Source: a virus | Taxonomy: Duplodnaviria > Caudoviricetes | Direction: 5' to 3' (one strand) | IMG/VR virus record: IMGVR_UViG_3300025016_000004 | Length of the DNA: 64,000 nucleotides | Shown: piece by piece, positions 1 through 64,000 of the stretch | Layout: the number at the start of each line of letters is the position of its first letter | Numbering within the stretch: position 1 is the first letter of the stretch | Position numbers and translations under genes: made by a program | The notes under the pieces: generated by a model | Databases searched by the model: none | What the model saw: only the letters and a program-made list of their open reading frames with translations | Told to the model about the DNA's origin: nothing

Positions 1-1
1 A

Positions 2-76
2 GGTAGAAATAACTATTGTTCATTAAAGTGTTCGGGTAAAAATAATAATAAACATCTTACAAGTAGTGTTACCTAA
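2..76 (+). CDS. 3' end of a truncated upstream ORF (GRNNYCSLKCSG...), CSxxC motif
   Basis: Open frame from the window edge to TAA at 74-76. Confidence 0.45.
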   Translation, partial: GRNNYCSLKCSGKNNNKHLTSSVT

Positions 77-104
77 CTAATGAGTATAACTTATAGATTT
101 TATT

Positions 105-134
105 AAAAAAGCCACAAGATATTGTGGCTTTTTT
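105..134 (+). terminator. Intrinsic terminator (bidirectional type)
   Basis: AAAAAA-GCCACAA-GATA-TTGTGGC-TTTTTT hairpin. Confidence 0.8.
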
Positions 135-168
135 GCGTTATAATAATATTTATTATAAAAACATTATT

Positions 169-414
169 ATGAGAATATTTAAAGATTTTAAGGACATGCT
201 TAGCTCTGATGATAGTAGCAAAATGTCAAGTAAGAGAGTAATAACATTTATGGCATTTTTATGCGTAACTGCTGCGTTTATCAGTAATTTATATTTTGAT
301 TTGACAGTAGATGATAACATGTATAACGGTATGATTCAAATCGTTTGGGCTGGATTAGGAGTAGTGGTAGGTGAGCATTTATTAAAGAAAAAAAATGCTG
401 ACCCTAATTCATAA
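169..414 (+). CDS. Small membrane protein with two TM helices, holin-like
   Basis: ATG at 169; two hydrophobic segments and a basic C-terminus. Confidence 0.6.
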   Translation: MRIFKDFKDMLSSDDSSKMSSKRVITFMAFLCVTAAFISNLYFDLTVDDNMYNGMIQIVWAGLGVVVGEHLLKKKNADPNS

Positions 415-426
415 ATAGTTAGACAA

Positions 427-534
427 TTAACTTCTCTTAATAGTCACACTAGGTTTTATAGTAGTGTTAGGTGTTGTCACCACTCTAGGAGTTGGTGGCA
501 TTACTGTTGTTGTTGTTTTTTTACATCCGCACAT
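427..534 (-). CDS. 35-aa Thr/Pro-rich micro-protein MCGCKKTTTTVMPPTPRVV...
   Basis: Manual translation; ATG at 534, TAA at 427-429. Confidence 0.5.
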   Translation of the reverse strand: MCGCKKTTTTVMPPTPRVVTTPNTTIKPSVTIKRS

Positions 535-624
535 AATATATTGGTTTTATTAATAAATATACGAATAAAACTAAAATGTTAAAGAGTTTTATTTACTTTT
601 TTAAAAAAAAACATAATTTAAATT

Positions 625-828
625 ATGTTTAGAACTAATTTTTTAATAGTAGATGAAGAGTGGAATTTAATTACCGAATATAAAAGTAGGGTTAAACCAG
701 ATGTTGGTGAATTTATATTCTTACAACCTAAATATTATAAGGTATTAAATGTTGTCCACACTTTTAAAGTATTACCAATCACTAGAAATATAACAGTAGT
801 TGTGAAGGAATGGAAAAATTTTAAATAA
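625..828 (+). CDS. Hypothetical protein
   Basis: ORF track. Confidence 0.6.
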   Translation: MFRTNFLIVDEEWNLITEYKSRVKPDVGEFIFLQPKYYKVLNVVHTFKVLPITRNITVVVKEWKNFK

Positions 829-981
829 AATTTTGAAAAAAACCTTTATTTTTCTAAAAAAAGTTATATATTTGCAGTGTAGGATGTTGAATTCGATTAA
901 ATTCAATGATGTTTTTTTTAAGGGCGTGGTATTTACCACGCCCTTTTTTGCTTTTATAAAGTATTTATAATAAAACTTAAT

Positions 982-1842
982 ATGAAAAAATTATCTAAGA
1001 TATATGAAGGTATTTTAAGGGAGTTCAAGAAAGACGGTGATGTTGATTATGAAATGTATGAAAGATATGAAAATTATTCATTAAGAATTTTACAGTTATT
1101 CTTAGAACAAAATAATGAGGATTACACAGCTAACATGCCTTGGTGATTAATTCCATATCCAAGATTAAAAAAAATATGGGAAGATTGGGCTAAATTCGGA
1201 TTTGTTAGAGATGAAAAAGGGTTAGAAGAAATTTGCGACGTAATGGAATCAAATACACTTAAAATTTCAGTTATAACAATGTTAGCTGGTCATACATCTG
1301 ATAGTCCAGATGATTATTATGAAGATGCTTTTGGATATCACATAGAGGGTGTAATTCAAAAATTCTATCAAAATCAACCAAGACCAGAAGATAACTATCA
1401 TAGTAACGACCCAAACCAATTAGAGTTTAATTGGGGGCACCCTGATGGTAAGAAAAAAGAACCAGTTAAAAAATCTAACGTTCAAATTATTGATGACCCT
1501 TATTTAGAAAATCTTTTAATTGATGTAGACCCAAAATCAGTTAGTTATGAAGACCTTAAAAAAATGTTGATGGATGAATTAATCAATAAATTCCTTTGGT
1601 ATTACATTGATGACCCAGCAATAGGTCAACCAAGACTTAGCGATTATGGATTAAAACCGTTAGTTGATTTAACGTCACAATTAAGAAGTACTTATGATTC
1701 AGCTGAAAAAGTAGTTATAGTAGATAAAATGCTAAATGTGGTACATCAAAGGTCAGATTTAGCATCATGGTATGTGAGAGGTGGCTCAAACGCATTAAGC
1801 GACTTATCATCTTCACCTAGTGAAAGAGAAACACAAGAATAA
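982..1842 (+). pseudogene. Hypothetical gene with one in-frame TGA at 1144-1146
   Basis: ATG at 982 is in frame with ORF 1243..1842; a single stop interrupts it. Confidence 0.7.
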
Positions 1843-1843
1843 A

Positions 1844-1993
1844 ATGAATAAAAAAAGAATACAACCGAAATTTACTGATATGACCGAGGAAGAAATAAAC
1901 GCTTGGTTAGAAAAAATGAAGTATCTTGAAGGTGATAGTAAAAATACATATGCAACCAAACAAATCAGAGATGGTAGGGGTTGGATATTTTAA
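1844..1993 (+). CDS. 49-aa hypothetical protein
   Basis: Manual translation MNKKRIQPKFTDM... Confidence 0.5.
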   Translation: MNKKRIQPKFTDMTEEEINAWLEKMKYLEGDSKNTYATKQIRDGRGWIF

Positions 1994-2186
1994 AATGTTA
2001 AAAAATGTTAAAATAAATAATGTCAGTTTTTTATTTAAATATTTGTGTAAGTTTTAAGGTTGTTTATCAAAAAGCTGTTACTGCAAGATGTGCCTAACCT
2101 GAAAAAGTGGTTTGTAGAAATATGCAAAGGAAACATAGGGGAGTATTGAGTTGACCCCTCACATCACTCAACTTTAAAACTGTAAT

Positions 2187-2258
2187 GGGATTATAGCTCA
2201 GGGGTAGAGTGATGACCTCTAAAACCAAAAGTCGTGGGTTCGAATCCCACTAGTCCCT
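2187..2258 (+). tRNA. Amber-suppressor-type tRNA (anticodon CTA) with a poorly paired anticodon stem
   Basis: Good acceptor, D and T arms; loop CT-CTA-AA; stem ATGAC/ACCAA is mismatched. Confidence 0.65.
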
Positions 2259-2281
2259 CTAAAATATTAAAATAAAGTAAA

Positions 2282-2410
2282 ATGAAAGACACTTAGATTA
2301 AAAACAACAAATTAATAATAATCACTAGACGTGATTTATCAATTGGTATTCAGGCAGTTCAGGCTGGCCATTGTTCATGCTATGGATGGTGGAAGATGAC
2401 ATCACGCATT
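2282..2410 (+). pseudogene. Remnant of a Pth2-like gene with an in-frame TAG at codon 5
   Basis: MKDT*IKNNKLIIITRRDLSIGIQAVQAGH resembles the Pth2-fold N-terminus. Confidence 0.5.
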
Positions 2411-2694
2411 ATGATTCGCTAGAGGTTCTGCTGAAAGCGGATAACGATGCCAACGTTATCAATAGGTATAGAGATACCATAGAACTGGTTCTGCCTTTCT
2501 TAAAGTTCTAATACCAAAAAGAGATAATTGTAAAAAATTGTCTCTTTTTTTTGTTTATTACATTTATTATTAGTATATTTGCAGAGAGTAAGTTGTAATA
2601 ATAAAAGATTAATAAATCAAACAATTGAATTAGTAAAGGTTTTATAGGATTTCCCTTTCTTTTATTTACAAAATTATGTTTTAAGAATTAGATT

Positions 2695-3120
2695 ATGGAA
2701 AATAAAGGGTGGAAAGATGTTAGAGAAATACCAGCCAGCGGTAAACGCAAATGGCATGGCGGTGCTTATACATTAGCTTTCGTATATTCAAATAAAGGTA
2801 ACTTCCTTTTAAAAGGTTATGGAGCTGAAATTAGAGAATATTTACAAGACTTAAAAAGTAAGGGTTATAAATATATACTTAATGAAACTCTATGGCATAC
2901 AGATAGTTGGACAGGTGAGAAAAACTTTAGAAGTATATGGTCAGTATCAAGTCAAAGTACTTATATAGATGAACCAGAACCAAAATCTAGATATAGAAAA
3001 GAGGATAAATTCAAATGGGTTATTAAACGGTTTGGTGAACACGGTGAAGATACTAAAACACTAAAATTTAAAAGGCTCCCAAATAAGTGGGTACCTGAAT
3101 ATGATACAATAATATATTAA
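2695..3120 (+). CDS. Hypothetical protein
   Basis: ORF track; upstream TAnnTTTG promoter motif. Confidence 0.7.
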   Translation: MENKGWKDVREIPASGKRKWHGGAYTLAFVYSNKGNFLLKGYGAEIREYLQDLKSKGYKYILNETLWHTDSWTGEKNFRSIWSVSSQSTYIDEPEPKSRYRKEDKFKWVIKRFGEHGEDTKTLKFKRLPNKWVPEYDTIIY

Positions 3121-3245
3121 TGTGTAAAGTGGGTTACTATAAAAAGCTTAATTGCCCCAGTAGTTCGGATAGTGAGAAAAACTAGACTGCATAATTACTC
3201 CGACAAAAATCTGAACTACAACACATTATTATATATTTATAAAAT

Positions 3246-3638
3246 ATGGAAAATAAATTAAAACTTTCCGAAATATTTCAGGAAGAACCTATAGTTGTTT
3301 ATCATGGTACATTAACCAAATTTGTTGATTCAATTAAAAAAAATGGATTAACTCATAAAAATTATTATGAACCAAAATGGTTTATGGTTTCTACTGATAT
3401 TGAAAGTGCTTTATATCATGCAACACCAGATGAGGGTGAAACTGCCTCAGTTATTGAGTTTAAAGTTCCTCTAACTAATGATAAATGGTATGGTTATCCT
3501 TATTTTTGGCCACCCTATAAAAGAGATGGTAATTCTATGTGGTTTGCATTAAAACAACCATTAGATGGTAATCTAATCAATAAAGTACACAACGTACCTT
3601 ATGCAACCTTTATTAAACAAAAATATAAGGGATATTAA
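3246..3638 (+). CDS. ADP-ribosyltransferase/Tpt1-like fold protein
   Basis: VYHGT...SIKKNGL...STDIESALYHA motifs. Confidence 0.5.
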   Translation: MENKLKLSEIFQEEPIVVYHGTLTKFVDSIKKNGLTHKNYYEPKWFMVSTDIESALYHATPDEGETASVIEFKVPLTNDKWYGYPYFWPPYKRDGNSMWFALKQPLDGNLINKVHNVPYATFIKQKYKGY

Positions 3639-3640
3639 AT

Positions 3641-3901
3641 ATGGAAAATAGAAAAATATTTGTTTGCAGTTGTCATTCACTAGAACACCAATTTGCGTTT
3701 TGGTATGACGAAGAATATAATGAGCTTTATTTTGAACCACACTTACATGATAATTCTTGGCCTTGGTATAAAATATTTTGGCAAAGGTTAAGATATGTAT
3801 TTGGAAACAAATCAAGATTTGGTGCTTGGGATGAAGTAATAATCAAACCAGAAGATGCTAAACAAATAATTGAATACTTAAATAAAATAAGTGAGAATTA
3901 A
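3641..3901 (+). CDS. Hypothetical phage protein
   Basis: ORF track. Confidence 0.65.
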   Translation: MENRKIFVCSCHSLEHQFAFWYDEEYNELYFEPHLHDNSWPWYKIFWQRLRYVFGNKSRFGAWDEVIIKPEDAKQIIEYLNKISEN

Positions 3902-4310
3902 AAAGAAGAACATATTATTTGAAGAAAGGGTTAAATCTAACATGGCCGTACCCAATGAGGTTAAGCAACTTCATTCTTTATTTGTAAAGAATGGGTTTCA
4001 ACTTTATATCGTTGGTGGTGCTGTGCGTGATACCCTTATGGGTAAACCAATCAAAGATTATGACTTAGCAACTGATGCTCCACCAGAAACGGTTGAGAAG
4101 ATGTTGAAAAGTGCTGAAATTAGAACTATTGGAACTGGCGCAGCATTCGGGGTTATTAACGCATATGTAAATGATGAAGAATACGAGATTGCCACATTTA
4201 GGTCTGACGGATTTGATAGTGATGAAGATGAATTAAAAAAATTTAAGGATTATTTGAAATCCTTAAATAATGGTTCTTTTGAAAAGTTTGAAAATAATTT
4301 AATGAAATAG
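3891..4310 (+). CDS. cca: CCA-adding enzyme, N-terminal fragment of a split gene
   Basis: VGGAVRD..GKPIKDYDLAT and EIATFRSD, followed by an unrelated 33-aa tail. Confidence 0.85.
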   Translation: MRIKKKNILFEERVKSNMAVPNEVKQLHSLFVKNGFQLYIVGGAVRDTLMGKPIKDYDLATDAPPETVEKMLKSAEIRTIGTGAAFGVINAYVNDEEYEIATFRSDGFDSDEDELKKFKDYLKSLNNGSFEKFENNLMK

Positions 4311-4343
4311 CGACTTTTAGACTTATTTCTCATATTTATTAAT

Positions 4344-5018
4344 ATGAGAAAAGGTTATATATATGAATTAGTTTGTCCTATTACGAATGAATGTAGGTAT
4401 ATAGGGCAAACAATACAAGAATTAAATAAAAGGTTATATAAGCATAAATATTGTATGCGAAATAACCCTAGTCATAAAAATAGTTGGTTAATCAAATTAT
4501 CTAATGAATCTTCATTAGATAATTTGATTATAAAATTAATTGAAGAATGTGATAGTGATATTTTAAATGAACGTGAAATTTATTGGATTGAAAAATATCA
4601 AAATGAAGGTTATCAGCTAACTAATATGACTGAAGGTGGTAATTGTGGTTCTAGAGGTTATAAACATACTAAAGAAGCCATTAAGAAGATTGCCGAAGCT
4701 GGGAAAAGAGTTGGTTATAAACATACTAAAGAAGCGAAAAAAAAGATATCAAATTCATTACTAGGTAAGAGAGGTAGGAATACTGGAAACAAACATTCAA
4801 TAGAAACCAAAAAAAAGATATCTGAAAGTAAGAAGGGAATTGTGAGTTGGAATGCACAACCAGTTTTACAATTAGATAAAGAAGATAAAATAATAAACGA
4901 GTGGAGAAGTGCTAAATATGCCGCTGAACAACTTAGTTTGAGTCAAGGTAATATTTGGGCGGTTACTAATGGTGATAGAAAAAGTTGTGGTGGATATAAA
5001 TGGATTTTAAAAAAATGA
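4344..5018 (+). CDS. GIY-YIG homing endonuclease with NUMOD3 repeats
   Basis: GYIYEL...RYIGQT, repeated HTKEA motifs, NUMOD1-like C-terminus. Confidence 0.85.
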   Translation: MRKGYIYELVCPITNECRYIGQTIQELNKRLYKHKYCMRNNPSHKNSWLIKLSNESSLDNLIIKLIEECDSDILNEREIYWIEKYQNEGYQLTNMTEGGNCGSRGYKHTKEAIKKIAEAGKRVGYKHTKEAKKKISNSLLGKRGRNTGNKHSIETKKKISESKKGIVSWNAQPVLQLDKEDKIINEWRSAKYAAEQLSLSQGNIWAVTNGDRKSCGGYKWILKK

Positions 5019-5200
5019 ATAAATTGAAAAGAAAAGTTGGAGATAAAGTTACTTTGAATGATAAATTTGGTAATGATGAAGGAAAAGAAGCAATAATTAA
5101 CTCAATAGAAACTTCTAAAAATGGTAGAGAGTGGTATCGACTAACTTATAAAGGTAAATTAGACCCATGGAATTGGTGTGATTCAGATTTTAAAAATTAA
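5015..5200 (+). CDS. Small hypothetical protein inside the cca insertion
   Basis: ATG overlaps the endonuclease stop (ATGA). Confidence 0.55.
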   Translation: MNKLKRKVGDKVTLNDKFGNDEGKEAIINSIETSKNGREWYRLTYKGKLDPWNWCDSDFKN

Positions 5201-5201
5201 T

Positions 5202-6086
5202 ATGAAAACTTGGAAAGATATAGCTAAAAAAACAGTACCTAATGAATTTAATACATTCATGAAGGGTAAAGGCAGAAGACCTGATTCTGTAATATTTTCT
5301 GATATTGAAACTGATGTTAAAAGACGTGATTTAACAATCAATGCATTATTCTACGATATTTCAACAAAAGAGATAGTAGATTTAGTTGGTGGCATAAAAG
5401 ACATTAATAATGGTGTTGTAAGGACCGTAGGAGACGCTGGAGAGCGTTTTGGGGAAGATAGACTAAGAATCCTTAGAGCAATTAGATTTGCGGGTAGAAC
5501 GGGTTCTAAATTAGACCCAGCAATTGATAAGTCATTAAGACAAGATAATTCATTAGAAGGTATTTCTGGTGAACGTATTATGGATGAGTTTGTTAAAGGT
5601 ATCAAATCAGCGAAATCAACTAAATATTTTTTATCATTAATTGATAAATATAATTTATTTGATTGGATTTTTAAAGGTATTTCACCAATTAACAAACAAT
5701 TCATTGAGTCTAATGACCCAATATTAGTTATAGCGGTATTACTAAAGGATGTATCATATGATACTATCAGTAAACAATTGAATGCGCTTAAGTATTCATC
5801 CAATCAAATAAAACCAATAGTATTTATGGTAGCTTATTACCAATATTTCTCTAAAGATACTTTTTATACGTTGAAAAAAATGTATAATACTTTTGAGGCA
5901 AATGGTAATACGTTTTTATCATTCATAGAGCTTATGGGTGGTAACACTGAAATTGCACGTAAGTTTATCAATTATCAGCTATCAATTACTGGTGATATGG
6001 TAAAACAAAAATACGGAATGAAAGATGGTCCTGAATTAGGGGCTAAGATAAAAGAGTTAGAAACTCAACAGTTTTTTAAAATATAA
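5202..6086 (+). CDS. cca: CCA-adding enzyme, C-terminal fragment of a split gene
   Basis: GRRPD..DVKRRDLTINALFYD, EDRLRILRAIRF, SGERI motifs. Confidence 0.88.
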   Translation: MKTWKDIAKKTVPNEFNTFMKGKGRRPDSVIFSDIETDVKRRDLTINALFYDISTKEIVDLVGGIKDINNGVVRTVGDAGERFGEDRLRILRAIRFAGRTGSKLDPAIDKSLRQDNSLEGISGERIMDEFVKGIKSAKSTKYFLSLIDKYNLFDWIFKGISPINKQFIESNDPILVIAVLLKDVSYDTISKQLNALKYSSNQIKPIVFMVAYYQYFSKDTFYTLKKMYNTFEANGNTFLSFIELMGGNTEIARKFINYQLSITGDMVKQKYGMKDGPELGAKIKELETQQFFKI

Positions 6087-6200
6087 TTTTCTATGTTCAT
6101 TGGTAATAAATGGTATGTGTATTTATTGCACATACCCTTTTTTTGTTAAAAACTTGTTTATATCATTTATCTTGTGTTATATTGTGCAAAATATAAAATC

Positions 6201-6824
6201 ATGAAAAAAGAATTTTATGAAAACATCCCAATAGTTGATATTACAACGGTATCTAAAGATGAAATGAAAATGGAACCATATATTGAAACGTACACTGGAT
6301 TAAGAGTATATTTTAATGACATACATAAAGATATAATATCGATACACGACATAGCACATTCATTATCTCAAATATGTAGATTTACTGGACATACAAAAGA
6401 ATTTTATAGCGTAGCACAACATTCAGTATTGGTTGCGGATGCACAAACTACGTTACCAGAAAAAAGAGCTGGGTTATTACATGATGCTACTGAAACTTAT
6501 GTGAATGACTTACCAAGCCCATTAAAAGCTTGCACAGATTTGGGTGATTATAAAAATTTAGAAAATAGATTTCACCATGTCATCAATCAAAAATATAAAG
6601 TTAATGATGGAATGACACCTAACATAAAGAAAGCTGATTTAGCAGCTTTATTCACTGAAAAGAGGGATGTTCTAAACAAACCTAGTGATTGGGGTTGGGG
6701 TTATGATATCATACCATTTGACGATATAATAATACCTTTAGGTCCTAAAGAAGCAAAAGCTTTATTCATTAAACGTTTTATAGAATTATTTCCAACTGAA
6801 GCAAAAAAAGAAGGTTTAATATAA
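6201..6824 (+). CDS. HD-domain phosphohydrolase (YfbR/YfdR-like)
   Basis: DIAHSLS..CRF.GH..YSVAQHS..LLHDA motifs. Confidence 0.85.
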   Translation: MKKEFYENIPIVDITTVSKDEMKMEPYIETYTGLRVYFNDIHKDIISIHDIAHSLSQICRFTGHTKEFYSVAQHSVLVADAQTTLPEKRAGLLHDATETYVNDLPSPLKACTDLGDYKNLENRFHHVINQKYKVNDGMTPNIKKADLAALFTEKRDVLNKPSDWGWGYDIIPFDDIIIPLGPKEAKALFIKRFIELFPTEAKKEGLI

Positions 6825-6845
6825 GGTTATACGATATTTATTATT

Positions 6846-7388
6846 ATGAAGAATATTTTAAGAATTGTCATAATAATAATATTAGTTTTTATAGGTCTAA
6901 AATTAATCTTTCCAAGTAAATACGGAGATAAATTAAAAGAGGTGTCTTTTGATAAAGATGCCAACATAATTATAAATTTTACCGATAATAAATCTTTAGA
7001 TACCATATACCATGTAGGGTTAGAAGTTTTAGGTATTAAAGGAAAAAAATTTGTTATTCGTGAAATTCAAGATAATGTAAAAACAGGGTATAAAGATGAA
7101 TTAATTCTTATTGGTTCAGTTGTTAAGTATAAGGAATATTATTTGATTTATACCAAATTAACCAACAATAAAAAGATGATAGATATTGCTTCTCATGAAT
7201 TAATACATGTTAAACAATATATGGATAATCGATTAGAAGTAACACCTAAAAACCTTAGATGGGAAAACAAATTTTATACATTACCTCTTACAGTAAGCTA
7301 TGAAGACGCACCATGGGAAATTGAAGCTTTTGATAAAGCTAAGGAATTTAAAGATTTAATGTATAATTCTTTATTAGTAAAAAAATAA
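6846..7388 (+). CDS. Membrane-anchored HExxH metallopeptidase-like protein
   Basis: N-terminal TM; SHELIH; PWEIEA. Confidence 0.7.
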   Translation: MKNILRIVIIIILVFIGLKLIFPSKYGDKLKEVSFDKDANIIINFTDNKSLDTIYHVGLEVLGIKGKKFVIREIQDNVKTGYKDELILIGSVVKYKEYYLIYTKLTNNKKMIDIASHELIHVKQYMDNRLEVTPKNLRWENKFYTLPLTVSYEDAPWEIEAFDKAKEFKDLMYNSLLVKK

Positions 7389-7739
7389 TTATTGTACAGC
7401 AGCAGTCGCTAATCCTTTATCTTTATGACCTAATTTAAGTACTTGCAAATCTTTATCAGTATATTCAACACCATCAATCACTAATAGAACTAATTTATCT
7501 TTTGAATATTTAGCTTTACTTATTAATTCACCATTGATATAATGTTTCCATTCGCCATCACGAAGTAATTCACCTTTAACTAGAATATAAAAACCAGTTT
7601 GGTATATATCATCATTAATTGAGTTTTCAGTATAAGCAAAATAGTTATCTGAAATTTGTTTTAGCTTATCTTTTGATTGTCCGTTTACTACAGAGATGTA
7701 GCAAAATAATGCGATAATTGTAATAATAATTCTTTTCAT
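7389..7739 (-). CDS. Exported protein with a short beta-hairpin repeat
   Basis: Signal peptide; RDGEWKHY motif. Confidence 0.6.
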   Translation of the reverse strand: MKRIIITIIALFCYISVVNGQSKDKLKQISDNYFAYTENSINDDIYQTGFYILVKGELLRDGEWKHYINGELISKAKYSKDKLVLLVIDGVEYTDKDLQVLKLGHKDKGLATAAVQ

Positions 7740-7892
7740 AATTAGTTCCTTTTTAAATAAATATGCAATGTTAACTTAATGTTACGTAATTGTTAAGGTA
7801 ATTATACTAAATTTTTTTTATAAAAGCAAGGAAATTTTAATAAAAATTTGTTTATACCACATATTTTTAATATCTTTACGTAAAATATATGT

Positions 7893-8423
7893 ATGAAAAA
7901 TATAAAAATGAAACTTTTGAAGGTAACTTTATTAATTATGTTTGGTTGGGTAATTGGATTAATCATTTCAATAAAGGGAATTTCAAGGGATAATGATAAT
8001 CTAATTATCAATTGTACTAACCAAAAATATTTAGACACTATAATTCATTCTGGGTTAAATATGTTAGAGATAAAAAAAGCTCGAATTATAATTTCAGATA
8101 TCCCAAGTTATTTTAAACCTAACAATGATGCGAAAGAACCGATAGTAGGTAATACTCTAGGTTATATTACGCATATTTCAGGTAATTACTATTCAATTCG
8201 TATTATTAAAGCAGATAAAAATGAGTCTATTAGAATTCTATCCCATGAATTAGTTCATTTATACCAATATCACCATAAGCTGTTAATTAATAACGATGAT
8301 TATTATGTTTGGGGATATGATACTATATATAAACCAACAAGTTACACTTATTTTGATAGACCTTGGGAAGTCCAAGCTAGAAGAGCTGGCGATATGTTAG
8401 AATATTTATTGAAAACTAATTAA
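7893..8423 (+). CDS. Membrane-anchored HExxH metallopeptidase-like protein, paralog of 6846
   Basis: SHELVH; RPWEVQA. Confidence 0.7.
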   Translation: MKNIKMKLLKVTLLIMFGWVIGLIISIKGISRDNDNLIINCTNQKYLDTIIHSGLNMLEIKKARIIISDIPSYFKPNNDAKEPIVGNTLGYITHISGNYYSIRIIKADKNESIRILSHELVHLYQYHHKLLINNDDYYVWGYDTIYKPTSYTYFDRPWEVQARRAGDMLEYLLKTN

Positions 8424-8466
8424 ATTTCTTTAAAATAGAGTTTTCAACGCTAATTTAAATATTTAT

Positions 8467-8514
8467 AAAGGTGAGCGTAAAACCCACCCATCGGAACGTG
8501 GGTGGGTAGTTCAC
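8467..8514 (+). mobile_element. IS200/IS605-derived mini-MITE
   Basis: TTTAT immediately 5'; GAGCGTAAAACCC...GGGTGGGTAGTTCAC fused ends. Confidence 0.8.
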
Positions 8515-8644
8515 TACGTAAGTTAATGTATTTGGATTTAATTTGCAATATGAAAATGAAAAATACGTTAATTTAATTTCACAATATTTCATTCATAATT
8601 AATTAAAAATCAATTAGTTAAAAAATAATTAAAAAAAAAAGTGC

Positions 8645-8702
8645 AAAAAAACTTGTTTTATATTGAAACATTATGTATATTTGCACTATATATTAATAAC
8701 AA
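8645..8702 (+). promoter_or_regulatory. Bacteroidota sigma-type promoter P1, one of four near-identical copies
   Basis: TTG 8653-55 and TATATTTG 8676-83. Confidence 0.8.
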
Positions 8703-8731
8703 GACGGGTGAATACCCTAAAAAATTAGAAA

Positions 8732-8839
8732 ATGCAAGCAATAAGTATTATACATATTATGAGTTCGATAAATTGGAGACGTAATTCTTCAGTAGTGTCA
8801 GGTATGTCTATACTTAATAGTGGAAATTGGTTTGGTTAA
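8732..8839 (+). CDS. Leader peptide 1: MQAISIIHIMSSINWRRNSSVVSGMSILNSGNWFG
   Basis: Codons 4-20 are all I/S/H/M/N/W/R; contains antiterminator TGTCAGG at 8796-8802. Confidence 0.85.
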   Translation: MQAISIIHIMSSINWRRNSSVVSGMSILNSGNWFG

Positions 8840-8867
8840 CAAATTAATAAAACAAAAAGATAAGATG

Positions 8868-8901
8868 AAAATCCTGACAGAAATGTCAGGATTTTTTTTT
8901 T
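8868..8901 (+). terminator. Attenuator terminator 1
   Basis: AAAATCCTGACA-GAAA-TGTCAGGATTTT plus U-tract. Confidence 0.9.
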
Positions 8902-8906
8902 AATAT

Positions 8907-9002
8907 GGTATCTGTAGCAGAATTGGTAAGTAGTACCCTTATCGGGGAACATGCACTAGATTGTGGCTCTAGAGGATGCGGATTCGAGTTCCGTCTGATA
9001 CC
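8907..9002 (+). tRNA. trnH: tRNA-His(GTG) with a ~20-nt insertion in the D-loop
   Basis: G-1:C73; stem CTAGA/TCTAG; loop TT-GTG-GC. Confidence 0.8.
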
Positions 9003-9035
9003 CAAAGGTTTCAATTGTACCTTAAACAATTAAAT

Positions 9036-9110
9036 GGTGTGCGTAGCTTAACTGGTTAAAGCACTAGATTGTGAGTCTAGGGGATGTGATTTCGAATATC
9101 ATCGTACACC
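9036..9110 (+). tRNA. trnH: tRNA-His(GTG)
   Basis: Canonical cloverleaf with G-1. Confidence 0.9.
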
Positions 9111-9116
9111 CAAAAT

Positions 9117-9195
9117 GGTCGTGGTCGGGATGACCCCACTTCAGAGGTGAAGTGAATACATGTTTGGTTAGGGTTCGAGTCCCTTTCACTGACCC
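9117..9195 (+). pseudogene. Degenerate tRNA-like element, anticodon ambiguous (TCA or CAG)
   Basis: T-arm AGGG-TTCGAGT-CCCT; GGTC/GACC ends; remainder irregular. Confidence 0.4.
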
Positions 9196-9218
9196 AAGTA
9201 ATTGAGAGTAATATCAAT

Positions 9219-9234
9219 GTTCATTGACATATTG
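9219..9234 (+). promoter_or_regulatory. boxA-like motif
   Basis: GTTCATTGACATATTG; similar copies at 57863 and 59712. Confidence 0.45.
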
Positions 9235-9276
9235 GAAGTAAATTAACGCAACTCATAATCAAGGGGTTGCGTACAC

Positions 9277-9345
9277 ACAGGTCAGGCTATGGTAGCCAAA
9301 CGCTCTCCAAAAGCGTAGGACAGAATTCGATTTTCTGGGCTTGTG
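9277..9345 (+). tRNA. trnW: tRNA-Trp(CCA) with a short D-arm
   Basis: ACGCT-CTCCAAA-AGCGT; T-arm present. Confidence 0.75.
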
Positions 9346-9440
9346 CGAAGTGAGTGTCGTCCACGAGATGTACGCCCTAACATTCATTGATTTGTTCGGT
9401 GACAGCCTCGGAATAGGATGTTGAGTAGGGAACGACAAAT

Positions 9441-9513
9441 ACAGATATAGTGTCAATGGCTAACACAACGGGTTCCAACCCCGTAAATCTGGGTTCGAAT
9501 CCTAGTATCTGTG
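9441..9513 (+). tRNA. trnW: tRNA-Trp(CCA)
   Basis: Canonical cloverleaf. Confidence 0.9.
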
Positions 9514-9518
9514 CAAAT

Positions 9519-9600
9519 ACGGATATAGTTCAATGATAGAATGGCCCCAGCGAAGGGGTTGATGGGTTCCTAGGTTTTGGTTTGATTCCCCCTGTCCGTG
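9519..9600 (+). pseudogene. Degenerate tRNA (CGA-like loop)
   Basis: Acceptor and D arms intact; 6-nt anticodon loop; broken T-arm. Confidence 0.5.
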
Positions 9601-9606
9601 CAAATT

Positions 9607-9674
9607 GTGATGATTCTCAGATAGCTATATGGAGAGACATATTTGAATATGGTGGTTCGAAACCACACATCGCA
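9607..9674 (+). pseudogene. Degenerate tRNA-like element
   Basis: GTGG-TTCGAAA-CCAC T-arm; shrunken anticodon arm. Confidence 0.4.
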
Positions 9675-9751
9675 TCAACTACTAACTTATACCGAAAAGT
9701 ATGTAAAGTATCTTGTATATAATATTTACTATACAAATATGTGTTAGACTA

Positions 9752-9841
9752 GGAGAGGTGGCAGAGTGGTCGAATGCGGCAGTCTTGAAAACTGTTGACC
9801 CCTTTCGGGGTCCGTGGGTTCGAATCCCACCCTCTCCACCA
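9752..9841 (+). tRNA. trnS: tRNA-Ser(TGA) with encoded CCA
   Basis: Type II cloverleaf. Confidence 0.92.
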
Positions 9842-9887
9842 GATGTACGTTTTTTGTACTTTACATTATTTTCCCATATTTATATAC

Positions 9888-10541
9888 ATGGGAAGAAAAC
9901 AAAAAAAGTATCATTATATTTATAAGACCGTAAATACATTGAGCGGTAGATATTACATTGGGATGCATTCAACTGATGATTTGAATGATGGTTATCTTGG
10001 TAGTGGAATTAGATTGAGAAGAGCAATTAATAAGCATGGCAAGGAAAATTTTAAAAGAGAAATATTGGAATTTTGTGAATCAAGAGAGTTATTAAAAGAG
10101 CGAGAAATTGAAATTGTTAATTTGAATGAGATAGCCAAGGTTGGATGTATGAATTTGAAAGTTGGTGGTTATGGTGGGTTTATTAGTGATGAACACCAGA
10201 AATTTCGTTCAGAATGTGCAAATAAAGCTTTAAAAGAAAAAAGGGAAAGGGATAAAGACTTCAATAAAGAATGGTTAAAAAAGATGAAAGAGGGGGTTCA
10301 AAAAGCTATGGATAGTGGTAAAATGACTAACATTAAAGATAATTATGATTGGACTGGTAAAACTCATAAAGAAGAAACGAAAAAGAAAATGAGCAAACCT
10401 AAGAATAAAGGTGATAGTAACTCCCAATTTGGGTCTTGTTGGATAACTAATGAAAAAATGAATAAGAAAATAAATCGAGATGACGTTATACCAGAAGGTT
10501 GGCGATTAGGTCGAGTAATGAAAAGTATCATTGGAAGGTGA
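9888..10541 (+). CDS. GIY-YIG (Seg-like) homing endonuclease with NUMOD3
   Basis: YHYIYKT...YYIGMH...GYLGSG; true start at ATG 9888. Confidence 0.85.
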   Translation: MGRKQKKYHYIYKTVNTLSGRYYIGMHSTDDLNDGYLGSGIRLRRAINKHGKENFKREILEFCESRELLKEREIEIVNLNEIAKVGCMNLKVGGYGGFISDEHQKFRSECANKALKEKRERDKDFNKEWLKKMKEGVQKAMDSGKMTNIKDNYDWTGKTHKEETKKKMSKPKNKGDSNSQFGSCWITNEKMNKKINRDDVIPEGWRLGRVMKSIIGR

Positions 10542-10582
10542 TACCTAAACAGTGTGATAATATCGATTAAAGCGCACAGTTT

Positions 10583-10655
10583 TGTAATATAGCTCAGCGG
10601 TCAGAGCAGCCTCCTGATGTGGGGAAAGTCGATGGTTCGAATCCATCTATTACAA
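10583..10655 (+). tRNA. trnI: tRNA-Ile(GAT)
   Basis: Canonical cloverleaf. Confidence 0.88.
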
Positions 10656-10732
10656 CAAACCATCGCAAGATATAGTTGCAACATTTATTGATAATGGTCT
10701 AGAACGTTATCTTTAGATATATCAAACGATGG

Positions 10733-10805
10733 TCCGATGTAGCTCAGTGGTTAGAGCATCCCCCTCAGAAGGGGAAGGTCGGGGGTTCAAATCCCTCTGT
10801 CGGAA
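10733..10805 (+). tRNA. Type I tRNA with anticodon CAG on an Ile/Met-like body
   Basis: TCCCC-CTCAGAA-GGGGA; 5-nt variable loop. Confidence 0.8.
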
Positions 10806-10868
10806 CAAAGTATCATCGGAAGGTGATACCTAAACAGTGTGATAATTACGTATAAAGCGCACAGTTTT

Positions 10869-10940
10869 TGCGAGATAACTCAGAGAGTAGAGTGGCCCCG
10901 TGCAAGGGGAGAGTCGGGGGTTCAAGTCCCTCTCTCGCTA
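10869..10940 (+). pseudogene. Degenerate tRNA (TGC-like loop, no G3:U70)
   Basis: Anticodon loop one base short. Confidence 0.55.
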
Positions 10941-10947
10941 CTAATAT

Positions 10948-11031
10948 TGCGGTGTAGTCAGTAGATGGAAGCTTGCGAGGCTCATAACCTCGTGCCGAAA
11001 GGCCCCACGGGTTCGAGTCCCGTTGCCGCTA
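10948..11031 (+). tRNA. trnM: tRNA-Met(CAT), initiator-like, with an extra variable-arm hairpin
   Basis: 1:72 mismatch; CGAGG-CTCATAA-CCTCG; GCC-GAAA-GGC variable arm. Confidence 0.85.
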
Positions 11032-11037
11032 CTAAAT

Positions 11038-11070
11038 TGCGTTAAAGTGTAAAGGTTGCATTTCGACCAA
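11038..11070 (+). pseudogene. 5' half of a tRNA
   Basis: TGCGTTA-AA-GTGT-AAAGGTT-GCAT. Confidence 0.5.
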
Positions 11071-11130
11071 TAACGTTAAATAATATGAACTTTTACATAA
11101 TTCTTTATATTTATATAAAAAGTTTAAATT

Positions 11131-11760
11131 ATGGAATGTTTAGTGTGCGAGTTAAAATTGGGTAAGGGTAGAAGAAAATTCTGTTCAGATGATTGTAGAA
11201 AACAAAATAGAATTTTACAATATAAAAAAACTGGTAATCCTAATTCTTATTCAAGACAAGTGTCTAAACATAGGTTTCGTAAATTTAATCTTATTGAGTT
11301 ACGTAATAATAAAGGGTGTGAAGAATGTGGTTATATTAAAAATATAAGTGCGTTAGATTTTCATCACTTAGTTCCAAAAGAAAAAGATTTTACGTTAGAT
11401 GCTAGAAATTTAGCTAATAGGGGTTGGGAAGAAATTTTAGTCGAATTTAGTAAATGTAAAATTCTTTGTGCTAACTGCCATAGAGAAGAACATAACCCAG
11501 ATTTAAATTTTAAGGATAGGATTAAATTTGATGAAATTGGTGAAAAAATAAAAAAAGAATCTAAATGTGTGGAATGTAATGTGAAAATTCATAATACCGC
11601 AAGTAGATGTAAAAAATGTTTTGACATGTCAAGACGAAAAAATGATAGACCAAGTAATGTAATATTGCTTGAAGATATTAAAGAATTAGGGTATAGTGGT
11701 ACTGGTAGAAAATATGGTGTTAGTGATAATACTATAAGAAAATGGGTTAAAAACTCATAA
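11131..11760 (+). CDS. HNH homing endonuclease with zinc ribbons and a C-terminal HTH
   Basis: LDFHH...KCKILCANCHREEH; stop lies inside the tRNA anticodon loop. Confidence 0.88.
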   Translation: MECLVCELKLGKGRRKFCSDDCRKQNRILQYKKTGNPNSYSRQVSKHRFRKFNLIELRNNKGCEECGYIKNISALDFHHLVPKEKDFTLDARNLANRGWEEILVEFSKCKILCANCHREEHNPDLNFKDRIKFDEIGEKIKKESKCVECNVKIHNTASRCKKCFDMSRRKNDRPSNVILLEDIKELGYSGTGRKYGVSDNTIRKWVKNS

Positions 11761-11794
11761 ACTCTACGGGGTGGTTCGAATCCACGATACGCTA
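11754..11794 (+). pseudogene. 3' half of tRNA-Met(CAT)
   Basis: CTCATAA...GTGG-TTCGAAT-CCAC...CGCTA. Confidence 0.65.
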
Positions 11795-11892
11795 CTTTGG
11801 AAGTTTAGTAAGTTTTTCCTTAAAAACAACTTACAAATTATATATCGATAAGTAATTGCCTTGATGGTTGGCTGTAAATAAATTATCATTAT

Positions 11893-11979
11893 GGGTGAGT
11901 AGCTCAGTGGGCCAGAGCGGTTGATTGTTAATCAAAGGGCCTTTATAGGTTTACGTGGGTTCGAATCCCACCTTGCCCT
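11893..11979 (+). tRNA. trnN: tRNA-Asn(GTT) with a long variable arm
   Basis: GTTGA-TTGTTAA-TCAAA; 18-nt variable region. Confidence 0.8.
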
Positions 11980-12167
11980 CAAATCTTAATAATTATGGAA
12001 AAATGTAGTTAAAGAATTGGTTCAAAATTTAAGAGCCAGTGGGATTAACGTCACATATTATGATAATCCAAGTAAAGAAAAGATTGAACGTATTAATAAA
12101 CGTTTGGTAGAATTAAGAAAAAGAAATTCCTTTTAGTCCCTGAAGAAATTCAAACTTTAAGGTGCAA

Positions 12168-12193
12168 TCTTCAATAGCTCAGTTGGTTAGAGC
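12168..12193 (+). pseudogene. 5' fragment of a tRNA (Asn-type)
   Basis: TCTTCAA-TA-GCTC-AGTTGGTTA-GAGC. Confidence 0.6.
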
Positions 12194-12199
12194 TAAAAT

Positions 12200-12271
12200 T
12201 CTTCTCTCGTATAAAGGTTATTACGGGTGACTGTTAATCACTTTATCTAGGTTCGAGTCCTAGGGGAAGAG
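12200..12271 (+). tRNA. trnN: tRNA-Asn(GTT)
   Basis: Canonical cloverleaf with G73. Confidence 0.88.
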
Positions 12272-12345
12272 AGTTGTCGATATTAATCCACTTCCACGTA
12301 GTGACAACTGGTAATAGATGAATTCATCTAGCTAGGAGGTTAATA
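12272..12345 (+). ncRNA. HDV-like (theta-type) self-cleaving ribozyme candidate at the tRNA-Asn 3' end
   Basis: P1 AGTTGTC/GACAACT, P2 TATTAATC/GGTTAATA, P3 ACT/AGT, L3 TCCACGT, P1.1 GG, P4 TAGATG/CATCTA, J4/2 GCTA. Confidence 0.72.
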
Positions 12346-12588
12346 AACGTTCATTAAGTATCTTGGTGATTATATCAAGATACTTTTGGGATGTCTTAGG
12401 TTTAACATAAGTTTGGCTACTTGTATCGATAATACATAAATCAATCTTTAAATCATGACAGGCTTTTGATTTAGATATATCATTCTCTTGAATCTTTTGT
12501 AATTTATTGTTACCATATATAGGTTCATAATGAAAGATACCATTGTTTTAGAGTTGTTAAATTCTTCTTGGGTATATAATGGTTTCAT
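12332..12588 (-). pseudogene. Internally deleted PD-(D/E)xK-type endonuclease remnant
   Basis: MKPLYTQEEF... joined out of frame to GIFHYEPIYG..KLQKIQEND. Confidence 0.55.
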
Positions 12589-12632
12589 AAAGTTATTTAT
12601 TTATAAATATGTTAACATTTATAAAAGACGTT

Positions 12633-12652
12633 TTCGAGTCCTAGGGGAAGAG
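12633..12652 (+). repeat. 20-bp duplication of the tRNA-Asn 3' end (other copy at 12252-12271)
   Basis: TTCGAGTCCTAGGGGAAGAG. Confidence 0.85.
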
Positions 12653-12658
12653 CAAAAT

Positions 12659-12746
12659 GGAAGGGTGACAGAGTGGTAATTGTGCCAGTTTGCTAAACTG
12701 AGGCTGGGCGTGAAAACCCACGAGGGTTCGATTCCCTCTCCTTCCG
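12659..12746 (+). tRNA. trnS: tRNA-Ser(GCT)
   Basis: Type II cloverleaf with G73. Confidence 0.92.
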
Positions 12747-12989
12747 CAATTATAATGGAAAATATTCTACTAAAAACACGTTATAGTGGAAAATATTTGT
12801 AAATTATTATAAATTTTACCGTTATAACGGAAAAAATTCTATAAAAAGTGCATTATAATGGTAAAAAATGCAAATTATTGCACTTAAATACCATTATAAC
12901 AGTATAAAGTGCAACTTATTGCACTTAACGATGTATAATATCTCATTCATAGATATTAATATTATAAAATAGTGAATGTCATTCAAATT

Positions 12990-13063
12990 GCCTCCGTAGC
13001 ACAACTGAATAGTGCAACACCCTTCTAAGGTGTCGGTTATAGGTTTGAATCCTATCGGGGGTA
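12990..13063 (+). tRNA. trnR: tRNA-Arg(TCT)
   Basis: Canonical cloverleaf. Confidence 0.9.
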
Positions 13064-13129
13064 CAAATTATGTTTCATAGTCGAATAGTAAGTTTTAACC
13101 TGTCATAGGTGATATGAAACATAACAAAA

Positions 13130-13206
13130 TGGGGTATAACCAGCATGCCTGATACGCATGACCAAGGTAGCGGTTGAAAACGAGGGTTCGAATCCCTCCG
13201 CCCCAA
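13130..13206 (+). ncRNA. Non-canonical tRNA-like RNA, no D-arm, anticodon GAT
   Basis: CATGC-CTGATAC-GCATG; long 3' segment containing TAGCGG; intact T-arm. Confidence 0.65.
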
Positions 13207-13212
13207 CAAAAT

Positions 13213-13301
13213 GCTGGTGTAGCGGTGGGAGCTTATATCTCCTATACCCGTAGAGGTTCTTGAGATAGCATCAAACAAGGGTTCGAACCCCTTCTCCAGT
13301 A
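13213..13301 (+). ncRNA. tRNA-like RNA with an expanded ~20-nt anticodon loop
   Basis: TATCTC/GAGATA stem; T-arm AAGGG-TTCGAAC-CCCTT. Confidence 0.5.
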
Positions 13302-13306
13302 CAAAC

Positions 13307-13383
13307 GGGTCCATATCGGCTCTGGCTCATAACCAGTTGAAACCGTAATTGGTCACATGTGGGTTCGATTCCCTCTGGGCCCA
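13307..13383 (+). ncRNA. Non-canonical tRNA-like RNA, no D-arm, anticodon CAT
   Basis: CTGG-CTCATAA-CCAG; CCGTAATTGG segment; T-arm. Confidence 0.65.
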
Positions 13384-13425
13384 CTTTATTAAATTTGTTG
13401 ATATTTATATAAAAACAATATAAAT

Positions 13426-14028
13426 ATGGCAAATTTAAAAATTTCTGAAGAAGAATTTAAAACAGCAGCTGACTTAATCGGTTGTGAAGTAGCAGTTATA
13501 AAAGCTGTTGCAAAGATTGAAAGTAACGGAAGCGGTTTCAATGCAGATGGTACCCCAAAAACACTTTTTGAGGGACATTGGTTTCATAAATTAACAGATG
13601 GTAAGTACTCAAACGATTCTAGATATGAATCTATTTCATACGCAAAATGGACTCGTAAGTGGTATGGCAATCAAATAGTTGAAAAACAAAGATTAGATTT
13701 AGCTGGTTCTTTGGATAGAGATGCAGCGTTACAATCAGCAAGTTGGGGGGCATTTCAAATTATGGGATTCAATTATAAGTTATGTGGATTTAATACAGTT
13801 CAAGAATTCATTAATGCAATGTATAAAGGTGAGGGTACGCAATTATTAGCTTTTATAAATTTCGTTAAATCTAAAAAATTAGATGATGAATTACGTGATA
13901 AAGATTGGGCCAAATTCGCTTACTACTACAATGGTTCAGGTTATGCAATAAATAAGTATGACGAGAAAATGAAAGCGGCTTACATAAAATTTAAAGCTGA
14001 AGAGGTGGAAGAATTAAAAAAAAAGTAA
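13426..14028 (+). CDS. Endolysin, N-acetylmuramidase (DUF3380-like)
   Basis: AVAKIESNG..F...PKTLFEGH; SASWGAFQIMGFN; YNGSGY. Confidence 0.88.
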   Translation: MANLKISEEEFKTAADLIGCEVAVIKAVAKIESNGSGFNADGTPKTLFEGHWFHKLTDGKYSNDSRYESISYAKWTRKWYGNQIVEKQRLDLAGSLDRDAALQSASWGAFQIMGFNYKLCGFNTVQEFINAMYKGEGTQLLAFINFVKSKKLDDELRDKDWAKFAYYYNGSGYAINKYDEKMKAAYIKFKAEEVEELKKK

Positions 14029-14256
14029 AAGCGAAAGCTGAAGCTTTAATTATTGTTAAACCAAATGTTAATTGGATTAAAAAATTCTGGGAATCAATAT
14101 ATAATTGGAAAAGATAGAAATATAAGTGGAATCAAAAATTAGATAGAATAGTAAATTTTGATGATAATAAAAATAATTCAATCAGAATTCTATACCTGTT
14201 AAAATAAAAAGATAAAAATACTTTGTTTTTTAAAAAACATTTCGTATATTTGCATC

Positions 14257-14448
14257 ATGAGAATAAAAGAAGATTGTCAAGTAATTTATTTGGATAAGGA
14301 TGATTTAACAGCACATGGAGCTATTATGGTCTTTGATGACGTAGGTCTTTTTGATTTTATATTCACAACTAAAAGCCCTATCTTGAAGGCTGATATAGTT
14401 ATCTTCAAAAATAATGGTAAATACAGAGTATTAAAAAGTAGATATTAA
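14257..14448 (+). CDS. Hypothetical protein
   Basis: ORF track; upstream promoter motif. Confidence 0.55.
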   Translation: MRIKEDCQVIYLDKDDLTAHGAIMVFDDVGLFDFIFTTKSPILKADIVIFKNNGKYRVLKSRY

Positions 14449-14519
14449 AATGATAATAATTAAATACGTAACTTTAAAAAAACATGAGCGATTTTAGGTA
14501 CACCTAAAATTAATCATGA

Positions 14520-14756
14520 ATGAAAAAAGTAAAACAAAGTAAAAAAAGATGGGCTTGGACTGAGGCGCAAATAAGAAGATATTGGTCAAGAGGTAGTTGG
14601 TATACACCACCAAGTTGGTTTAGAGAAAATTATCATAGAGCTAACAGGGCATATGAAAGAGCTAAAATAAACAAAATTTTAAATGGTCATATCGATGAGG
14701 ATTCTTACATAGGAACCAAATATCACCCTAGTAGTGCTAAATGGGACTGGACATGA
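14520..14756 (+). CDS. Small basic hypothetical protein
   Basis: ORF track. Confidence 0.6.
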   Translation: MKKVKQSKKRWAWTEAQIRRYWSRGSWYTPPSWFRENYHRANRAYERAKINKILNGHIDEDSYIGTKYHPSSAKWDWT

Positions 14757-14971
14757 GCATCCATCGAAACCGAGCCAAATTTAATAAGGCTTTAACCAGT
14801 ATGGAATATACTAGGTTAATGAAAATGGAAAATGTTTATTGCATAATCTGTGTAAAAAGAGCTGGTAATTATAACGCATCATGTCACCCATCAGTATTCA
14901 ACCCTAGAGGTTGGAGGTGGCGTAGAAAAAGAAATTGGAAAAATAAAAGAAAAACACAATGGAAAAATTAA
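14741..14971 (+). CDS. Small basic hypothetical protein
   Basis: ORF track. Confidence 0.5.
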   Translation: MGLDMSIHRNRAKFNKALTSMEYTRLMKMENVYCIICVKRAGNYNASCHPSVFNPRGWRWRRKRNWKNKRKTQWKN

Positions 14972-15008
14972 TAGATAACACTTCATAGGATTCAATTGCG
15001 ACAAGTAA

Positions 15009-15251
15009 TTGAAGAGTATGAATGCCAAATTAAGAATATGGAGAGTAGTGCCTACCAGTAAGACTGGTGCCAAAGCTCCCTACTTCTTTGTAGAAACAGA
15101 GAAGTTCGAATTGGAAGACGCAGTGATAGAAGCTAATAATTTAGCTAAACAAAACTGCACTTTATCTAGGTTTGATAACTGGAATTTTTCCGTTACCAAA
15201 CAAAGGGTGAGAAAGGATGTTTTAGGAAGATACTGGAAGTATCACCAATAA
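15009..15251 (+). CDS. Hypothetical protein
   Basis: ORF track. Confidence 0.6.
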   Translation: MKSMNAKLRIWRVVPTSKTGAKAPYFFVETEKFELEDAVIEANNLAKQNCTLSRFDNWNFSVTKQRVRKDVLGRYWKYHQ

Positions 15252-15465
15252 AATGTCAGACTGGGTGGGGCAAACCAGCTAAAAAACCCCCGATATTAAA
15301 CAGGTAATATTCCTGAGTAAGTGTGGCGGTGAAACATCTACCATAAGTGTATCTACAAATACTCCACTCTCAGGGTCTGTTTTTTTATGATAAATATAAG
15401 AGAATTTGGTAAAAGTCGTTTTCGAATCCCATTCTCTCTGCTTAACATTTTTAAAAAAGTTTTAA

Positions 15466-15954
15466 ATGAAAGTATTAAAAGAATTTAAAGAACCAACAAA
15501 TGTAGTGATTACAGGTCAATGGGTAGGTGGCGAAGTTGAACCATCATTATCAATTACTGATGATGAATGTATATTAACAGTTAGAAATTTCAAAGGTAAA
15601 AAATTTAATTTAGCAGCATTAGGTAGTATTACGATATTAACCGAAGAACAATTTAATTGGTTTATAGATTCTGACCATTATAAAATGTATTGTGATGATG
15701 ATTTTGGTAATATTGAAGATATGTACATACCCATTAAAGGTTATGTTGGTAATATTGAAGCGGTTGGGGTTACATATGATGGTGATGAGACTGTAGAATG
15801 GGAAATTGAAGATTATTTCTATCACCAAGTTGAAGATGCAAACCTCATACTTGATATTAAAGGTGAATACAATTTCGATTCTATGAATGTGAATGAAGCT
15901 AAGAAGTTTTTGAAGTCTAATGAAATAAGTAAGACTATGATTAATAAACTATGA
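15466..15954 (+). CDS. Acidic hypothetical protein
   Basis: ORF track. Confidence 0.65.
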   Translation: MKVLKEFKEPTNVVITGQWVGGEVEPSLSITDDECILTVRNFKGKKFNLAALGSITILTEEQFNWFIDSDHYKMYCDDDFGNIEDMYIPIKGYVGNIEAVGVTYDGDETVEWEIEDYFYHQVEDANLILDIKGEYNFDSMNVNEAKKFLKSNEISKTMINKL

Positions 15955-16277
15955 CCAACATTAGAAGAAAAGATTAACATCCTTGAGAGAAAAATAGAAA
16001 TCCAAGCGCAACAAATATCGCAACTTTCAAACGCAGTTGATTGGTGTGAAAGAAATATAAAATTAAATTAAGATATAGTAATAGTGAAATTTGGACTGAA
16101 TCAACCAAAGATAAAACAATAGCTAAATTAAAGGATAATGGTGATATAATCAAAATCAAAATCAATGATAAAAAAATTGAATTAGATTATGATGAATTTC
16201 TTGAATTACTAACTATTATGGAAATTAAAAAAAGTAGTGATAAACAATTAAATATAGGCCAAAGTTGGTCTTAATAT

Positions 16278-16313
16278 TACAAGATAGAGCAGAGGTAGTT
16301 TGCGGGACTCATA
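16278..16313 (+). pseudogene. 5' half of an initiator-like tRNA-Met
   Basis: TACAAGA-TA-GAGC-AGAGGTA-GTTT-G-CGGGA-CTCATA. Confidence 0.6.
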
Positions 16314-16328
16314 CAGTTTTAAAAGACT

Positions 16329-16517
16329 ATGAAAAATTATAAATTAGAAAGATTAATGAATGGTGAATCATTCATCACACATGAAAAAGGAAATTCAATG
16401 GTACCACTGATTAAATCAGGACAAGACCATAAATTGGAACCATGTACAATCGATGAAGTGGGTATAAACGACATTGTTTATTGTAAAGTGAAGGGTAAGT
16501 TTTATAAAGGAGCGTAA
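16329..16517 (+). pseudogene. S24/S26 peptidase-like gene truncated by a MITE
   Basis: KGNSMVPLIKSG...DIVYCKVKGKFY, then MITE sequence. Confidence 0.6.
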
Positions 16518-16554
16518 AACCCATTCATCGCTTTAGCGTGGGTGGGTAGTTCAC
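16506..16554 (+). mobile_element. IS200/IS605-derived mini-MITE
   Basis: TTTAT 5' flank; ends in GTAGTTCAC. Confidence 0.82.
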
Positions 16555-16588
16555 ATAGTCCAGATAAAGTTCATACCCACACTTAAAT

Positions 16589-16656
16589 TGGGATAGTTAT
16601 AGGAATACACCATAGGCTCATATCCAGTGGCAAGGCGGTTCGACTCCGCTTATCCC
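16589..16656 (+). tRNA. Degenerate tRNA-Met(CAT)-like gene
   Basis: TGGGATA/TATCCCA acceptor; CT-CAT-AT loop; T-arm; reduced D-arm. Confidence 0.5.
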
Positions 16657-16702
16657 AACAAACACTTTTCAAAATTATTTTATATTTATATAAAAACATA
16701 TT

Positions 16703-17098
16703 ATGGAAAAGTTTATGAAATATTGGCAATTGATTGTAGGTGTACTTGGCGGTACATTAATAGCTGTGTTTGGATGGTTTTATACCCAAGGTCAACAAAG
16801 CAAAGAGTACGAAGGTAGAACATTTGATACCCCAGAACAAAAAGTTTATACAGTTAAAAAAGTAGAAAATTTACCAAGTCCAAAAGAAGAATGGCAAAAA
16901 TATTATTTAGATAGTATAAATAATGTTAGTGCAATTAAATCTAGAAAGGTGAGGGATTCTTTAATGATAGTAGAAAGAAAAGCTAGAGAATATACAGATT
17001 CAATTAATTTATTAAATGCCGACCAGTTGTATCAAACAAAAGAAGAAGTAAAACAAATAAAAAGCGTTTTACAACGATTAGAAAATAGAAGTAATTAA
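16703..17098 (+). CDS. Membrane-anchored coiled-coil protein
   Basis: N-terminal TM helix. Confidence 0.65.
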   Translation: MEKFMKYWQLIVGVLGGTLIAVFGWFYTQGQQSKEYEGRTFDTPEQKVYTVKKVENLPSPKEEWQKYYLDSINNVSAIKSRKVRDSLMIVERKAREYTDSINLLNADQLYQTKEEVKQIKSVLQRLENRSN

Positions 17099-17180
17099 TT
17101 GCGCTTCCCAACGACAGTTTACGGTATTTATTGATTATAGGTGATTTAGATTTATACTATTGCGATGAAGGAAAATAAAC

Positions 17181-17252
17181 GGACTTGTAGTTTAATTGGA
17201 AAAATCTGGCTTTCCTAAAGCTAAGACCTCAGTTCGACTCTGGGCGAGTTCA
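17181..17252 (+). tRNA. trnR: tRNA-Arg(CCT), followed by a 3'-half tRNA remnant
   Basis: TGGCT-TTCCTAA-AGCTA; extra T-arm at ~17262-17288. Confidence 0.75.
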
Positions 17253-17308
17253 CAACTCTAGATTCAGGTTCGAAGCCTGATGGAGTCACTAATATTAACA
17301 AAGTTTTT

Positions 17309-17611
17309 ATGAAGAAAAAAATTTTCTATAGGGTGGGTAATATTACCACTAATCAGGGGTTATGGTATAATATAGATGGTGAGTTCACAGGTCTTATTCA
17401 TAAAGAATTTAATTTTTGTAGAAATAATCTATTACCGATGCCATTTGATGAAAACATTATTGGTTATTTATCGTGTACTGATACATTAGAAAATTTATTT
17501 GAATGGTTTCCAAAAGAGGATATCGTTAGATTAGAAGAACATGGGTATTATCTTAGGGTTTATGAGTCAAAAGATTATAAATTTTACAATAACCATTGGA
17601 TATTTAATTAA
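17309..17611 (+). CDS. Hypothetical protein
   Basis: ORF track. Confidence 0.6.
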   Translation: MKKKIFYRVGNITTNQGLWYNIDGEFTGLIHKEFNFCRNNLLPMPFDENIIGYLSCTDTLENLFEWFPKEDIVRLEEHGYYLRVYESKDYKFYNNHWIFN

Positions 17612-17671
17612 TATAATGCAAAACTAATAAAAACGATTCCAATGGAATTACTTAAAACAAATTAATGAAAT

Positions 17672-18010
17672 ATGTACGAATATAAAGCAAAAATAACATC
17701 AGTTTATGATGGTGATACAGTTACAGCTGAAATAGACTTAGGGTTTAATGTAAAGATAACTGAAAAAATTAGATTACTTAGAATCAACACACCAGAAATA
17801 CGTGGCGCAGAGCGTGAACTTGGTTTAATAACTAGAGATAGGCTTAGAGAATTAATTCTAGATAAGGATGTGGCGATTCACACAATTAAAGATAAACAAG
17901 GTAAATATGGTAGGTATTTGGGTGAGATATTTTTAAGTACTGATGTGGAAACTATAAACATTAATGATTTGCTAGTAACTGAAGGGTTAGCTGAATATAA
18001 AGAATATTAA
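17672..18010 (+). CDS. Thermonuclease (SNase-like)
   Basis: VYDGDT..IRLLRINTPE...GKYGRYL. Confidence 0.88.
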   Translation: MYEYKAKITSVYDGDTVTAEIDLGFNVKITEKIRLLRINTPEIRGAERELGLITRDRLRELILDKDVAIHTIKDKQGKYGRYLGEIFLSTDVETININDLLVTEGLAEYKEY

Positions 18011-18083
18011 AACGTATGGTTGACCACAATACCTTAATTGTGGTAAATGGCGGCATAGCCGAGGGGGTCTTTATAAAATAAAT

Positions 18084-18162
18084 GCGGGTGTAGCCCCGTT
18101 GGTTTTCTAAACCGATAAGGGTAGCGGAGCTGAAAACGTGGGTTCGAATCCCACTGTCGTTA
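18084..18162 (+). ncRNA. Non-canonical tRNA-like RNA, no D-arm, anticodon TCT
   Basis: GTTGGT-TTTCTAA-ACCGAT; TAGCGG segment; T-arm. Confidence 0.6.
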
Positions 18163-18196
18163 CATATTTATTATTAAATAATTTACTTCCAAAAAT

Positions 18197-18234
18197 GGCG
18201 ATGTATTCCCCTAGTCTTCGAAACTAGAGAAGGA
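18197..18234 (+). pseudogene. 5' part of a non-canonical tRNA-like RNA (TCG)
   Basis: CTAGT-CTTCGAA-ACTAG flanked by TCC/GGA. Confidence 0.5.
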
Positions 18235-18244
18235 TTTTAAAAAT

Positions 18245-18324
18245 GGCGGTGTAACCGAGGTGGTCTTCGAAACCATTAAACGTAATTGGAGTTGTAAATA
18301 AGAGTTCGAATCTCTTGGCCGTCA
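18245..18324 (+). ncRNA. Non-canonical tRNA-like RNA, no D-arm, anticodon TCG
   Basis: GTGGT-CTTCGAA-ACCAT; CGTAATTGG segment; T-arm. Confidence 0.68.
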
Positions 18325-18374
18325 CAATAGTTATATCGAGTGCCTTAAACCGAATGTTAATCACAACTATTTAT

Positions 18375-18447
18375 GGCTCTATAGCATAGCGGATAATGCC
18401 ACTGGTTACGAACCAGTAGAGCGGGGGTTCGAATCCCTCTAGGGTCA
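18375..18447 (+). tRNA. trnR: tRNA-Arg(ACG), followed by a duplicated 3' half (~18455-18492)
   Basis: Canonical cloverleaf. Confidence 0.9.
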
Positions 18448-18508
18448 CTACAATAAACCAGCAATGGGGTTCGAATCCCTCTAGAATCACTATGGCACAT
18501 TTATTGGT

Positions 18509-18590
18509 ATATTATTACTACTATGAGAACACTTAGAGCACTTTTAGTAATATTATTACTACTATGAAAACACTTAGAGCACTTTTAGTA
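18509..18590 (+). repeat. 41-bp tandem duplication spanning a gene start
   Basis: ATATTATTACTACTATGARAACACTTAGAGCACTTTTAGTA x2. Confidence 0.9.
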
Positions 18591-19163
18591 ATATTAACAA
18601 TTAGTATGATGACTTCATGTGCATCATTTCAATTGGCTACCGAACCAGTTAATGTAACCTATGGTTTTGGTTATTATGATTATAACGCAATTCATAGTTT
18701 ATATATAACAAACCCATATTATTTTTACGATAATTATTATTTCGACCAATATGGTGTTAGAAGGTATTATTACAATCACCCATATTTTGTGAGGTATTGT
18801 AATACAAGGAATTTTACCCCCAACCATCATTATTATATTAATAACTCACATAAAAAAGCTTATGTGAATAGTAGAAGAACAACCATTAATAGAGATATTC
18901 CCGTTAGAAGAGTAAATAATAACAACTCAGCTATTAGACAACAAAACTCAACAGTTAGAAGAAATACACCTATTAATAATAATTACACAACACGAAATAC
19001 TAATATTAACACAACACGAAATACTAATATTAACACAACACGAAATACTAATATTAGTACACCTACGAGAAACGCTGTTAATCGTAGTACAGCACCTAGG
19101 GCTAATATTCGTACAGCACCTACGGCTAGTAATCGTCCAACATCAGTCAGACGAAAAAATTAG
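18564..19163 (+). CDS. Lipoprotein with an Asn/Arg/Thr-rich low-complexity tail
   Basis: Lipobox TSC; TTRNTNIN x3 (24-bp tandem repeat). Confidence 0.75.
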   Translation: MKTLRALLVILTISMMTSCASFQLATEPVNVTYGFGYYDYNAIHSLYITNPYYFYDNYYFDQYGVRRYYYNHPYFVRYCNTRNFTPNHHYYINNSHKKAYVNSRRTTINRDIPVRRVNNNNSAIRQQNSTVRRNTPINNNYTTRNTNINTTRNTNINTTRNTNISTPTRNAVNRSTAPRANIRTAPTASNRPTSVRRKN

Positions 19164-19171
19164 TAAAAAAA

Positions 19172-19579
19172 ATGAAGAACTACTTGGTAGTTCTTTTTTT
19201 TTGTCGTATATTTGCGGATAAGTCTATATTTATTAATATCATGGATACAGCAATATTTAAAAAAATTAACGGAGTTATGGCGATATTATGTTCTAAATGT
19301 GGTAGGGTTGTTAAAACCGAGCCAGATTTTAACATAATAGAGAAGTATGCGTTAGAGGGAGAGATTACTTTATCTCCTGAATATTGCCCTAAGCATCAAT
19401 ATATTGATATGGTTGGGAACGACAAGAAAATGGAGAAACTTAGACTAGGAATTAAAGAAAAACTTAGAGAAGCTATTATGAAGAAAAATATATTAAATGT
19501 ACCAATAACTAGACCAAACCAAGAATTGATTATTATGAGAGGAATTCCAGGTTCTGGTGCTTCTGATAAAGAAGAGTAA
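19172..19579 (+). pseudogene. ORF ending in a truncated P-loop kinase N-terminus (LIIMRGIPGSG)
   Basis: Walker A is cut before KST. Confidence 0.65.
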
Positions 19580-19637
19580 TTTATTTTGAGGGAATTACGT
19601 GATTTTGGAATTATTAACATATTTATGATAAAAGAAT

Positions 19638-20483
19638 ATGGAAAAATATATTAGAAATTGCCCAAAATGTAACTCAGAAATCCATTATAGTACAAAATAT
19701 GTAAGAATTAACGCTGAAAAAAATAATAATGTTTGTAGAAGTTGTGCTTCATCTGGCGAAAATAATGCGATGTATGGTATGAAAGGTGATAAAAATCCTT
19801 TCTTTGGCCAAAAGCATAGTGAAGAAACAAAAAAGCGTCAATCTAAAATTAAAATTGGTAAGACTCATTCTGATAAAACTAAAGAAAAGTTATCTAAATT
19901 ATCAAAAGGTGTTAATAATGGTATGTATGGTAAATCATTTTATAATGTATGGGTTGATAAATTTGGTAAAAGTAAAGCTGATGATAAACTTAGTAAATAT
20001 AAAAATAAGCAAAGTTTATTAAATAGTGGTGAAAATAATAATATGTATGGTAAACCGTCACCTAAAGGTTCTGGTAATGGTTGGTCTGGTTGGTATAAAG
20101 GTTGGTTTTTTAGGTCGTTAAATGAATTAACTTTTATGGTTAATGTGATTGAAAGGTTTGGTTTTAGTTGGGAAAGTGGTGAGGAAAATAAATGGGTAGT
20201 TAAATATGTTGATTATAATGGTGTTGAAAAAACTTATTTTTCAGATTTTGTTCTTAACAATAAATATATGGTTGAAAGTAAACCTAAAAAATTGTGGAAT
20301 TCTGATAGTGTAATTAGAAAAAAAAATGGAGCAATCGAGTTTTGTAAAAAAAACAACTTAAAATATAAAATGGTTGATATTGGGAGATTAAAATTTAATC
20401 AAATTGAAAAATTATATAATAATGGTGATTTGAAATTTTTAGAAAGATATGAATTAAAATATAAGGAATGGATAAAAAAATAA
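19638..20483 (+). CDS. Homing endonuclease, NUMOD3 plus PD-(D/E)xK (TnsA-like) domain
   Basis: HSEETK repeats; YFSDF...VESKPK. Confidence 0.75.
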   Translation: MEKYIRNCPKCNSEIHYSTKYVRINAEKNNNVCRSCASSGENNAMYGMKGDKNPFFGQKHSEETKKRQSKIKIGKTHSDKTKEKLSKLSKGVNNGMYGKSFYNVWVDKFGKSKADDKLSKYKNKQSLLNSGENNNMYGKPSPKGSGNGWSGWYKGWFFRSLNELTFMVNVIERFGFSWESGEENKWVVKYVDYNGVEKTYFSDFVLNNKYMVESKPKKLWNSDSVIRKKNGAIEFCKKNNLKYKMVDIGRLKFNQIEKLYNNGDLKFLERYELKYKEWIKK

Positions 20484-20491
20484 AAATAAAA

Positions 20492-21060
20492 ATGAAACTT
20501 TTAGAAAGTCTAAAAGGGTATAATTGTTTAGGTGTAAAAATTTCTCGCCCCTCTCAGGTATTGATTATCATGAGAGGGGTACCGTGACAGGTTCTGGTAA
20601 ATCAACGAAAGCAAAAACATTGGTTGGTGAAGGTGTTGTTCATTCAACAGATGATTTAATTGACGCAACTGGTGACTATAATGGTTACTTTAAAAAAATG
20701 GTAGATTCAGGTGATTGGTCTGAACATGGTAGGATGCATAATAAGAATTTCTTAAATGCTAAAAAATCTATGGAATCTGGTATTACACCAGTTATCGACA
20801 ACACTAATCTAAGATTAAGGGAAGTTGAAAATTATATTATTGAAGCTCTTGAATTAGGTTTTGATGAAAACAATATTAAAATTGTAGATGTAGGTTTGGG
20901 TGGCCAAACTGCCGAAGTATTGGCAGAACGTAATTCACATAACGTACCGTTAAAAACAATTCAAAAAATGATACAAACTTATAATTCAGTAGGTGAGATA
21001 ACTGTATCTAGGGTTGTTGAAAACTATTTAAATAAACAAAAGAAAAGGGCTAATAATTAG
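20492..21060 (+). pseudogene. AAA_33/polynucleotide-kinase-like gene with two frameshifts near the P-loop
   Basis: LIIMRGVP[+TGACA]GSGKST...IDNTN...RNSHNVP. Confidence 0.7.
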
Positions 21061-21751
21061 CCCTTTTTTCGTTTCTATTAACATAACTACACAATGGTTG
21101 AAAATTTGTATAATGATTTAATTTAATTATATCTTCTTTACATGTTGCTGAGGCAAGTGGTATGATATGGTCTAAATCCCAACCAAAATTATATTGATAA
21201 TTATATAAACCATGATTATCCCAATTCATCCACGGTTCCCATTGAGATTCGATATGTTTTTTAAATTCTTTATAAGTACACCCCAATATTTCATGACTCC
21301 TAGATTTTTTATCATAACCACCCCTTTTAATCGATTGTCTAATTATACCACCTACAGTGTGTTTTAATTTATAAATGATGTCAGTCTTTCTCTTATATTT
21401 AATTTGTTCATAAATAGTATCTTTATTTTTATAATAATACTTTTTACGCATCTTTTTATACTTTTCACGATTATCTTTATAAAACTTCTTGGAATATTTT
21501 AAACGTTCTTCTTTATTATCTTCATAATAATTAGAAATATAAGTGGTGCGCTTTTCCTTATTTTCTTTAACCCAATTCTGAACCCTAATTTTATTAACTT
21601 TTTTAACTTCAGGATTAGCCCTATATTTTTTACCAGCAATAGATATACACCCCTTACATTGTGATTTTAAACCACTTTTAATTCTAGAACATTTACTAAA
21701 TTCTTTTACAGGTTTATAGACACCACATTTACTACAAATCTTAGTTTCCAT
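21050..21751 (-). CDS. HNH endonuclease with an N-terminal zinc finger
   Basis: KICSKC; WDLDHIIPL...NHYTNFQPLC. Confidence 0.85.
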   Translation of the reverse strand: METKICSKCGVYKPVKEFSKCSRIKSGLKSQCKGCISIAGKKYRANPEVKKVNKIRVQNWVKENKEKRTTYISNYYEDNKEERLKYSKKFYKDNREKYKKMRKKYYYKNKDTIYEQIKYKRKTDIIYKLKHTVGGIIRQSIKRGGYDKKSRSHEILGCTYKEFKKHIESQWEPWMNWDNHGLYNYQYNFGWDLDHIIPLASATCKEDIIKLNHYTNFQPLCSYVNRNEKRANY

Positions 21752-21902
21752 GATTAATGGTATTAAAATGTTGGTCTAATAACCAATTGATTAATTTAGA
21801 CTTATTGATTCCGTCATCAACTAATTGTTGGTAGTTGTCTGATGATATGGTAATGGATAACTTACCTTTCTTGTTTTCTTCTTTATATGCTTTTCTTCCC
21901 AT
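21741..21902 (-). CDS. Ribbon-helix-helix-like micro-protein
   Basis: MGRKAYKEENKKGKLSITIS...INKSKLINWLL. Confidence 0.6.
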   Translation of the reverse strand: MGRKAYKEENKKGKLSITISSDNYQQLVDDGINKSKLINWLLDQHFNTINHGN

Positions 21903-21966
21903 AATACTTATTTGTTTATATTAATAAATATCTAGAAATAAAGTAAAAGTCGCCTAAATACGAATT

Positions 21967-22101
21967 TTATTTAGATTTATTTTTGAAGTGTTCGGTAAGT
22001 AGTGAATCAATTAATTTAGATTTATTGTAATTACCTTCATCTAATTTATTAAGAAGGTTTTTATCTAAAGCTACCGATATTTTAGTTTTCTCATGTTTCA
22101 T
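21967..22101 (-). CDS. Ribbon-helix-helix-like micro-protein
   Basis: MKHEKTKISVALDKNLL...NKSKLIDSLL. Confidence 0.6.
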   Translation of the reverse strand: MKHEKTKISVALDKNLLNKLDEGNYNKSKLIDSLLTEHFKNKSK

Positions 22102-22223
22102 ATTGGTAAATATAAGTAAAATGGTTAATAAAGTCAATAATTAATTTGTTTATTAGGTATAAATTCAGTATTTTTGTATTAAATTAATAAAAATAAAGGA
22201 TAATATAAATATATTTATATTTT

Positions 22224-22886
22224 ATGAAACTGAGAAAAATATACGATGATATGATTAATGAAGATAATACAAATATCAAAGCTTCTGAGCCTAAAAAATA
22301 CGTAGAAGCTGCATTAAAATTAGGTTTTGATGAGAATAATATAAAAATTATTGATGTTGGTGATGGTGGAGTTTCTGCTGAAGATTTGGCTAAAAGAAAT
22401 ACACATAACGTACCATTGAAAACAATTCAAAGAATGATGGCATCACATAAAGGTGTTGGCCTATTAACTGTAGATAAGATATTACAATCAGAAGGCGGTT
22501 TAAAAAACAATAAACCTGAAAAGATTTTATATGCGGCAGTAGTTTTAGATAATGAATCTAAAAATAAATTATTAAATTCTTTAGAAATCCCAGAAGGGTG
22601 GAAAGCTTTTGCGCATCATATGACAATAGTTTTTGGTAAAGGATTGGATGATAAAAATGAAGTTGGTAGAACGGTTTATTTAAAAGCAACTGAAGTTGGT
22701 TATAGTAATTTAGCTATGGCTGTTAAGGTTATTGGCTATCCATCAACCAATGACATACCACACATAACAGTAGCGGTAAATGTTGCGGAAGGTGGTAAAC
22801 CGTTTCTTTCAAATAAGATAACTGATTGGAAAACTCTTGATAGTCCAATTCATTTAAGTGGGGTAGTTGAAGAATTAAAGTCATAA
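22224..22886 (+). CDS. Kinase C-terminal part fused to a 2H cyclic phosphodiesterase (Trl1 CPD-like)
   Basis: DNTN...RNTHNVP, then HHMT and PHIT motifs. Confidence 0.75.
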   Translation: MKLRKIYDDMINEDNTNIKASEPKKYVEAALKLGFDENNIKIIDVGDGGVSAEDLAKRNTHNVPLKTIQRMMASHKGVGLLTVDKILQSEGGLKNNKPEKILYAAVVLDNESKNKLLNSLEIPEGWKAFAHHMTIVFGKGLDDKNEVGRTVYLKATEVGYSNLAMAVKVIGYPSTNDIPHITVAVNVAEGGKPFLSNKITDWKTLDSPIHLSGVVEELKS

Positions 22887-22931
22887 CTTGTTTATTTGTA
22901 ATTTATTTAGTATATTTGTAACTAACATTTA

Positions 22932-24291
22932 GTGAACTACCCACCCACGCCAGAGGCGATGGGTTGGGCTTCTGATTTCACAGACTTGTGCTTCTTTATA
23001 GAAGTCTTATTTGAGTCTCCATCAGTGTTATCGAGCATCCCACCCGATATTATTTTTAAACCTTCTTTGAGAATATTTCTACTTGCATTTACATCTCTGT
23101 CGTGTATTACACCGCACGAGTTACAAGTCCATTCTCTATCAGAAAGTTTTAAATTTTGATTTATCCAACCACAGTCTCCACAAGTCTTCGAGCTAGGATA
23201 GAAACGATTAACTTTTACAAGTTCTTTTCCATACCAATCACACTTATATTGAAGTAATGTAACAAAATTACCCCAACTTGCATCGGCAATATGTTTTGAT
23301 AATTTGTGGTTTTTAATCATACCTTTTACATTTAAGTCCTCAACTGATATTAAATCATATTGATTAACCAGTTTATGTGAAACCTTATGTAAAGTGTCTA
23401 ATCTACAACTTGCAATTTTCTCGTGAATTTTAGCAACTTTGAGTTTTTGTTTTTCAAACCCATTACTACCTTTTTGTTTACGAGAAAGATGTTGTTGTGC
23501 TTTTTTTAATTGTTTTGCATATTTTTTTGTATATCTATTATTTTTGAATTTAGCATTATCAGAAGTAATTACAAAATCCTTTAAACCTAAATCTATTCCA
23601 ACTTGTTTATTTGTTTTAGGTAATTCTTTATTCTGTTGTTCTGTAAATATTGAAACATAATATTTACCTGTTGGTGTTTTGGTAATTATCATTTTACCAA
23701 TCTTACCTTTGACTTCTCTGTGAAGTTTAACTTTAATACCTTCTTTAAATTTTGGTATATTAATTTTATCTCCTTCTATACTACCAAATTGAGGTATGGT
23801 AAAAGTATTTTTATGTTTACGAGATTTAAACTTTGGGAATTGTGCATTACCTCTAAAAAAGTTTAAAAAAGCTGTATCTAAAGAGCGTAGAGCGAATTGT
23901 AAAGTTTGACTATTAACTTCTTTCAACCACATAGTCTTTTCTTCTTTTTTAAGTTTTGTCAAAGTGGCAGCTTGTTTGTAATAATTGTCAGACTTTTTAT
24001 CCGCTTGGTATTGTTCTTTGCGTTCATTTAGAAAATGGTTATACACCCAACGAGAGTGACCAAAGTGTTGATTTAATAGCACTTCTTGCTCATTTGTTGG
24101 AAAAAGACGAAACTTATATGTCTTATTAATCATTTTCATACCTATTATACATCAAAATTTATGCCAAAATATAGTTTTATGTAAATTTGTCATACTTAGC
24201 CGTTCAATATATTTTAAGCCAAGGTTAATCATACCTTTGTCGCTTACATCCCATCCACGCTTTGCGATGAATGGGTTTTACGCTCCTTTTT
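22932..24291 (-). mobile_element. tnpB-only IS200/IS605 (IS1341-like) element
   Basis: Left end after TTTAT, right end GTAGTTCAC, subterminal hairpins. Confidence 0.88.
22937..24139 (-). CDS. tnpB: TnpB RNA-guided nuclease, apparently intact
   Basis: HTH, GIDLG, VEDL, zinc finger, DRDVNA. Confidence 0.95.
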   Translation of the reverse strand: MKMINKTYKFRLFPTNEQEVLLNQHFGHSRWVYNHFLNERKEQYQADKKSDNYYKQAATLTKLKKEEKTMWLKEVNSQTLQFALRSLDTAFLNFFRGNAQFPKFKSRKHKNTFTIPQFGSIEGDKINIPKFKEGIKVKLHREVKGKIGKMIITKTPTGKYYVSIFTEQQNKELPKTNKQVGIDLGLKDFVITSDNAKFKNNRYTKKYAKQLKKAQQHLSRKQKGSNGFEKQKLKVAKIHEKIASCRLDTLHKVSHKLVNQYDLISVEDLNVKGMIKNHKLSKHIADASWGNFVTLLQYKCDWYGKELVKVNRFYPSSKTCGDCGWINQNLKLSDREWTCNSCGVIHDRDVNASRNILKEGLKIISGGMLDNTDGDSNKTSIKKHKSVKSEAQPIASGVGG

Positions 24292-24369
24292 ATAAAGTTA
24301 TTTGAAAAAAAATAAAGTAATTGGATTTATTCAAGAAATTCAAAATATTTATAAATAAATTATAAAAAT

Positions 24370-24879
24370 ATGAATTTAGAAAGATTATTAAACAGATTAT
24401 TTAAATACGATTTATCCGCAGCGTTAGCTTGTATTTTATTACCTTTTGTATTATGGATAGGTGATGGCCCTAGAAGTAGTATTAGTGATTACGCATATGG
24501 TGACATTAGCTTCATATATGTTTTTTTATTAACAGTAGCTGCAACACTTATAACAACAATTGGAGTTAGAAAGGACCAAACGTTCACTTGGATATTAGGG
24601 TTGAATTTAATGTTAATTCCATTAACACCACATTTAACCTACCCAACCTTACATACGATAACTTCTGTTATATTTTTTGGTGGTATGTCATATCATATTA
24701 TTAGATATAGTGATGAATTTAAGAGTTTTAGGTGGTTTTTAGTTGGCGCAATGGTATTAGGATTTGTTTTACATTATTTAATTAATATAATTTCCTTATT
24801 TGCGGCAGAATCAATAGCTATGGTTATTTTTGGGGTTAACTTTTTGGTAGATTTAATCGAAAATAAAAATGAATTATAA
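24370..24879 (+). CDS. Multi-pass membrane protein
   Basis: Five to six hydrophobic segments. Confidence 0.7.
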   Translation: MNLERLLNRLFKYDLSAALACILLPFVLWIGDGPRSSISDYAYGDISFIYVFLLTVAATLITTIGVRKDQTFTWILGLNLMLIPLTPHLTYPTLHTITSVIFFGGMSYHIIRYSDEFKSFRWFLVGAMVLGFVLHYLINIISLFAAESIAMVIFGVNFLVDLIENKNEL

Positions 24880-24953
24880 CTAAAAAACTATAGTTTTATA
24901 AATAAAAAGTGATAATAATTTGGTTATCACTTTTTTTTTTGTACATTTGCATT

Positions 24954-25477
24954 ATGAATTTCTAAAAACTCTAATGGTTATAATGTAGCAAAAGGTGGGG
25001 ATGGTGGTGATACAATATCTAATCATCCAGATATTGAACTTATTAAAGAGAACGTTTTCTAAATTTCATTCAGGTAAAGTTTTATCTGATGAACATAAAC
25101 AGAAAATTAGTGATGCTCATAAAGGAATGAAAAAACCTTGGACTAAAAAAACAGCTAAGATGATGGCTGAAGGTAATATAGGTAAAGAATCTCCATTAAA
25201 GGGCACTACTTTAACTGAAGAGCATAAACAGAAAATTAGTGAAGGTAATAAAGGACAGAAAAAAGTTTTTACCGAAGAACATAAAAAAAATATTGGTAAA
25301 GCAAATAAAGGGAAACATTCACAATTAAAAGGTAAATCTTACGAAGAAATTTATGGTGTGGAGAAAGCACGAGAAATGAAATTAAAGCAGAGTAAGAAAA
25401 GAAAGAATAGAGTTGTTAGTGAGGAAACTAAAAAGAAGATTTCTGAATCAATGAAAAAAAGAAAAAATGGGAAATGA
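24954..25477 (+). pseudogene. NUMOD3-repeat endonuclease remnant
   Basis: GYNVAKGGDGG is out of frame with the EHKQKIS repeats. Confidence 0.65.
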
Positions 25478-26057
25478 ATTAAGTATAGTTAAGTACATTA
25501 AAGAGTATGGCTTGGATAATGCAGTTAATACATTTAAATTAACTTGTAAGGATTATGGATACAAGATTTTACTCAAATACAATCAAATAGAATCTGACAT
25601 GTCTTTACCTGAAGTACAAGATTGTAGAGGTCTTATACTTGAGAAAGATACTTGGAAGGTTATGTCTTTGGCATTCAGAAAATTCTTTAATTCAGCTGAA
25701 ACACATGCGGCTAAAATAGATTGGAACACAGCACTTATTTTAGAAAAATGTGATGGGTGTTGTCACGGGGATACCATATTGATAACTGAGGGTGGTGAAA
25801 TGACAATTCGTGATATATGTGAAACGGAATATTCTGGTAAAGTTTTATCATTTGATTTAGAAACTAATGAGCCAATATATGATGAAATAGTGGATTATTC
25901 AATTAAAAAGAATATTAATAATTGGTTTGAGATTGAATTAGAAAATGGTACTATTATTAAGTTAACTGGTAATCATAAAGTATGGTTACCTAATTTAGAG
26001 TGCTATCGTAGGGTTGATGAATTAACCGAAGATGATGAATTCTTACTAATTACTTAA
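25467..26057 (+). CDS. RNA ligase (Rnl1-like) N-extein plus split intein N-part
   Basis: FRKFFN...EKCDG | CCHGDT...LTGNHKVW. Confidence 0.88.
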   Translation: MGNELSIVKYIKEYGLDNAVNTFKLTCKDYGYKILLKYNQIESDMSLPEVQDCRGLILEKDTWKVMSLAFRKFFNSAETHAAKIDWNTALILEKCDGCCHGDTILITEGGEMTIRDICETEYSGKVLSFDLETNEPIYDEIVDYSIKKNINNWFEIELENGTIIKLTGNHKVWLPNLECYRRVDELTEDDEFLLIT

Positions 26058-26093
26058 AAAACTTGACACCTATCAAACTTTTCTAATAGTATA

Positions 26094-26369
26094 AATATTA
26101 GTAATGGATTAAAAGAGGTTTGGTCTAATTTATCTGATGATGAATTTAATAAAAGAATGATTAGATTACATAAAAATTTTGTATCGAAATTAGAGGTTAG
26201 AGTTAGGAATATATTAACTAATTTGAACATATCATTCACGCCACAATTTCCATTAAATAATCGAACATATGATATTAAAATTGATAATACTAATATATTG
26301 ATTGAAGTTAATGGTGATTTTTGGTATGCCAACCCATCGCCTTTGGCGTGGGTGGGTAGTTCACAGTAG
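26094..26369 (+). pseudogene. Endonuclease remnant between the intein halves, fused to an IS right end (26330-26364)
   Basis: IEVNGDFWYANP, then GGGTGGGTAGTTCAC. Confidence 0.65.
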
Positions 26370-26451
26370 GGGGTGTAAAAGCCATTCATCGTTATTTGTA
26401 GGGCCGCTGTGAGTTAGTGGGGAGTCTAACAAGTATAATAAATAATAGAAT

Positions 26452-27414
26452 ATGAAAATAGTTAAGGTAAAACATATTAAAGAGATAGAATGTGACTCTA
26501 AGAGGTATGATATTCAAACCAAAGAAACCAATAATTTCTTTGCTAATGGGATATTGGTACATAACTCATTGATTCAAGTATATTGGGATTGGGTAGCTGA
26601 AAAATGGTGTGCTGGCACATCTGGTATGGCCGAAGGTGAAGGTGAAGTAAATGATAAACCAAATACTAAGTTTTCTGAATTATTTTGGGATACAATTACA
26701 TCACCAAAATATGGTTTTAATTGGGATAGAATGGTTAGAGGTAGAACATATATGTTTGAATTAATGACACCGTATAATATTGTTGTTTGCCCACATGGAG
26801 AATCAAAAGTATCATTATTAGGTGTTAGAGATTTAGATACGTTAAATGAGTATGGTTTTAATGATTTATATACAATATCTACTGATATTGGGTTACCATT
26901 AGTTAAATCTTTTAACATTAATGCATCAAATGCTGGTCATTTAATGGCGACATTTGAAGGTATGTCATTCTCTGAAGAAGGTTATGTTGTAGTTGATGCT
27001 AATTTCAATAGAATCAAGTTAAAAAACCCAGCTTATGTTGCAATGCATTATACTAAAAGTAAATTAGGTAATCACCATATATTAGAGGTGTTAAAAACTA
27101 ATGAAGTTGATGAATGGATTGCAACGTTCCCAGAAAGGTCTGAAGAAATAATTCAACTTAAAGAAGGGTTAGTAAAATTGACTGATGATTTGGAAAATGC
27201 TTGGGTAGAATTAATACCATATAAACCTAAAAACATAACTAAACAAGAACAAAAGAGGTTTGCGATGAAAGTATTTGAAGTATCTAATAAACACTTCAAA
27301 AATACTCGTCACACTGGATTGTTTTTTGGGTTAAAAGATGGTAAAATTAACACGATTAGAGAATATATAATCAATATGAATAATAAAGATTTATATGAAA
27401 TATTAACAAAATAA
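26452..27414 (+). CDS. Split intein C-part plus RNA ligase (Rnl1-like) C-extein
   Basis: YDIQT..NNFFANGILVHN | SLIQVY; EEGYVV; RIKLKNP. Confidence 0.88.
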   Translation: MKIVKVKHIKEIECDSKRYDIQTKETNNFFANGILVHNSLIQVYWDWVAEKWCAGTSGMAEGEGEVNDKPNTKFSELFWDTITSPKYGFNWDRMVRGRTYMFELMTPYNIVVCPHGESKVSLLGVRDLDTLNEYGFNDLYTISTDIGLPLVKSFNINASNAGHLMATFEGMSFSEEGYVVVDANFNRIKLKNPAYVAMHYTKSKLGNHHILEVLKTNEVDEWIATFPERSEEIIQLKEGLVKLTDDLENAWVELIPYKPKNITKQEQKRFAMKVFEVSNKHFKNTRHTGLFFGLKDGKINTIREYIINMNNKDLYEILTK

Positions 27415-27435
27415 AAGGCCCTCATGGGGCCTTTT

Positions 27436-27870
27436 TTATCCAATTTCTATTCTTCTATTGGGTGAATCTTTATTATTGCTTTTAGGAATGGATATTTTAA
27501 GGATTCCATCAACATAATCAGCTGAGATTTTATCATGCTCAACGTTTTTTGGTAAAGAAAAGCTTCTTTTAAACGATGAATAAGAAAATTCTCTTTTCTT
27601 ATAATTTAAATCATCTTGATTATTTTCCATTGATGATTCAGCTGACACTTCTAATTTATCACCATTAATCTCAATATTAAAATTGGATTTGTTAAAACCT
27701 GGGGTTGCCACATCAATAAGATAAGCTCCCTCATTTTCAATAACATTAACCGAAGGGGTTGTTATTAATCTACTGTCAAAAAGATTATCAAACCAAGGGT
27801 CTAATTTTGGAAATTCAAATAAGCTTGGTGATAACTGACCGTTTTTTTTAATTGGTACTAAAGTTTTCAT
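27436..27870 (-). CDS. Hsp20 small heat-shock protein
   Basis: PSVNVIE...REFSYSSFKRSF.LP...ADYVDGILKISIPK. Confidence 0.92.
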   Translation of the reverse strand: MKTLVPIKKNGQLSPSLFEFPKLDPWFDNLFDSRLITTPSVNVIENEGAYLIDVATPGFNKSNFNIEINGDKLEVSAESSMENNQDDLNYKKREFSYSSFKRSFSLPKNVEHDKISADYVDGILKISIPKSNNKDSPNRRIEIG

Positions 27871-27987
27871 AAGTTCTAAAAATTTTTATTTGTTATTATT
27901 TGTTTGTATGTAGACAAATTATATACCATTAGAAAAAACCTGAAAAAATGTCAGTTTATTTGTTTATCTTAAATATTATTCGTATAT

Positions 27988-28311
27988 TTGCGTATTAAAC
28001 ACAGTATTATGAAAAAACTAGAGATATATAGAAGGGTGTTATTTTATAAAGTAAGGAGTTATCAAGGTGGTGAATATGACATGTTTACAAATTATGAAAC
28101 AATTTTTTATGTATACAAGGGTATTGAAAAAAGAAAGAAATTTTGGCTATTTGGGTCTGAATATGATTATGAAATTTATGAAGAAGTTTTTACTCTAGGT
28201 TTTAATATCGAAAGCAAACACTTCTCAAAGAAAGAGGTTAGAGATAAAATTTACGAACAAGTAAAGTTGTTAGAAAGACAAGAAGAAATCAAAAAAGGAG
28301 AATTAATATAA
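27988..28311 (+). CDS. Hypothetical protein
   Basis: ORF track. Confidence 0.55.
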   Translation: MRIKHSIMKKLEIYRRVLFYKVRSYQGGEYDMFTNYETIFYVYKGIEKRKKFWLFGSEYDYEIYEEVFTLGFNIESKHFSKKEVRDKIYEQVKLLERQEEIKKGELI

Positions 28312-28414
28312 CTTACATAGGAAAAAGATTATAGAGAAGCGAGAATGGTGTCGGTAAAAACCAAAAGGGTAAATAAAGTTTGTTTATTTAAAATAAATTA
28401 CGTATATTTGCATT

Positions 28415-29029
28415 ATGAAATTAACATTAGATACAATTTTAAGTGAATTGAAGATAACTGGAGAAGTTCTAGCGGTTTTTGGGTACGGCTCTCAAATATA
28501 TGGTACAGCGACTGAAACTTCTGACCATGATTTTATTATAGTCATGAAAGGTGCTATGTTAGATAATGGTGCATTTAAGAATAATGCAATTTCTAATGAA
28601 GATTATTCAATTCAAGGTACAGTATACTCAAGAGGTGGATTCTTAGACGCTATTAATAGGTATGATATAATCGCATTGGAGTGTTTATCATTGGATGATT
28701 CTCAAGTGGTATTCAAGAAATGGCCCTTTAAGGTAACCAATTGGAATACCAAAGAAATGATTAAACAAGTTATCAGAAAGGCATCTGATAGTCGTCACTA
28801 TGCTAATATGGCATCAAAGAATGGTGATGGTGAACATGCAATAAAGAGTATGTTCCATGCTTTGAGGATATTACAATTTGGATTACAATTAAAAGAGCAT
28901 AAAAAGATTATTGATTTTCAAGCATGCAATAATTTATATGCGGATTTTAAAAAAATACTTCCAGAAAATTTTGATTCTAGAAATTATTTTCGTATCTTTG
29001 ACAAACTAATGAATAATTTAAAAGAATAA
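28415..29029 (+). CDS. Pol-beta-family nucleotidyltransferase
   Basis: YGSQIYG...SDHDF. Confidence 0.75.
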   Translation: MKLTLDTILSELKITGEVLAVFGYGSQIYGTATETSDHDFIIVMKGAMLDNGAFKNNAISNEDYSIQGTVYSRGGFLDAINRYDIIALECLSLDDSQVVFKKWPFKVTNWNTKEMIKQVIRKASDSRHYANMASKNGDGEHAIKSMFHALRILQFGLQLKEHKKIIDFQACNNLYADFKKILPENFDSRNYFRIFDKLMNNLKE

Positions 29030-29030
29030 T

Positions 29031-30449
29031 ATGACAATTAAAGCAATATTTGATGAAATAAGTAACACAGCTGGTGATAATGCCAAAATGGATGTATTAC
29101 GCAAGTATAAAGACAACGACTTACTTAAAGAAGTTTTGTATCGAATAAAATCTAAAAGAGTGAAGTTTTTTATTAAACAAATACCTGAATATATTTCATT
29201 AAATAGTTCAATCCCAGCTTCATTAGAGTGGGGTTTAAATAATCTTGATGAAATTTCTGACAGAAAAATTAGTGGACAAGCGGCTATAAATCATTTAAAA
29301 TTCATATTAGAAAGTGTATCACCAGATGATGCTTATATCATTGAGAGAATTATTGATAAAGACCCTAAGAATGGTTTAGGTAGAACCTACATTAATAAAG
29401 TCTATGGTGATTTGATTGAGAAAACGCCATATCAAGGTGCTAAATCATATGATGAAAAATTAGCTAAAGATATTTTTAAGAAATATGGTTACGCTTATAG
29501 TGACGTTAAAATGGATGGTAGGTATGCTAACGCAATCATTCAAGGTGGTGAAGTTGAGTTAGAGTCTAGACAAGGTGAAACAACTCATATTCCAAGTGAC
29601 TCATTATTATTTGAGGAATTATCAAAATTCCCTGATGGTGTATTAAATGGTGAGCTTACAATGGAGAATTTAGACCGATACACAAGTAACGGTATTATAG
29701 CTTCAATTGTCGATATTGAGGGTCGTGGTAAAATGGGTGATAGAAGTGATGAAGAAACCGCTAAAAAATTAGTGGCATTCGAGAAAAAGCATGGTAGTTT
29801 TAAAGAAGCTGTTGATAAAATCAGATATACTGTATGGGATTCAATTACATTAGATGATTATTTTAATAAGAAATCTGATATTGAATATAGACATAGATTG
29901 GATTTCTTATTTAAAAAGACTCCAGTTTTAGAATGTGATAGAGTATCAGTAGTTGAACGTAAGAAAGTATATTCTTATGATGAAGCAATGAGTCACTTCC
30001 AAGAGATTTTAAATAGAGGTGAAGAAGGTACCATCCTTAAAGCACCAACAGCTGGATGGTTTGATGGTAAGAAAAATCACCAAATAAAAATGAAATTAGA
30101 AATGAATATTGACCTTAGAGTTATAGGGTTTGAATATGGTGAAAAAAGAAGTAAAAATGAAAATGTTTATTCAACAATAAACCTTGAATCATCATGTGGT
30201 AAATTAAGAACCAATGCTTCTGGTATGACTGAGAAGATGATGAAAGATATTACTGAAAGAGGTGATGAACTTATGGGGACAATAGTAGAAATACGTTGTT
30301 GTGGTTTATCTCAAAACTCTAATGGTGATTGGTCAACTTTACATCCTTCAGTTGTTGAATTGAGAGATGATAAAGATACTTGTGATTCATTAGAGTCATG
30401 TCAAGAGATTGAAGCAATGGCTAAAGGATTAGGTAAAGAAGTGGGATAA
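29031..30449 (+). CDS. ATP-dependent DNA ligase
   Basis: KMDG, NGEL, EEGTILK, IKMK motifs and an OB domain. Confidence 0.92.
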   Translation: MTIKAIFDEISNTAGDNAKMDVLRKYKDNDLLKEVLYRIKSKRVKFFIKQIPEYISLNSSIPASLEWGLNNLDEISDRKISGQAAINHLKFILESVSPDDAYIIERIIDKDPKNGLGRTYINKVYGDLIEKTPYQGAKSYDEKLAKDIFKKYGYAYSDVKMDGRYANAIIQGGEVELESRQGETTHIPSDSLLFEELSKFPDGVLNGELTMENLDRYTSNGIIASIVDIEGRGKMGDRSDEETAKKLVAFEKKHGSFKEAVDKIRYTVWDSITLDDYFNKKSDIEYRHRLDFLFKKTPVLECDRVSVVERKKVYSYDEAMSHFQEILNRGEEGTILKAPTAGWFDGKKNHQIKMKLEMNIDLRVIGFEYGEKRSKNENVYSTINLESSCGKLRTNASGMTEKMMKDITERGDELMGTIVEIRCCGLSQNSNGDWSTLHPSVVELRDDKDTCDSLESCQEIEAMAKGLGKEVG

Positions 30450-30739
30450 TGGGAAAGTTATTTATAATTATTACAATAATTTTGGTTTACGTTATTGGGT
30501 ATGTAATATCATTAATTACATTGAAGAGGTGTGCTAAACAACTTGGGTTAGACCATTACGATGATAATGATAGAGGGTATGTAATGATGGATGATTATGA
30601 ATCAAATGAATCAGCTTGGATATCTTTTAGTTTTGTTTGGCCAGTGTTCTGGTTTATAATTGGAATCATTGGATTCTTCAAATTCATTTCAAATCAAAGT
30701 GAAAAATTTTTAAATAAATTAAATAATGAAAAAACATAG
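30449..30739 (+). CDS. Small protein with two TM helices
   Basis: Two hydrophobic segments. Confidence 0.6.
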   Translation: MGKLFIIITIILVYVIGYVISLITLKRCAKQLGLDHYDDNDRGYVMMDDYESNESAWISFSFVWPVFWFIIGIIGFFKFISNQSEKFLNKLNNEKT

Positions 30740-31190
30740 TGCATTCCCGAAAATCGGGCAATATAGACAAGTAGTAAAAGAAGCTAGAGATAGAGCCGCA
30801 TACATAGGTAAAGATGAGAATGGTGATGCAATTTTTGACTATTCTAAAGTTGCACCAACCATTAAATTTAAAGGTACTGTGAAACTTCATGGGTGTTTTG
30901 ATAAAAACTCTTTAGTTACTTTAAGTAATGGTGAAGAAATACCAATTAGTGAAATTAATGTTGGTGATTCTATTTTGAGTTATGATTTTGAATTTAATAG
31001 GTTTGTGGATAAAAAGGTTGTAAATACTGAAAACTTTAAATCAAATAAAAATTGGGTTGAGCTAGTATTTGATAATAATTCTTCAATAAAATGTACTGAA
31101 GACCATAAAATTTACACAAAAAATAGAGGGTGGGTTGAAGCCATTAACTTAACTGAAGAAGATGTTTTTTTAGAAAATGACCAAAATTAA
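30726..31190 (+). CDS. RNA ligase (Rnl2-like) N-extein plus split intein N-part
   Basis: GTVKLHG | CFDKNS...CTEDHKIY..GWVEA. Confidence 0.88.
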   Translation: MKKHSAFPKIGQYRQVVKEARDRAAYIGKDENGDAIFDYSKVAPTIKFKGTVKLHGCFDKNSLVTLSNGEEIPISEINVGDSILSYDFEFNRFVDKKVVNTENFKSNKNWVELVFDNNSSIKCTEDHKIYTKNRGWVEAINLTEEDVFLENDQN

Positions 31191-31234
31191 AGTTAGTTTC
31201 ATGAAACGCTACATATTTATATTAAAAAGTAAAT

Positions 31235-32062
31235 ATGGTAATTACAACATGGTGTGAATTAGTAAATGGTAGGTGGGGTTACTCAAAACACCTATCTAAG
31301 ATAAAATTTCCGATTAATATGGTTAAATGTGATGATTGTAATCACATATATAATGAAAGGTTTGATAAAACAAATAAAAGGTTTGAAAAAAATGAAAAAG
31401 ATTTGTGTAAAAATTGTGTTAAAGAGAAAGAAGCTAAAAGACTTTCAGAGGTAGGTAAAAAAGCTTTAAGTAAAATATCAAAAAAAGATAGAACCAAAAA
31501 TGCTAAATTGGGTGGTGAAGCATCATCTTTGAATCATAACAATTCTGGTAGATTTTCAACGGAAAGGTGGGAGTCTATGAGTAAAAAAGAGCAAAATAAA
31601 CAAGTAACAAGAGCAAATAAGGCATTACACGATAAATTAAATTCAGATGAAGAATTTAGATTAAAACATTATTTAAAGATTTTTAAAAATTCTAAAATTG
31701 GTTTTACATCTAAAGGTCATAATGAATTACATGATTTTTTAAAAGAATATGGATTTAAACAGCACCATGTAATAGATAAACTTGAGGTTGATGAATGTAA
31801 TGTTAATAGAAAAATCGTTGTGGAATATAATGGGGATTTATATCATTGTAATCCTAGAAAATATGATGGTGATTACTACAACACAGCAATTAAAATGATT
31901 TGCTCTGATAAATGGGAAAAGGATAGAAAAAGAACTTGGTTATTAAAAAGAAAGGGATATAAAGTTTTTGTTGTTTGGGAAGATGATTGGTATAAAAATA
32001 GGGAAAAAATTAAAAATAGATTAAATAAATTTATTAATAATGAAATTAAAAAAGATAAATAA
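31235..32062 (+). CDS. Free-standing Vsr-like/DUF559-type endonuclease between the intein halves
   Basis: VDECN..VEYNGDLYHCNP...D..R..L...GY.V..VWE. Confidence 0.78.
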   Translation: MVITTWCELVNGRWGYSKHLSKIKFPINMVKCDDCNHIYNERFDKTNKRFEKNEKDLCKNCVKEKEAKRLSEVGKKALSKISKKDRTKNAKLGGEASSLNHNNSGRFSTERWESMSKKEQNKQVTRANKALHDKLNSDEEFRLKHYLKIFKNSKIGFTSKGHNELHDFLKEYGFKQHHVIDKLEVDECNVNRKIVVEYNGDLYHCNPRKYDGDYYNTAIKMICSDKWEKDRKRTWLLKRKGYKVFVVWEDDWYKNREKIKNRLNKFINNEIKKDK

Positions 32063-32999
32063 AATAAAAGAAAGAAGGTCATTTGACCTTACGATACAAG
32101 ACACAAATTGTTTTTTTGTAAATGACATTTTGGTGCATAATTCAAATGCGGGTATTGGACATACTGAAAATGATGGTATTTGGGCACAATCTAGAAGTAA
32201 TATTATAACTCCTGAAAATGATAATATGGGGTTTGCAAGGTATGTTGAAGATAATAAACAAGCATTCCTTGAATTGGTTGAACATGTTAGATATGTAAAC
32301 CATAAGATTAACCCAAACGATACTGTTATTGTATTCGGTGAATGGGCTGGTAAAGGCATCCAAAAAGGAGTTGCAATATCTCAAATAGAAAAGTCATTTT
32401 TCATATTTGACGTAAAAGTTGTACCTGAAGATAGTACTAAACCATATCATTTAGCTTCTCACTATTTAAGAGATATTGACCATAGAATTTATAATGTTGA
32501 AGATTTCTTATCTTATGAAATCGAAATTGATTTTAATAGACCTGATTTGGCTCAAAATGAATTAAGTGAGATTACCATTGCAGTTGAAGAATTATGCCCC
32601 GTAGGTAAAGCTTTTGGTATTGAAGGAATTGGTGAGGGTGTGGTTTGGTGTGCAACGGTTGATGGTCATGATTACCGTTTCAAAGTGAAGGGTGAACGAC
32701 ATAGCGCATCTAAAGTTAAGACTTTAGCTAAAGTTGATACTGAGAAAATAAATTCTATCCATGAATTTGTTGGTTACGCTGTAACTCAAAATAGATTTGA
32801 ACAAGGTATGGGCATTATTTTCCCTAACGGAGATATTGACATTAAAAAAATGGGTGATATCATTAGATGGGTTGTGAATGATATTATGGCCGAAGAAAAG
32901 GATGTTTTAGAAGATAATAACCTCCAATCAAAAGATGTCAACAAATACATTTCAACAAAGGTTCGAGAACTCTTTTTAGAGGAATATAATAAACTTTGA
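32040..32999 (+). CDS. Split intein C-part plus RNA ligase (Rnl2-like) C-extein
   Basis: FDLTI..FFVNDILVHN | SNAG; FGEWAG; GEGVVW; FKVK. Confidence 0.88.
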   Translation: MKLKKINKIKERRSFDLTIQDTNCFFVNDILVHNSNAGIGHTENDGIWAQSRSNIITPENDNMGFARYVEDNKQAFLELVEHVRYVNHKINPNDTVIVFGEWAGKGIQKGVAISQIEKSFFIFDVKVVPEDSTKPYHLASHYLRDIDHRIYNVEDFLSYEIEIDFNRPDLAQNELSEITIAVEELCPVGKAFGIEGIGEGVVWCATVDGHDYRFKVKGERHSASKVKTLAKVDTEKINSIHEFVGYAVTQNRFEQGMGIIFPNGDIDIKKMGDIIRWVVNDIMAEEKDVLEDNNLQSKDVNKYISTKVRELFLEEYNKL

Positions 33000-33030
33000 T
33001 AATAAAACCACCGAAAAGTGGTTTTTTTTT

Positions 33031-33300
33031 TTGCTAAAAACTTGTTTTTTTCCTTTTTTTGTAGTTACATTGCACAAAGATTATAAAATTATGAAAAACA
33101 TACAAAACGGAGTTTTTAGATTAACAAAAGATTCAAGCCCAATGGAAGGTGTCGAATTTAAAGCTGGTCAAGAATTTGAACTTATTGGTGGTGTTATTTA
33201 CATGGGTGGATTCCCATTACAACTTAATTTCCAAAATTTAATAAAAACGTGGATGGATAAAAACCCAACATTATTTGAAAATGATACAAGAGACTTTTAA
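33031..33300 (+). CDS. Hypothetical protein
   Basis: ORF track; probable ATG at 33091. Confidence 0.55.
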   Translation: MLKTCFFPFFVVTLHKDYKIMKNIQNGVFRLTKDSSPMEGVEFKAGQEFELIGGVIYMGGFPLQLNFQNLIKTWMDKNPTLFENDTRDF

Positions 33301-34015
33301 GAATATGGAAACCGAACATACATTATATGAGTGGTGTTTAGTTAATAATATTAGAATTTTAGATTTAGAAGAGAGTGAGTATGATGAATATATGTTGGAT
33401 AAACTTAGTCTTGAGAGATTTAAATCTGTTATAGAAGAGTATAAAGTAGTTTATAATTCTACACCAGGAAAACCTGAAAAATTCTTAGAATTAAGAATGT
33501 ACGGTTTAGTACCATATAACCTTTCACCAATTCAACAAGGAATTCAATTTAATCACGCAAATGATGTTTATAGTCTTGAATGGGGAACGAATAACGAAAA
33601 ATATGATTGGTTCAGAACTGAATGGATGACCAATATTTTATTGAATGGCGGTACATCTAATGAAGGTCATGAGGTAAGACATGGATTTAAAACTGAGTTA
33701 TATGTTGGCACAATGCAACAACATTTAGCTGATTTAACATTAAATGGCATCAAGGTTTCAAGATTTTATGAACCTGATTTAAACTCTATGTTAACAGCGA
33801 TAGTATTTCTTGTTGACGAAAGAGTGTTTAATAAAAATTTATACCCTGATTTTTCACCAATGCCAGCATTAGATTACGTTGGGGATGTTAGTGATGACCA
33901 AATAGCTTCATGGGTTAGAGTTAATGATGAGCAATATAATAAATGGGTTGAAAAAGTTGGTGGCCCTAAGAATGTCTTTTTAAGAGAATTCTTAAAAGAT
34001 AAAAAATTAGCATAA
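33275..34015 (+). CDS. Phage protein with a Pth2-like fold region
   Basis: LSPIQQGIQ..HA; LNGG; FYEPDL...TAI. Confidence 0.5.
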   Translation: MKMIQETFKNMETEHTLYEWCLVNNIRILDLEESEYDEYMLDKLSLERFKSVIEEYKVVYNSTPGKPEKFLELRMYGLVPYNLSPIQQGIQFNHANDVYSLEWGTNNEKYDWFRTEWMTNILLNGGTSNEGHEVRHGFKTELYVGTMQQHLADLTLNGIKVSRFYEPDLNSMLTAIVFLVDERVFNKNLYPDFSPMPALDYVGDVSDDQIASWVRVNDEQYNKWVEKVGGPKNVFLREFLKDKKLA

Positions 34016-35650
34016 ATGAGTAAAGATAAAACAAACAAAGTTAAATTTAAAGATTTAACAGACGAGAATAAGGACTATATTAGAATGACTTATTATGATG
34101 AGGAATTAACCCATAAAGAAAAAATGGAAATTCTCACAAATAAATTTGGTGTTGAAGGTAGGACGATAAGAAAATGGTGGTTAGAAAAAATGGACTTACA
34201 AAAAGTCTCATCAAAATTACCACCACAATTATTAGAAGCTCGTGATAGAAATCTACCATTAAATACAAAAGTTTTAATGGTAACATCAGCTCAAAATGAA
34301 ACTCCAATTAACCACAAGCAATTAGCTTCAATGTTAATTTATAAGGATTTTATTACCAATAAGTTAAATAAGGAGACCAATATTGTGGTTATACCAGTTA
34401 GGTACCGTAATCCAACAACACCAACGGAAGACCAGAATAAGAAAAAAGACATGTGGTGGGTTGATGAAATAAAGGATAATATCTATTATAATAAAGTTGA
34501 ATTTGGTGATACTACCATAGCAGCTGACACACATATTTCACCAACAGCTAAAATGCCATTAACTGGATTAGATGCATTGAGTGATGATGGTCATTTGATT
34601 TTAGGTGCATTTAGAATTCATTTTAAAACTCAAGCTAGGCTTAGAAATACACCATTAAGAACTATGAGTACGACTGGTGCGATTACTAGGAAGAATTACT
34701 CTAGAAGTAAAGCTGGTGACACTGCCGCTATACATCATTCATATGGTTTTAGTATCATTGAGTTGAGAGAAGATGGTACATGCCATATTCCTAGAAATAT
34801 CTATGTAACTGATGATGGTGAATTTACTGATTTATGTTATAAGGTAACCCCTGAAGGTGTAACTAAAGTTAAAAATGTTGAAGCTATTGTTTGGGGTGAT
34901 ATCCATAATGAAGTTATTGATGAAGCGATATATGAGAAAACCAAAGAGTTGTGTGATATTTTAAAACCTAAAGTTCACGTATTGCATGATTTATTAGATG
35001 GGGCCAGATTTAACCCACATGAAAGGTTAGATATGTTTAGCTTACGAAGAAAAATCGTTAATGGTAAATACCTTATTGAAGATGAAGTAGATGAAGCTGT
35101 TAAATTTCCTAAAAAGGTATTAAAAGAATGTGGTGGTGATAAAGTGTATGTGGTTCAATCAAACCATGATGAATTCTTAGATAGACATATCAACGATATG
35201 AATTGGAAAAGAGATTTACATAATTCACCAGCTTATTTGAAATATGCAATGATTCATCAAACTATTGATTTAGAGCTTTATGGAAATATATTTGGTTATT
35301 TACTAACCGAAAAATATGGTAAAAAGAAAAAAGTTAAATATCTTAAATTCGGTGACCACTTAACTATCAAAGGTTTTAACCTAGCTATGCATGGTGACCA
35401 TGGTACAAATGGTTCTAGAGGTAATATAACGCAATATAAGCGTATGAACTTTAAAATGATACACGGACATAACCACTCACCTATAATAATGGATGGTGTG
35501 ACTTCTGTGGGTCTTACAGGGCATGTTAAACAGTTCTACACTAGAAAGGGTGTTAGCACTCACGCATACGGACATTGTTTGGTTCATGAGAATGGAAAAC
35601 GTCAATTATTGGTGTTTGATGATAATGGAGAAATAACAGATTTAATATGA
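34016..35650 (+). CDS. Calcineurin-like metallophosphoesterase with an N-terminal HTH
   Basis: GDIH, HDLLDG, SNHD, MHGD, HGHNH. Confidence 0.8.
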   Translation: MSKDKTNKVKFKDLTDENKDYIRMTYYDEELTHKEKMEILTNKFGVEGRTIRKWWLEKMDLQKVSSKLPPQLLEARDRNLPLNTKVLMVTSAQNETPINHKQLASMLIYKDFITNKLNKETNIVVIPVRYRNPTTPTEDQNKKKDMWWVDEIKDNIYYNKVEFGDTTIAADTHISPTAKMPLTGLDALSDDGHLILGAFRIHFKTQARLRNTPLRTMSTTGAITRKNYSRSKAGDTAAIHHSYGFSIIELREDGTCHIPRNIYVTDDGEFTDLCYKVTPEGVTKVKNVEAIVWGDIHNEVIDEAIYEKTKELCDILKPKVHVLHDLLDGARFNPHERLDMFSLRRKIVNGKYLIEDEVDEAVKFPKKVLKECGGDKVYVVQSNHDEFLDRHINDMNWKRDLHNSPAYLKYAMIHQTIDLELYGNIFGYLLTEKYGKKKKVKYLKFGDHLTIKGFNLAMHGDHGTNGSRGNITQYKRMNFKMIHGHNHSPIIMDGVTSVGLTGHVKQFYTRKGVSTHAYGHCLVHENGKRQLLVFDDNGEITDLI

Positions 35651-35686
35651 AAGCTAAAATAAAAATTTGATTTTTTAAAAAAATTA

Positions 35687-36244
35687 TTGTATCTTTGTAT
35701 TGTGAATACAACATTTAAAATAAAAGGTAAGATAGTTTTTGACCCACCAGACATCACTTCTAAACATAAGAAGCAAGCTGATTGGAAGAAAGTCGCATTT
35801 GTAGAATTTGATGGTGACATCAAAGCTTACTACAGATGGTTTGTGAAAAAAAGATATAATCTTATTTTAGGAGAATCAATTAGAAAGGCTCATGTAACAT
35901 TTATAAACGACAGTCATAGAGATATGGGTGATAATGTTAAGAAATGGGATGATGTTAAGAAGAAATGGGATGGAAAATCAATTGAAGTTAACTTATCAGT
36001 TGATGTTAGGTCCGATGGTATCAATTGGTGGTTGGTTGTACCAGAAGAAGGTAGGGAAGAGTTACATGCGATTAGAGCTGAATTAGGGTTAGGTAGACCT
36101 TATTTTGGTTTACATATGACATTTGGTATCGCTAGAGATGCCAAAGATGATGATTTTGAAGGTAACGGTGTGAGAGCTGTTAGACAAAATGAAGAACATT
36201 CAAGATACATTCTTGGATTAATAGATAAAGGATTGATAACATGA
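35687..36244 (+). CDS. 2H phosphoesterase-like protein
   Basis: Two HxT motifs (AHVTF, LHMTF). Confidence 0.65.
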   Translation: MYLCIVNTTFKIKGKIVFDPPDITSKHKKQADWKKVAFVEFDGDIKAYYRWFVKKRYNLILGESIRKAHVTFINDSHRDMGDNVKKWDDVKKKWDGKSIEVNLSVDVRSDGINWWLVVPEEGREELHAIRAELGLGRPYFGLHMTFGIARDAKDDDFEGNGVRAVRQNEEHSRYILGLIDKGLIT

Positions 36245-36332
36245 AAAGATTTAGATGGAATTTAGGGGTACTTATTTTAAAAATAGGTTATTGGATTAGA
36301 CAAGAAATCCCACAAAAACCTTATTTTAAGAA

Positions 36333-36584
36333 ATGAGAATAAAGGCGATATATAAGAAAAACCTTAAAATGCCTGAAGGTAAGGTTGCAGCGCAAATAGC
36401 ACATGCAGTTAAGAATCTAGGTATAACACCACTTGATTCAGATATAGTTGTTTTAAGAGTTTCTGATAAGAAATTTGATGAATTAGTGGTTGAGCATCCA
36501 GATTGTTATGTACAAGTCGATAAAGGGCTTACAGTAGTTGAAAAAGGTACTGCAACAGCTGCCGCTTGGATAGAAAGTAAGTAA
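36333..36584 (+). CDS. Peptidyl-tRNA hydrolase type 2-like protein
   Basis: LKMPEGKVAAQIAHA...DKGLT. Confidence 0.8.
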   Translation: MRIKAIYKKNLKMPEGKVAAQIAHAVKNLGITPLDSDIVVLRVSDKKFDELVVEHPDCYVQVDKGLTVVEKGTATAAAWIESK

Positions 36585-36635
36585 AAATACCCCATTTGTT
36601 GTGTGGGGTATTTTGTGTTTTAGGGTAATTATCTC

Positions 36636-36824
36636 TTATTTAATCTTTTGGATTAACTCTTTGATGACTGCATAGTTGAAATATACGAATAATCCCGCAC
36701 AAGCTCCCGCTAAGAAAGTCCCAAGACCACCTCCAATAAAAATAAAAGAACCAGCACAAGCTCCCGCCCATCCTAGATTTCCTAATCCTGTGGCTTTAAT
36801 CCACTCTTTAATTTTGTTTACCAT
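36636..36824 (-). CDS. Small Gly-rich membrane protein
   Basis: Two TM segments. Confidence 0.55.
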   Translation of the reverse strand: MVNKIKEWIKATGLGNLGWAGACAGSFIFIGGGLGTFLAGACAGLFVYFNYAVIKELIQKIK

Positions 36825-37145
36825 AATATATTTGTTTTTTATATATATAAATATGCCGAAAATTTGGAAAATCAGACAAAATGTAGTATAATTGCGTTAA
36901 GAAACAATTAAATTACAACAAATTAAAAAAAAAGTGGGGATTTCATTTGGTAATCCCAGATTTTATTTTTATGGTTGTACCAACACCTCATGATAAAATA
37001 TTAGAAAATAGTAGAAAAGATTGTAGTTGTAGTAATGTTAAGACCGAAAGGTTTATGTATATAGATGCAATTAAATATTAAAAATTATTTAGTTATTTAA
37101 AATAATTTACATACCTTTGAAGAGTTAATATAAAATTTTTTGAAA

Positions 37146-38429
37146 ATGATTACTAAAGAAAATGGTTTAAGGTATGCAAAATTAGTCCATGTATCAGTTG
37201 ATAATGGGTTAACATCTCAAAGTAATAAGGTGTATATAATGGAAGAACAACCTGATGGTAGAATCAAATGTGATTATGGTCGAGTTGGTAAAGATTTAGT
37301 GACTGTCTACAAGCGGTCACACGAATGGAATAAAGTTCTTCAAAGTAAAACAAACCCTAGAAAGGGTTATCAAGATGTTACAGACCTTATTGCTGAAACC
37401 ACAACAACCTCTTCAAATAGTACATCATCAAAAACAGCTGATATTAAAGATAATCAAGTAAAACAATTATTTGATGATTTAATGGCTTATGCAAATAAAT
37501 CAATCCAAAGAAACTATAAGGTTACACAAGATGCTGTAACTCAAGCACAAATTGATGCCGCTCAAGAAGTTTTAACAAAAGCTTCAGGATTGGCTAAAGT
37601 TGGTGTTAATGTTAAAGAAATCAACGACTTATTAATAAGACTGTACACCATCATTCCAAGAAAAATGAAAGATGTTCGTGATTATTTGATTGATGCTGCG
37701 GATGATAAAGATGATTTAGATAAGATAAAAAACTTCTTAGCTAACGAACAAGATACATTAGATACAATGGCTGGTCAGGTAAAACTTATTAGTCAACAAA
37801 AGGGTTCAACCATTGATGATGATTTAGATGGTGATGGGGAAATTACCTTATTAGAACAAATGGGGTTAGAGGTGTCTGTTGAAACTGACCCTAAACAATT
37901 AGAATTGATAGATAGATTGGTTGGACCAACTAAAGATAGACTTAAAAAGGTTTATAAATGTGTTAATAAGAAAACACAAGCTGTATTCGATAAACATTAC
38001 GGTAATGCTAGATTTAAAGACAGAAAATTATTCTGGCATGGGTCTAGAAATGAAAATATTTTTAATATAATCCAATCAGGATTATTAATTAGACCTTCAG
38101 GTGCAGTTCATACGGGGTCAATGTTTGGTGATGGAATATATTATGCTAATAAGGCTCAAAAATCATTAGGTTATACTTCAGTAAGAGGTTCTTATTGGGT
38201 AAATGGTAGTTCTAATAAGGGTTATTTATTGTTATATGATGTTTATCATGGAAAACAAAAAGATATTTATAAACATGATTCTAGTTGTTACTCATTATCT
38301 CAAAAAGTAATGGATGATGAAGGTTATGATTCAGTTTATGCACATGGTGGAGCGGATTTAAGAAATGATGAATTCATTATTTATAACCCAAAACAGTGCA
38401 CTATTAAATATATAATTGAGATAGTCTAA
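37146..38429 (+). CDS. PARP-like enzyme: WGR, regulatory and catalytic domains
   Basis: YGRVG; FWHGSR..N; GSMFGDGIYYA..AQKS; NDEFIIY (H-Y-E triad). Confidence 0.9.
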   Translation: MITKENGLRYAKLVHVSVDNGLTSQSNKVYIMEEQPDGRIKCDYGRVGKDLVTVYKRSHEWNKVLQSKTNPRKGYQDVTDLIAETTTTSSNSTSSKTADIKDNQVKQLFDDLMAYANKSIQRNYKVTQDAVTQAQIDAAQEVLTKASGLAKVGVNVKEINDLLIRLYTIIPRKMKDVRDYLIDAADDKDDLDKIKNFLANEQDTLDTMAGQVKLISQQKGSTIDDDLDGDGEITLLEQMGLEVSVETDPKQLELIDRLVGPTKDRLKKVYKCVNKKTQAVFDKHYGNARFKDRKLFWHGSRNENIFNIIQSGLLIRPSGAVHTGSMFGDGIYYANKAQKSLGYTSVRGSYWVNGSSNKGYLLLYDVYHGKQKDIYKHDSSCYSLSQKVMDDEGYDSVYAHGGADLRNDEFIIYNPKQCTIKYIIEIV

Positions 38430-38433
38430 ATTA

Positions 38434-38920
38434 TTTTACGCTCCTTTTTATAAAAATTTTAATAGAGATGTTAAGAATGTTTATTCTATTGATAAAATTA
38501 TCAAAAAATATATCCCCAAAGAAGAAGAAAATGAAATAAAATTTAAGATAAAATCAAATAATAGTAAAAATAGGCGTGAGACTGAAGAAAGTAAAATTAA
38601 TCGCTCTAAAGGTCAGGTAGGTAAAACACTTTCTGAAGAAACTAAAGAAAAAATAAGGTTAAGTAAATTAGGTAGTAAACATACAATTGATTCTAAAAAT
38701 AAAGTAAAAAAAAATAATAAACGAACTATTAAATTTAGTAGGATAGAAATAAAATTTATTTTAAAATCAATTAAAAATAAAAATAGTAAGAGAAATACAA
38801 TATCTATTTTAAACGATAAATTTGGTTATAATATAAATTTATCTAGTACTAGTGTTATTGATAGAGTAATTAAAGATTTTACTAAAAAATTTGGTAGTTA
38901 ATTTTATTTTACGTATCTTT
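38434..38920 (+). pseudogene. IS left-end scar followed by a NUMOD3 endonuclease remnant
   Basis: TTTTACGCTCCTTTTTATAAA; GKTLSEETKEKIR. Confidence 0.5.
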
Positions 38921-38937
38921 GTAGAAAATATAATAAA

Positions 38938-39204
38938 ATGAAAAGAGAATTATCGGATTTAGAAAGAAATGAAATCGATATCAATGTAGTTGGTTATTCA
39001 GCTACAGGTAAAAGCACAATTCAATATTTAATTTAATAAGTTTTAAAAGACTATGGTTTTAATGTTGTAGTTCGTAGTAATGACCATGAATGGATTATAT
39101 CCCAACCATATAGGGAATTAGAAAAAAGGATGGATATTGTAATAAAAAGTAATAGAGTTATTAATATCAACGAAGTACAAGCCGTTAAAAATATTAAACA
39201 ATAA
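38938..39204 (+). pseudogene. Small P-loop-like gene with in-frame TAA TAA
   Basis: GYSATGKSTIQYLI**VLKDYG. Confidence 0.55.
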
Positions 39205-39416
39205 TGGATGGATTAAGTGATTGTGTAGAAATTAAAGAACCAGTAACTGTTGGTCAAGAATTTATTGAATGGGCTGAGAAGTATTGGTTATTAGATAAAT
39301 TAACAAAAATCGACACTCCTGATAATTTTGCTGGTGAGGTTTGTGATTATCAGTATATGCGTAAAATTTTCATTGAAAAAATAAATGGTATTATCAATAC
39401 TAGATTAAGAAATTAA
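39204..39416 (+). CDS. Hypothetical protein
   Basis: ORF track. Confidence 0.5.
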   Translation: MDGLSDCVEIKEPVTVGQEFIEWAEKYWLLDKLTKIDTPDNFAGEVCDYQYMRKIFIEKINGIINTRLRN

Positions 39417-39436
39417 TAATTTAAAACTTAGAAATC

Positions 39437-40444
39437 ATAGGAGGTAGAGCACTTAAAAACACCTTTACAAGAAGGTACGAAAGACAAGAATTTGAAGATA
39501 TCAAGAATGAAATTTTTGATGTTCTTTCAAAAACATTCTTAAGATACGACATACCACGATTCTTCGCTAAGAAAGAAACGTTTGGTGATATCGATATCAT
39601 TATATCAATGGATGGTTTTTATGGTAACATGAATGACTATATTGATGCAACATTTAAACCAAATGAAATTTTTCATAATGGTAACGCATGGTCATTTGAC
39701 TATAAGGAGCTTCAAGTGGATTTCATTACATGTGCCGATGAGGATTATGATTCTAATTATCACTACTTAGCGTTTAACGATTTAGGAAATTTTCTGGGAA
39801 GATTAGCCCAATCAATTGGATTTAAAAGTGGTCAAGAAGGGTTATGGTATAATTATTTTAGTGATGCTAATACCAAAACTAAAATTATGGTATCAAAAGA
39901 CTACCCTAAGATTTTTCAATTTTTAGGTTTAGATTACCAAAAATGGTTAGATGGGTTTGACACGCTTGAAGATATATTTGAATATACAATGACATCATCA
40001 TTATTCAACCCTGAAATGTTTCAATTAAGTCAATTAAATAAGATTAACCGTGAGAGAAATCTTAAACGAGCATCTTATATGGCTTTCTTAGATTACATTG
40101 AAGATAAACCAGCACATCCTGAGTATAATGAGAATGTGGTTAAATATGCTAAGAATAATATTATTGAGGTTATTAGAAGTTGGTTTCCAGAGGCTAATAT
40201 TGATATAAGATTAGCTGAAATTGAATATAAAGCTGCCAAGAAAAAGCTGGTTAATATGAAGTTCAACGGTAAAACCGTAATGGAGAGATATGGTCTTCAA
40301 GGTAAAGAATTAGGTGAAGCTATATATACTTTTAAAGATTATGTATGTACTGTGTATTATGGTAATGATTTTGATGATATTATAGTTGATAGTGATGTAG
40401 AATATATCTATGCTTTATTCGAACAAGCCAACAATATTAAATAA
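39437..40444 (+). CDS. Nucleotidyltransferase-fold protein; start codon is ATA
   Basis: (I)GGRAL...KETFGDIDII is in frame with ORF 39608. Confidence 0.7.
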   Translation: MGGRALKNTFTRRYERQEFEDIKNEIFDVLSKTFLRYDIPRFFAKKETFGDIDIIISMDGFYGNMNDYIDATFKPNEIFHNGNAWSFDYKELQVDFITCADEDYDSNYHYLAFNDLGNFLGRLAQSIGFKSGQEGLWYNYFSDANTKTKIMVSKDYPKIFQFLGLDYQKWLDGFDTLEDIFEYTMTSSLFNPEMFQLSQLNKINRERNLKRASYMAFLDYIEDKPAHPEYNENVVKYAKNNIIEVIRSWFPEANIDIRLAEIEYKAAKKKLVNMKFNGKTVMERYGLQGKELGEAIYTFKDYVCTVYYGNDFDDIIVDSDVEYIYALFEQANNIK

Positions 40445-40745
40445 AAGGATTGCCTGATTGCTCCAAAAACTCGAAATTGTTATGTAAAGATTGACATTCA
40501 GAAATAAAATTCTGGATGTCTTTTTTTTCTAATACAAACCATTCACCCTTCAATCGCTTGGTTCCATAACGCTTATGCAACGCACCTTCAATTTTATTAT
40601 TGTATTTAGATTCAAATTCAGCCACAACATCAATCACATCACCATTTCCTGTCTGCAAATTCTTGATTCTCTTTTTACCGTTATATTTGGTAATACCAAT
40701 CTTATATTGGTCATTGTTGTTCGTTAATAAATAAATTACTCCCAT
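40437..40745 (-). CDS. GIY-YIG/T5orf172-domain protein
   Basis: IYLL..YKIGIT...LQTGN...EGALH...GEWF. Confidence 0.82.
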   Translation of the reverse strand: MGVIYLLTNNNDQYKIGITKYNGKKRIKNLQTGNGDVIDVVAEFESKYNNKIEGALHKRYGTKRLKGEWFVLEKKDIQNFISECQSLHNNFEFLEQSGNPFI

Positions 40746-40833
40746 ATTTTAATTTTATGGAAATATGGAAAAAATAATCCATTAAGTAAAGGTAAAACTT
40801 TGATTTATCATTAATTTTTAGTATATTTGTACT

Positions 40834-41265
40834 ATGAATAGAATGTTTGCTACATTTGATAGATTCATCAACTATCAAACCGTAAGTCGGAGATTGGTTT
40901 TTAATAATTTAGTTAATGAATTGGGTGAAAAAATCGATGGTGAAGTTTATATTGATAACCAAATGGTTATTGCATATATGAAGTTGAAATTTGGTGATAG
41001 GTACTTCATTAAATTTGGCGATATCCAAGATGGGGTTCTGATTAATATTAGTGAAACCAAACATATTAATAAAAAGGTTAAATGCGACATTTTCAGACGT
41101 TTTAAGGACGAAATGCATTTTATTGGTGGCAAACATCAAGGAAAGAAAGATAGTGACTTAGATGAAGCTGAATTGAGTAATTATTGCATCTGGTTGGCCA
41201 GACAGTCATATAACGAAGCAACAATAAAGAATTGTTTAATAATATTAAAAAAATTACATGGATAA
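40834..41265 (+). CDS. Hypothetical protein
   Basis: ORF track; promoter motif. Confidence 0.6.
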   Translation: MNRMFATFDRFINYQTVSRRLVFNNLVNELGEKIDGEVYIDNQMVIAYMKLKFGDRYFIKFGDIQDGVLINISETKHINKKVKCDIFRRFKDEMHFIGGKHQGKKDSDLDEAELSNYCIWLARQSYNEATIKNCLIILKKLHG

Positions 41266-41482
41266 GCATTTAAAAGAGTATTTAGACGAAAAATTAGACC
41301 TAGAGGAAAGATTAAGAATGTTAAATGTTATTATAGAAGGCATTCAAGATAGATGTAATTATGACCAACATAAGGATAAGGATGGTAATGGTTATATGAC
41401 ACTCCAATTTAATACAGATGATAGGCGTTTTATAAAATGGAGCGTAAAACCCATCCATCGCTTTTGCGTGGATGGGATGTAA
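41258..41482 (+). pseudogene. Small gene truncated by an IS left end (41434-~41490)
   Basis: TTTAT then AAAATGGAGCGTAAAACCC hairpin. Confidence 0.6.
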
Positions 41483-41610
41483 GCGACAAAGGCTAACCTT
41501 GGAACAACAATATGGTATGAAAAAGGTTGATGACGCTTTCTTGTATGACCAAGCATGTAATTCTGTAGGTTCCAGTTGGGAATGCAGAGATTGTATAATA
41601 AAATAAAGTT

Positions 41611-42492
41611 ATGAAAGGAATTATATTAGCTGGCGGTGCTGGAACAAGGTTGCACCCACTCACAATTAGCGTTAGTAAACAACTAATGCCAATATACGAT
41701 AAACCAATGATTTATTACCCATTATCAACGCTTATGTTGGCTGGAATTAATGAAATACTTATAATTACAACCCCAGAGGACCAACACTTATTTAAAAAAT
41801 TATTGGGTGATGGAACTCATTTAGGTTGTAGATTTGAGTATGCTGTTCAAGAACAGCCCAATGGGTTAGCTGAAGCATTTATTATAGGTGAAGAATTTAT
41901 TGGAAGTGATAGTGTAGCATTGATATTAGGTGATAATATATTTTATAGTGGTGGTTTATCTAAAATTTTACAGCAATGCGTTGAAGATATTGATACTGGT
42001 TTTGAAGCTGGAATTATTTTTGGGTACCACGTAAAAGACCCTGAAAGATTTGGTGTTGTGGAATTTGATTCTGAAGGTAGCGTAATATCAATTGAAGAAA
42101 AACCTGAAACCCCTAAATCTGGATATGCAATACCAGGTTTATATTTTTACCCTAATAGTGTGATTAATATAGCTAAAACTATACAACCTAGTGATAGAGG
42201 TGAATTAGAAATATCTTCAATTAATCAAGTATACTTAGAAAATAATTCTTTAGCCGTTGTTAAATTAAATAGAGGTACTGCTTGGTTAGATACTGGGACA
42301 TTTGATTCATTGAATGAAGCTAGTGATTTTGTCAAAGCAACCCAAAATCTTCAAAACCTTAAAATAGGTTGTATTGAAGAAGTTGCTTGGAGAATGCGAT
42401 ATATTGATTCACAACAACTCGTTGAACTGTCACATTCGTTGGGTAAAAGTGGATACGGTCAATATTTAACAGATATTATCAAAGAATATTGA
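41611..42492 (+). CDS. rfbA: Glucose-1-phosphate thymidylyltransferase
   Basis: GIILAGG.GTRLHP.T..VSKQL.PIYDKP; RGELEI; WLDTGT. Confidence 0.96.
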
Positions 42493-42544
42493 TATTTATT
42501 TGTGTAAGACTTAATAAATTCATATATTTGTACTATAAAAATTA

Positions 42545-43126
42545 ATGATGGAAGACGAGCAATTTGAGAAAGCTAAAAGATTTTTAAATGAGAAAAAAAT
42601 TCCCATATCTGAGGAAATTTTAAACTTATTTTTTAATGGTATTGAAAATGTGACAATAATCACTGAGGAAGACCTTAAAACAATTGATTTTAAAACTCTA
42701 GGTGATGCTGATGATATTAAAACAATATCAGGTACTGAGTGGGTAGCTTCTAGATTAATCTGGAATACCCTTGATGGACCAATATGTAGCGTTAATTTAA
42801 TTAAAATAGGCCAATTTAACCTTAAAAACCCCTTTGATATTATGAATGGATTATATTCCAATAAACCAAATTACCCATACGGTAAAGAAAATGTTATAGA
42901 TATTGATTACGAAGATATATTACCTTTACCATTTACAGAACAGTTAGCACTTGCAATAGAAGTTGAAGATTTTGAAGAAGCGGCAAGATTGAGAGACTGG
43001 GATACTGGTCTTAAAAATTTATTATTAAAATTAAAACCCCTAATACTAGACGCACTTAAAAAAGAAGATGTTACAAAATTAGACGATTATTTAACTCAAA
43101 TTAGGGATTACCGAAAAACATTATAA
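42545..43126 (+). CDS. Hypothetical protein with a UVR-like motif
   Basis: AIEVEDFEEAARLRD. Confidence 0.6.
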   Translation: MMEDEQFEKAKRFLNEKKIPISEEILNLFFNGIENVTIITEEDLKTIDFKTLGDADDIKTISGTEWVASRLIWNTLDGPICSVNLIKIGQFNLKNPFDIMNGLYSNKPNYPYGKENVIDIDYEDILPLPFTEQLALAIEVEDFEEAARLRDWDTGLKNLLLKLKPLILDALKKEDVTKLDDYLTQIRDYRKTL

Positions 43127-43485
43127 TGAAAGTTAGTTTTGATTTTGATAGTACGCTATCAACACCTTTAATTCAAAGGTTGGCTAAACGTCATATTAAA
43201 TATGGTGACGAAGTTCATATTACCACCACTAGGCAACATGAAGATGATAGTCTAGGGTTTACAAATGAGTATTTATATAAAGTGGCCAATAGATTAGGGA
43301 TTAAAAAAGAAAATATACACTTTACCAAATTTCAAGATAAAGTTCATTTTCTTAAAACATTCGATATGCATTATGATGATGATGAGCATGAAATCGATTT
43401 AATCACAAGGTCAGACCTACCATGCTTAGGTATTCTTATAAATTATAAGAATTATTACCTTGATAATGAGGAAGTTAAAAAATAA
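43126..43485 (+). CDS. HAD-superfamily-like protein
   Basis: SFDFDSTL; HYDDD. Confidence 0.7.
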   Translation: MKVSFDFDSTLSTPLIQRLAKRHIKYGDEVHITTTRQHEDDSLGFTNEYLYKVANRLGIKKENIHFTKFQDKVHFLKTFDMHYDDDEHEIDLITRSDLPCLGILINYKNYYLDNEEVKK

Positions 43486-43500
43486 TTTAAAAAAAAGTAT

Positions 43501-43557
43501 AAAAAAACTTGTTTTTTATTTAAACAATTACTATATTTGCACATATATATTAACAAG
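43501..43557 (+). promoter_or_regulatory. Promoter P2
   Basis: TTG 43509-11; TATATTTG 43532-39. Confidence 0.8.
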
Positions 43558-43626
43558 AGATAGGATAATACATCTGGACAAACCCAAATGGGAAAGGATT
43601 GAATCTGAACAGTCTCTTAAATAAAA

Positions 43627-43710
43627 ATGAAAATGAAAACTTTAGTAACTTTATTATCTTTATGTCTGTTGGTCGTGTGTACTGACACATCGAGTTATGT
43701 AATTACTTAA
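43627..43710 (+). CDS. Leader peptide 2: MKMKTLVTLLSLCLLVVCTDTSSYVIT
   Basis: 11 of codons 6-18 are L/V/C; antiterminator ACATCGAGTT at 43687-96. Confidence 0.85.
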   Translation: MKMKTLVTLLSLCLLVVCTDTSSYVIT

Positions 43711-43742
43711 AGGATTTATTTATATATTTTTTAAATTGTTAT

Positions 43743-43775
43743 AAAAGCTCGATGTTAACGCATCGAGCTTTTTTA
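43743..43775 (+). terminator. Attenuator terminator 2
   Basis: AAAAGCTCGATG-TTAACG-CATCGAGCTTTTTT. Confidence 0.9.
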
Positions 43776-43776
43776 T

Positions 43777-43861
43777 GCACTAGTGCTCCGAGTGGTCGAA
43801 GGGGGTGGTCTGCAAAACCGCCAGAGAAATCTCAACGTTGGTTCGAATCCAACCTAGTGCT
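43777..43861 (+). tRNA. trnC: tRNA-Cys(GCA) with a long variable arm
   Basis: GTGGT-CTGCAAA-ACCGC; U73. Confidence 0.9.
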
Positions 43862-43873
43862 CAAAATAAAAAT

Positions 43874-43959
43874 GCGGCCATAGTTCAGTAGGTCAAGAGC
43901 ACCACCCTTACAAGGTGGGGGCGAATAGTATAACGGGGGTTCGAATCCCTCTGGCCGCA
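43874..43959 (+). tRNA. trnV: tRNA-Val(TAC) with a long variable region
   Basis: CCACC-CTTACAA-GGTGG. Confidence 0.85.
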
Positions 43960-44019
43960 CAACAATTGTGAGGCCATCTGTTATGTTGCAACATAAAATG
44001 ATGGTCTGAATATCTAAAT

Positions 44020-44151
44020 GAGCGTATGGTGAAATTGGTAGCCACGGGGACCTAACCGTCTTAATGACTAGCCGCAGACTTGCCATCTGGGTTGAAGGGT
44101 GAACCCTCTGTTATAGGCATATACGTATAGGTTCGAATCCTATTGCAGTTA
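44020..44151 (+). pseudogene. tRNA-Leu-like gene with a ~55-nt structured insertion
   Basis: Leu-type D-arm and T-arm; inserted hairpins. Confidence 0.5.
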
Positions 44152-44164
44152 TTTAGATGATAAT

Positions 44165-44250
44165 GGGGATGTGGTGGAATTGGTAGACACGCTGGTTTTA
44201 AGCATCAGTGCCTCGAAAGGGGCGTGTGGGTTCGACTCCCACCATCCCCA
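44165..44250 (+). tRNA. trnL: tRNA-Leu(TAA)
   Basis: Type II cloverleaf. Confidence 0.92.
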
Positions 44251-44255
44251 CAATT

Positions 44256-44329
44256 GGCCCCATAGCTCAGTGGTTTAGAGCGTCTCTTTTACACGGAGAA
44301 GGTCTTAGGTTCGATTCCTAATGGGGCTA
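44256..44329 (+). tRNA. trnV: tRNA-Val(TAC)
   Basis: Canonical cloverleaf. Confidence 0.92.
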
Positions 44330-44493
44330 CATGAAAAATTGGAATAAAATAATAGCACCAAAAGTTGAAATGTCTATGAATGAATTGGTTAAAACAAAGT
44401 CATCAAATATAGAAGGTTATTTTGAAATAATAGAAAAATTAACATGTAGTAAAATAATAAAAAACGATAATAATATATCAATTTTTATGTAAG

Positions 44494-44570
44494 CACCCCC
44501 ATGGTGCACGTTGGAATGCACAACAGGTTTAAGCCCTGTCGTTTCGTGGGTTCGATTCCCACTGGGGTAC
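44494..44570 (+). tRNA. tRNA with anticodon TAA (Leu) but a short variable loop
   Basis: ACAGG-TTTAAGC-CCTGT; 6-nt variable loop. Confidence 0.78.
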
Positions 44571-44910
44571 AAAATTAAAATTATGGAAATTAGAATAACA
44601 AAAACTCCGTATTCAATATTTAAAGATGTTCCAAAAATTAACTATTTTTGGGTATATAGAAAATATAAATATGTGAAAGGGTTTCGTTTTAGGTTTTTTG
44701 GTTATAATTTTAACGTAACTGAAAATTTTGCAACATATAAATTAATCAATAAGTTTAAAAACAATGAAAACGCATACAATTGAAGTTTCGGAAGTTGACA
44801 TGAAAGGTTCTAAATATGAAATTAGTGAATGGCATAAACGAGTTGATGTTGTTAGGTGGGAACATGACTATGAAGATAAAATATATAGAATTACAATTAG
44901 AATAAAATAA

Positions 44911-44947
44911 CCCTCTATGCTGTACGTTGGAATTCAGCGTGGCTTTT
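44911..44947 (+). pseudogene. 5' half of a split tRNA-Leu
   Basis: CCCTCTA pairs with TAGAGGG at 45181-87. Confidence 0.75.
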
Positions 44948-44961
44948 ATTATTATTAAACT

Positions 44962-45048
44962 GCCCTTATGAGCAAAATGGCAAAGCTTGCTGGTTTAGAC
45001 CCAGTGGAAAACATAAGAAACGTTCTCAGTTCGACTCTGAGTAAGGGT
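44962..45048 (+). tRNA. trnL: tRNA-Leu(TAG)
   Basis: GCTGG-TTTAGAC-CCAGT; long variable arm. Confidence 0.88.
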
Positions 45049-45099
45049 ACAATCCGAAGTATTAATTTTAAAGTAAAAATAATTTAATTTTTCCTAACT

Positions 45100-45188
45100 G
45101 TTACGGATAACGCAATTAGAAAATGGATTAAAAGTTCTTTAAGTAAGTAGACCCCACGATTTCGTCAGTTCGATTCTGACTAGAGGGA
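45100..45188 (+). pseudogene. HNH C-terminal remnant (VTDNAIRKWIK) fused to the 3' half of tRNA-Leu(TAG), 45148-45188
   Basis: The remnant stop codon TAG is the anticodon. Confidence 0.75.
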
Positions 45189-45221
45189 CTTTGGAACTTT
45201 TGTACCTTTCTACATATTTAT

Positions 45222-45268
45222 ATTTTGGAGCGTAAAACCCATTGGTCTTTAGCTAATGGGTAGTTCAC
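45222..45268 (+). mobile_element. IS200/IS605-derived mini-MITE
   Basis: TTTAT flank; GAGCGTAAAACCC...GGGTAGTTCAC. Confidence 0.75.
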
Positions 45269-45538
45269 TGAAAATCTACACGCAATGGCCAAAGATTTAA
45301 ACATCAAACGATGTTGATTCCATAAGAATCACTATGATATACCAAAAAAACGTATTGAAGAAATTACCAAATAATGCACATTGGTATCCCCTAGAGATAT
45401 TCATAAAATAATACATAATCTATAATACTGGTATTTAGTCGAATAAGTTTTGTAGCTAAAATAATAACAATTATTTTAGCTAAACTATTGATTAATACTA
45501 TTTATTGAATATATTAGGTATATAAAATAATTAATATT

Positions 45539-45733
45539 ATGACACAAACAGAAAAAGCTGAAAGATTTGAAAGCTTAACAAGAGAAAGTGATGTTATCCA
45601 AAGGGAGATATCAAAATTACAATCAGCAAATGCTGGTATTAACACAACATCCGAAGAATACGATAATAAACTTAATCATTTAAGACATAGGTTATCAATT
45701 TTAGAACAAGAGATGGTAAAATTATTTATATGA
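45539..45733 (+). CDS. Small coiled-coil protein
   Basis: ORF track. Confidence 0.6.
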   Translation: MTQTEKAERFESLTRESDVIQREISKLQSANAGINTTSEEYDNKLNHLRHRLSILEQEMVKLFI

Positions 45734-46044
45734 ATCTAAATGAAAATTTAAACGAAGAATTAGTTGAAGCATTAAAAAATATCTACCCAATTAGAGAAAA
45801 TCTAAGGAAGGAGTTGTTAAAAACTTATGATGAAGAATTATTAGATAAATTAAATGCTTTGAATAAAATGATTGAGAATGCTGAAATTTTAATCAACAAA
45901 TCTCAAGATGTTAAAAAGTTTTATGCTGAACAATACCCTGATTATGTCGATGAAAACAATCATATCAACGAAATAGGTATAAATAGAATAAGCATTTTGA
46001 AAAAAAAATGGAAAAAATTAGGCTATCTAAAAAAGAATTCATAA
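45730..46044 (+). CDS. Hypothetical protein
   Basis: ORF track. Confidence 0.6.
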   Translation: MNLNENLNEELVEALKNIYPIRENLRKELLKTYDEELLDKLNALNKMIENAEILINKSQDVKKFYAEQYPDYVDENNHINEIGINRISILKKKWKKLGYLKKNS

Positions 46045-46070
46045 ATTAGCCGAATTAAAATTAGAAAAAC

Positions 46071-46520
46071 ATGAAAAAAACAGCCCTACTTGTATTATTA
46101 ATGTTGACATTAACCTTTAGTTTTGGACAAACCAATGGGTCAGTAATTATGAACGATTCACTTATTGTTCAATATCTTGAGGAATTCGTTGACGAAGCCG
46201 CCCAAAATGGCTACGATATTCAAGAACAATTATTAAGTAAAGTTAGTTATATACTAATAGCAAAAGAGGATAAGCAAATTGAAGGTTTATCTGAAATTGA
46301 TTTGAATAACAAATTAATCTTATTGGACCCCAAAGTTCGTTTAGATAGATTAATATTAAAAGCAAGGCTATATAGAGAGTTATGTCACGCTTTAGGTGTA
46401 CCATATGACACTGGTAGTGTTATGATGGATAGGGTTAAAGAAAAAGGTTTTTCTTATGTGGCATTTGATGATTCTGAAATACTTAGCATTGAATTAGGTA
46501 AAGTTCTGAAATTAATTTAA
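46071..46520 (+). CDS. Exported protein
   Basis: Signal peptide. Confidence 0.65.
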   Translation: MKKTALLVLLMLTLTFSFGQTNGSVIMNDSLIVQYLEEFVDEAAQNGYDIQEQLLSKVSYILIAKEDKQIEGLSEIDLNNKLILLDPKVRLDRLILKARLYRELCHALGVPYDTGSVMMDRVKEKGFSYVAFDDSEILSIELGKVLKLI

Positions 46521-46580
46521 AAAATCAAGGTTTTAATTAATTGAAAATCAAATAATTTAAAAATAATTTAAAAATAATTG

Positions 46581-46638
46581 CAAAAAAATTTGTTTTATAT
46601 TGAAACATTTACTATATTTGCACTATATATTAATAACG
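46581..46638 (+). promoter_or_regulatory. Promoter P3
   Basis: TTTG 46589-92; TATATTTG 46613-20. Confidence 0.8.
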
Positions 46639-46668
46639 GTATTAATAAAGTACCACAAAATAAAAGTA

Positions 46669-46764
46669 ATGAGAAACTTAATTAACATATTTGAAAACGA
46701 ATTTTTCGCAGCCGAGGCAGATTTTAGCTTGGGTAGGATGAGAATTGTCAAAAATGAAAGTTAA
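46669..46764 (+). CDS. Leader peptide 3: MRNLINIFENEFFAAEADFSLGRMRIVKNES
   Basis: 11 of codons 8-19 are F/E/A/D; antiterminator GGATGAGA at 46736-43. Confidence 0.85.
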   Translation: MRNLINIFENEFFAAEADFSLGRMRIVKNES

Positions 46765-46796
46765 GTTATTTAAAAAATAATAAAAACAATAAGACA

Positions 46797-46829
46797 AAAT
46801 CTCATCCAAATCGGATGAGATTTTTTTTT
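46797..46829 (+). terminator. Attenuator terminator 3
   Basis: AAAATCTCATCC-AAATC-GGATGAGATTTTTTTTT. Confidence 0.9.
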
Positions 46830-46838
46830 GTTATAAAC

Positions 46839-46911
46839 GGATGTGAGGTGTTGTAGGTAACATGCTTGACTGTCACTCAAGCGATTGCGGGTTCGACCCC
46901 CGTGACATCCG
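46839..46911 (+). tRNA. trnD: tRNA-Asp(GTC)
   Basis: CTTGA-CTGTCAC-TCAAG; G73. Confidence 0.9.
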
Positions 46912-46995
46912 CAAAATTAAATTTGATTATCATGGGATAAATAAAGAAGTGATTAAGAATTTCCTACTTAATCGAGATGAAACTGGAAGAGAGAT

Positions 46996-47254
46996 AATGT
47001 TCTATCCAGAAACAGGAAAAAAGTATTATATTGAATGGATAGGTGATGGTTATAGTAAATGGGGAGATTTCGACCCAGTAACTAAAAAATTCACTGGTAA
47101 TTATGGAACTAAATATAGAGGTTCAGTAACACCTAAAGAATCTGTAATCACTAAAGAGAATGGATTCAATGATATTCATGAAGGTAAAGGTTCAGCGTAT
47201 GAACACGTAAATTGGTTGCATAACCAATGGAAAAAAGAAAATGGTTATGGGTAA
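46996..47254 (+). CDS. Hypothetical phage protein
   Basis: 3' part of track ORF 46862; start placed after the tRNA at about MFYPETGKKY. Confidence 0.55.
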
Positions 47255-47423
47255 GATTGATAAAAAGAGAAATAGATTAATTGAGAGAATCAAAATGTTA
47301 GAAGATGAATTAACTTTATCTTTAACTAAAAAAACCTCTAATACTGTGGAAATTAATGTACCACTTCAACAAAGAAAGATTCAGGAGTTGAAAGAACAAT
47401 TAAGAGGGTTAATGTAACCCTCA

Positions 47424-47514
47424 AACAGTACCAGCGCATAACGGTTGGTGTACCTGACTGTCACTCAGGTTTGGTTTATCCATGTAGCGGGTTCGACTCC
47501 CGTTGTAGTTGCCA
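47424..47514 (+). tRNA. trnD: tRNA-Asp(GTC) with a long variable arm and encoded CCA
   Basis: ACCTGA-CTGTCAC-TCAGGT. Confidence 0.7.
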
Positions 47515-47575
47515 AAAATAAAACAAAGAATCATTGTTTTAACCCTTGTCGGGGAGGTTTTTAAATGGTTCATAA

Positions 47576-47646
47576 GGGGACTTCGAATAATGGTAGTTCG
47601 TATGGTTGAAGCCCATAAGGTAAGAGTTCGACTCTCTTAGTTCCCA
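47576..47646 (+). tRNA. trnF: tRNA-Phe(GAA)
   Basis: TATGG-TTGAAGC-CCATA. Confidence 0.85.
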
Positions 47647-47653
47647 CAAATTT

Positions 47654-47727
47654 GCTGCCGTAGTATAGCGGTCAAGTACACAAGGCTTTCAACCTTGCAG
47701 ACGCCAGTTCGAATCTGGTCGGCAGTA
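47654..47727 (+). tRNA. trnE: tRNA-Glu(TTC)
   Basis: CAAGG-CTTTCAA-CCTTG. Confidence 0.88.
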
Positions 47728-47738
47728 CAAATAATAAT

Positions 47739-47752
47739 GGTCGGGTAGAGCA
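47739..47752 (+). pseudogene. 5' fragment of a split tRNA-Phe
   Basis: GGTCGGG pairs with TCCGACC at 48446-52. Confidence 0.6.
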
Positions 47753-47830
47753 TAATAAGTTATTTGACATTTTGGTAGAATTTATTTTTTAAAAAATGTG
47801 TCTTTTAATAAAAACTTCATATTTATTAAT

Positions 47831-48322
47831 ATGAGTAGAGACGAAAAGATTATAGAAATGTATAACGCTGGTGAAACAGCCACAGTTATATCAAAAGAAT
47901 TAAAAATAGGTAGGAAAACAGTTTATAGAACTTTAGATAAGTTTAATATAACATTACATAAAAATAAACCTAATAATTGTCTAGTGTGTGGTAAGACATC
48001 TAAAAAGAAGTTATGTGGTACGTGTAACACTAATCTAAGGAGATATAGAGTCAAGAAATTAGCTGTTGAATATCTAGGTGGTGAATGTAAAAGATGTGGT
48101 TGGGAGGGTGATGTATCAGGATTTGATTTTCATCATAAAGACCCAAATCAAAAAGATTTTAATCCAAGTGGTTTAAACTTGGCTAATAAATCTTGGGAAA
48201 GGGGTAAAGAAGAATTGGATAAGTGTGAATTATTATGTGCACTGTGTCACAGATTAGAACATAGCACTTATGGGATTTTAGAAAAAATAAATTTAGAGTA
48301 TAAAGGTAAAACCTTTCTATAA
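47831..48322 (+). CDS. HNH homing endonuclease with an N-terminal HTH
   Basis: GFDFHH...LDKCELLCALCHRLEH. Confidence 0.88.
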   Translation: MSRDEKIIEMYNAGETATVISKELKIGRKTVYRTLDKFNITLHKNKPNNCLVCGKTSKKKLCGTCNTNLRRYRVKKLAVEYLGGECKRCGWEGDVSGFDFHHKDPNQKDFNPSGLNLANKSWERGKEELDKCELLCALCHRLEHSTYGILEKINLEYKGKTFL

Positions 48323-48395
48323 GGCTTGGTAACTCAGTTGGTAGAGTAGTGGACTGAAAATCCATATGTCACTGGTTCGATTCCAGTTCAAGCCA
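48323..48395 (+). tRNA. trnF: tRNA-Phe(GAA)
   Basis: Canonical; abuts the HNH stop codon. Confidence 0.92.
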
Positions 48396-48411
48396 CTATA
48401 CCAAAAAGTTA

Positions 48412-48453
48412 TTGAAGAACCATGTGTCGTTGGTTCGATTCCAACTCCGACCA
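48412..48453 (+). pseudogene. 3' half of a split tRNA-Phe(GAA)
   Basis: TT-GAA-GA-ACCAT...T-arm...TCCGACCA. Confidence 0.75.
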
Positions 48454-48545
48454 CAAATTGTGATAGTTAATCCTCTTATCTATGAAGTCTTAGGTAATGA
48501 AACTAGTCTCGGTAGACAATGTGCACATTGATTCTACCCAAATAT

Positions 48546-48617
48546 GGCCCATTCGTCTAATGGTTAGGACGACAGGTTTTCGACCTGTAAACGAGAGTTC
48601 GACTCTCTCATGGGCTA
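48546..48617 (+). tRNA. trnE: tRNA-Glu(TTC)
   Basis: ACAGG-TTTTCGA-CCTGT. Confidence 0.9.
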
Positions 48618-48649
48618 CAAGTTTGCAAACTAAGGTTATTAATTTCCTT

Positions 48650-48715
48650 GGGGGTATCGTCTAACTGGTTAGGATAGCTATTGGTAAGATATGGGTTCGA
48701 GTCCCATTGTTTCCA
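48650..48715 (+). pseudogene. Glu-type tRNA with a deleted anticodon arm
   Basis: D and T arms intact. Confidence 0.6.
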
Positions 48716-48726
48716 AAAAATTAATA

Positions 48727-48801
48727 TGGTTTATCGTCTAAATGGCAAAAGATACTGTGCGTGTCAGTACAGAGATGGAGGTTCGAGCCCTCCGAAAACC
48801 G
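48727..48801 (+). pseudogene. Asp-type tRNA with an 8-nt anticodon loop
   Basis: CTGTG-CGTGTCAG-TACAG; G73. Confidence 0.6.
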
Positions 48802-48808
48802 CAATATG

Positions 48809-48844
48809 GGGGGCACATGTACCAAGGCAAGGCGTTGGACATTT
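48809..48844 (+). pseudogene. 5' half of a split tRNA-Ala
   Basis: GGGGGCA pairs with TGTCTCC at 49622-28; GGACA pairs with TGTCC. Confidence 0.75.
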
Positions 48845-48891
48845 ACCTAAACTTATGTGGTCGTTTCGATTATTTTGTGATATTTATTAAT

Positions 48892-49533
48892 ATGAAAGAA
48901 TGTCCAAAGTGTGGTAATAACCACCATAAAAAGGGTAAGTTTTGTTCTAGGTCTTGTGCTAATAGTAGAACTTGGTCCAAAGAAGATAAAAGTAAAAAAT
49001 CTGAAATCGCTAAAAAATCTGAAAAAGTTTTATTGGCCAATCGTGACCCTGAAAGAAGAAAGAATCTCTCAATATCAGCAAAAGCCCAAGCAAAAGTTGG
49101 TAACATTAATTGGAGTAAATTACATACTAAAGATGTTATTAACAAGGCCTTAAAAACTAAAAAGCTTAAAAGGGAACTATGGTTAGATTCATTTGATAGG
49201 AGTGATAAAATTGAATACCGTAAAGCTTGTAAATTTAAATTTAGTCTTAATTCATACCCAGATAAATTTGATTTTTGGTTGATTGAAGAGTATGGCTGGT
49301 ATAAAGCTAAAAATATGGGTGACAATCCAAATGGGATAAGTAGAGACCATATGTACTCAATTAGTGAAGGATTTAAAAATGGTGTTGACCCGTATTATAT
49401 TAGTCACCCAGCCAATTGTAAATTAATGAGGCATGGTGAAAATAATAAAAAAGATGGTAAAAGTAGTATTAATCTAGAAGATTTAATAAAAAAAGTTAAT
49501 AAATGGGATAATAAATATGGGCCGTTAGCATAA
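48892..49533 (+). CDS. HNH homing endonuclease
   Basis: CPKC..FCSRSCA; SRDHMYS...HPANC...N; true start at 48892. Confidence 0.82.
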   Translation: MKECPKCGNNHHKKGKFCSRSCANSRTWSKEDKSKKSEIAKKSEKVLLANRDPERRKNLSISAKAQAKVGNINWSKLHTKDVINKALKTKKLKRELWLDSFDRSDKIEYRKACKFKFSLNSYPDKFDFWLIEEYGWYKAKNMGDNPNGISRDHMYSISEGFKNGVDPYYISHPANCKLMRHGENNKKDGKSSINLEDLIKKVNKWDNKYGPLA

Positions 49534-49591
49534 ATGGCAAATGCTCTTCATTTGCAATGAGGAAGATTGGGTTCGAATCCCAGCGTGTCCA
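49519..49591 (+). tRNA. trnA: tRNA-Ala(TGC), overlapping the HNH stop; acceptor stem imperfect
   Basis: CTTCA-TTTGCAA-TGAGG; G3:U70. Confidence 0.75.
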
Positions 49592-49629
49592 CAATGTCCG
49601 AGAGAAGGATTCGATTTCCTTTGTCTCCA
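49592..49629 (+). pseudogene. 3' half of a split tRNA-Ala
   Basis: CAA-TGTCC...AAGGA-TTCGATT-TCCTT-TGTCTCCA. Confidence 0.75.
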
Positions 49630-49765
49630 CAAACATTCTTTACTTATGAATATAATTTATTATATTATATTTATGAGTAAGGATTATCGAAAATTATACG
49701 AAACTACCCACGGTGAACTACCCACACACTAAAAAGATGTGTGGGCTTCCTGCACAACGCACAGC

Positions 49766-50884
49766 CTAATGGCTCACGTTAGCGTACAAAGGGTTGTCCC
49801 TAACCCCGAAATTCTTTATGTTATATGCAGCGTTTACATCTCTATCAATTGAATTACCGCACTTATCACAATCATAAGTTCTATCTAAAAGTTTTAAATC
49901 TTTCTTGTGGTTTCCACAGTTAGAACATACTTTACTGCTTGGTTCAAACCTTCCAATTACAACAAGATTTTTACCTTGCCATTCAGTCTTATATTCAAGC
50001 ATTGTTCTTAATTGTCGCCAACCCATATCAGATATTGCTTTAGCTAAATTATGGTTCTTAACCATATTACTAACAGACAAATCTTCCAATACAATTGTAT
50101 TATAAGATTTAACTAATTCAGTAGATATTTTGTGCAAGTAATCAGTCCTTTGGTTACGAATTTTTTCTTGCAGTAATGCTACTTTTAATTTTTGTTTTTC
50201 TCTATTTATTGAGTCTTTCTGTTTTCTTGCAAGGCTTCTTTGTTCAACTCTTAATCTTCTTTGTTGTGATTTAAAGAAGTTTTTATTTTCATATACTACA
50301 CCATCAGAAGTAATAGCTAAATCTTTAATTCCAAAATCAATACCAACAGATGTTTCAGTTTTAATTGATTTTTTCTTTGGTTTTTCGGTTTGAGTATCAA
50401 CCAATATTGAAACAAAATATTTACCAGTTACTGTTTTAGTTAATGTAACTCTTTTAGGTAAACCTTTAAATTCTCTGTGGTAATCAATAGCAACTTCTTT
50501 TAATTTAGGTAGCTTTAGTATTCCCTCTTTAAACGATATTTCAAATCCTTGTGGAAACGTAATTGACTGTTTGGAATACTTATTTTTAAATTTAGGAAAT
50601 TGACCTTTACCCTTAAAAAAGTTTTGATATGCTGTATCTAAATTGATTATGCTATGTTGTAATACTTGACTTGGACATTCTTTAATGTAGTCAAATTCTT
50701 TTCTCAATTCTGGAAGTTGTTTTATTAAATCATATTTAGATATTGATTTTTTATTTGAGGCATACGCAACAGTCTTGGTTTCCAACCCCAAATTATAGAC
50801 AAGTCTATTTACACCAAAATACCTTTGTAGTTGGTCTTTTTGGTCATCTGTTGGAAATATTCTGTATTTGTATCCTTTAAGCAT
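49766..50884 (-). CDS. tnpB: TnpB, apparently intact
   Basis: GIDFG, LEDL, zinc finger, DRDVNAA. Confidence 0.95.
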   Translation of the reverse strand: MLKGYKYRIFPTDDQKDQLQRYFGVNRLVYNLGLETKTVAYASNKKSISKYDLIKQLPELRKEFDYIKECPSQVLQHSIINLDTAYQNFFKGKGQFPKFKNKYSKQSITFPQGFEISFKEGILKLPKLKEVAIDYHREFKGLPKRVTLTKTVTGKYFVSILVDTQTEKPKKKSIKTETSVGIDFGIKDLAITSDGVVYENKNFFKSQQRRLRVEQRSLARKQKDSINREKQKLKVALLQEKIRNQRTDYLHKISTELVKSYNTIVLEDLSVSNMVKNHNLAKAISDMGWRQLRTMLEYKTEWQGKNLVVIGRFEPSSKVCSNCGNHKKDLKLLDRTYDCDKCGNSIDRDVNAAYNIKNFGVRDNPLYANVSH

Positions 50885-51030
50885 ATATTATTAAATAGTC
50901 TAAACTTTTGTAAAAGTACAATATTTTTATCTAAATCACAAACTTTGGTTAAAATTAATTTATTTCATACCGTATTTTGTTTAAATCATTCCGTCTTTGG
51001 TTGTAAATAATTTAAACAAAATACTACATT

Positions 51031-51435
51031 ATGCAATCAAATTACATTTCTACAAACCATTCAAAACATTATCTTAAAGCACATATTATATTGGTTACAA
51101 AATATCGTAAACCATTATTAGTTAATCAACTTAAAGAAGATATGTATGTAATATTCAACAACATCATAGATAATTCAGATTTTAATGTAGAGGTATTTCA
51201 AAGTGATATAGACCACATACATTTCTTAATTAGGTACATACCTCGTTTGTCTATATCTCAAATTGTACGTAGGTTAAAACAACAATCTACATATCATATT
51301 TGGCAATTACATTCAACATTGCTTCGTAGGGAGTATTGGTACAAAAGTATGTTTTGGTCAGCAGGGTATTTCGTTTGCTCTATTGGTGAAGCAAGTCCAG
51401 ATACTATTCGTCAATATATTTTAAGTCAAGGTTAA
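51031..51435 (+). CDS. tnpA: IS200-family HUH (Y1) transposase
   Basis: DHIHFL; FWSAGYFVCSIG; IRQYI. Confidence 0.95.
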   Translation: MQSNYISTNHSKHYLKAHIILVTKYRKPLLVNQLKEDMYVIFNNIIDNSDFNVEVFQSDIDHIHFLIRYIPRLSISQIVRRLKQQSTYHIWQLHSTLLRREYWYKSMFWSAGYFVCSIGEASPDTIRQYILSQG

Positions 51436-51535
51436 TTACTACATTTGTCGCTTACATTTTGTGAATTTAAACAAATATTTGGTTTTGTCAAAATAATATT
51501 GTATTTTTGCAAAAGTTTAGACTATTTAATAATAT

Positions 51536-52703
51536 ATGCTTAAAGGATTTAAATATAGATTATACCCAACAAACTCACAAAAAGAGTTGATTGCCAAACA
51601 TATTGGTAGTAGTCGTTTTGTGTATAACCTTGCATTAGAAACAAAAATACAGCGTATTTAGGTTCTAAACATAATTTTTCTCCTTTTGACTTAATCAAAC
51701 AACTACCAGAACTTAAAAAAGAATGTGAGTGGTTAAAAGAAGTCAACAGCCAATCATTACAACAATCTATACAAAATATGGATATTGCATTTAAGAAATT
51801 CTTTAAAGGTGCAGGTTTTCCAAAATTCAAATCTAAACATAAAGGAAAACAATCTTTTTCAATTCCACAAAACGTAATAGTTGAAAATGACCTTTTGATT
51901 ATTCCTAAATTCAAAGAAGGAATTAATATAGTTTTGCATAGAGAAATTAAAGGAACAATTAAAAGTGCTACCATAAGTGTTACCCCAACAGGTAAATATT
52001 TTGTTTCAGTATTGGTTGATACTAATACTGAAATGCCTATTAAAGCACCTATTAAAGAAAACACAACATTGACTTGGGTATTAAAGATTTTGCAATTACA
52101 TCTGATGGTGAAGTATTTGAAAATCCAAAGAACTTACGAAAAGCACAAAGTAAACTAAAATATGTACAACGTAAATATTCAAAAAACAAAGGTAAACACA
52201 CTAAACACCGTCTTGCCTTACTACACGAAAAAGTAGTAAACAAACGTAAAGATTTTCTGCATAAAACATCCACTAAATTAATTCGTGAGAACCAAACAAT
52301 TTGTTTAGAGGATTTGGCAGTAAGTAATATGGTCAAAAACCACAATTTAGCACAAGCAATAAATGATGTAAGCTGGTCAACTTTTGTAACTATGTTGGAA
52401 TACAAGGCTGAATGGTATGGTAAAAACATTCTACGTATAGGACGTTTTGCACCATCATCCAAGACTTGCAACTGTTGTGGATACATAAATAAAGAACTGA
52501 CACTAAAAGATAGGTCTTGGACTTGCCAAAAGTGTAATTCTGTTCTTGATAGAGATGTAAACGCTGCCATAAATATTAAATTATTTGCATTAAAAAATAT
52601 TTTGAGTGGGGAACACACTCTTAAAAATCATGATGAACTGCCCACATTAGTGAGAGTGCTGACTCATGAAGCCCATCCCATCGGCTCTGCCGTGGGTGGG
52701 TAG
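51536..52703 (+). pseudogene. tnpB: TnpB with two frameshifts
   Basis: MLKGFKYRLYP start; frame breaks near 51650 and 52070. Confidence 0.85.
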
Positions 52704-52955
52704 TTCACGTTTTCCACATGATGGTTATATGGTAAATTTTGATAAATATCAATTATTAATGAAATAAATGGATAGCGAATCTTTAATAGAAGAGTTAAAA
52801 TTTAACGATAAATGGCTTACTGATGAATATAAGCAAAGTGCGTATTATCGGGAATATTTGCATTTAATCTTTAAAAAGTTAGAAAATTTATATAAATAAT
52901 TTGTTTATGTAAATTTTTTTTTGTATCATTGCTTAAATATTAAAAATAACAAATT

Positions 52956-53624
52956 ATGAAAAACAAAAACATTATTTATGCAATCGGAGTCATATTGTTA
53001 ATAGCGCAAATAGGCTTCATGGTAACCAAATGTCAACCAGATAACTGTACTAAAACAGTTTATAAACAAAAAGTAACAGCTGGAATGACACTTAAATCTT
53101 CATCCAGTAAAGCATATACAGCTGAAGGATTCATTCCTAGTACAAAAGAAACACCAGTTTGGATGGATTGGGAAAGTAGAAATATTGATATTAATAACCT
53201 TAGTGGGAGATATTTTTCGGGGATGATTAAAAATGACATAGACCAAACTTATTCTGTAGGCCCATGGATTGGATTCCAAAGTTCAATTACAATACCTGAA
53301 GGTAAAGAACTTCATATGAGGTCAGTAAATTGTATAATTAAAGGTGATATAAATGGAAGCGGTACGTTAATATTTGAAAGCTATCAAGAAGATAAAGCTT
53401 ATAACACTCCAGTTGGTGCCAAATTGATAGTTGAAGGTACTGTTGCGAGTTCAATAAATCTAGTATTAAATGCCAATGCAACAGTTGAAACTGGAATTAC
53501 ATTAAGTGATAATGATACTGGAATAAGTAATAAAATTAAAGTAGACGTACCATGTGATTGGCCTATGAATGAGCCAATTAAAGATGAGAATGGTGTGTTA
53601 TGGATATATACTGAATATAAATAA
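52956..53624 (+). CDS. Exported protein
   Basis: N-terminal signal/TM segment. Confidence 0.65.
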   Translation: MKNKNIIYAIGVILLIAQIGFMVTKCQPDNCTKTVYKQKVTAGMTLKSSSSKAYTAEGFIPSTKETPVWMDWESRNIDINNLSGRYFSGMIKNDIDQTYSVGPWIGFQSSITIPEGKELHMRSVNCIIKGDINGSGTLIFESYQEDKAYNTPVGAKLIVEGTVASSINLVLNANATVETGITLSDNDTGISNKIKVDVPCDWPMNEPIKDENGVLWIYTEYK

Positions 53625-53805
53625 ATATGAGAATAGGGCCGTTATATATCTATACAGGTAATGGCATATTCTGGTTTCGAATATGGGGTAAAGGGTTAGC
53701 TTTTAGAAATAAAAACCATAAAAACTTTTATGGTAAATTTTCGGAAAGAATGGGCAAGTCTAAATATTTAGACTTGCTTTCTTTTCGTATAACATTATTA
53801 AAATA

Positions 53806-54258
53806 ATGGAAGATAAATTTAGAGTTATAATTGCTGGTGGTAGGGACTTCGATGATTTTAGAACGTTATCTGAATTCTGTATGCACATACTTCAAAATAA
53901 ACAAAATGTTGAAGTGGTTTCTGGTAAAGCAAATGGGGCTGATAAATTAGGTGAACAATTTGCTAGATTTATGGGTTATCCAATAAAAGAATTTCCAGCA
54001 AATTGGGACAGTGTTGAAGATAAACCAGAAAGTCAAATTGGGTGTGATAAATCAGGCAAACCTTATTGGAAAATCGCTGGAATGGTGCGTAATAAAGAAA
54101 TGGCTGAATATGCTGATGCGTTGATTGCTTTCTGGGATAAATCATCTAAAGGCACAGCCCACATGATAGATTTAGCAAAAAAAATGAATTTAAAGGTTAG
54201 AATATACAAATACGAACAACCAATAAAAGAAGAAGATATACCTTGGTGGAAACAATAA
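53806..54258 (+). CDS. SLOG-family (YspA/DUF2493-like) protein
   Basis: IIAGGRDF; VSGKANGAD; RNKEMA..ADALIAFWD..SKGT. Confidence 0.85.
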   Translation: MEDKFRVIIAGGRDFDDFRTLSEFCMHILQNKQNVEVVSGKANGADKLGEQFARFMGYPIKEFPANWDSVEDKPESQIGCDKSGKPYWKIAGMVRNKEMAEYADALIAFWDKSSKGTAHMIDLAKKMNLKVRIYKYEQPIKEEDIPWWKQ

Positions 54259-54259
54259 T

Positions 54260-54724
54260 ATGGAGATAACAAATGGTGCGTTTATAATAGATAGTTTAGG
54301 GAAGATATTGGTTACTCATGCAATGGGTCATACATTAGCTGTATGGTCAGTACCTAAAGGATTATACGAAGAAGGTGAAACTTCAAAAGAAGCTGCAATC
54401 AGAGAAGCTTTAGAAGAAACTAATTTAGATTTGAAACTTTATGAGAATATTACATTTTATAAAGATTTAGGAATAGAATCATATTCTAGTAAGAATAAAA
54501 AGATACAAGGTCACTTGTTTTTAGTCGATTTCCCGCTGTCTGAATTGAATTTAGACTTGACATGCGTTAGCATGTTTGAATGCACCTATACGGGCATGCA
54601 ATTACCTGAGAACGATATTACTATATGGGAGACGTTAGACTTCGCAGAAAGGTTATTACATGAGTCTCAAAAAAAGTTTTTAAAAAAAATAACAAAATTA
54701 TTTGTTAGTAAACAATTAAAATAG
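54260..54724 (+). CDS. NUDIX hydrolase
   Basis: PKG...GET..EAAIREALEETNL. Confidence 0.9.
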   Translation: MEITNGAFIIDSLGKILVTHAMGHTLAVWSVPKGLYEEGETSKEAAIREALEETNLDLKLYENITFYKDLGIESYSSKNKKIQGHLFLVDFPLSELNLDLTCVSMFECTYTGMQLPENDITIWETLDFAERLLHESQKKFLKKITKLFVSKQLK

Positions 54725-54750
54725 TATATTTGCTTAAATAAAAAGAAACG

Positions 54751-54960
54751 ATGGCGAACAAAAAAATTAAATTGAGTAAGCCTAGCAAATCTTGTGCTGG
54801 GTTAAATTTTAAGGTTAGGTTTAAATTTGATAACAAAAATGGTTATTTTATTGTAACTAACAGTAAGGGAAAACAAATAGATAGTAAACAATTTAACAAC
54901 CATGATGAAGCATTAGTGTTCGCTAAGGGGTTAAATGATAAAACAATTAATGATGAGTAG
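54751..54960 (+). CDS. Small hypothetical protein
   Basis: ORF track. Confidence 0.5.
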   Translation: MANKKIKLSKPSKSCAGLNFKVRFKFDNKNGYFIVTNSKGKQIDSKQFNNHDEALVFAKGLNDKTINDE

Positions 54961-56290
54961 AAAAATAACGTCAAATAAAGATTTCGAAGGTTGGGATGAA
55001 GAGGTCAACGAAGCAACTGCTATAGATATGGGTGAAGATTTTTATTATGATGAAGAGGTCACTTCAAGAAATAATTATAAATCGAAGGTTAGTTTTTATG
55101 ATGAAGTAAATAAACCAATCATGGCGATATTTTTTAACTTCTTTAATCTGTTAAGTCATAAACGAACTAATGAAGGAGTCGAATCTTATGAAGGTGTTAA
55201 ATTTAAAGGTATCTTAAATATAGATAATAACTATATTGATTATTTACCTGATTATCCACCTGTGGTGTTTGAATATACTGTTTTAATTAGTATTAATGGT
55301 AATAATATGACTTTTGTTTTATTAGCGTTTAGAGAAGGTGGTCAAGTTAGAAATTTAGTTAGATTAAGTAGCTTAGATGATGATGATATTAAATCTCATG
55401 TAGTATATGATAAGTTATTTAAATTAGCTGTTGATAGTTCCAACTTAAAAGGTAGTTATTTAACAATCGCTGATGAGTTTTTAGAGTGGAAAATACGTGA
55501 CCTTAAAGAATTATCTTTTGATAATGTATTCTTACCTGAAGATTTGATGGATGATTTAAATATGTACATTAAGTTATTCGAGAAGAAAGGGGTGCTACCT
55601 AGATACATGTTTAGTGGTGCGCCAGGAACGGGTAAAACCGAGTCAACTAGGGCGATTAGTAAACTTTTGAATAATCAAAATGTTACAATCATTAAAACAA
55701 ATATCTGTAAAATCATTAAAGACAAATTTGAATTGGCTAAAATTTTAGCACCTTGTGTGTTGATATTAGATGATATTGATTTATATCTAGGTGATAGGAA
55801 TCATGGTTCATATAGCCCATTATTAGGTGCTTTCTTAGATATATTAGATGGTGTTGACAAATTACCTGATAATGTAGGTGTTATTGCAAGTACAAATGCG
55901 CCACATTTAATTGATTTAGCCGCACAGAGGCCAGGCCGTTTCCATAAATTATTATTCTTTGATGAATTGACAAATGAAAATGTTAAGTCGATAATTATTA
56001 AATCATTAGAAAATTTAGATAAAAAATATAATTCAGTAAGTGAAGAGGATATAAAAATATTAACTGATGAAATGTTGGTTAATTTCTTTAAATCAGAAGG
56101 GTTTACTGGCGCATTTATTTATGAAGCAATTCAAGATTTTAAAAATAAATCTGAAATTTTAGAAACTCCGTTAGACTTAGCTAAAATTATAGCTGAAATC
56201 AGTAAAAAGAATACGACGTTAGAAAATAAATTAAAGAGTGCTACCATCGATAGTAAACTTAAAAAAAGTAGTAAAAAACTAGGTTATTAA
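54935..56290 (+). CDS. AAA+ ATPase
   Basis: GAPGTGKT; LILDDID; STN; RPGRF. Confidence 0.9.
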   Translation: MIKQLMMSRKITSNKDFEGWDEEVNEATAIDMGEDFYYDEEVTSRNNYKSKVSFYDEVNKPIMAIFFNFFNLLSHKRTNEGVESYEGVKFKGILNIDNNYIDYLPDYPPVVFEYTVLISINGNNMTFVLLAFREGGQVRNLVRLSSLDDDDIKSHVVYDKLFKLAVDSSNLKGSYLTIADEFLEWKIRDLKELSFDNVFLPEDLMDDLNMYIKLFEKKGVLPRYMFSGAPGTGKTESTRAISKLLNNQNVTIIKTNICKIIKDKFELAKILAPCVLILDDIDLYLGDRNHGSYSPLLGAFLDILDGVDKLPDNVGVIASTNAPHLIDLAAQRPGRFHKLLFFDELTNENVKSIIIKSLENLDKKYNSVSEEDIKILTDEMLVNFFKSEGFTGAFIYEAIQDFKNKSEILETPLDLAKIIAEISKKNTTLENKLKSATIDSKLKKSSKKLGY

Positions 56291-56456
56291 AAAAAGTTAA
56301 AAAATATTTGGTAGTTTAAAATATTATTCATATCGTTGCGACATCAATAACATTAAAAATTTTAAAATGACAAAATCAAAAGGATTATTCGGCAAGTTAA
56401 TGGCCTTGGTGTACCAATTAGTTTTAGACAAGCTTTAAGCCCAACAAGTAATTTAT

Positions 56457-56669
56457 AAAGGAGCGTAAAACCCATTCATCGCTTTAGCGTGAATGGGTTG
56501 TAAGCAACAAAAAGATTTGACTTTTAAAAATAAAGTCGTATATTTGTATTAACTCTGGTTTTGGGATGCAATCGGAGTATAAACAAAAACAAGTGGAGGC
56601 GTTGACATTGGTCGAGTCAATGAAACTTGAAGCCCAACCCATCGGCTCTGGCGTGGGTGGGTAGTTCAC
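56457..56669 (+). mobile_element. 213-bp non-autonomous IS200/IS605 element retaining both ends and an omega-RNA-like region
   Basis: TTTAT flank; left-end hairpin; right end GTAGTTCAC. Confidence 0.85.
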
Positions 56670-56815
56670 ATGTAGGTTACACACATTATTATGATGTAGA
56701 TGATGATTATAGCGGTGATTGGACGCCAACCCTAACATTAGCTATTGAATTTTTATAAATAAATTTGTTTTTTTTGTTTTAATTATGTATAATTACACAA
56801 TTAAAACCAATCATT

Positions 56816-57394
56816 ATGAAAAAAGTATTACTATATATAATCGTTTTATTAACATTTAGTATATCTTCAGCGCAAGTTGCTGGAGAAGACCCTAGGCTAT
56901 CTTTTAGTCTTTATCAAGATATTAAGTTAGCAATGACTATAGATGATTATGGTAATGAACCTTTTACTCCAGATGTGAGATTTGAATTTATGATGGAAGG
57001 TGATTATGATGGAACTGGTAGTCTTGTAATTGGTTTGACTTTTGAGTATGCTGATTTATATGAATTCAATTTCACTCGTTATGGCCTTCAAGGGGGTTAC
57101 AATTTTAGAAATAATAAATTGCCTTTTAATTTAGGTTATTTTGATAACGCAATTTATGGTGGTGCTGGGGTTATTATAAGAAATTTCCCTGAAGATAACT
57201 TAAGTTATATAAGTCTTGAAATCACTGATGATTTTGCTATATTCTTAACCAAGTGGTTAAGTCTTAATTTAAAAACAACATTAATGCAACGAGGGGATTT
57301 GGCCGCCAAATATGATGACCCCTCTGGTTCTTACAGACCTTGGGAATGGAGACTCAATGTTTATGGTGGTTTAAAAGCGTATATTAATCTTTAA
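56816..57394 (+). CDS. Outer-membrane beta-barrel-like protein
   Basis: Signal peptide; alternating aromatic beta strands. Confidence 0.65.
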   Translation: MKKVLLYIIVLLTFSISSAQVAGEDPRLSFSLYQDIKLAMTIDDYGNEPFTPDVRFEFMMEGDYDGTGSLVIGLTFEYADLYEFNFTRYGLQGGYNFRNNKLPFNLGYFDNAIYGGAGVIIRNFPEDNLSYISLEITDDFAIFLTKWLSLNLKTTLMQRGDLAAKYDDPSGSYRPWEWRLNVYGGLKAYINL

Positions 57395-57862
57395 AATAAT
57401 AATATTATGACAACTATGACAATTCTAAAAAACTTCCATATGGGAACCATAAAATGTTTTCCATGGAAAATAAATTTCTTGCACATGTAGATACCAAACG
57501 TATGAATTGGTATCTAGATAGGGATTTAGCTATCATGTTAAACGAATATAGATACCAATCATTTTTAAAAGGGGCTATCCAAATCACCTGGTTCACCAGC
57601 CGAAGAGAGAAACTTCAAGCCCTTTTTATTTTTTAAATGCTGAAAATCAAGTAGTTAAAAAAAGTTTAAAATTTTTTGTTATTTTACTTGTTTTTTAAAT
57701 ATATATTATGTACATTTGCAGAGTAAAAATAGGAAAGTTATAATGAGGCGAAATCATTATAAAACAACTTTAAGTGAGGCTCTTAAAACTTTTTTAAAAA
57801 AAATCGCAAAAAACTTGTTTAATTAAAAAATAAGTTGTATATTTGCACAAGAATTAAAATAC

Positions 57863-57878
57863 GTTCATTAAAATATTG
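57863..57878 (+). promoter_or_regulatory. boxA-like motif downstream of tandem promoters
   Basis: GTTCATTAAAATATTG; TATATTTG at ~57838. Confidence 0.45.
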
Positions 57879-57886
57879 AAAATAAT

Positions 57887-58706
57887 GGGGTGCTTATGCT
57901 CCTTCCTTCGGGAAAAGATAAACCTAGTGATAGGTATAAAGTGATGTCCAAACAAGGCATTGCGTTGAGGGCTTTCGGGTCAACAATCTGTGTAAGCATA
58001 TTAACTACGAACAAGGGTCAATGGCTGAATGGCTGAGATTAACGAGTTCACTCCCTAGCTTCGGGGAGTTGAGATAGAAATATCAATAGGCGGTTAGTAG
58101 ATTTCGGTTGAAACGTGTAAAAAGCGGATAGGCTGATTTCATCATGATTTGTTATGGAATGTTTAATAATGATGCTTCATTATAATCTTGGGAAACCAAG
58201 CGTTATATTAAGTTAAGTTAATTTGTAAATCTAAGTAATGAAGAAATGATGTGGTGGTAAAACACTGCAACGGGGTGTCGTAAACTAAACTGGTCAAAAG
58301 CCAGCACGTTTGTCAACTGCTAGACACATCCTGTAAGAGAGAGCATCGCTAATCAATTAGGTGGGGCGATAGCCCAACCACTTTTATGTTAAAAAAGCAA
58401 AGATAAGTAAAAGTTCTAGCGGTCACGGATACAAAATTAAGTTATCCCACTGAAATATGTGGGCAGTTATTAACCTCACAAGGGTAACGCTGAAACGGAG
58501 ACTAGGTATCGTTAGTAGGAGGGTCGCACCTTCTCATCCTCGCAAGGGAGCTAGGTAGTGAAATTGGTTTATATCAATCTGTGGTAAAAGAGTTTGCAGT
58601 CACTCCAAGACTGTCTTAATGATGCCTACCAAGTGGAAACATGAGGTGTGTGAAATAGGGAAACCGAAAGCAAAAGGTATTACAAGGGCCCAACACTCAA
58701 GCCTTT
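57887..58706 (+). ncRNA. Giant structured ncRNA, GOLLD-like
   Basis: ~820 nt with no ORF, GC-richer than its flanks, many GNRA/UUCG hairpins, adjacent to tRNA-like genes. Confidence 0.62.
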
Positions 58707-58708
58707 AA

Positions 58709-58780
58709 CGGAGATATCGTCTAATTTGAAGACACTTCCTATTGCTGGAAGGTAATGTAGTATCAAATCTACCATTCCGA
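58709..58780 (+). pseudogene. Degenerate tRNA
   Basis: CTTCC/GGAAG stem; aberrant loop and T-loop. Confidence 0.5.
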
Positions 58781-58844
58781 CTATAAAATGAATATGTGAA
58801 TACATGACGATATGAGTTGCCTACCACACATATTCATTTTGAAA

Positions 58845-58934
58845 GGCGCAGTAGCTCAATTGATAGAGCGTGTTGAAACATCCGATAAACGGTTGAAGTA
58901 GGCAAGGTTGGTGGTTTGAGTCCATCTTGTACCA
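58845..58934 (+). ncRNA. tRNA-like RNA with an expanded anticodon loop
   Basis: Canonical acceptor, D and T arms; CCG-ATAAA-CGG insert. Confidence 0.55.
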
Positions 58935-59015
58935 CTAAATGGGGAGTGTAGCCAGACCAGCATTGAGTTGGTATCTGTAACCAAGCTGAAAATGCAATTG
59001 TGAATGTTGCCACTT

Positions 59016-59168
59016 CCATAAAATCATGGAAAGCAAATGAAAAGAATTTTCATGTCTGAATGTGGGACGCATTTCGGACAATAAACAAAAACAAGTGGAG
59101 GCGTTGTCGTTGGGCAAGTCAATGAAACTTGAAGCCCATCCATCACGAAGTGTGGATGGGTAGTTCAC
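59016..59168 (+). mobile_element. Orphan IS200/IS605 right end with an omega-RNA-like region
   Basis: Near-identical to 56570-56669; ends in GTAGTTCAC. Confidence 0.75.
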
Positions 59169-59178
59169 AGTCCCTAGA

Positions 59179-59403
59179 GTGATGATTAGAACTAAATATA
59201 AATGTGAGAATGAATTATCATACATTCCAACTGAGTTAGCTTTAATGGATGCTTTTGATAAAAATGATATTGTCGTTCAAGTAACTTATAAGGCGAAAAC
59301 TAAATATAATGTTGAATTATTATATACTGAAGTATATCGTATCAGTGAAAATTTAGAAATTGATGAATTATATAAAAAAAATATAAGACTGATAATCAAG
59401 TAG
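59179..59403 (+). CDS. Hypothetical protein
   Basis: ORF track. Confidence 0.45.
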   Translation: MMIRTKYKCENELSYIPTELALMDAFDKNDIVVQVTYKAKTKYNVELLYTEVYRISENLEIDELYKKNIRLIIK

Positions 59404-59429
59404 TTAAAAAATAATTTAAAAATAATTGC

Positions 59430-59487
59430 AAAAAAACTTGTTTTATATTAAAACATTTACTATATTTGCACTATATATTAATAACAA
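59430..59487 (+). promoter_or_regulatory. Promoter P4
   Basis: TTG 59438-40; TATATTTG 59461-68. Confidence 0.8.
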
Positions 59488-59511
59488 GGGTAAATCCCAA
59501 AATAAGAAATA

Positions 59512-59610
59512 ATGAGAAATTATACAACATATACGAAACAGTATCAACCGAAGGGCGGGAAGTCCCAAGGTCAACTGAGTATACGTTGTAGTGACATAAC
59601 AGAATTCTAA
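59512..59610 (+). CDS. Leader peptide 4: MRNYTTYTKQYQPKGGKSQGQLSIRCSDITEF
   Basis: Codons 4-17 are all Y/T/K/Q/P/G; antiterminator TCAACTGAG at 59571-79. Confidence 0.85.
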   Translation: MRNYTTYTKQYQPKGGKSQGQLSIRCSDITEF

Positions 59611-59640
59611 TGTAGAATATAGTTATATAAACAATATATA

Positions 59641-59678
59641 AAAACCCAGTTGATAAAACAATTTCAACTGGGTTTTTT
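59641..59678 (+). terminator. Attenuator terminator 4
   Basis: AAAACCCAGTTGA-loop-TCAACTGGGTTTTTT. Confidence 0.9.
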
Positions 59679-59711
59679 GCGTTTAATAGTTTCCAAATCT
59701 ATAAAATTGGA

Positions 59712-59727
59712 GTTCTTTGAAATATTG
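59712..59727 (+). promoter_or_regulatory. boxA-like motif
   Basis: GTTCTTTGAAATATTG. Confidence 0.5.
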
Positions 59728-59736
59728 TATTTTTAT

Positions 59737-59823
59737 CTAGGGGTTAGAGCAGATGGCTAGACTCGCTTGCCTTGGGTGCAAGAGTTAGAAATAACATCGT
59801 GGGTTCGAATCCCACCCCTTAGA
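59737..59823 (+). tRNA. trnP: tRNA-Pro(TGG) with a long variable arm
   Basis: CTTGC-CTTGGGT-GCAAG. Confidence 0.85.
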
Positions 59824-59892
59824 CATGAAAATTTTTTGGATTTTGGTTCAAAATCTTTACTTATGTATAAATTAAAAGAATATATTAAAAAA

Positions 59893-59975
59893 CGGGAAAT
59901 GACCAAGGTAGAATGAAAAAAGGCTACGGGGCCTTGGAAGCTTCAGTATGGTCGGTTCGATTCCGACTTTCCCGA
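59893..59975 (+). tRNA. trnP: tRNA-Pro(TGG) with an enlarged D-region
   Basis: GGGGC-CTTGGAA-GCTTC. Confidence 0.75.
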
Positions 59976-60151
59976 CGACCAGACTGTTACTAATTCATAG
60001 AAGGAGAAACGTATCCTAGCATAAAATTAGATTTATTGGGGCATCGTCTAGATTCCAGAAGGATTTAGATTAGGTCGTAAAATGAAATAAGAGAATAGTG
60101 AACCTAAGAAATACGTGGTAGCATGGTTAACAATGTCTTGTCTCTTATAAT

Positions 60152-60224
60152 GACCTCGAAGCTCAAGTGGACGGGCATCTCCCTTTTAAGGAGAGGGTTA
60201 CGGGTTCGAAGCCCGTGGGGGTCA
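60152..60224 (+). tRNA. trnK: tRNA-Lys(TTT)
   Basis: TCTCC-CTTTTAA-GGAGA. Confidence 0.88.
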
Positions 60225-60314
60225 CAAAGTTCAGTTGATAGTCTGAACTGAACCAAAATTATCATTTGCCTATATCGCATACCAACATATAAAGCACTTA
60301 ACACTGGATGATAT

Positions 60315-60393
60315 GCACCATAGACTGAATAGGAGAAGGTACTGGATTTGTAACCCAGAAGGCTGGTCGGTTCGATTCCGACATGGTGCCCCA
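60315..60393 (+). tRNA. trnT: tRNA-Thr(TGT) with encoded CCA
   Basis: CTGGA-TTTGTAA-CCCAG. Confidence 0.82.
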
Positions 60394-60537
60394 CAAAAAG
60401 AGGATATTATTTGGTGAGTAGACTATCGAGCCAGTTATAGCGAGTATAGTTAAAGTGACAAGTAAGATGACAGGGCATATTGGGTATGTTTATAACAAAC
60501 CTGAACTTAGCGGTTTTGGTGTCGTCCTCTTTAAAAT

Positions 60538-60618
60538 TGGGAAGTAGGTAAGCGGTCAAAACGGCCTGACTGTAAATCAGGTGCTTAGGCTTCGGGGGTT
60601 CGAATCCCTCCTTCCCAA
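60538..60618 (+). tRNA. trnY: tRNA-Tyr(GTA)
   Basis: CCTGA-CTGTAAA-TCAGG; type II. Confidence 0.9.
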
Positions 60619-60767
60619 CTATACATGTAGAAAGCAATTATTGATGTCTAGCTTCAGCTTCGTGGAGAGGTCAGGCTACAATCTGGTGATAAGATTAATT
60701 ACCTTAAGTCAGATACATTATGAATTGTGACATATCGCATATTACGATATGGAATATTAGTAAATAT

Positions 60768-60841
60768 TGCCCCATGGTGTAATTGGTTAACACGTCTGGT
60801 TTTGAGCCAGAAGAGTCTAGGTTCGAGCCCTAGTGGAGTAA
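60768..60841 (+). tRNA. trnQ: tRNA-Gln(TTG)
   Basis: TCTGG-TTTTGAG-CCAGA; U1-A72. Confidence 0.88.
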
Positions 60842-60954
60842 CTTTGGAACTTTTGTACTTTTTGATATATTATATATAAAAGATTAGGTCGCAAAATGAA
60901 ATAAAGATAAAGAGGGAGATGTTTTAACCTAACATCTTTAAAAAATAGGTTAAT

Positions 60955-61041
60955 GGCCCCGTAGCTCAGTTGGTTTGGAGAAATCCTTAGAGCTTTCCGC
61001 TTTTAACGGAAATGTCACAGGTTCGAATCCTGTCGGGGTCA
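60955..61041 (+). tRNA. trnK: tRNA-Lys(TTT) with a GGA-GAAA-TCC hairpin inserted in the D-loop
   Basis: TTCCG-CTTTTAA-CGGAA. Confidence 0.85.
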
Positions 61042-61150
61042 CAAAAATTACCAGATGTTACCGTTAAGGTGGTATAAAAAGTGTAATTAATTGGTTTACA
61101 ATGGATTGATTTTATAGAAAATCACAAAACGTTACCGTTAATTACCGAAT

Positions 61151-61223
61151 GCACCCATAGTTTAAGTGGTTAGAATTTTGGATTGGTATTTCAAGGGTCT
61201 CGTATCGTGTACGAGTGGGTGCT
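61151..61223 (+). tRNA. trnT: tRNA-Thr(GGT) with a degenerate T-loop
   Basis: TTGGA-TTGGTAT-TTCAA; T-loop ATCGTGT. Confidence 0.65.
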
Positions 61224-61346
61224 CCGAGCCATTTGGATTGTGAAACTTGTGGTACAAGATATTGTGACCAAAGTTGTTAAATTATAAGGTATGATTTGGT
61301 TATTACATTAATATTTCGTATCTTTGTAGTAAATTAAAAATAAGAT

Positions 61347-62222
61347 ATGAGAGAATTAGTGGTAACACCATCGATAACAGATAGAAGTTCACCTTCATTA
61401 CAAATGTACTTCAATGACATTCAATCAATTAAGATTTTAACACCTGAAGAAGAGTATGAAATTGCGGTAAAAGCGTTTGATGGTGATGAAAAATCTAAAG
61501 AATTATTAGTAAAACATAACCTAAGATTTGTAATAAGTGTTGCAAAACAATATCAAATATATGGGATTAAATTTGAAGATTTAATCAATGAGGGTAATAT
61601 AGGGTTGCTTAAAGCGTCAGAAAAGTTTGACCCATCAAGAGGTTTTAAATTTATATCATATGCTGTATGGTGGATTAGACAAACAATAATAGCACACATA
61701 CAAGCAAACAGTAAAATTGTTAGACCACCACTTGGTAAATATATTAAATCATTTAAAATGAAAAAAGAATATACCTTGTTGGAGCAAAAGTTAGAAAGAA
61801 CTCCAGCTTACAATGAATTGGTAGACCATTTAGGTAATGAGTTTAGTGATTCTGAAATAGAGTTTTTTATTGATAATTTAAGTAATAAGGTACAATCATT
61901 AGACGCACCTTTAGGAGAAGATGATGATTCTATAACGTTATTAGATTTGTTAAAAGATTCAAATGATTTCGATTCAAATGACTTAGTTAAGTTAGGTGAT
62001 TCTGACATTAGAACTGAAGTATTACTTAGTAGGTTAAATGATGAAGAGAAAACCATATTAATATTATTATATGGCTTAGATGGTAGAGAACCAGTAAGTA
62101 TCAAAGAAGTATCAAATATGTTAGAACTTAGCAAAGCAAGAATTGCTTTGATTAGAGATAAGTCTTTACGTAAATTAAAATTCCAATTGCTTCATAAGGG
62201 TAATTGGTTGAAAGAAATATGA
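61347..62222 (+). CDS. RNA polymerase sigma-70 factor (RpoD-like, no region 1.1)
   Basis: HNLRFVISVAKQY; DLINEGNIGL.KA.EKFDP.RGFKFISYAVWWIRQ; SLDAP; region 4. Confidence 0.93.
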   Translation: MRELVVTPSITDRSSPSLQMYFNDIQSIKILTPEEEYEIAVKAFDGDEKSKELLVKHNLRFVISVAKQYQIYGIKFEDLINEGNIGLLKASEKFDPSRGFKFISYAVWWIRQTIIAHIQANSKIVRPPLGKYIKSFKMKKEYTLLEQKLERTPAYNELVDHLGNEFSDSEIEFFIDNLSNKVQSLDAPLGEDDDSITLLDLLKDSNDFDSNDLVKLGDSDIRTEVLLSRLNDEEKTILILLYGLDGREPVSIKEVSNMLELSKARIALIRDKSLRKLKFQLLHKGNWLKEI

Positions 62223-62325
62223 GGTAAAACAACCCCAGCAACTGTATAAGTAATATATTGTTGAGAGCTGACTCAACACTCCTTAGTGAACTGCTAGGTG
62301 TGAAAGGTAGTTGAGACACCGACTT

Positions 62326-62399
62326 GCGGGATTGGTGTCCAATGGCTAACATGTGACCCTTCCAAGGTTGAGCTGTCGGTTCGAATCCGACATTCCGCA
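62326..62399 (+). tRNA. trnG: tRNA-Gly(TCC)
   Basis: TGACC-CTTCCAA-GGTTG. Confidence 0.9.
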
Positions 62400-62413
62400 C
62401 AAAAATACAACAT

Positions 62414-62809
62414 TTAAATTGAATCTTTAATTCGTTTAAGTAAATCAATCTTATTCTCAAATAAGGTTTCTTTTAAGGCTTGTCGTTCATCTTCAAGTCT
62501 ATCTCTTACGATACTTTTAACCTTTTCCGTAAATGATAAACCTAATTCCACAGTAGTACTAAATTTATGGTTAGCCAATATTATTTTATCATGGCCAATA
62601 ACCATACAGTATTCATTTACCCTATCTATTAGAAAGTATTCATCTGATTTAGGTGAAATCATTCTTTCAACATCAGTTCTATCTAATAACTTATTAACAA
62701 TTTCAATTGTTTCTTTAGCTTCTTCATTATCTTCCAATTTACTCTTAAATGTCCAATTCATAATTTTTATTTTTGAGTTAATCTTACAAAGATACAACAA
62801 ATAACCCAA
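62414..62809 (-). CDS. Hypothetical protein
   Basis: ORF track; probable ATG at 62761. Confidence 0.6.
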   Translation of the reverse strand: MGYLLYLCKINSKIKIMNWTFKSKLEDNEEAKETIEIVNKLLDRTDVERMISPKSDEYFLIDRVNEYCMVIGHDKIILANHKFSTTVELGLSFTEKVKSIVRDRLEDERQALKETLFENKIDLLKRIKDSI

Positions 62810-62908
62810 TTATCAAAGTATTTCGACATTCTACCTATAATATCGTTAAAGTGTAGATTAAAAGAAAATCATAGTTTTATTTGTGTAATTAAAATATTTT
62901 TCATATCT

Positions 62909-63316
62909 TTGTATTCTAATATAAAATATAGAATTATGAGTTATTGGGATGATTGTGACGAATATTGGTTTGGGCAAGAATTTGGTAGCAAGAATAAAAA
63001 TGCTCCTGAAGGTGTTCATATAATGAACAAAGACGAAAGTAAGTTACTTCGTAGGCTTATGTCTGAAAATGGAATGACTGAGGAAGAAGTGCGGAGTCAC
63101 AAAAAATATCGAAAGATGTTATCTAATGCACAAAAGGAAGGTCAAAAATGTCATAGAAGTAAAAATCAAAAGGTTAAGGACGGTATTATGAAAGAAATAA
63201 CTAAAGAGTTAAAACTTCCGAAAGAACATCCAGATGTTGTTGAAAGATACAATGCCAAGATAAAGGAAATTATGAGCGGTAAAGATATTTGGAATAGATA
63301 CTATTTGTTCCATTAA
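62909..63316 (+). CDS. Hypothetical protein
   Basis: ORF track; probable ATG at 62937. Confidence 0.6.
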   Translation: MYSNIKYRIMSYWDDCDEYWFGQEFGSKNKNAPEGVHIMNKDESKLLRRLMSENGMTEEEVRSHKKYRKMLSNAQKEGQKCHRSKNQKVKDGIMKEITKELKLPKEHPDVVERYNAKIKEIMSGKDIWNRYYLFH

Positions 63317-63366
63317 CTGATGATGAATTTTAAGAAATTAGCTGATGATGAATTTTAAGAAATTAG
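63317..63366 (+). repeat. 25-bp tandem duplication spanning a gene start
   Basis: CTGATGATGAATTTTAAGAAATTAG x2. Confidence 0.9.
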
Positions 63367-63776
63367 CTGAAAGAGTAATTAAACGTTTAAAAGCGGAAGG
63401 GGTTGAATGTTATTTATGGCATGCGGCCACCACTGGTAGTGCTTATATACGTTTTAGTGATAGTAGAATAGGTTCAGTTAGATTTGGTGACCATAAAGGT
63501 AGAGCTCAATATAGCTACCGATGGAATGTTAGAAGTGATTTTCCAGTTGGCCACAGCAAATGGCATAAGATAGAAGGTAGATGGAGATATTATACGCACA
63601 CAAAGAATTGGATTGATATGATACCTTTAATTATTGAACAAAAAAAGAAGGTTGAACAATGGGGACCTAACCCATATGAGTATTATGTACCTGAACATAA
63701 AAGGAAAAATGAAATAAAATCAACAACTAAAATAAAATTAACGGAAGTCGAACTTAATAAATTAATAGATGGATAA
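63345..63776 (+). CDS. Hypothetical protein
   Basis: ORF track. Confidence 0.65.
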   Translation: MMNFKKLAERVIKRLKAEGVECYLWHAATTGSAYIRFSDSRIGSVRFGDHKGRAQYSYRWNVRSDFPVGHSKWHKIEGRWRYYTHTKNWIDMIPLIIEQKKKVEQWGPNPYEYYVPEHKRKNEIKSTTKIKLTEVELNKLIDG

Positions 63777-64000
63777 TTCAAAAGAAATTAAAGAACAAAA
63801 TGAACTTTTAAAAAATAAGTAATGAATAACAAAGGTAGAAAAATATATATTAGGAAAGACTTAGTTGGTGTTGATGAATTAAGTGAATTGGATTTTGAAC
63901 TACAGGATAGTTTTGGGTATGATTATGAAAATGATGAAATATACATTATAGATTCAATTAAAAATGATTCAATTAGAAAGAAAGTACGATACTATGTTGA

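Follow-up and report, generated by a model that had tools for sequence, protein, structure and literature searches.

Attenuation by leader peptides is established in enterobacteria, where trpL, hisL, pheL, and leuL are accompanied by the multivalent leaders of ilvGMEDA (Ile/Val/Leu) and thr (Thr/Ile), and the trp and his attenuators are known to sense aminoacylated tRNA. The pheST attenuator of Escherichia coli, with its pheM leader, responds to charged tRNA-Phe and controls Phe-tRNA synthetase. T-boxes recognize uncharged tRNA themselves, through a specifier loop, a T-box sequence, and a stem I platform, and need neither a ribosome nor an open reading frame (ORF). The tRNA genes of phages, known from work on T5 and T4, are considered to be a codon-usage supplement or a counter-defence against tRNA-targeting nucleases. 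A counter-defence context for phage tRNAs is also given in a report on Septu and tRNA-Tyr with SegB (PMC13096335). The trn operon of Anabaena sp. PCC 7120, a long tRNA array, is induced by translational stress; its control lies at the promoter and involves direct repeats and the TrcR repressor, with no mention of a leader, attenuation, or a terminator for this operon (PMC8421152, PMC10272220). Our literature search yielded no description of demand-sensing control of phage tRNA genes and no published leader-peptide attenuation of tRNA genes, in agreement with the sequence-only reading, which had known of no such case.

Our analysis of the window (the whole stretch of 64,000 nt) revealed four plus-strand units with a common layout consisting of a promoter, a leader ORF that includes a second copy of the 3′ arm of the terminator (region 2), a strong intrinsic terminator, and tRNA genes. 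The control elements were located as follows.

8647-8700, plus strand: promoter of unit 1 (TTG ... TATATTTGCAC, Bacteroidota -33/-7 type)
8732-8839, plus strand: leader ORF 1, 35 codons; codons 4-20 only Ile, Ser, His, Met, Asn, Trp, and Arg
8796-8802, plus strand: region 2 of unit 1 (TGTCAGG), codons 22-24; leader-only partner, codons 9-12
8867-8901, plus strand: intrinsic terminator 1, stem 8867-8879/8884-8896 (13 bp), GAAA loop, U-tract
43503-43556, plus strand: promoter of unit 2, core match 43509-43542
43627-43710, plus strand: leader ORF 2, 27 codons; codons 6-18 Leu, Val, and Cys with two exceptions
43687-43694, plus strand: region 2 of unit 2 (ACATCGAG), codons 21-23; leader-only partner, codons 16-17
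43746-43776, plus strand: intrinsic terminator 2, stem 43746-43755/43760-43769, U-tract
46584-46637, plus strand: promoter of unit 3, 54-nt consensus match
46669-46764, plus strand: leader ORF 3, 31 codons; codons 8-19 Phe, Glu, Ala, and Asp with one Asn
46736-46743, plus strand: region 2 of unit 3 (GGATGAGA), codons 23-25; leader-only partner, codons 12-14
46796-46834, plus strand: intrinsic terminator 3, stem 46796-46807/46813-46824, U-tract
59432-59485, plus strand: promoter of unit 4, 54-nt consensus match
59512-59610, plus strand: leader ORF 4, 32 codons; codons 4-17 Tyr, Thr, Lys, Gln, Pro, and Gly
59571-59577, plus strand: region 2 of unit 4 (TCAACTG), codons 20-22; leader-only partner, codons 10-12
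59645-59678, plus strand: intrinsic terminator 4, stem 59645-59653/59664-59672 (9-bp core), 10-nt loop, U-tract

These positions confirmed the architecture that the sequence-only reading had proposed for all four clusters, and its claim of near-identical promoters of about 55 bp was borne out by a 54-nt consensus found with 1-3 mismatches in units 1, 3, and 4 (0 matches expected) and by the core TTG-N20-TAnnTTTGCAC in unit 2. A fifth core match (57815-57848) has a GOLLD-like RNA downstream, not a leader. Stem sequences are unrelated among the four repeats of the architecture. The first tRNA begins 1-8 nt past the U-tract in units 1-3, directly abutting it in block 2, which leaves no room for a separate promoter. 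The phage is a giant one from groundwater with hosts of the Bacteroidota type, and the window also carries the tRNA-maintenance genes for a CCA-adding enzyme and an RNA ligase.

The tRNA genes behind the four terminators, together with the distal genes, are given below.

8908-13064, plus strand: tRNA block 1 (His, Trp, Ser(TGA), Ile, Leu(CAG), Met, two Asn, Ser(GCT), Arg(TCT))
8908-9002, plus strand: aberrant tRNA at the start of block 1
17181-18448, plus strand: distal Arg(CCT) and Arg(ACG) genes with aberrant tRNA-like genes
43777-45050, plus strand: tRNA block 2 (in order, Cys, Val, Leu, Val, Leu, Leu)
46839-49592, plus strand: tRNA block 3 (two Asp, two Phe, two Glu, Ala(TGC)), with an HNH ORF between
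48650-48715, plus strand: weak tRNA-like match in block 3
49518-49592, plus strand: Ala(TGC) of block 3, 37.7 bits in Rfam, found by ARAGORN at a lowered threshold only
59737-62400, plus strand: tRNA block 4 (Pro, Lys, Thr, Tyr, Gln, a doubtful Glu-like gene, Thr, a sigma-70 gene, Gly)
61347-62222, plus strand: sigma-70 gene of block 4
62326-62400, plus strand: Gly(TCC) of block 4, behind the sigma-factor gene

GIY-YIG and HNH endonuclease ORFs are interspersed in block 1, where both oddities flagged from the sequence alone, the CAG-anticodon tRNA and a TGC pseudo-tRNA lying between Leu(CAG) and Met, were also seen. A further caveat, that distal genes may have other promoters than those of the units, still stands for the two distal Arg genes, which are preceded by protein genes and whose linkage to unit 1 is uncertain, and for Gly(TCC), which is preceded by a sigma-factor gene with a TAnnTTTG motif of its own.

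The leader ATGs lie 37-81 nt past the assumed transcription start sites, and no Shine-Dalgarno sequence precedes any of the four leaders; the sequence upstream of all four is A-rich, as expected for Bacteroidota. The match between early leader codons and downstream tRNA identities that had been read from the sequence was upheld by exact own-set runs of 17, 7, 9, and 14 residues in leaders 1-4 (10, 12, and 18 in leaders 2, 3, and 4 with one mismatch allowed), each with an iid P of at most 5e-5. Among 338 other short ORFs, one reached the set 1 value by the one-mismatch measure, with a run of 18, one equaled the exact run of set 2, and none matched the leader values for sets 3 and 4. In each leader, only amino acids of its own block were enriched (diagonal z of 3.7-4.7, off-diagonal z negative), and the identity assignment of leaders to blocks was the best of 24 in the window. 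The anticodons of the own block directly read 13, 10, 10, and 14 of the 19 codons at positions 2-20 in leaders 1-4, respectively. Leader 1 uses both Ser and both Arg families, with Arg(ACG) being a distal gene, and both Leu families are present in leader 2. The proposed division of the 20 amino acids into sets of 7+3+4+6 holds except for two genes, namely Leu(CAG) in block 1, whose CTG codon is absent from leader 1, and, in block 4, the doubtful Glu-like call at 60963, which has no Rfam support. Leader 2 resembles a lipoprotein signal peptide in that Cys follows a hydrophobic run.

Being a copy of the terminator 3′ arm, region 2 is able to pair with the 5′ arm, and the antiterminator segment suggested at codons ~20-25 was found in all four units. 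Folding of terminator against antiterminator agreed with that proposal: the terminator (stems of 9-13 bp and a U-tract) dominates the minimum free energy (MFE) structure of the full-length transcript, whereas a transcript that ends short of the 3′ arm has its 5′ arm paired with region 2. The leader-only MFE structure pairs region 2 with regulatory codons (predicted 1:2 helix) in all four leaders. Together, the terminator, 2:3, and 1:2 folds point to a four-region design. A modeled ribosome on codons ~19-29 abolishes the antiterminator. In unit 4, the 5′ arm of the nascent MFE structure without a ribosome pairs with the 5′ untranslated region and not with region 2. Equilibrium models favored the 2:3 helix even without a ribosome in units 1-3, and the terminator prevailed in every modeled condition, so that the predicted switch must be kinetic, as in trp. 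The leader stop codons lie 20-40 nt past region 2, and termination behind an unstalled ribosome would therefore depend on the predicted 1:2 helix.

Three distant huge phages, LR745206, LR756502, and LR756504, have this module as well, and LR756500 has it once; the tRNA regions sampled in Lak-A1 and LR756511 lack it. The CCA-adding enzyme shares 37% protein identity with that of LR745206, the closest relative, and less with those of the others. With a detector blind to composition, 26 units were collected from five genomes, those of the window included. Their leaders ranked the own block first of 26 in 20 cases, with a mean z of 4.03 against the own block vs -0.17 otherwise; none of 100,000 permutations matched this result, which held with or without the units of the window. 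The relatives split the amino acids among their blocks differently, and leader composition follows the split. The covariation that the sequence-only reading had looked to in related phages is thus present despite the differing partition. Its antiterminator pairing is likewise conserved, being unit-specific (-9.8 kcal/mol for the duplex of a leader with its own 5′ arm vs -6.7 kcal/mol across units; 0 of 100,000 permutations) and maintained by compensatory change, as region 2, the 5′ arm, and the 3′ arm change together between orthologous units of LR745206 and LR756502. Orthologous leaders keep their composition but not their sequence. Region 2 lies at codons ~19-27 in most of the 26 units, and the first tRNA mostly follows the terminator stem by 5-30 nt in related-phage units. 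In the strain variant L003, a synonymous change in region 2 lengthens the pairing. The cultured, GC-rich Caulobacter phage C2, in which 33 of 38 and 18 of 31 leader residues come from the downstream tRNA set, represents a second lineage with similar leaders. Anatomy, statistics, conservation, and covariation were all shown computationally.

Collectively, the folds, relatives, pairing, and literature, all checked in silico, support the earlier proposal, and we consider it likely (probability of roughly 0.8) that transcription of the tRNA genes in each unit is under ribosome-mediated leader-peptide attenuation of the trp/his/ilv type, with the phage probably making a tRNA block only when ribosomes decode the matching codons slowly. 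Leader translation, switch direction, and physiological trigger are inferred, in the following form. Transcription would start from a strong host-type promoter, and a leader of 27-35 codons would occupy the first ~100 nt of the RNA, its codons about 4-19 forming the run decoded by the tRNAs of the following block. With fast decoding, the ribosome would advance and region 1, within the run, would pair with region 2 at codons 20-25, allowing the terminator hairpin to form and halting RNA polymerase before the first tRNA. With charged tRNA scarce, a slowly decoding, stalled ribosome would cover region 1, leaving region 2 to bind the 5′ arm of the terminator and the polymerase to enter the tRNA block.

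Such units resemble the ilvGMEDA and thr attenuators in having a short leader ORF in which regulatory codons for several amino acids are strung together, four RNA segments with predicted 1:2, 2:3, and 3:4 helices, and an intrinsic terminator that precedes the genes under control. They differ in regulating tRNAs rather than enzymes, in making as product the very molecule read by the putative ribosome sensor, which would give direct feedback, and in combining up to seven amino acids per leader with no Shine-Dalgarno sequence. No sequence or Rfam relationship to the enterobacterial leaders was found: an Rfam scan of the whole window returned only tRNAs at or above the gathering threshold and none of the amino-acid leaders (His_leader, Trp_leader, Thr_leader, Leu_leader, and others), and a scan around unit 1 at E of at most 1 returned nothing relevant. 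Like pheST, the units would subject a component of the translation apparatus to leader-peptide attenuation, but pheST concerns a protein gene, one amino acid, and a cellular genome. T-box riboswitches likewise use a terminator/antiterminator switch to read tRNA charging and control translation-related genes, whereas the phage units have a leader ORF and a proposed ribosome sensor; a T-box was rejected, as the Rfam scans of the window and of unit 1 gave no T-box match. The Anabaena trn operon is similarly an auxiliary tRNA operon, off by default and on when translation is impaired, but it is one regulon and not a series of codon-resolved blocks. With phage tRNA sets such as those of T5 and T4, the units share the replacement or supplementation of host tRNAs and the homing endonucleases among the tRNA genes.

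An unlikely alternative retains the same hardware and takes as its signal host amino-acid starvation or general translational stress, rather than tRNA shortage or cleavage, so that the leaders would report the nutritional state of the host and time tRNA expression accordingly. Attenuators that sense aminoacylated tRNA cannot separate a missing amino acid from a missing tRNA, and leaders sensing charged tRNA would hence also allow read-through upon starvation; moreover, general translational stress switches on the tRNA array of Anabaena (PMC8421152). However, read-through triggered by starvation would not be relieved by more tRNA, leaving the block-by-block codon match without obvious benefit, and the CCA-adding enzyme and RNA ligase in the window fit a concern with the tRNA pool itself. 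It is less probable that leader stalling acts through Rho, transcript cleavage or processing, or a phage tmRNA instead of an antiterminator helix. The short antiterminator helices (7-10 bp), weaker than the terminators, would suit such a route, but the unit-specific pairing and three-way compensatory changes argue for selection on the 2:3 helix.

Slightly less probable still is that the short ORFs encode functional micropeptides, with the hairpins being ordinary leaky terminators and the tRNAs arising from constitutive read-through. The signal- or lipoprotein-like appearance of leader 2 favors this view, but orthologous leaders conserve composition and not sequence, composition follows the tRNAs behind the leader in 20 of the 26 units, and the complementarity of each ORF to its own 5′ arm would have no role. 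Random ORFs of AT-rich genomes abound in Ile, Asn, Leu, and Ser codons, and the unrelated ORF with the set 1 run illustrates how a match could arise by chance or composition where the ORF does not regulate the tRNAs. This reading has a negligible probability and was effectively refuted by the run statistics and the 26-unit permutation test, as every one of the four leaders stands out for its own set and for no other, no permutation matched the data from five genomes, and the same match occurs in the GC-rich Caulobacter phage.

Under the preferred reading of leader-peptide attenuation, tRNA output would relieve the stall, and each block would thus constitute a negative-feedback supply circuit for its share of the code. 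The novelty would lie in the regulated genes, which are tRNAs and interspersed homing endonuclease ORFs rather than genes for biosynthesis, transport, or tRNA synthetases.

The plus strand of the window carries approximately 35-40 tRNA genes in four blocks, as identified with ARAGORN and Rfam, and each block lies behind a leader ORF whose early codons correspond to the amino acids of the tRNAs downstream.

Leader codon runs and tRNA blocks of units 1-4 (ARAGORN and Rfam calls)
8.9-13.1 kb, stragglers at 17.2 and 18.4 kb, plus strand: block 1, with His, Trp, Ser, Ile, Met, Asn, Ser and Arg; run at codons 4-20 of leader 1, with Ile, Ser, His, Met, Asn, Trp and Arg
43.8-45.1 kb, plus strand: block 2, with Cys, Val and Leu; run at codons 6-18 of leader 2, with Leu, Val and Cys (two exceptions)
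46.8-49.6 kb, plus strand: block 3, with Asp, Phe, Glu and Ala; run at codons 8-19 of leader 3, with Phe, Glu, Ala and Asp (one Asn)
59.7-62.4 kb, plus strand: block 4, with Pro, Lys, Thr, Tyr, Gln and Gly; run at codons 4-17 of leader 4, with Tyr, Thr, Lys, Gln, Pro and Gly

This correspondence, which the sequence-only reading had pointed out, was borne out by the length of the runs drawn from each leader's own set, meaning the amino acids served by its downstream block (iid probability ≤ 5e-5 for each leader). Among 338 other short ORFs, one reached the value of set 1, one tied that of set 2, and none matched those of sets 3 and 4. In the 4 × 4 matrix of leaders and blocks, the diagonal z values were 3.7-4.7 and all off-diagonal values were negative. 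Within codons 2-20, own-block anticodons directly read 13, 10, 10 and 14 codons in leaders 1-4, respectively. Leader 1 contains codons of both Ser families (AGT; TCG/TCA) and both Arg families (AGA; CGT), with its CGT codon read by the distal Arg(ACG) gene, and leader 2 samples both Leu families. The proposed partition of all 20 amino acids (7 + 3 + 4 + 6) was correct, except that block 1 includes a Leu(CAG) gene and block 4 a doubtful Glu-like gene.

The edges of two blocks are less certain, as the earlier caution about the promoters of the distal Arg and Gly genes had anticipated. The distal Arg genes lie downstream of a muramidase gene and other protein genes, and Gly(TCC) lies downstream of a sigma-70 family gene (61347-62222) with its own TAnnTTTG motif approximately 20 nt upstream of the start codon; the membership of the former in unit 1 and of the latter in unit 4 is therefore uncertain. 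Separate leaders upstream of these genes were sought and none was found. The sigma-factor gene itself is situated inside block 4, between Thr(GGT) and Gly(TCC). The Ala(TGC) tRNA at 49518-49592 (37.7 bits in Rfam; called by ARAGORN only with a lowered threshold) is a weak but real call. Five further tRNA-like genes (8908-9002, 10869-10940, 13130-13206, 18049-18162 and 48650-48715; 31-49 bits in Rfam) contain insertions or unusual arms and were missed or oddly called by ARAGORN, and several tRNAs of standard identity (Cys, Val, Asp, Pro, Asn and Met) have lengths of 85-91 nt. The attenuated blocks also contain free-standing homing endonuclease ORFs of the GIY-YIG and HNH types (9795-10541, 11131-11760 and 47798-48322), which lie between tRNAs and would thus be co-transcribed upon read-through. 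The surrounding genes encode a DNA ligase, an RNA ligase, a CCA-adding enzyme, a PARP-like protein, a sigma-70 factor and two TnpB proteins, a gene content that is that of a very large phage. Two ORFs (26452-27414 and 32040-32999) carry an intein C-terminal splicing motif at their start (weak matches to Pfam Intein_splicing), followed in the latter by an RNA ligase, which suggests split-intein or fractured genes. Matching DNA came from groundwater and aquifer metagenomes, and one metatranscriptome run contains 6% of the sampled window words.

All four clusters share the architecture initially described for them: near-identical promoters, leaders of 27-35 codons, a terminator and tRNAs. The 54-nt promoter consensus had three matches with 1-3 mismatches each (0 expected by chance), and its core, TTG-N20-TAnnTTTGCAC, which is of the Bacteroidota -33/-7 promoter type, had five, namely the four units and a site at 57815. 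Behind the four promoters lie ATG ORFs of 35, 27, 31 and 32 codons (units 1-4); none of these leaders has a Shine-Dalgarno sequence, and an A-rich stretch is present upstream of each. A strong hairpin with a U-tract starts 27-35 nt (detector stem) past each leader stop codon. The first tRNA follows the U-tract by 1-8 nt in units 1-3, leaving no room for a separate promoter, and by approximately 59 nt in unit 4. The fifth promoter (57815-57848) heads an ORF-free, GC-richer stretch of approximately 1.3 kb (57815-59170) that contains a GOLLD-like RNA (58270-58704; RF02032, 59.5 bits, E 1.8e-14, under the gathering score of 150) and a tRNA-like element (58845-58934). A repeated element, GGGTAGTTCAC, occurs in nine exact copies in the window against 0.44 expected.

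Exact copies of GGGTAGTTCAC (minus strand where marked)
8504, 16544, 22932 (minus), 26354, 45258, 49713 (minus), 52698, 56659, 59158

In the two copies inspected (8475-8514 and 59130-59168), the element is preceded by a hairpin, and the two hairpins differ by a compensatory change. Both minus-strand copies adjoin the 3′ ends of the two TnpB (IS605 OrfB) genes, which makes an IS200/605 end or an omega-RNA scaffold the probable identity of the element. The other seven copies would then be solo, and two of these are directly upstream of units 1 and 4.

The antiterminator segment that had been placed at codons ~20-25 was recovered in every leader as an exact 7-8 nt copy (region 2) of the 3′ arm of its own terminator, at codons 22-24, 21-23, 23-25 and 20-22. 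Folding also came out as expected for a terminator/antiterminator switch: the full transcripts were predicted to form the terminator, and transcripts ending before the 3′ arm paired the 5′ arm with region 2. The latter pairing was the minimum free energy (MFE) structure in units 1-3; in unit 4, its probability rose from 0.59 to approximately 0.85 with a ribosome modelled on the early codons. In leader-only folds, region 2 paired with a segment of the regulatory run (region 1; codons 9-12, 16-17, 12-14 and 10-12), and a modelled ribosome on codons ~19-29 masked region 2. As modelled, the leaders follow the classical design of anti-antiterminator (1:2), antiterminator (2:3) and terminator (3:4), in which the 1:2 helix is an MFE prediction. 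Equilibrium folding of the full transcript was rejected as an on/off test, since the terminator always won, even with the ribosome modelled, and the states were inseparable; only nascent-transcript folds were informative. The decision must therefore be kinetic, as it is in trp.

A DNA search of GenBank phages, and IMG/VR searches with the promoter pattern and with the sigma factor, yielded no close relatives. A metagenome promoter scan matched only two near-identical strain fragments (L003 and L004) and two bacterial HTH genes that are unrelated but share the consensus promoter. In tblastn searches, the CCA-adding enzyme and sigma factor retrieved distant relatives only, namely the uncultured huge phages LR745206 (37% identity), LR756502, LR756504, LR756511 and LR756500 and Lak phages, and their tRNA regions were then compared. 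For each hairpin and T-run located no more than 450 nt from a tRNA, a unit detector blind to amino acid composition took the longest ATG ORF that ended 5-95 nt ahead of it. This gave 26 units, four of them those of the window; two apparent false positives (LR756502 L021- and LR756511 L032-) were retained in all statistics. The leader scored its own block highest of the 26 blocks in 20 units, with a mean z of 4.03 on the diagonal versus -0.17 off it, and none of 100,000 permutations reached the observed match, with or without the units of the window. The covariation that the sequence-only reading had proposed to look for in related huge phages is thus present: the split of amino acids among blocks differs between genomes, and the leaders follow it, with blocks such as Gln only (preceded by a leader containing a run of Gln), Tyr/Gln/Lys, Leu/Ser/Cys, Arg/Ile/Met and Glu/Tyr.

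Pairing was likewise specific, as leaders paired with their own 5′ arm at -9.8 kcal/mol versus -6.7 kcal/mol with the arms of other units (0/100,000 permutations), at codons ~19-27 in most units. Strict contiguous Watson-Crick matching was abandoned after missing the antiterminator in several relatives with G-U pairs or bulges; duplex energies recovered most antiterminators, although even then several relatives failed to stand out. Orthologous units of LR745206 and LR756502 have kept leader composition but not sequence, and their region 2, 5′ arm and 3′ arm changed jointly (GTTCGG/CCGAAC/GTTCGG to ATTCGA/TCGAAT/ATTCGA). The L003 leader differs from that of the window by one synonymous change that extends its region 2 pairing. 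Its tRNA-Cys (1560-1650, versus 43777-43862 in the window) shows paired G to A and C to T changes at positions consistent with the predicted acceptor stem. After this gene, L003 has an ORF where the window carries tRNA-Val, indicating strain-to-strain variation in block content. No units were found in the sampled regions of Lak-A1, LR756511 and most of LR756500, so the module is clade-specific and was not detected everywhere.

A comparison of ORF composition with tRNA blocks in the cultured, GC-rich Caulobacter phage C2 (MZ574430.2; regions L037, L038 and L040; host C. vibrioides CB15) gave a similar picture. The ORF upstream of a block of 12 tRNAs (Pro, Thr, Lys, Leu x3, His, Ala, Ser x3 and Trp) draws 33 of its 38 residues from the amino acids of these tRNAs; in a second ORF, 18 of 31 residues belong to the set of its own block (Val, Ile, Gln, Asn, Arg and Phe), and a third ends in an Arg run followed by two Arg tRNAs. 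This match offers a tractable experimental system.

Taken together, the predicted folds and sequence comparisons, all of them computational, are best read as ribosome-mediated attenuation acting on tRNA operons. When the codon run is decoded slowly, region 1 would be masked and region 2 left free to form the antiterminator, allowing the tRNA block to be transcribed; the new tRNAs would then speed decoding and close the switch. We infer that the sensed quantity is charged tRNA, with host tRNA decay, anticodon nuclease, codon-usage mismatch and starvation as candidate triggers, and the nearby CCA-adding enzyme and RNA ligase genes are consistent with a phage that cares for its tRNA pool. We assign a probability of roughly 70% to the wider reading that large phages with hosts from two or more unrelated phyla (the Bacteroidota-type huge phages and the Caulobacter phages) possess a codon-resolved homeostat of tRNA supply. 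In this reading, a small number of tRNA regulons would divide the genetic code between them; a leader read by the ribosome would gate each regulon by gauging how fast precisely its codons are decoded, and the regulated product would be the sensor's own ligand.

In mechanism, the units resemble the multivalent ilv and thr leaders and the pheST (pheM) attenuator, but the genes regulated here are neither biosynthetic nor synthetase genes, which places them outside that group; the units matched no Rfam leader or T-box model. The Anabaena tRNA array, a published stress-induced auxiliary tRNA operon, is controlled by a promoter-bound repressor, and the papers describing it (PMC8421152, PMC10272220) mention neither leader nor attenuation. 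The literature check called for at the outset found no description of leader-peptide control of tRNA genes in searchable full text, including the huge-phage paper PMC7162821, in a search that covered few subscription journals and does not prove absence.

It has long been asked why phages carry tRNA genes and how these are used, and the usual answers are codon-usage compensation, replacement of degraded host tRNAs or escape from tRNA-cleaving defences. If each block has a demand-sensing switch, the phage would monitor decoding capacity codon by codon and supplement it selectively, and the question would become testable by asking which stress opens which block. Classical attenuation would be extended to RNA genes, in a closed feedback loop whose product is what the sensor reads, and to hosts without Shine-Dalgarno-led initiation. 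The leaders could be used as a sequence signature when regulated tRNA operons are annotated in metagenomic phages, and also as natural modular sensors of individual tRNA availability. If this reading is true, the units would represent a previously undescribed class of tRNA gene regulation, through which the phage could substitute its own tRNAs for those of the host when needed, for instance following host tRNA decay or anticodon nuclease attack.

Follow-up and report, generated by a model that had tools for sequence, protein, structure and literature searches.

A putative leader-peptide attenuator gating a phage tRNA array, and three paralogous cassettes whose leaders match their own arrays

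The segment at positions 8645–8901 of the window (the whole 64,000-nucleotide stretch of DNA analyzed here) is very probably a transcription attenuator of the ribosome-mediated (leader-peptide) kind, placed in control of a phage tRNA array, and its sequence suggests that tRNA synthesis would thereby be driven by demand. The window, taken to come from an uncultured giant phage, is phage-like, with 30% G+C and 33–35 tRNA genes, all of which lie on the + strand. The parts of attenuator 1, as the segment is called below, are as follows:

8645–8686, + strand: promoter with an A-tract, −33 TTG at 8653–8655 and −7 TATATTTG at 8676–8683; Bacteroidota-type; the block is conserved in relatives
8706–8717, + strand: short 5′ stem-loop that opens the leader RNA; present in every predicted fold
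8732–8839, + strand: leader ORF of 35 codons, ATG at 8732 and TAA at 8837–8839; kept in 12 distinct orthologues
8741–8791, + strand: regulatory codon run, codons 4–20 (17 codons), for I, S, H, M, N, W and R only
8741–8763, + strand: candidate region 1 (anti-antiterminator strand), predicted to pair with 8797–8816
8772–8793, + strand: small in-ORF hairpin over the codons N-W-R-R-N-S; all pairs kept
8796–8802, + strand: region 2, the antiterminator strand TGTCAGG; a copy of the terminator 3′ arm, complementary to CCTGACA at 8873–8879
8868–8901, + strand: intrinsic terminator with 5′ arm 8868–8879 (region 3), loop 8880–8883 and 3′ arm 8884–8895 (region 4)

The sequence-only reading of this DNA had proposed a leader-peptide attenuator with its leader at 8732–8839, a run of 17 consecutive codons restricted to amino acids of the tRNAs that follow, and pairing of TGTCAGG with CCTGACA in the terminator. 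These elements were all recovered: the ORF runs from ATG to TAA through 35 codons, codons 4–20 are exactly those listed, and 8796–8802 is complementary to 8873–8879 in the terminator 5′ arm. The attenuator reading as such is supported by sequence features that are replicated in paralogues and orthologues. The label of sensor and the direction of regulation are suggested for attenuator 1 by the sequence, and what it would sense is the amino-acid set of its array, taken together, rather than seven amino acids by seven independent sensors.

Transcription of attenuator 1 probably starts at about 8692. The leader ORF is preceded by an A-rich stretch and lacks a Shine-Dalgarno sequence. Alignment of the 12 orthologues showed that the pairing of the 5′ stem-loop is retained through changes on both sides in three pairs, and all four cassette types described below have an equivalent 5′ hairpin of different sequence, which is possibly a stabiliser or a protein site. 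The terminator has a stem of 12–13 bp, a GAAA loop, ten T residues (8892–8901) and a predicted stability of about −15.5 kcal/mol. It ends 6 nt short of the first tRNA gene (8908), and in most cassettes the T-run ends 2–17 nt before the first tRNA. The heptamer TGTCAGG occurs only three times in the 64 kb, always in attenuator 1 (8796–8802, 8884–8890 and, as its complement CCTGACA, 8873–8879). The amino-acid set of array 1 makes up 39% of the residues in the phage's own long ORFs, and none of the 8,772 windows of 34 residues drawn from these ORFs reaches 26/34 in-set residues or a 13/13 in-set stretch. The architecture of attenuator 1 is not the product of chance.

The promoter follows the pattern TTG-N17-21-TAnnTTTG, a type that we take to be that of the Bacteroidota and that suggests a host of this phylum in aquifer or lake water. 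In the whole window this motif was found 32 times on the + strand versus 4 times on the − strand, and a generic sigma-70 scan (TTGACA/TATAAT) gave no excess over shuffled sequences. The 40-nt promoter block has five copies in the window versus none in shuffles, and four of the five (8647, 43503, 46584 and 59432) lead into an ORF of 27–35 codons, a strong hairpin with a T-run, and a tRNA array. The fifth copy (57809–57848) has no leader ORF and drives a non-coding, G+C-richer stretch of about 1.3 kb (57809–59150), which includes a partial match to the GOLLD RNA (RF02032) at 58270–58704 (59.5 bits, E 1.6e-14; sub-threshold, the gathering score being 150) and, 3′ of it, a tRNA-like element at 58845–58934. 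This fifth copy is kept just upstream of attenuator 5 in two relatives (G003 and G002). A sigma-70 family gene with regions 1.2, 2, 3 and 4 (61296–62222) lies within tRNA array 5 and has a TTG/TAnnTTTG promoter of its own; its product could be the reader of the conserved phage promoters.

The tRNA genes downstream of attenuator 1, those of the array that it would control and two more distant Arg genes, are as follows:

8908–13390, + strand: tRNA array 1 as a whole, with His x2, Trp, Ser-TGA, Ile-GAT, Leu-CAG, CAT, Asn x2, Ser-GCT, Arg-TCT and tRNA-like genes
8908–9002, + strand: His-GTG, first copy, with a 23-nt insertion (hairpin) in the D-loop; Rfam 49 bits
9037–9110, + strand: His-GTG, second copy
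9441, + strand: Trp-CCA
9752, 10583, 10733 and 10948, + strand: Ser-TGA, Ile-GAT, Leu-CAG and CAT, respectively
Within the array, + strand: Asn-GTT, two copies
12659 and 12990, + strand: Ser-GCT and Arg-TCT
13130–13390, + strand: three atypical tRNA-like genes with anticodon loops read as GAT, TAT and CAT (Ile-GAT, Ile-TAT, CAT)
17181 and 18375, + strand: Arg-CCT and Arg-ACG, 8–10 kb downstream, past protein genes

The tRNA list of the sequence-only reading thus held in part. The two His, Trp-CCA, Ser-TGA and Ser-GCT, Ile, CAT, the two Asn and Arg-TCT are in place; Arg-CCT and Arg-ACG exist at the distance of 8–10 kb given above; the second Trp is weakly supported (9519–9600 at 22.9 bits, or 9277–9346 by relaxed ARAGORN); Arg-TCG was confirmed by none of the tools applied; and Leu-CAG had been omitted. 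It counts against the model that Arg-ACG, which is needed for the CGT codon of the run, lies 9.5 kb downstream and may be on another transcript. The tRNA genes are often paired, a canonical copy standing beside a partner with an insertion or an odd arm layout (for example 8908–9002, 9519–9600, 10869–10940 and 13130–13390), and several of the odd partners were detected by Rfam or relaxed ARAGORN only. A further tRNA outside the four controlled arrays (2187–2259, Rfam 55.6 bits) was read by ARAGORN as ‘His (atg)’, with an abnormally placed anticodon. A homologue of the CCA-adding enzyme/poly(A) polymerase family is encoded at 5178–6086, 2.5 kb upstream of attenuator 1, and fits a phage-encoded set for tRNA maturation. 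The window also carries two IS605-type TnpB ORFs on the − strand (22937–24139 and 49766–50884).

Between the terminator and about 12.4 kb no other consensus promoter was found in array 1, the only candidate being a weak promoter-like match at 12386. Since the interval from 8.9 to 12.4 kb has no further consensus promoter and the T-run abuts the first tRNA, expression of the array 1 tRNAs needs read-through of the terminator. An aquifer metatranscriptome contained an exact 155-nt contig (8953–9107) across both His tRNAs, and a second RNA run gave a contig from a relative, corresponding to 8561–8801, whose first base lies ahead of the predicted transcription start. Both contigs are of low depth, possibly represent DNA carry-over, have no 3′ end at the terminator and are uninformative on expression or termination.

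In the mechanism that we propose, transcription would start at the conserved TTG/TAnnTTTG promoter and the 35-codon leader would be translated as RNA polymerase proceeds. When an aminoacyl-tRNA for codons 4 to ~18 (Ile, Ser, His, Met, Asn, Trp or Arg) is scarce, the ribosome would stall upstream of 8796–8802, and region 2, left free, would pair with the terminator 5′ arm at 8873–8879 once that arm emerges. With the terminator hairpin blocked, the polymerase would enter the array, from whose transcript RNase P and other processing enzymes would free the tRNAs. When decoding is fast, the ribosome would stand over or past region 2, which would be occluded by ribosomes or sequestered in a helix with region 1 or in a local hairpin; with region 2 unavailable, the terminator would form and a leader RNA of ~205 nt would be released. 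That the leader is translated, that ribosomes stall in it and that stalling favours read-through is what we infer, as is the physiological trigger, for which the candidates are the loss of host tRNAs in infection, anticodon nucleases and a mismatch between the host tRNAs and the AT-rich codon usage of the phage.

Predicted folds were compared with this scheme, as far as thermodynamic folding, which is crude for AU-rich RNA, can represent it. The full-length leader folds into the terminator form, with region 2 paired onto the codon run in most cassettes. When the 5′ part of the ORF was masked, to mimic stalled ribosomes, and the transcript ended before the 3′ arm, the 2:3 antiterminator formed in nine of the nine cassettes tested. 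Stalling in attenuator 1 was modeled with a ribosome footprint of 28 nt slid along the nascent transcript: positions at codons 2–18 allow the 2:3 helix, those at codons 19–29 block it, and those at codons 30–36, the stop included, allow it again. The model appears to explain the ON state of attenuator 1 well. The reverse logic, in which stalling would lead to termination, was rejected, as a ribosome stalled at 15 of the 17 codons of the run would leave region 2 exposed.

The OFF state is less cleanly reproduced. The stop codon of the leader lies 35 nt past region 2, so that a ribosome waiting there leaves region 2 uncovered and the model again predicts the 2:3 helix (codons 30–36), which goes against a clean OFF state, and the truncated-transcript fold of attenuator 1 favours 2:3 even without a ribosome. 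At equilibrium the terminator, at −15.5 to −17.9 kcal/mol, outweighs the 7-bp antiterminator, at −10.5 to −12.4 kcal/mol; as the terminator is more stable by 5 kcal/mol, the switch must be kinetic. According to the modeling, what keeps the switch OFF must be trailing ribosomes, a near-isoenergetic 1:2 helix or local conserved hairpins. The candidate 1:2 helix (8741–8763/8797–8816, −11.2 kcal/mol) is part of the full-length minimum-free-energy fold, and both of its strands are almost invariant. The conserved hairpins at 8772–8793 and ~8799–8814 are invariant and are candidate pause or anti-antiterminator elements. Invariance of the 8772–8793 hairpin extends to the third codon positions, and this element may be an RNA polymerase pause hairpin.

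Three paralogous cassettes of the window repeat the arrangement in front of other tRNA sets:

43501–43774, + strand: attenuator 2, with leader 43627–43710 (rich in Leu, Val and Cys), region 2 CATCGAG at 43689–43695 and terminator 43743–43774
From 43777, + strand: array 2, tRNA-Cys, then Val, Leu, Val, Leu, Leu
46582–46829, + strand: attenuator 4, with leader 46669–46764 (run of Phe, Glu, Ala and Asp), region 2 GGATGAGA at 46736–46743 and terminator 46796–46829
From 46839, + strand: array 4, tRNA-Asp, then Asp, Phe, Glu, Phe, Glu, Ala-TGC (49519)
59430–59678, + strand: attenuator 5, with leader 59512–59610 (run of Tyr, Thr, Lys, Gln, Pro and Gly), region 2 TCAACTG at 59571–59577 and terminator 59640–59678
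From 59737, + strand: array 5, tRNA-Pro, then Lys, Thr, Tyr, Gln, (Glu/Ser?), Thr, Gly

The four cassettes (at 8.6, 43.5, 46.6 and 59.4 kb) share one promoter block, and their leaders, terminators and tRNA sets are all distinct. Each leader is matched to the array behind it: the I/S/H/M/N/W/R leader precedes His-Trp-Ser-Ile-Met-Asn-Arg, the L/V/C leader precedes Cys-Val-Leu, the F/E/A/D leader precedes Asp-Phe-Glu-Ala and the Y/T/K/Q/P/G leader precedes Pro-Lys-Thr-Tyr-Gln-Gly. The best window of 13 codons holds 13, 11, 11 and 13 residues, respectively, from the set of its own array and at most 8 from that of any other, giving a clear diagonal in the 4 × 4 matrix, and the own-array counts were reached by 0 of ~9,000 windows of equal length per cassette taken from the 40 long ORFs of the phage. 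This diagonal was seen again in 20 instances outside the present genome, and the match of leader to array holds in every instance with at least four tRNAs on the contig. In all four cassettes, the upstream segment that pairs best with the terminator 5′ arm falls within the leader ORF, directly 3′ of the codon run; among 500 shuffles per cassette, 16, 0, 1 and 35 paired with the 5′ arm at least as well (attenuators 1, 2, 4 and 5). Each amino acid is represented by 1–4 codons, fewer than in the his or leu leaders, which speaks against the model. All four leaders terminate in TAA. Leader 2 resembles a signal peptide.

Arrays 1, 2, 4 and 5 jointly span 20/20 amino acids. Since read-through yields exactly those tRNAs whose codons the leader probes, the arrangement would constitute a negative-feedback homeostat of tRNA supply, and we lean slightly toward the view that the four attenuators together form such a homeostat of the tRNA pool, block by block, each leader sampling the decoding speed of the codons of its own array and all 20 amino acids being covered. 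The attenuators might instead respond to host amino-acid starvation or general translation stress and not to the size of the tRNA pool, in which case the match between leader and tRNAs would boost the decoding of the phage's frequent codons late in infection, without feedback. To a stalled ribosome an uncharged tRNA looks the same as an absent one, charging is what classical attenuators respond to, and the evidence from the architecture is equally compatible with this explanation. Extra tRNA, however, does not cure amino-acid starvation, so that the partition of 20 amino acids among four leaders and arrays would be left without a selective reason, whereas it is just what feedback on the supply of each array predicts. 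We consider starvation sensing unlikely.

The cassette was found in three related giant phages and on about 25 contigs assembled from marine, lake and aquifer metagenomes. One relative is represented by two fragments from one sample (G001, 197 kb, and G002, 110 kb), which are probably parts of one genome. Another (G003, 360 kb, with terminal repeats) has four cassettes in unchanged order, and the divergent third (G006, 340 kb, with terminal repeats) has at least three. Pattern scans yielded 33 distinct cassettes for comparison; a loose promoter pattern, which in viral contigs returned mostly unrelated Bacteroidota-type promoters without tRNAs, was replaced by the −7/start-site block. Among 50,697 phage records no match was obtained by megablast with the array or by blastn with the leader, and tblastn with the sigma factor embedded in the array gave only relatives of <40% identity; a tractable relative was not found in these searches of cultured phages. 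G003, G006 and several metagenome relatives have a conserved ORF of ~60 codons between the terminator and the first tRNA (L075 in G003, at attenuator 1 and tRNA-His), which is absent from this window. In three contigs (L112, L114 and L118), ARAGORN reported tRNAs with anticodon TTA (‘Stop’) inside attenuator-controlled arrays.

In the orthologues of attenuator 1, alignment columns 4–21 are at least 90% in-set with the residues permuted: the residues after H-I are N-S-I-M, G-N-S-M, S-S-I-I or M-S-S-I. In G006, the residues T/Y/Q/K/P/G are reordered as well. Such permutation within a set fits selection on the identity of the codons, or of the tRNAs they sample, rather than on peptide chemistry. 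Third codon positions are slightly more variable than first and second ones in orthologous leaders, the small difference indicating that an RNA-level constraint is mixed with the coding constraint, a point against the model.

The 2:3 helix is maintained by compensatory change. In attenuator 1, GTCAGG:CCTGAC passes through a G.U intermediate, GTCAGG:CTTGAC (L106 and L119), to GTCAAG:CTTGAC (G003 and L110), and cassettes 2 and 4 of G006 have unrelated stems (AATCGGA:TCCGATT and GTTGAGT:ACTCAAC) with the ORF copies changed to match. This covariation was assessed by per-sequence duplex energies, column counting having been dropped because in the CTTGAC-type orthologues each strand sits one column out of register. 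The leader of G006 cassette 2 pairs with its own arm at −9.3 kcal/mol versus about −4.3 with orthologous arms, and that of cassette 4 at −8.9 versus −3.4 to −6.4 kcal/mol. Over the 33 cassettes the cognate ORF/arm duplex averaged −10.5 kcal/mol versus −5.8 kcal/mol across types, and for 25 of the 33 leaders no foreign arm pairs as well as their own. The independent events behind these figures are few (about two for attenuator 1 plus the G006 replacements), many of the orthologues being closely related. The terminator stem, for its part, shows both-side compensatory changes in seven pairs among the orthologues.

These data also bear on the view that the ORFs are functional micro-proteins, or the ~205-nt transcripts small RNAs, whose terminator merely ends the gene, the tRNAs being expressed by constitutive leak-through or from unrecognised promoters. 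The peptides are conserved past the codon run (for example S-G-M-S-I-L and S-L-G-R-M-R-I-V-K-N-E-S), leader 2 has its signal-peptide-like character, and there is a precedent in Sinorhizobium, where trans activity has been reported both for leader peptides and for the RNAs that terminated attenuators release (PMC6614838, PMC7298713). Such a function would leave unexplained, however, why each ORF spells the amino acids of its own array and permutes them within the set, and why each holds a copy of a terminator arm that is kept through compensatory change; moreover, the conserved C-terminal parts overlap region 2 and the conserved hairpins. We regard it as very unlikely that this is all the cassettes do, and a trans role of the leader peptide or RNA could be additional to attenuation rather than an alternative.

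Even less probability is given to antitermination by a factor other than the ribosome, such as a phage protein or a tRNA bound to the leader in a T-box-like or protein-dependent manner, with the ORF being incidental. The conserved 5′ stem-loop at the head of every leader would suit such a factor, and the sigma-70 gene in array 5 shows that phage-specific transcription control exists. Against this, no T-box, specifier loop or other known riboregulator was matched, and an incidental ORF would lose its start, frame, stop and in-set composition, all of which are kept in ~30 diverged cassettes. The T-box search gave no match at gathering level in the whole window and none at E ≤1 in 8600–9800, and the identity of attenuator 1 as a T-box riboswitch was rejected, no Stem I, specifier or T-box match having been found there. 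The curated Rfam leader families (His, Trp, Thr, Leu and Phe) returned only tRNA matches and sub-threshold chance matches from the terminator hairpin.

Several known systems resemble the proposed attenuators. Enterobacteria have multivalent leaders in ilvGMEDA (Ile/Leu/Val) and thr (Thr/Ile), as well as the trp and his leaders. The phage cassettes share with these a promoter-proximal short ORF, a regulatory codon run, a presumed coupling of transcription to translation and an antiterminator strand 3′ of the run that competes for the terminator 5′ arm, and they come closest to the ilv and thr leaders in their multi-amino-acid content. Unlike the enterobacterial leaders, they precede tRNA genes instead of biosynthetic enzymes, address up to 7–8 amino acids per leader, have the stop codon well past region 2, show no homology to known leaders by sequence or Rfam model, and belong to a phage setting in which the promoters are Bacteroidota-type and a Shine-Dalgarno sequence is absent. 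In Escherichia coli, the pheST leader pheM is a leader-peptide attenuator of aminoacyl-tRNA synthetase genes. A His-codon leader lies upstream of hisS paralogues in bacilli (PMC2965389). As in the pheST and hisS leaders, a component of decoding would here be attenuated for the same amino acid, with supply feedback on charged tRNA; those leaders serve one synthetase and one amino acid, whereas the phage ones serve tRNA genes, in blocks, and many amino acids.

The T-box recognizes uncharged tRNA directly, by means of a specifier codon and the T-box sequence, and needs no translation. Like it, the phage leader RNA would read the status of tRNA, switch between terminator and antiterminator and raise the supply of charged tRNA; unlike in the T-box, an ORF is the putative sensor. 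In known systems the control of tRNA genes acts on the promoter (growth-rate and stringent control). To our knowledge, the targets of leader-peptide attenuation are amino-acid biosynthesis and transport genes and a few synthetase genes, whereas the genes regulated here are tRNAs with embedded homing endonucleases. Array 1 harbours ORFs for GIY-YIG/NUMOD3 and HNH endonucleases (9795–10541 and 11131–11760). Its interspersion of tRNA genes with homing endonucleases (GIY-YIG, HNH) is like that of the T4 tRNA cluster with segB and of other virus tRNA clusters, and, in contrast to the present arrays, the available portions of the sources describe no leader-peptide attenuator in front of those (PMC2330249, PMC6409571). 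A full-text literature search, in which few subscription journals were represented, found no published leader-peptide attenuator before tRNA genes.

If the homeostat exists, it would allow the phage to replace tRNAs on demand when those of the host are degraded, cleaved by anticodon nucleases or mismatched to its codons, and these would be the first tRNA genes known to be under feedback from how well their own products serve translation. Here a virus appears to have placed the supply of tRNA itself under feedback, combining up to eight amino acids in a single leader. Such a loop suggests why giant phages hold near-complete tRNA sets and how needless synthesis is avoided, and it gives a way into the old problem of why phages carry tRNAs. 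The sequences also point to ribosome-mediated attenuation that works with Bacteroidota-type promoters and initiation without Shine-Dalgarno sequences, and to compact modular parts of ~250 nt from which the decoding speed of a chosen group of codons could be read out. Members of the family are common in metagenomes from aquifers, lakes and the sea, so that a cultivable phage–host pair may turn up.

Follow-up and report, generated by a model that had tools for sequence, protein, structure and literature searches.

A predicted HDV-like self-cleaving ribozyme directly behind a tRNA-Asn gene of a large aquifer phage

HDV-like ribozymes at the 3' ends of phage tRNAs are already known from gut phages: in 2024, Kienbeck et al. 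(PMC10879173, and a preprint) described theta ribozymes, a minimal form of HDV-like ribozyme associated with tRNAs in gut Caudoviricetes. Four theta ribozymes in the position of a tRNA 3' end cleaved in vitro, a C-to-U change abolished the activity, and tRNA nucleotidyltransferases were 250-fold enriched in phages with theta ribozymes; more than 80% of theta ribozymes were in gut phages, and many ribozymes of this kind had no adjoining tRNA (PMC10879173). L4 is shortened in the final theta motif, and the listed examples in the portion of the paper compared here have an L4 of 6–7 nt, P3 of ACC/GGU, and G at position +1 (PMC10879173). The classical HDV-like families (HDV, CPEB3, drz-Agam, and drz-Fpra; RF00094, RF01787, and RF02682) are five-helix nested double pseudoknots with a P4 helix, a 2-bp P1.1, and a catalytic C that opens J4/2, features that they share with the candidate described here. 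The candidate scores far below the gathering thresholds of these families (13.3 versus 37 bits). To our knowledge, the classical families have not been linked to tRNA 3' ends. In the HDV-like fold, the C at the first position of J4/2 serves as the general acid and cleavage yields a 2',3'-cyclic phosphate, and HDV mutagenesis has shown that the +1 position affects the cleavage rate.

The candidate lies in a 64-kb stretch of viral DNA (the window; G+C content 30.8%) that carries 33–35 tRNA genes, most of them on the + strand (ARAGORN, Rfam). The window sequence is present at full identity in 23 metagenome runs (groundwater or aquifer, 2017), and the source of the ribozyme is a large aquifer phage. 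A search of a phage collection for a close relative of the window returned matches of tRNA length only, and the muramidase neighbour was discarded as a route to relatives because it brought up unrelated 40-kb contigs. The following features were identified in and around the candidate.

12200–12271, + strand: tRNA-Asn, anticodon GUU at 12233–12235 (Rfam RF00005, 53.8 bits; ARAGORN tRNA-Asn)
12272–12345, + strand: predicted HDV-like self-cleaving ribozyme, 74 bases (unique descriptor match; top of an independent covariance model; orthologs)
12272–12278 with 12303–12309, + strand: P1, 7 pairs, all Watson-Crick
between the P1 5' strand and P2, + strand: J1/2, GA
12281–12288 with 12338–12345, + strand: P2, 8 pairs, one of them G-U
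C12289 with G12336, + strand: extra pair next to P3, spanning the bulged A12337
12290–12292 with 12300–12302, + strand: P3, ACU/AGU
12293–12299, + strand: L3, UCCACGU, enclosed by P3
C12294 and C12295 with G12311 and G12310, + strand: P1.1, 2 bp
12315–12320 with 12325–12330, + strand: P4 hairpin, 6 bp, loop AAUU
12332–12335, + strand: J4/2, CUAG, with the putative catalytic C12332 first
12335–12588, – strand: decayed homing-endonuclease-like gene (C-terminal fragment 12335–12547; N-terminal ORF 12448–12588, 46 codons)

The T-stem of tRNA-Asn(GUU) ends at 12263 and is followed by the 7-nt acceptor strand (12264–12270) and the discriminator G12271, after which CCA is not encoded. ARAGORN places both ends of this tRNA one base off those of Rfam, with the 3' end one base later; given the Rfam end at 12271, A12272 is the first base past the discriminator. 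The claim of the first-pass annotation that the ribozyme starts exactly after the discriminator is thus borne out, both by this tRNA end and by an 8-nt distance from the T-stem that recurs in relatives. No + strand ORF of at least 25 codons runs across the ribozyme. On the 5' side of the tRNA, 12166–12198 is a look-alike of the acceptor strand and D arm, in which the D hairpin is perfect (GCUC...GAGC) and the matching 3' half is absent; it may be what is left of a tRNA gene that was displaced.

The nested double pseudoknot of the HDV fold is present at 12272–12345 in its strand order (P1-P2-P3-L3-P3'-P1'-P1.1-P4-J4/2-P2'), with a cytosine, C12332, at the first position of J4/2 and a 2-bp P1.1. 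Every helix and loop named in the earlier annotation (P1, P2, P3, L3, the GG of P1.1, and P4) was recovered at these positions. The annotation had also proposed a J4/2 of GCTA with the catalytic C at 12332; the cytosine was retained, and J4/2 was redrawn as the 4-nt CUAG because the C12289-G12336 pair across the bulged A12337 gives the same J4/2 as in the relatives described below. In place of the G1·U wobble of the HDV fold, the pair at the cleavage site is a Watson-Crick A12272-U12309. Other weak points are the two A-U pairs in P3, the A/U-rich P2, and the fourth base of J4/2, which is G rather than A. The single-sequence minimum free energy fold of the region, computed without pseudoknots, has a z-score of –1.4, which says little since pseudoknots lie outside the model.

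Compared with theta ribozymes, the predicted cut site likewise coincides with the 3' terminus of a phage tRNA that lacks an encoded CCA, with an offset of 0 from the tRNA end, where up to 5 nt on either side is accepted for theta ribozymes. The phage also encodes a tRNA nucleotidyltransferase, as phages with theta ribozymes often do, although here the gene is split (3891–6086). The candidate matches the theta examples compared exactly in L3 (U-CC-ACGU), in the GG of P1.1, and in the CUA that opens J4/2, and in the same examples P1 is likewise 7 bp and P2 7–8 bp. Theta ribozymes have a minimal L4, whereas 20 nt, including the 6-bp P4, separate P1.1 from J4/2 in the window. Further differences are the A at +1, where the theta examples compared have G, and the P3 of ACU/AGU; in the part of Supplementary Data 1 that was counted, the core with ACU occurs 0 times and that with ACC 1439 times. 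The host range and the tRNA differ as well, with an aquifer phage rather than gut phages and an ordinary sense tRNA-Asn rather than a suppressor; the ARAGORN list of tRNAs in the window holds no suppressor. The earlier assignment to the theta type therefore holds for the predicted function at the tRNA end and for the shared core but not for the minimal theta structure, from which P4, the A at +1, and ACU/AGU depart. The locus would extend tRNA 3'-end processing by HDV-like ribozymes from the minimal gut forms to a full, P4-bearing form, and to a large aquifer phage and an ordinary sense tRNA.

The first-pass annotation had suggested a motif or Infernal search as a check. A structural descriptor was written with a 3-bp P3, an L3 of U-[CGU]-C-N-C-G-N, a 2-bp P1.1, a perfect P1 of 6–7 bp, a perfect P2 of 6 bp or more, and a C no more than 7 nt from P2'; it was composed after the candidate had been seen. 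On both strands of the window, this descriptor matched once, at 12272; when the whole window was shuffled 300 times with dinucleotides preserved, only one shuffle contained any match. The window has about 35 tRNA 3' ends, and the coincidence of the match with one of them to the base adds approximately three further orders of magnitude. The motif search thus singled out the candidate site, and no second ribozyme was found in the window when any L3, mismatches, or an 8-nt L3 were allowed or when the scan was anchored at every tRNA end.

At the gathering threshold, Rfam identified only tRNAs in the window and no ribozyme family. With E-values of up to 10 allowed, drz-agam-1 alone aligned weakly to P3, L3, P1', and P4 (13.3 bits, against a threshold of 37). 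A canonical theta ribozyme behind a tRNA-Leu (L119:1965–2019) also falls below threshold, with 23 bits versus 44 for RF02682 and 13.8 bits for drz-agam-1, so the Rfam miss of the candidate has little weight; Rfam 15 has no family that captures the tRNA-linked theta-type class. A covariance model was then built from 31 minimal ACC-type ribozymes, none of which had been retrieved with the core of the candidate, using P2, P3, and sequence only. With filters off, this model gave its best score in the window to 12273–12322 (20.1 bits, E about 0.02), ahead of a next match with an E-value of 0.35. As P4 cannot be accommodated by the model, the 3' part of the alignment is wrong and the score is a lower bound. 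An Infernal search therefore ranks the site first with our own theta-type model and leaves it below threshold with the HDV-like models of Rfam.

Relatives of the candidate were sought in viral sequences (IMG/VR). The 15 specified core bases, ACUUCCACGUAGU-N7-GG, matched 70 viral stretches, and full P1 and P2 helices, with many different sequences, could be formed at 34 of these sites, compared with 5 of 3500 flank-shuffled sequences. The canonical ACC/GGU core, used in a second scan, added 118 stretches, from which 92 distinct ribozymes could be parsed. A T-arm is recognisable within 45 nt upstream of 79 relatives, and 70 of these start exactly 8 nt past the T-stem, as does the copy in the window; this is the position right after a discriminator with CCA not encoded. 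With ARAGORN, 22 of the 35 unique ribozymes from the core-search loci lie no more than one base from a tRNA end, next to tRNAs of ten isotypes. The first position of 81 tRNA-adjacent relatives forms a G1·U pair in 68 and is A in 12; these 12, together with the orthologs described below, make the A at +1 a recurrent natural variant. Of the parsed relatives, 68 have a J4/2 of CUAA and 4, counting the window, have CUAG. Where P2 and P3 are separated by a single base, that base forms a pair, in 59 of 66 cases, with the nucleotide two positions 5' of P2', so that one nucleotide is bulged, and this extra pair takes all four Watson-Crick forms (U-A 32, A-U 16, C-G 10, and G-C 1).

Covariation was assessed in an alignment of 26 sequences, in which 97% of cells are paired, versus 27–37% when the partners are slid. 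All seven P2 pairs have changed on both sides, P2 pairing having been a selection criterion, whereas the extra pair across the bulge and the change in P3 were not among the demands of the descriptor. The extra pair is kept in 25 of the 26 sequences (UA 18, CG 5, AU 1, and GC 1); in P3, the third pair is U-A in 20 sequences, as in the window, and C-G in 6, as in canonical relatives; and the CG pairs of P1.1 are invariant in all 26. P4-bearing relatives are common. Those next to tRNAs (for example L009, L019, L047, L123, L269, and L272; IMG/VR, metagenome) share with the window the core, the bulged extra pair, the 8-nt start from the T-stem, and a layout of NAA(C/U)-P4-(G/A)G-CUA(A/G), and differ from it in helix sequences by compensatory changes. 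Dozens of structured relatives recovered by the core search carry a P3 variant that did not appear in the part of the published table that was counted, and the published theta census therefore probably undercounts the family. The additions made here to what was known are modest: an ACU/AGU subclass that has P4 and a bulged P2, and an overlap with a homing-endonuclease gene that is described below.

Several tRNA-linked HDV-like ribozymes occur on single viral contigs, four sites on one (L014) and three on another (L026). The P3 variants ACC, GCC, and ACU stand side by side on these contigs and thus coexist in one genome. The idea that the ribozymes precede terminators at operon ends was rejected, as terminator-like hairpins followed 37 of 121 ribozymes, compared with 28% of shuffled sequences and 29% of tRNAs that have no ribozyme.

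Two of the P4-bearing relatives are orthologs of the locus, sharing the tRNA isotype, the gene order, and the flanking endonuclease. A metagenome scan with the tRNA end and the core as the pattern found nothing, and one with the end of P2, P3, L3, and P3' returned the contigs L269 and L272, each with tRNA-Asn(GUU) ending in G73 and a ribozyme directly 3' of it. Their tRNA clusters are ordered much like that of the window (His, Trp, Ser, Ile, Asn, Asn, and Arg in L272), and the acceptor stems of the three tRNA-Asn genes differ by compensatory changes. In an alignment of the three ribozymes, pairs form in 94.9% of cells, compared with 22–53% for slid partners. The observed 94.9% is reached by 22 of 500 shuffles, a control that is weak for so few sequences; the slid controls are clear. 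Double compensatory changes were observed in P1 (pair 4, U-A to C-G in L272), in P2 (A-U to G-C), and in the closing pair of P4 (U-A in the window, C-G in both orthologs). Both orthologs have A at +1, and the longest P4 of the three is that of the window. With three orthologs and compensatory changes among them, the locus is a clean test case.

An opposite-strand gene adjoins the ribozyme at all three loci. In the orthologs it is intact:

L272:7124–7801, – strand, and L269:1187–1861, + strand: intact 225-aa endonuclease-like gene, convergent with tRNA-Asn and the ribozyme

The 225-aa ORF had no match in a Pfam search and matched PHROG families of HNH and homing endonucleases with E-values of 1e-8 to 1e-6. 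The approximately 200 nt 3' of the ribozyme in the window are 76–81% identical to the orthologous contigs, and a tblastn search of the window with the 225-aa ORF gave 84% identity over 68 aa for the C-terminal fragment (12335–12547), plus residues 1–24. This downstream stretch was considered as an RNA element and rejected, as it is the C-terminal coding part of the opposite-strand ORF. A hairpin at 12356–12385 (z –4.8) is likewise taken as incidental, being within the decayed gene and not conserved in the orthologs. The open frame of the minus strand extends to 12335 and is followed by a TAG codon, the complement of C12332-U-A, so the endonuclease gene overlaps J4/2 and P2' by 13–14 nt. In the relatives, these last 13–14 nt of the ribozyme are also under coding constraint from the opposite strand. 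At all three orthologous loci, the 3' end of the ribozyme overlaps the stop codon of the opposite-strand ORF, an arrangement that is new here. The endonuclease neighbour is broken in the window only, and there the ribozyme is intact despite the decay of the adjoining gene.

The fold with its cytosine and P1.1, its conservation with compensatory changes, and the exact tRNA register are observed, and we consider it very probable that 12272–12345 is an HDV-like self-cleaving ribozyme that forms the 3' trailer of tRNA-Asn and cuts between G12271 and A12272. The position claimed earlier, for a cut after G73, agrees with the family and ortholog covariation and with the exact adjacency to the tRNA; from these we infer self-cleavage at 12271/12272. 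The ribozyme would be transcribed as the 3' trailer of tRNA-Asn(GUU), the double pseudoknot (P1, P1.1, P2, P3, and P4) would fold, and C12332 together with Mg2+ would break the G12271-A12272 bond. Cleavage would free a CCA-less tRNA that ends at the discriminator with a 2',3'-cyclic phosphate, while the ribozyme would remain on the downstream RNA with a 5'-OH end. The cyclic phosphate could be removed by 2H or kinase-type enzymes of the phage or by host enzymes, and the CCA-adding enzyme of the phage could then build the CCA end. The locus thereby raises a concrete step, the removal of a 2',3'-cyclic phosphate before CCA addition, for which the genome has candidate end-healing enzymes:

3891–4310 and 5178–6086, + strand: CCA-adding tRNA nucleotidyltransferase gene in two pieces (Pfam PolyA_pol 1–80 and 73–126, plus RNA-binding domains)
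4344–5018: GIY-YIG/NUMOD endonuclease ORF that splits the CCA-adding enzyme gene
20524–21060, + strand: P-loop polynucleotide-kinase-like ORF (Pfam AAA_33, E 1.9e-5; PHROG polynucleotide kinase, E 1.7e-5)
22224–22886, + strand: probable 2H phosphoesterase, HMTI ... HITV (Pfam tRNA_lig_CPD, E 1.2e-3, below cutoff)
35687–36244, + strand: second probable 2H phosphoesterase, HVTF ... HMTF (paired H-x-T motif scan)

The pieces of the CCA-adding enzyme match the NCBIfam CCA tRNA nucleotidyltransferase, and no group I intron was matched by Rfam at the insert, which may be either a self-splicing intron or a free-standing cassette; in L272, an uninterrupted 387-aa ORF (1025–2188) covers the homologous DNA. 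The first 2H candidate resembles tRNA_lig_CPD, the cyclic-phosphodiesterase domain of fungal tRNA ligase, and this domain is found on a minority of the members of its atlas neighbours (0.96). The atlas neighbours of the second are 2H-SAK and Acb1 clusters (0.93–0.94), and on this basis it could equally be an Acb1-type cyclic-nucleotide hydrolase. Searches of PDB sequences with both candidates gave nothing useful. The kinase-like ORF adjoins the first 2H gene and is near a T4 RnlA-like ligase, which contains an intein, and an Rnl2-like ligase; DNA similar to the kinase and first 2H genes also follows the tRNA cluster in L272. Judging from gene content, the kinase, 2H, and ligase genes resemble a T4 Pnkp/Rnl-type module for RNA repair, which might also heal the tRNA end made by the ribozyme. 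The 2H candidates are surrounded by RNA-repair genes with another evident task, and a CPD-type 2H enzyme would leave a 2'-phosphate that may yet prevent CCA addition. Of the earlier proposal that the 2H and CCA enzymes in the window finish maturation, the gene content was confirmed, with the CCA gene split and the 2H assignments probable, whereas the role is one that these enzymes might have. The two ligase genes (25467–27414 and 31235–32999) have matches to intein splicing domains at ORF boundaries, which suggests that they are intein-interrupted or otherwise broken.

Among the 35 tRNAs called by Rfam in the window, 33 lack an encoded CCA; the two exceptions carry it after 9838 and 60390. In 31 of the 35, a C directly follows the tRNA, and a C-A/T-A trailer (CAA or CTA) follows approximately 26, for example at 9111, 9514, 10656, 10806, 11980, 13064, 43862, 46912, and 47647; this trailer may be a shared 3'-processing signal. 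It is absent behind the ribozyme-linked tRNA-Asn, where the opposite-strand endonuclease gene abuts the tRNA–ribozyme unit and would thereby account for the missing trailer. The abutting gene is likely the reason that tRNA-Asn alone has a ribozyme.

A broader reading, which we regard as doubtful, is that tRNA-Asn, the ribozyme, and the convergent endonuclease gene make up a functional cassette, that the P4-bearing ACU/AGU form is a missed non-gut subclass, and that the phage 2H enzyme and kinase heal the ends. If it is true, the ribozyme would provide a context-independent tRNA 3' end that lets a selfish endonuclease gene sit directly behind it; P4-bearing ACU/AGU forms with a bulged P2 would be a widespread subclass overlooked by the published theta descriptor; and cyclic-phosphate ends would be healed by a phage CPD-like 2H enzyme and a kinase before CCA addition.

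A run from an aquifer metatranscriptome contains a 431-nt contig that is identical to 12218–12648 and thus bridges the predicted cut site, extending from inside tRNA-Asn to about 10 nt before tRNA-Ser. This is the only part of a 3-kb stretch that the run covers, and the uncovered parts carry no weight. The contig could be uncleaved precursor, a transcript antisense to tRNA-Asn from the endonuclease remnant, or DNA carry-over; as contigs give neither strand nor abundance, it is neutral on cleavage.

The contig would fit an account in which the fold is real and its main job lies elsewhere, in severing sense read-through before it runs antisense into the endonuclease gene or in providing a structured 5'-OH end, with the tRNA end as a by-product. 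The stop-codon overlap at all three orthologous loci fits such a role, as do the many ribozymes of the theta kind that are not beside a tRNA (PMC10879173). Against it, the exact discriminator register is kept here and in 70 of 79 relatives, the ribozyme is intact in the window although the endonuclease gene is dead, and most relatives are not known to have a convergent endonuclease neighbour. We therefore consider a read-through role very improbable. The bridging contig would also suit a decayed, catalytically dead relic of the theta type, weakened by the A1-U pair and by P3, with the tRNA end made by host nucleases, and the candidate indeed deviates from the consensus in three places, the +1 position, P3, and the fourth base of J4/2. 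The same departures recur, however, in covarying relatives (A1 in 12 of 81, ACU/AGU at 34 structured sites, and CUAG in 3 others), and all pairs are kept in the three orthologs through compensatory changes, which makes a dead relic very improbable.

An unremarkable minimum free energy fold (z –1.4, pseudoknots not included) and the lack of an Rfam match above threshold would be in keeping with a chance resemblance in A/T-rich non-coding DNA. Any match arose in only 1 of 300 shuffled windows, though, the match is exactly at a tRNA end, and chance is contradicted by both the family and the ortholog covariation. Coincidence as an account of the locus can be given next to no credence, and for the ribozyme structure itself chance is excluded. 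The preferred reading thus remains a tRNA-linked ribozyme that is placed to cut after the discriminator of tRNA-Asn.

The window has several other features near tRNA genes or of mobile or RNA-related type. Six tRNAs are long (84–91 nt; 10948–11031, 11893–11979, 43777–43861, 43874–43959, 47424–47514, and 59738–59822) and have long variable regions or inserts; their isotypes are Met, Asn, Cys, Val, Asp, and Pro, for which tRNAs are normally short-armed. The first tRNA-Asn (11893–11979) has an 18-nt variable region. Between tRNA genes lies an HNH endonuclease-like ORF with many Cys pairs (11131–11760), followed at 11765–11795 by a T-arm-like motif, GGUUCGAAUCC, that was not called by the tRNA finders. 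Two IS605 OrfB/TnpB-like genes with a Cas12f-like TNB domain are on the – strand (22937–24139 and 49766–50884), and an IS200-type Y1 transposase match was also found within the window. A 429-aa ORF at 37140–38429 has a C-terminal PARP catalytic domain (E 5e-24), a domain that is unusual in phage.

What the first reader, a model, noticed from the sequence alone, without database searches (positions are those of the whole stretch)
13130..18324. Family of tRNA-like RNAs with a rearranged D-domain
At least four complete copies (13130 GAT, 13307 CAT, 18084 TCT, 18245 TCG) and two truncated ones (18049, 18197). They have acceptor, anticodon and T arms but no D hairpin. The bases after U8-A9 pair with a segment just 3' of the anticodon arm, and the pairs co-vary between copies (ACC/GGT, CGG/CCG, CCC/GGG, CG/CG, TCC/GGA), which extends the anticodon helix. 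A D-loop-like TAGCGG/TAATTGG motif follows, just before the T-arm. Inference: an alternative route to the L-shape with the G18G19 elbow contact supplied from the variable position. All anticodons (Ile, Met, Arg) belong to the leader-1 set, so these may be functional nuclease-resistant tRNAs or decoys rather than random decay.
Basis: partly seen in the sequence, partly recalled or inferred. Interest (0 to 1): 0.8.

Follow-up and report, generated by a model that had tools for sequence, protein, structure and literature searches.

The report
Phage tRNAs with a permuted D-domain
These are genes for a conserved, phage-only kind of isoleucine, methionine and arginine tRNA in which the D hairpin has been taken apart and rebuilt around the anticodon arm, a design I found in no paper and that standard tRNA finders miss.

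Summary
It also carries two 5' fragments, at 18049 and 18197.

None has a D hairpin. Ten or eleven nucleotides link U8-A9 to the anticodon loop. The first three or four of them pair with a segment 3' of the anticodon stem. A D-loop-like A-R-Y-Y-G-G-N-N-A then follows, before a short connector and a normal T arm.

I parsed 81 distinct members from uncultured phages and from Streptomyces, Microbacterium and crAss-like phages.
- The new helix is 100% paired, with compensatory changes at all three pairs.
- A Levitt-type R15:Y48 pair covaries.
- A20, the ArgRS determinant, is present in every Arg member and in almost no Ile or Met member.
- CCA is often encoded.
- Anticodons are limited to Ile, Met/Ile2 and Arg, plus one Val.
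- The genes sit in tRNA arrays and mostly supply anticodons that the canonical genes there lack.

My best reading is working decoder tRNAs with a topologically permuted core. Expression, charging and any nuclease resistance are untested. Copy 18084 and the two fragments look decayed. First-reader notes of this scan flagged the same design in another genome.

The parts
13130..13206 (+). Rearranged tRNA-Ile(GAU), 'UAGCGG...UGAAAAC' subfamily. Acceptor 13130-36/13199-205; U8A9 13137-38; new helix ACC 13139-41 with GGU 13166-68; anticodon stem 13144-48/13156-60; anticodon 13151-53; A-rich bulge 13161-65; D-loop-like AGCGGU 13169-74; C48 13181; T arm 13182-98; discriminator A 13206.
   Evidence: sequence; Rfam tRNA 31.5 bits, D arm deleted; R2 56.1 bits; homologues L076:4498, L078:4553, L016:310.
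13213..13301 (+). New helix GCGG 13222-25 with CCGU 13248-51; anticodon 13234-36; D-loop-like AGAGGU 13252-57; extra hairpin 13260-74 with loop GAUAGCA; C48 13276; T arm 13277-93.
   Evidence: Rfam 26.7 bits; R2 45.1 bits; 10 nt between A9 and the loop, G15:C48, U20. No close homologue found.
13307..13383 (+). Rearranged tRNA(CAU), Met or Ile2; type member of subfamily 1. Acceptor 13307-13/13376-82; U8A9 13314-15; U10 13316; new helix CGG 13317-19 with CCG 13343-45; C-U 13320-21; anticodon stem 13322-25/13333-36; anticodon 13328-30; UUGAAA 13337-42; D-loop-like AAUUGGUCA 13347-55; CAU 13356-58; T arm 13359-75; discriminator A 13383.
   Evidence: 46 unique homologues, covariation, RNAalifold gives the same structure; R1 95.2 bits.
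18049..18075 (+). 5' fragment of an Arg(UCG)-type copy: acceptor strand GGCGGCA, UA, then about 18 nt resembling 18245-18271. It breaks off in the anticodon loop. Its acceptor strand pairs 7 of 7 with the 3' strand of the next copy.
   Evidence: (Rfam joins 18049-18162 into one 114-nt match).
18084..18162 (+). Rearranged tRNA-Arg(UCU) copy, probably impaired. New helix CCC 18094-96 with GGG 18119-21; anticodon 18106-08; D-loop-like AGCGGA 18123-28 with A20 at 18128; normal T arm. Its own acceptor strands pair poorly.
   Evidence: (R2 41.0 bits, the acceptor needs a deletion and four G-U pairs). The orthologue L076:9730-9809 has a perfect 7-bp acceptor.
18197..18243 (+). Truncated copy of an Arg(UCG)-type gene. 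It has the acceptor 5' strand, UA, UUCC, an anticodon arm with loop CUUCGAA at 18216-22, and GGA at 18232-34. It lacks the D-loop-like part, the T arm and the 3' acceptor strand.
   Evidence: it resembles the full genes L060:6845 and L071:1473; no stable fold.
18245..18324 (+). Rearranged tRNA-Arg(UCG). Acceptor 18245-51/18317-23; UA 18252-53; weak new helix (A)C(C)G with CGU 18281-83; anticodon 18267-69; D-loop-like AAUUGGA 18284-90 with A20 at 18290; U48 18299; T arm 18300-16; discriminator A 18324.
   Evidence: (R2 49.3 bits); orthologue L076:9618-9696.

Best explanation
These are genes for real decoding tRNAs (Ile-GAU, Ile-UAU, CAU = Met or Ile2, Arg-UCU, Arg-UCG) built on a topologically permuted core.

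Shown by comparison of sequences:
- The acceptor stem (7 bp), the T arm and the 7-nt anticodon loop are standard.
- U8-A9 is followed directly by a 10-nt (rarely 11-nt) strand that runs into the anticodon loop.
- The first 3-4 nt of that strand pair with the segment just 3' of the anticodon stem, across an A-rich bulge on the 3' side.
- After that segment comes a sequence with the consensus of a D loop (A14, R15, Y, Y, G18, G19, N20, N, A21). A 3-nt connector follows, whose last base covaries with R15 like the Levitt pair 15:48.

Inferred:
- The new helix stacks on the anticodon stem to give ten layers. That is the same number as D stem (4) + 26:44 + anticodon stem (5) in a normal tRNA.
- The strand after A9 takes the place of positions 22-25, and the 3' segment takes the place of 10-13. 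The chain therefore leaves the helix into the 'D loop' exactly as in a normal tRNA.
- G18G19 can then meet the T loop and restore the L shape.
- In effect the order 'D 5' strand, D loop, D 3' strand, anticodon arm' has become 'D 3' strand, anticodon arm, D 5' strand, D loop'. A permutation by duplication and loss is a plausible route.
- The host's IleRS, MetRS (or TilS followed by IleRS) and ArgRS charge these tRNAs.
- The family spread among phages and changed specificity by switching the anticodon (plus A20 for Arg) among class Ia synthetases, which read mainly the anticodon.

Why phages keep this design is open. Escape from host tRNA-directed nucleases is one untested idea. In this window 18049, 18197 and probably 18084 are decayed copies.
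For: Distribution:
- Two sequence patterns give 57 + 17 exact hits in IMG/VR viral contigs.
- The first pattern gives only 5 hits in 185,579 prokaryote genomes. All five are MAG contigs, and one has the same length as an IMG/VR jumbo-phage contig.
- Members lie unannotated inside the tRNA arrays of Streptomyces, Microbacterium and crAss-like phages.

Structure:
- In 46 unique sequences the new helix is 100% paired. All 3 pairs show compensatory changes and none shows a one-sided change.
- The whole structure is 97% paired against 65% in shuffles and 35-47% when slid.
- RNAalifold returns the same structure unaided.
- The helix still holds in 60 sequences that include divergent subfamilies.

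Counts over 81 unique members:
- U8A9 is UA in 81 of 81.
- The strand between A9 and the anticodon loop is 10 nt in 74 and 11 nt in 7.
- R15:Y48 is A:U 57, G:C 19, G:U 3, A:C 2.
- The base after GG is A in all Arg members and U in at least 46 of 50 Ile/Met/Val members. A20 is the main bacterial ArgRS determinant and U20 an Ile determinant (PMC9976931).
- The discriminator is A in Ile and Met members and A, G or U in Arg members, as in the bacterial identity sets.
- CCA follows the discriminator in 23 of 81 (chance is 1 in 64).
- Anticodons are only GAU, UAU, CAU, ACG, UCU, UCG, CCU, GCG and CCG, plus one UAC.

Gene sets:
- Microbacterium phage Magritte's annotated tRNAs in the array region examined lack Ile. 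The 181-nt gap between its tRNA-Cys and tRNA-Ala holds a rearranged Arg(UCU) and a rearranged Ile(GAU).
- L075 has canonical Arg GCG, UCU and CCU plus rearranged UCG and CCG.
- None of the 13 loci with a rearranged ACG has a canonical ACG, although they hold up to 33 tRNAs.
- In this window the only AUA and CGA decoders are rearranged copies, and AUA makes up 39% of Ile codons.

Membership of the window copies: R2, built without window sequences, ranks the five copies first.
Against: - There is no evidence of transcription, end processing, CCA addition, modification or charging for any member. No RNA run holds the window, and the RNA-library contigs laid on a crAss-like relative are not decisive.
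- The 3D argument (ten layers, strand swap, elbow contact) is reasoning from canonical tRNA geometry, not a model or a probing result.
- Single-sequence MFE folds do not reproduce the structure, although this is also common for ordinary tRNAs.
- Some phages, this one included, carry a canonical gene with the same anticodon (GAU and UCU here). Redundancy, or a role other than decoding, is therefore possible.
- The statistics ignore shared descent, and the first alignment was gathered with a pattern that fixed parts of the 3' half.
- The helix is weak (2-3 bp) in the 18245 type.
Confidence: 0.75

Rival explanations
1. tRNA mimics that are not used in translation. On this reading they are decoys or sponges that occupy host anticodon nucleases, other tRNA-directed defence proteins or synthetases, or they serve another tRNA-like role.
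For: - Phages are known to counter tRNA-cleaving defences with their own tRNAs (PMC11555353, listed).
- Several phages, this window included, also carry a canonical gene with the same anticodon.
- No charging data exist.
Against: - A decoy has no need to keep a 7-bp acceptor, an amino-acid-specific discriminator, an encoded CCA, A20 only with Arg anticodons, a Levitt-type pair and the exact 10-layer length.
- In most loci the rearranged gene is the only gene for its anticodon.
Confidence: 0.13
2. Decaying or scrambled tRNA pseudogenes, left behind by recombination among the many tRNA genes of this phage and without any function.
For: - The window does hold wreckage: the 5' fragments at 18049 and 18197, a T-arm remnant after 18448, and copy 18084, whose acceptor strands no longer match.
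- ARAGORN rejects all copies.
Against: - The same architecture recurs in more than 80 distinct sequences from phages of at least three host phyla.
- It shows compensatory changes in every helix and invariant tertiary-interaction bases.
- Decay would not conserve these features.
Confidence: 0.03
3. Ordinary tRNAs after RNA-level processing: either a permuted or intron-containing gene whose transcript is rearranged into a normal cloverleaf, or a class II-like tRNA in which the insert forms a plain variable-arm hairpin.
For: - Permuted tRNA genes and tRNA introns exist elsewhere (my own knowledge).
- In 13307 the bases ACC...GGU could form a small hairpin in the insert. Another first-reader note of this scan read it that way.
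Against: - Both acceptor strands are at the ends of the gene, so circular permutation cannot apply.
- Only 10 nt lie between A9 and the anticodon loop, so no excision can create a D arm.
- The bases 37-39 covary with 11-13. They do not covary with the invariant GG or anything else downstream.
Confidence: 0.02

Closest known systems
Canonical bacterial and phage tRNA-Ile, tRNA-Met/Ile2 and tRNA-Arg (Rfam RF00005)
   Same: 7-bp acceptor, 5-bp T stem with a UUCRAxY loop, and a 7-nt anticodon loop with U33 and R37. Also U8, A14, R15:Y48, G18G19, A21, A20 in Arg, the discriminator rules, and genes set in tRNA arrays.
   Different: No D hairpin. The two strands of the D-stem equivalent lie on either side of the anticodon arm, and the D-loop sequence sits between the anticodon arm and the T arm. 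The variable loop is reduced to about 3 nt, and the anticodon-side helix carries a conserved A-rich bulge.
D-armless mitochondrial tRNA-Ser(GCU/UCU) of mammals and nematodes (PMC4394434; PMC7609411)
   Same: No D hairpin, and a short connector of 5-12 nt between the acceptor and anticodon stems. Both are judged to work as tRNAs.
   Different: The mitochondrial forms are serine-specific and organellar. They have lost the G18G19/T-loop elbow contact and are described as flexible. The phage family keeps a full D-loop motif and a Levitt-type pair, has Ile, Met and Arg identity, and must work with bacterial synthetases and ribosomes.
Circularly permuted tRNA genes of the red alga Cyanidioschyzon merolae (my own knowledge, not checked here)
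   Same: The order of tRNA segments in the gene differs from the canonical order.
   Different: There the mature tRNA is canonical after circularisation and processing. Here the ends are normal and the permutation is internal, so it must persist in the mature RNA.
Other non-canonical tRNAs, such as tRNA-Sec and the non-standard tRNAs reviewed in PMC7609411; allo-tRNAs with 8/4 or 9/3 acceptor/T arms (my own knowledge)
   Same: Natural tRNAs that depart from the standard cloverleaf and escape standard finders.
   Different: Those change arm lengths. None moves the D loop or splits the D stem around the anticodon arm, and that review has no mention of phages or viruses.

Membership tests
Canonical tRNA (Rfam RF00005) | Score at or above the curated gathering threshold of 29 bits | tested here: inconclusive
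   13130 scores 31.5 and 13307 scores 29.8 (just above). 13213 scores 26.7 (below). 18245 gets only a tRNA-Sec match of 22 bits. 18049-18162 scores 33.6, but only as a 114-nt composite.
Canonical tRNA (Rfam RF00005) | D stem-loop hairpin between positions 10 and 25 | tested here: not met
   only 10-11 nt lie between A9 and the anticodon loop. Rfam aligns 4 nt where the model has 15, and ARAGORN finds no gene.
Canonical tRNA (Rfam RF00005) | 7-bp acceptor stem, 5-bp T stem with a UUCRA loop, 7-nt anticodon loop with U33 and R37 | tested here: met
   Met in 13130, 13213, 13307 and 18245. In 18084 the acceptor is defective.
Canonical tRNA (Rfam RF00005) | Tertiary-interaction bases U8, A14, R15:Y48, G18G19, A21 | tested here: met
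   All are present and conserved or covarying, but bases 14-21 lie 3' of the anticodon arm.
Phage D-permuted tRNA family (defined here; models R1 and R2) | Helix between nt 11-13 and the 3 nt that precede the D-loop-like motif, enclosing the anticodon arm | tested here: met
   Family. Window copies: ACC/GGU, GCGG/CCGU, CGG/CCG and CCC/GGG. It is weak (2-3 bp) in 18245.
Phage D-permuted tRNA family (defined here; models R1 and R2) | Score with a model built from other phages that clearly exceeds the score of ordinary tRNAs | tested here: met
   89.6, 56.1, 49.3, 45.1 and 41.0 bits for the five copies. All 33 ARAGORN tRNAs of the window score 34.1 bits or less.
Phage D-permuted tRNA family (defined here; models R1 and R2) | Anticodon of Ile, Met/Ile2 or Arg, with A20 in Arg only | tested here: met
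   Window: GAU, UAU and CAU with U20; UCU and UCG with A20.
Mitochondrial D-armless tRNA-Ser | Serine anticodon (GCU/UCU) and loss of the D-loop/T-loop contact bases | tested here: not met
   no Ser anticodon among 81 members, and GG is invariant. Family definition taken from PMC4394434.
Functional (aminoacylated, ribosome-active) tRNA | Mature RNA with CCA, charged by a synthetase, active in decoding | not testable with these tools
   No RNA run holds the window, and contigs from RNA libraries on a relative are not decisive.

The most novel reading that the evidence does not exclude
A naturally occurring tRNA with a topologically permuted core is fully active in translation. The D stem is formed around the anticodon arm and the D loop is relocated to the variable position. 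The design arose once, spread across phages of several bacterial phyla by anticodon and A20 switching among class Ia synthetases, and is kept because the altered D-arm surface lets it escape host tRNA-directed nucleases or surveillance during infection.
Probability: 0.25. Interest if true: 0.95.

Novelty: new variant of a known kind. Interest (0 to 1): 0.85.

Why it matters
The cloverleaf, with its D hairpin, is treated as near-universal outside animal mitochondria.
- **tRNA architecture.** A conserved family that rebuilds the same stacked core and elbow from a different strand order would show that the L shape tolerates permutation of its core. It would also give structural biologists and tRNA engineers a natural alternative scaffold.
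- **Identity rules.** The family is a natural experiment on tRNA identity: one scaffold retuned to Ile, Met or Arg by the anticodon plus A20.
- **Annotation.** Phage tRNA sets are under-counted. For example, Microbacterium phage Magritte appears to lack tRNA-Ile, so analyses of codon usage against tRNA content and annotation pipelines need a model for this class.
- **Defence and counter-defence.** If the design protects against host tRNA-cleaving defences, it would be a new counter-defence principle.

Tried and rejected
- blastn of 13125-13212 and of 13205-13305 against 50,697 phage records found no match.
- A pattern derived from copy 13213 found nothing in IMG/VR, so that copy rests on architecture and its R2 score alone.
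- No whole genome is held for the window.
- No RNA holder is listed for the window.
- Reads laid on the crAss-like locus L031 were contigs only. Contigs from a transcriptome of a relative carry 74 other letters in place of the 78-nt slot. One contig from a wastewater RNA library spans the gene. Neither shows transcription.
- Single-sequence MFE folds do not give the family structure and have weak z-scores. They were not used as evidence.
- Model R1, built from the pattern hits alone, did not separate the divergent window copies from ordinary tRNAs. This was resolved with R2.
- Nine literature searches found no description of the design. This covers only the held library.
- Considered and rejected: a variable-arm hairpin in the insert, an intron or a permuted-gene processing route, and random decay for the family as a whole.

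Full report
**What is in the window.** The window is AT-rich (31% GC) phage DNA. ARAGORN tRNA genes in it. No whole genome is held. The same stretch occurs in groundwater and aquifer metagenomes.

ARAGORN calls none of the flagged elements. Rfam's tRNA model does match them: 13130-13206 (31.5 bits), 13307-13383 (29.8), 13213-13301 (26.7) and 18049-18162 (33.6). Each alignment deletes the D arm (4 nt where the model has 15) and inserts 18-30 nt into the variable region.

Read directly, each full copy has these parts in order:
- a 7-nt acceptor strand, then U-A;
- 10 or 11 nt that run straight into a 7-nt anticodon loop (GAU, UAU, CAU, UCU or UCG);
- the returning anticodon strand, then a few mostly A-rich unpaired bases;
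- 3-4 nt complementary to the bases right after U-A;
- a D-loop-like UAGCGG, UAAUUGG or UAGAGG;
- a short connector, a standard T arm and the acceptor 3' strand.

It missed the copy at 13213-13301.

**The design is a conserved family.** blastn of the CAU copy hit unannotated gaps in the tRNA arrays of 44 Streptomyces phage records, two Microbacterium phage records and crAss-like phages. A pattern taken from four such sequences, which leaves the anticodon and the new helix free, found 57 stretches in IMG/VR. These gave 46 distinct 77-nt sequences with no length variation.

On that alignment the helix 11-13/37-39 is paired in 100% of sequences. Its pair types are CG/AU/UA/GC, CG/GC/UA/AU and CG/GC/AU, with no one-sided change. 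The whole structure is 97% paired, against 65% in shuffles and 35-47% when the partners are slid. RNAalifold, given only the alignment, returns exactly this structure.

A second pattern, from copies 13130 and 18084, found 17 more stretches. A covariance model then recovered further divergent members in the fetched loci, often two to five per phage. In 60 sequences that include these divergent members, the helix is still 96.6% paired, with compensatory change at all three pairs. That alignment was fitted to the model, so the count leans toward the structure.

The first pattern occurs only five times in one genome each of 185,579 prokaryote species. All five are on MAG contigs, and one has the same length (362,763 bp) as an IMG/VR jumbo-phage contig. 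The family therefore looks phage-restricted.

**The window copies belong to the family.** Model R2 was built only from other phages' sequences. It ranks the five window copies first, at 89.6, 56.1, 49.3, 45.1 and 41.0 bits. Every ordinary tRNA of the window scores 34 bits or less. A 152-kb IMG/VR phage (L076) carries corresponding members: GAU, GAU with an extra arm, and UAU in one cluster; UCG and UCU in another.

**Evidence that the relocated motif acts as a D loop.** The following counts are over 81 distinct members.
- U8-A9 is UA in all 81.
- The strand between A9 and the anticodon loop is 10 nt in 74 and 11 nt in 7.
- The GG is invariant.
- The purine two bases after the helix (position 15) covaries with the base just before the T stem (position 48): A:U 57, G:C 19, G:U 3, A:C 2. 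This is the pattern of the Levitt pair.
- The base after GG (position 20) is A in every Arg member and U in at least 46 of 50 Ile, Met and Val members. Some of the apparent exceptions are mis-parses by my script.

A20 with C35 and U/G36 is the bacterial arginine identity set. U20, A73 and the anticodon belong to the isoleucine set (PMC9976931). Discriminators follow the same rules: A in Ile and Met members, and A, G or U in Arg members. CCA is encoded right after the discriminator in 23 of 81 members. The p-values from these counts are very small, but they ignore shared descent.

**Inferred geometry.** With the A-rich bulge looped out, the new helix (3 pairs plus a U-U or A-U end layer) makes four layers. 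Two non-Watson-Crick layers and the 4-bp anticodon stem bring the total to ten. In the other subfamily the count is 3 + 2 + 5, again ten. A normal tRNA also has ten: D stem (4) + 26:44 + anticodon stem (5).

The strand after A9 would occupy the place of 22-25, and the 3' segment the place of 10-13. The chain would then leave the helix into the 'D loop' just as it does in a normal tRNA. This rests on textbook tRNA geometry and has not been modelled or probed.

**Evidence that they decode.** The genes sit in tRNA arrays at tRNA-like spacing. In this window the three genes at 13130-13383 are separated by only 6 and 5 nt.
- Among the annotated tRNAs of Microbacterium phage Magritte in the array region I examined, there is none for Ile. 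The 181-nt gap between its tRNA-Cys and tRNA-Ala holds a rearranged Arg(UCU) and a rearranged Ile(GAU).
- L075 has canonical Arg GCG, UCU and CCU plus rearranged UCG and CCG.
- Of 83 members, only 17 share a locus with a canonical gene of the same anticodon. Many of these are CAU, which is ambiguous between Met and Ile2.
- None of the 13 loci with a rearranged ACG has a canonical ACG. Fisher's exact test gives p = 0.05.
- In this window the rearranged copies are the only candidate AUA and CGA decoders. AUA makes up 39% of Ile codons in the long ORFs.

**Restricted repertoire.** Only Ile, Met/Ile2 and Arg anticodons occur, plus one Val. All are served by class Ia synthetases, which rely mainly on the anticodon, plus A20 for Arg (PMC9976931). 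I read this as one scaffold that radiated by anticodon switching. From memory, this mirrors classical anticodon-switch experiments by Schulman and Pelka, which I did not check here. The CAU members share the TCGG/CCGT helix with UAU members, so they may be Ile2 rather than Met. This is open.

**Decay inside the window.**
- 18049-18075 is a 5' fragment.
- 18197-18243 lacks everything after the helix.
- Copy 18084's own acceptor strands pair badly, while the 18049 strand pairs 7 of 7 with its 3' strand. Its L076 orthologue has a perfect stem.
- A canonical Arg(UCU) gene at 12990 makes that loss tolerable.

**What is not shown.** Transcription, processing, charging and any resistance to nucleases are all untested. 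A decoy role is not excluded, but it does not explain the retained identity elements or the complementarity with canonical sets.

**Novelty.** Nine searches of the held literature found no description of this design. A review of non-canonical tRNAs does not mention phages at all. D-armless tRNAs are known from animal mitochondria, but those lose the elbow contact and are serine-specific (PMC4394434; PMC7609411).

Two first-reader notes of this scan flagged the same design in another genome, with no follow-up shown.

Noticed in passing
window 13260-13274 (inside copy 13213-13301); L076:4580-4670: The Ile(UAU) copy has an extra hairpin after the D-loop-like motif, and its loop, GAUAGCA, displays GAUA. 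L076 has a 91-nt member with an extra segment containing CGAUAAC. Earlier notes of this scan describe phage tRNA-Ile(UAU) genes with a second hairpin that shows the GAU anticodon. It may be a handle for IleRS.
   Followed up: partly
window 10948-11032, 11893-11980, 43777-43862, 43874-43960, 47424-47514, 59737-59824: ARAGORN calls tRNAs that normally have short variable loops (Met, Asn, Cys, Val, Asp, Pro) as 85-91-nt genes with long variable arms. They often lie beside a normal-length gene of the same anticodon.
   Followed up: no
L069:7736-7811: A tRNA-Ser(GCU)-like gene with only about 7 nt in place of the D arm and a long variable-arm hairpin. It resembles the mitochondrial D-armless tRNA-Ser, but it sits in a phage contig.
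   Followed up: no
window 17254-17290 and 18449-18495: T-arm-plus-acceptor remnants directly after the canonical tRNA-Arg(CCU) and tRNA-Arg(ACG) genes. The first can form an acceptor/T minihelix.
   Followed up: no
window 48650-48715, 10869-10940, 16589-16658, 59893-59975, 44070-44151: Further tRNA-like elements with good acceptor and T arms that ARAGORN does not call. The family models hit them at 18-27 bits.
   Followed up: no
L031:2765-2842 (crAss-like phage, IMG/VR): In RNA-library contigs of a related phage ('organism A'), the 78-nt slot of the rearranged Ile(GAU) gene holds 74 different letters between conserved flanks. The slot therefore appears to be exchanged between relatives.
   Followed up: no
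window 13066-13125: A near-perfect inverted repeat (ATGTTTCATA...TATGAAACAT) fills the spacer between the canonical tRNA-Arg(UCU) gene and the first rearranged gene.
   Followed up: no
L083 (Microbacterium phage Magritte, record 76553-78184): A gene for a Ro-like RNA-binding protein lies just downstream of the tRNA array that holds two rearranged tRNAs.
   Followed up: no
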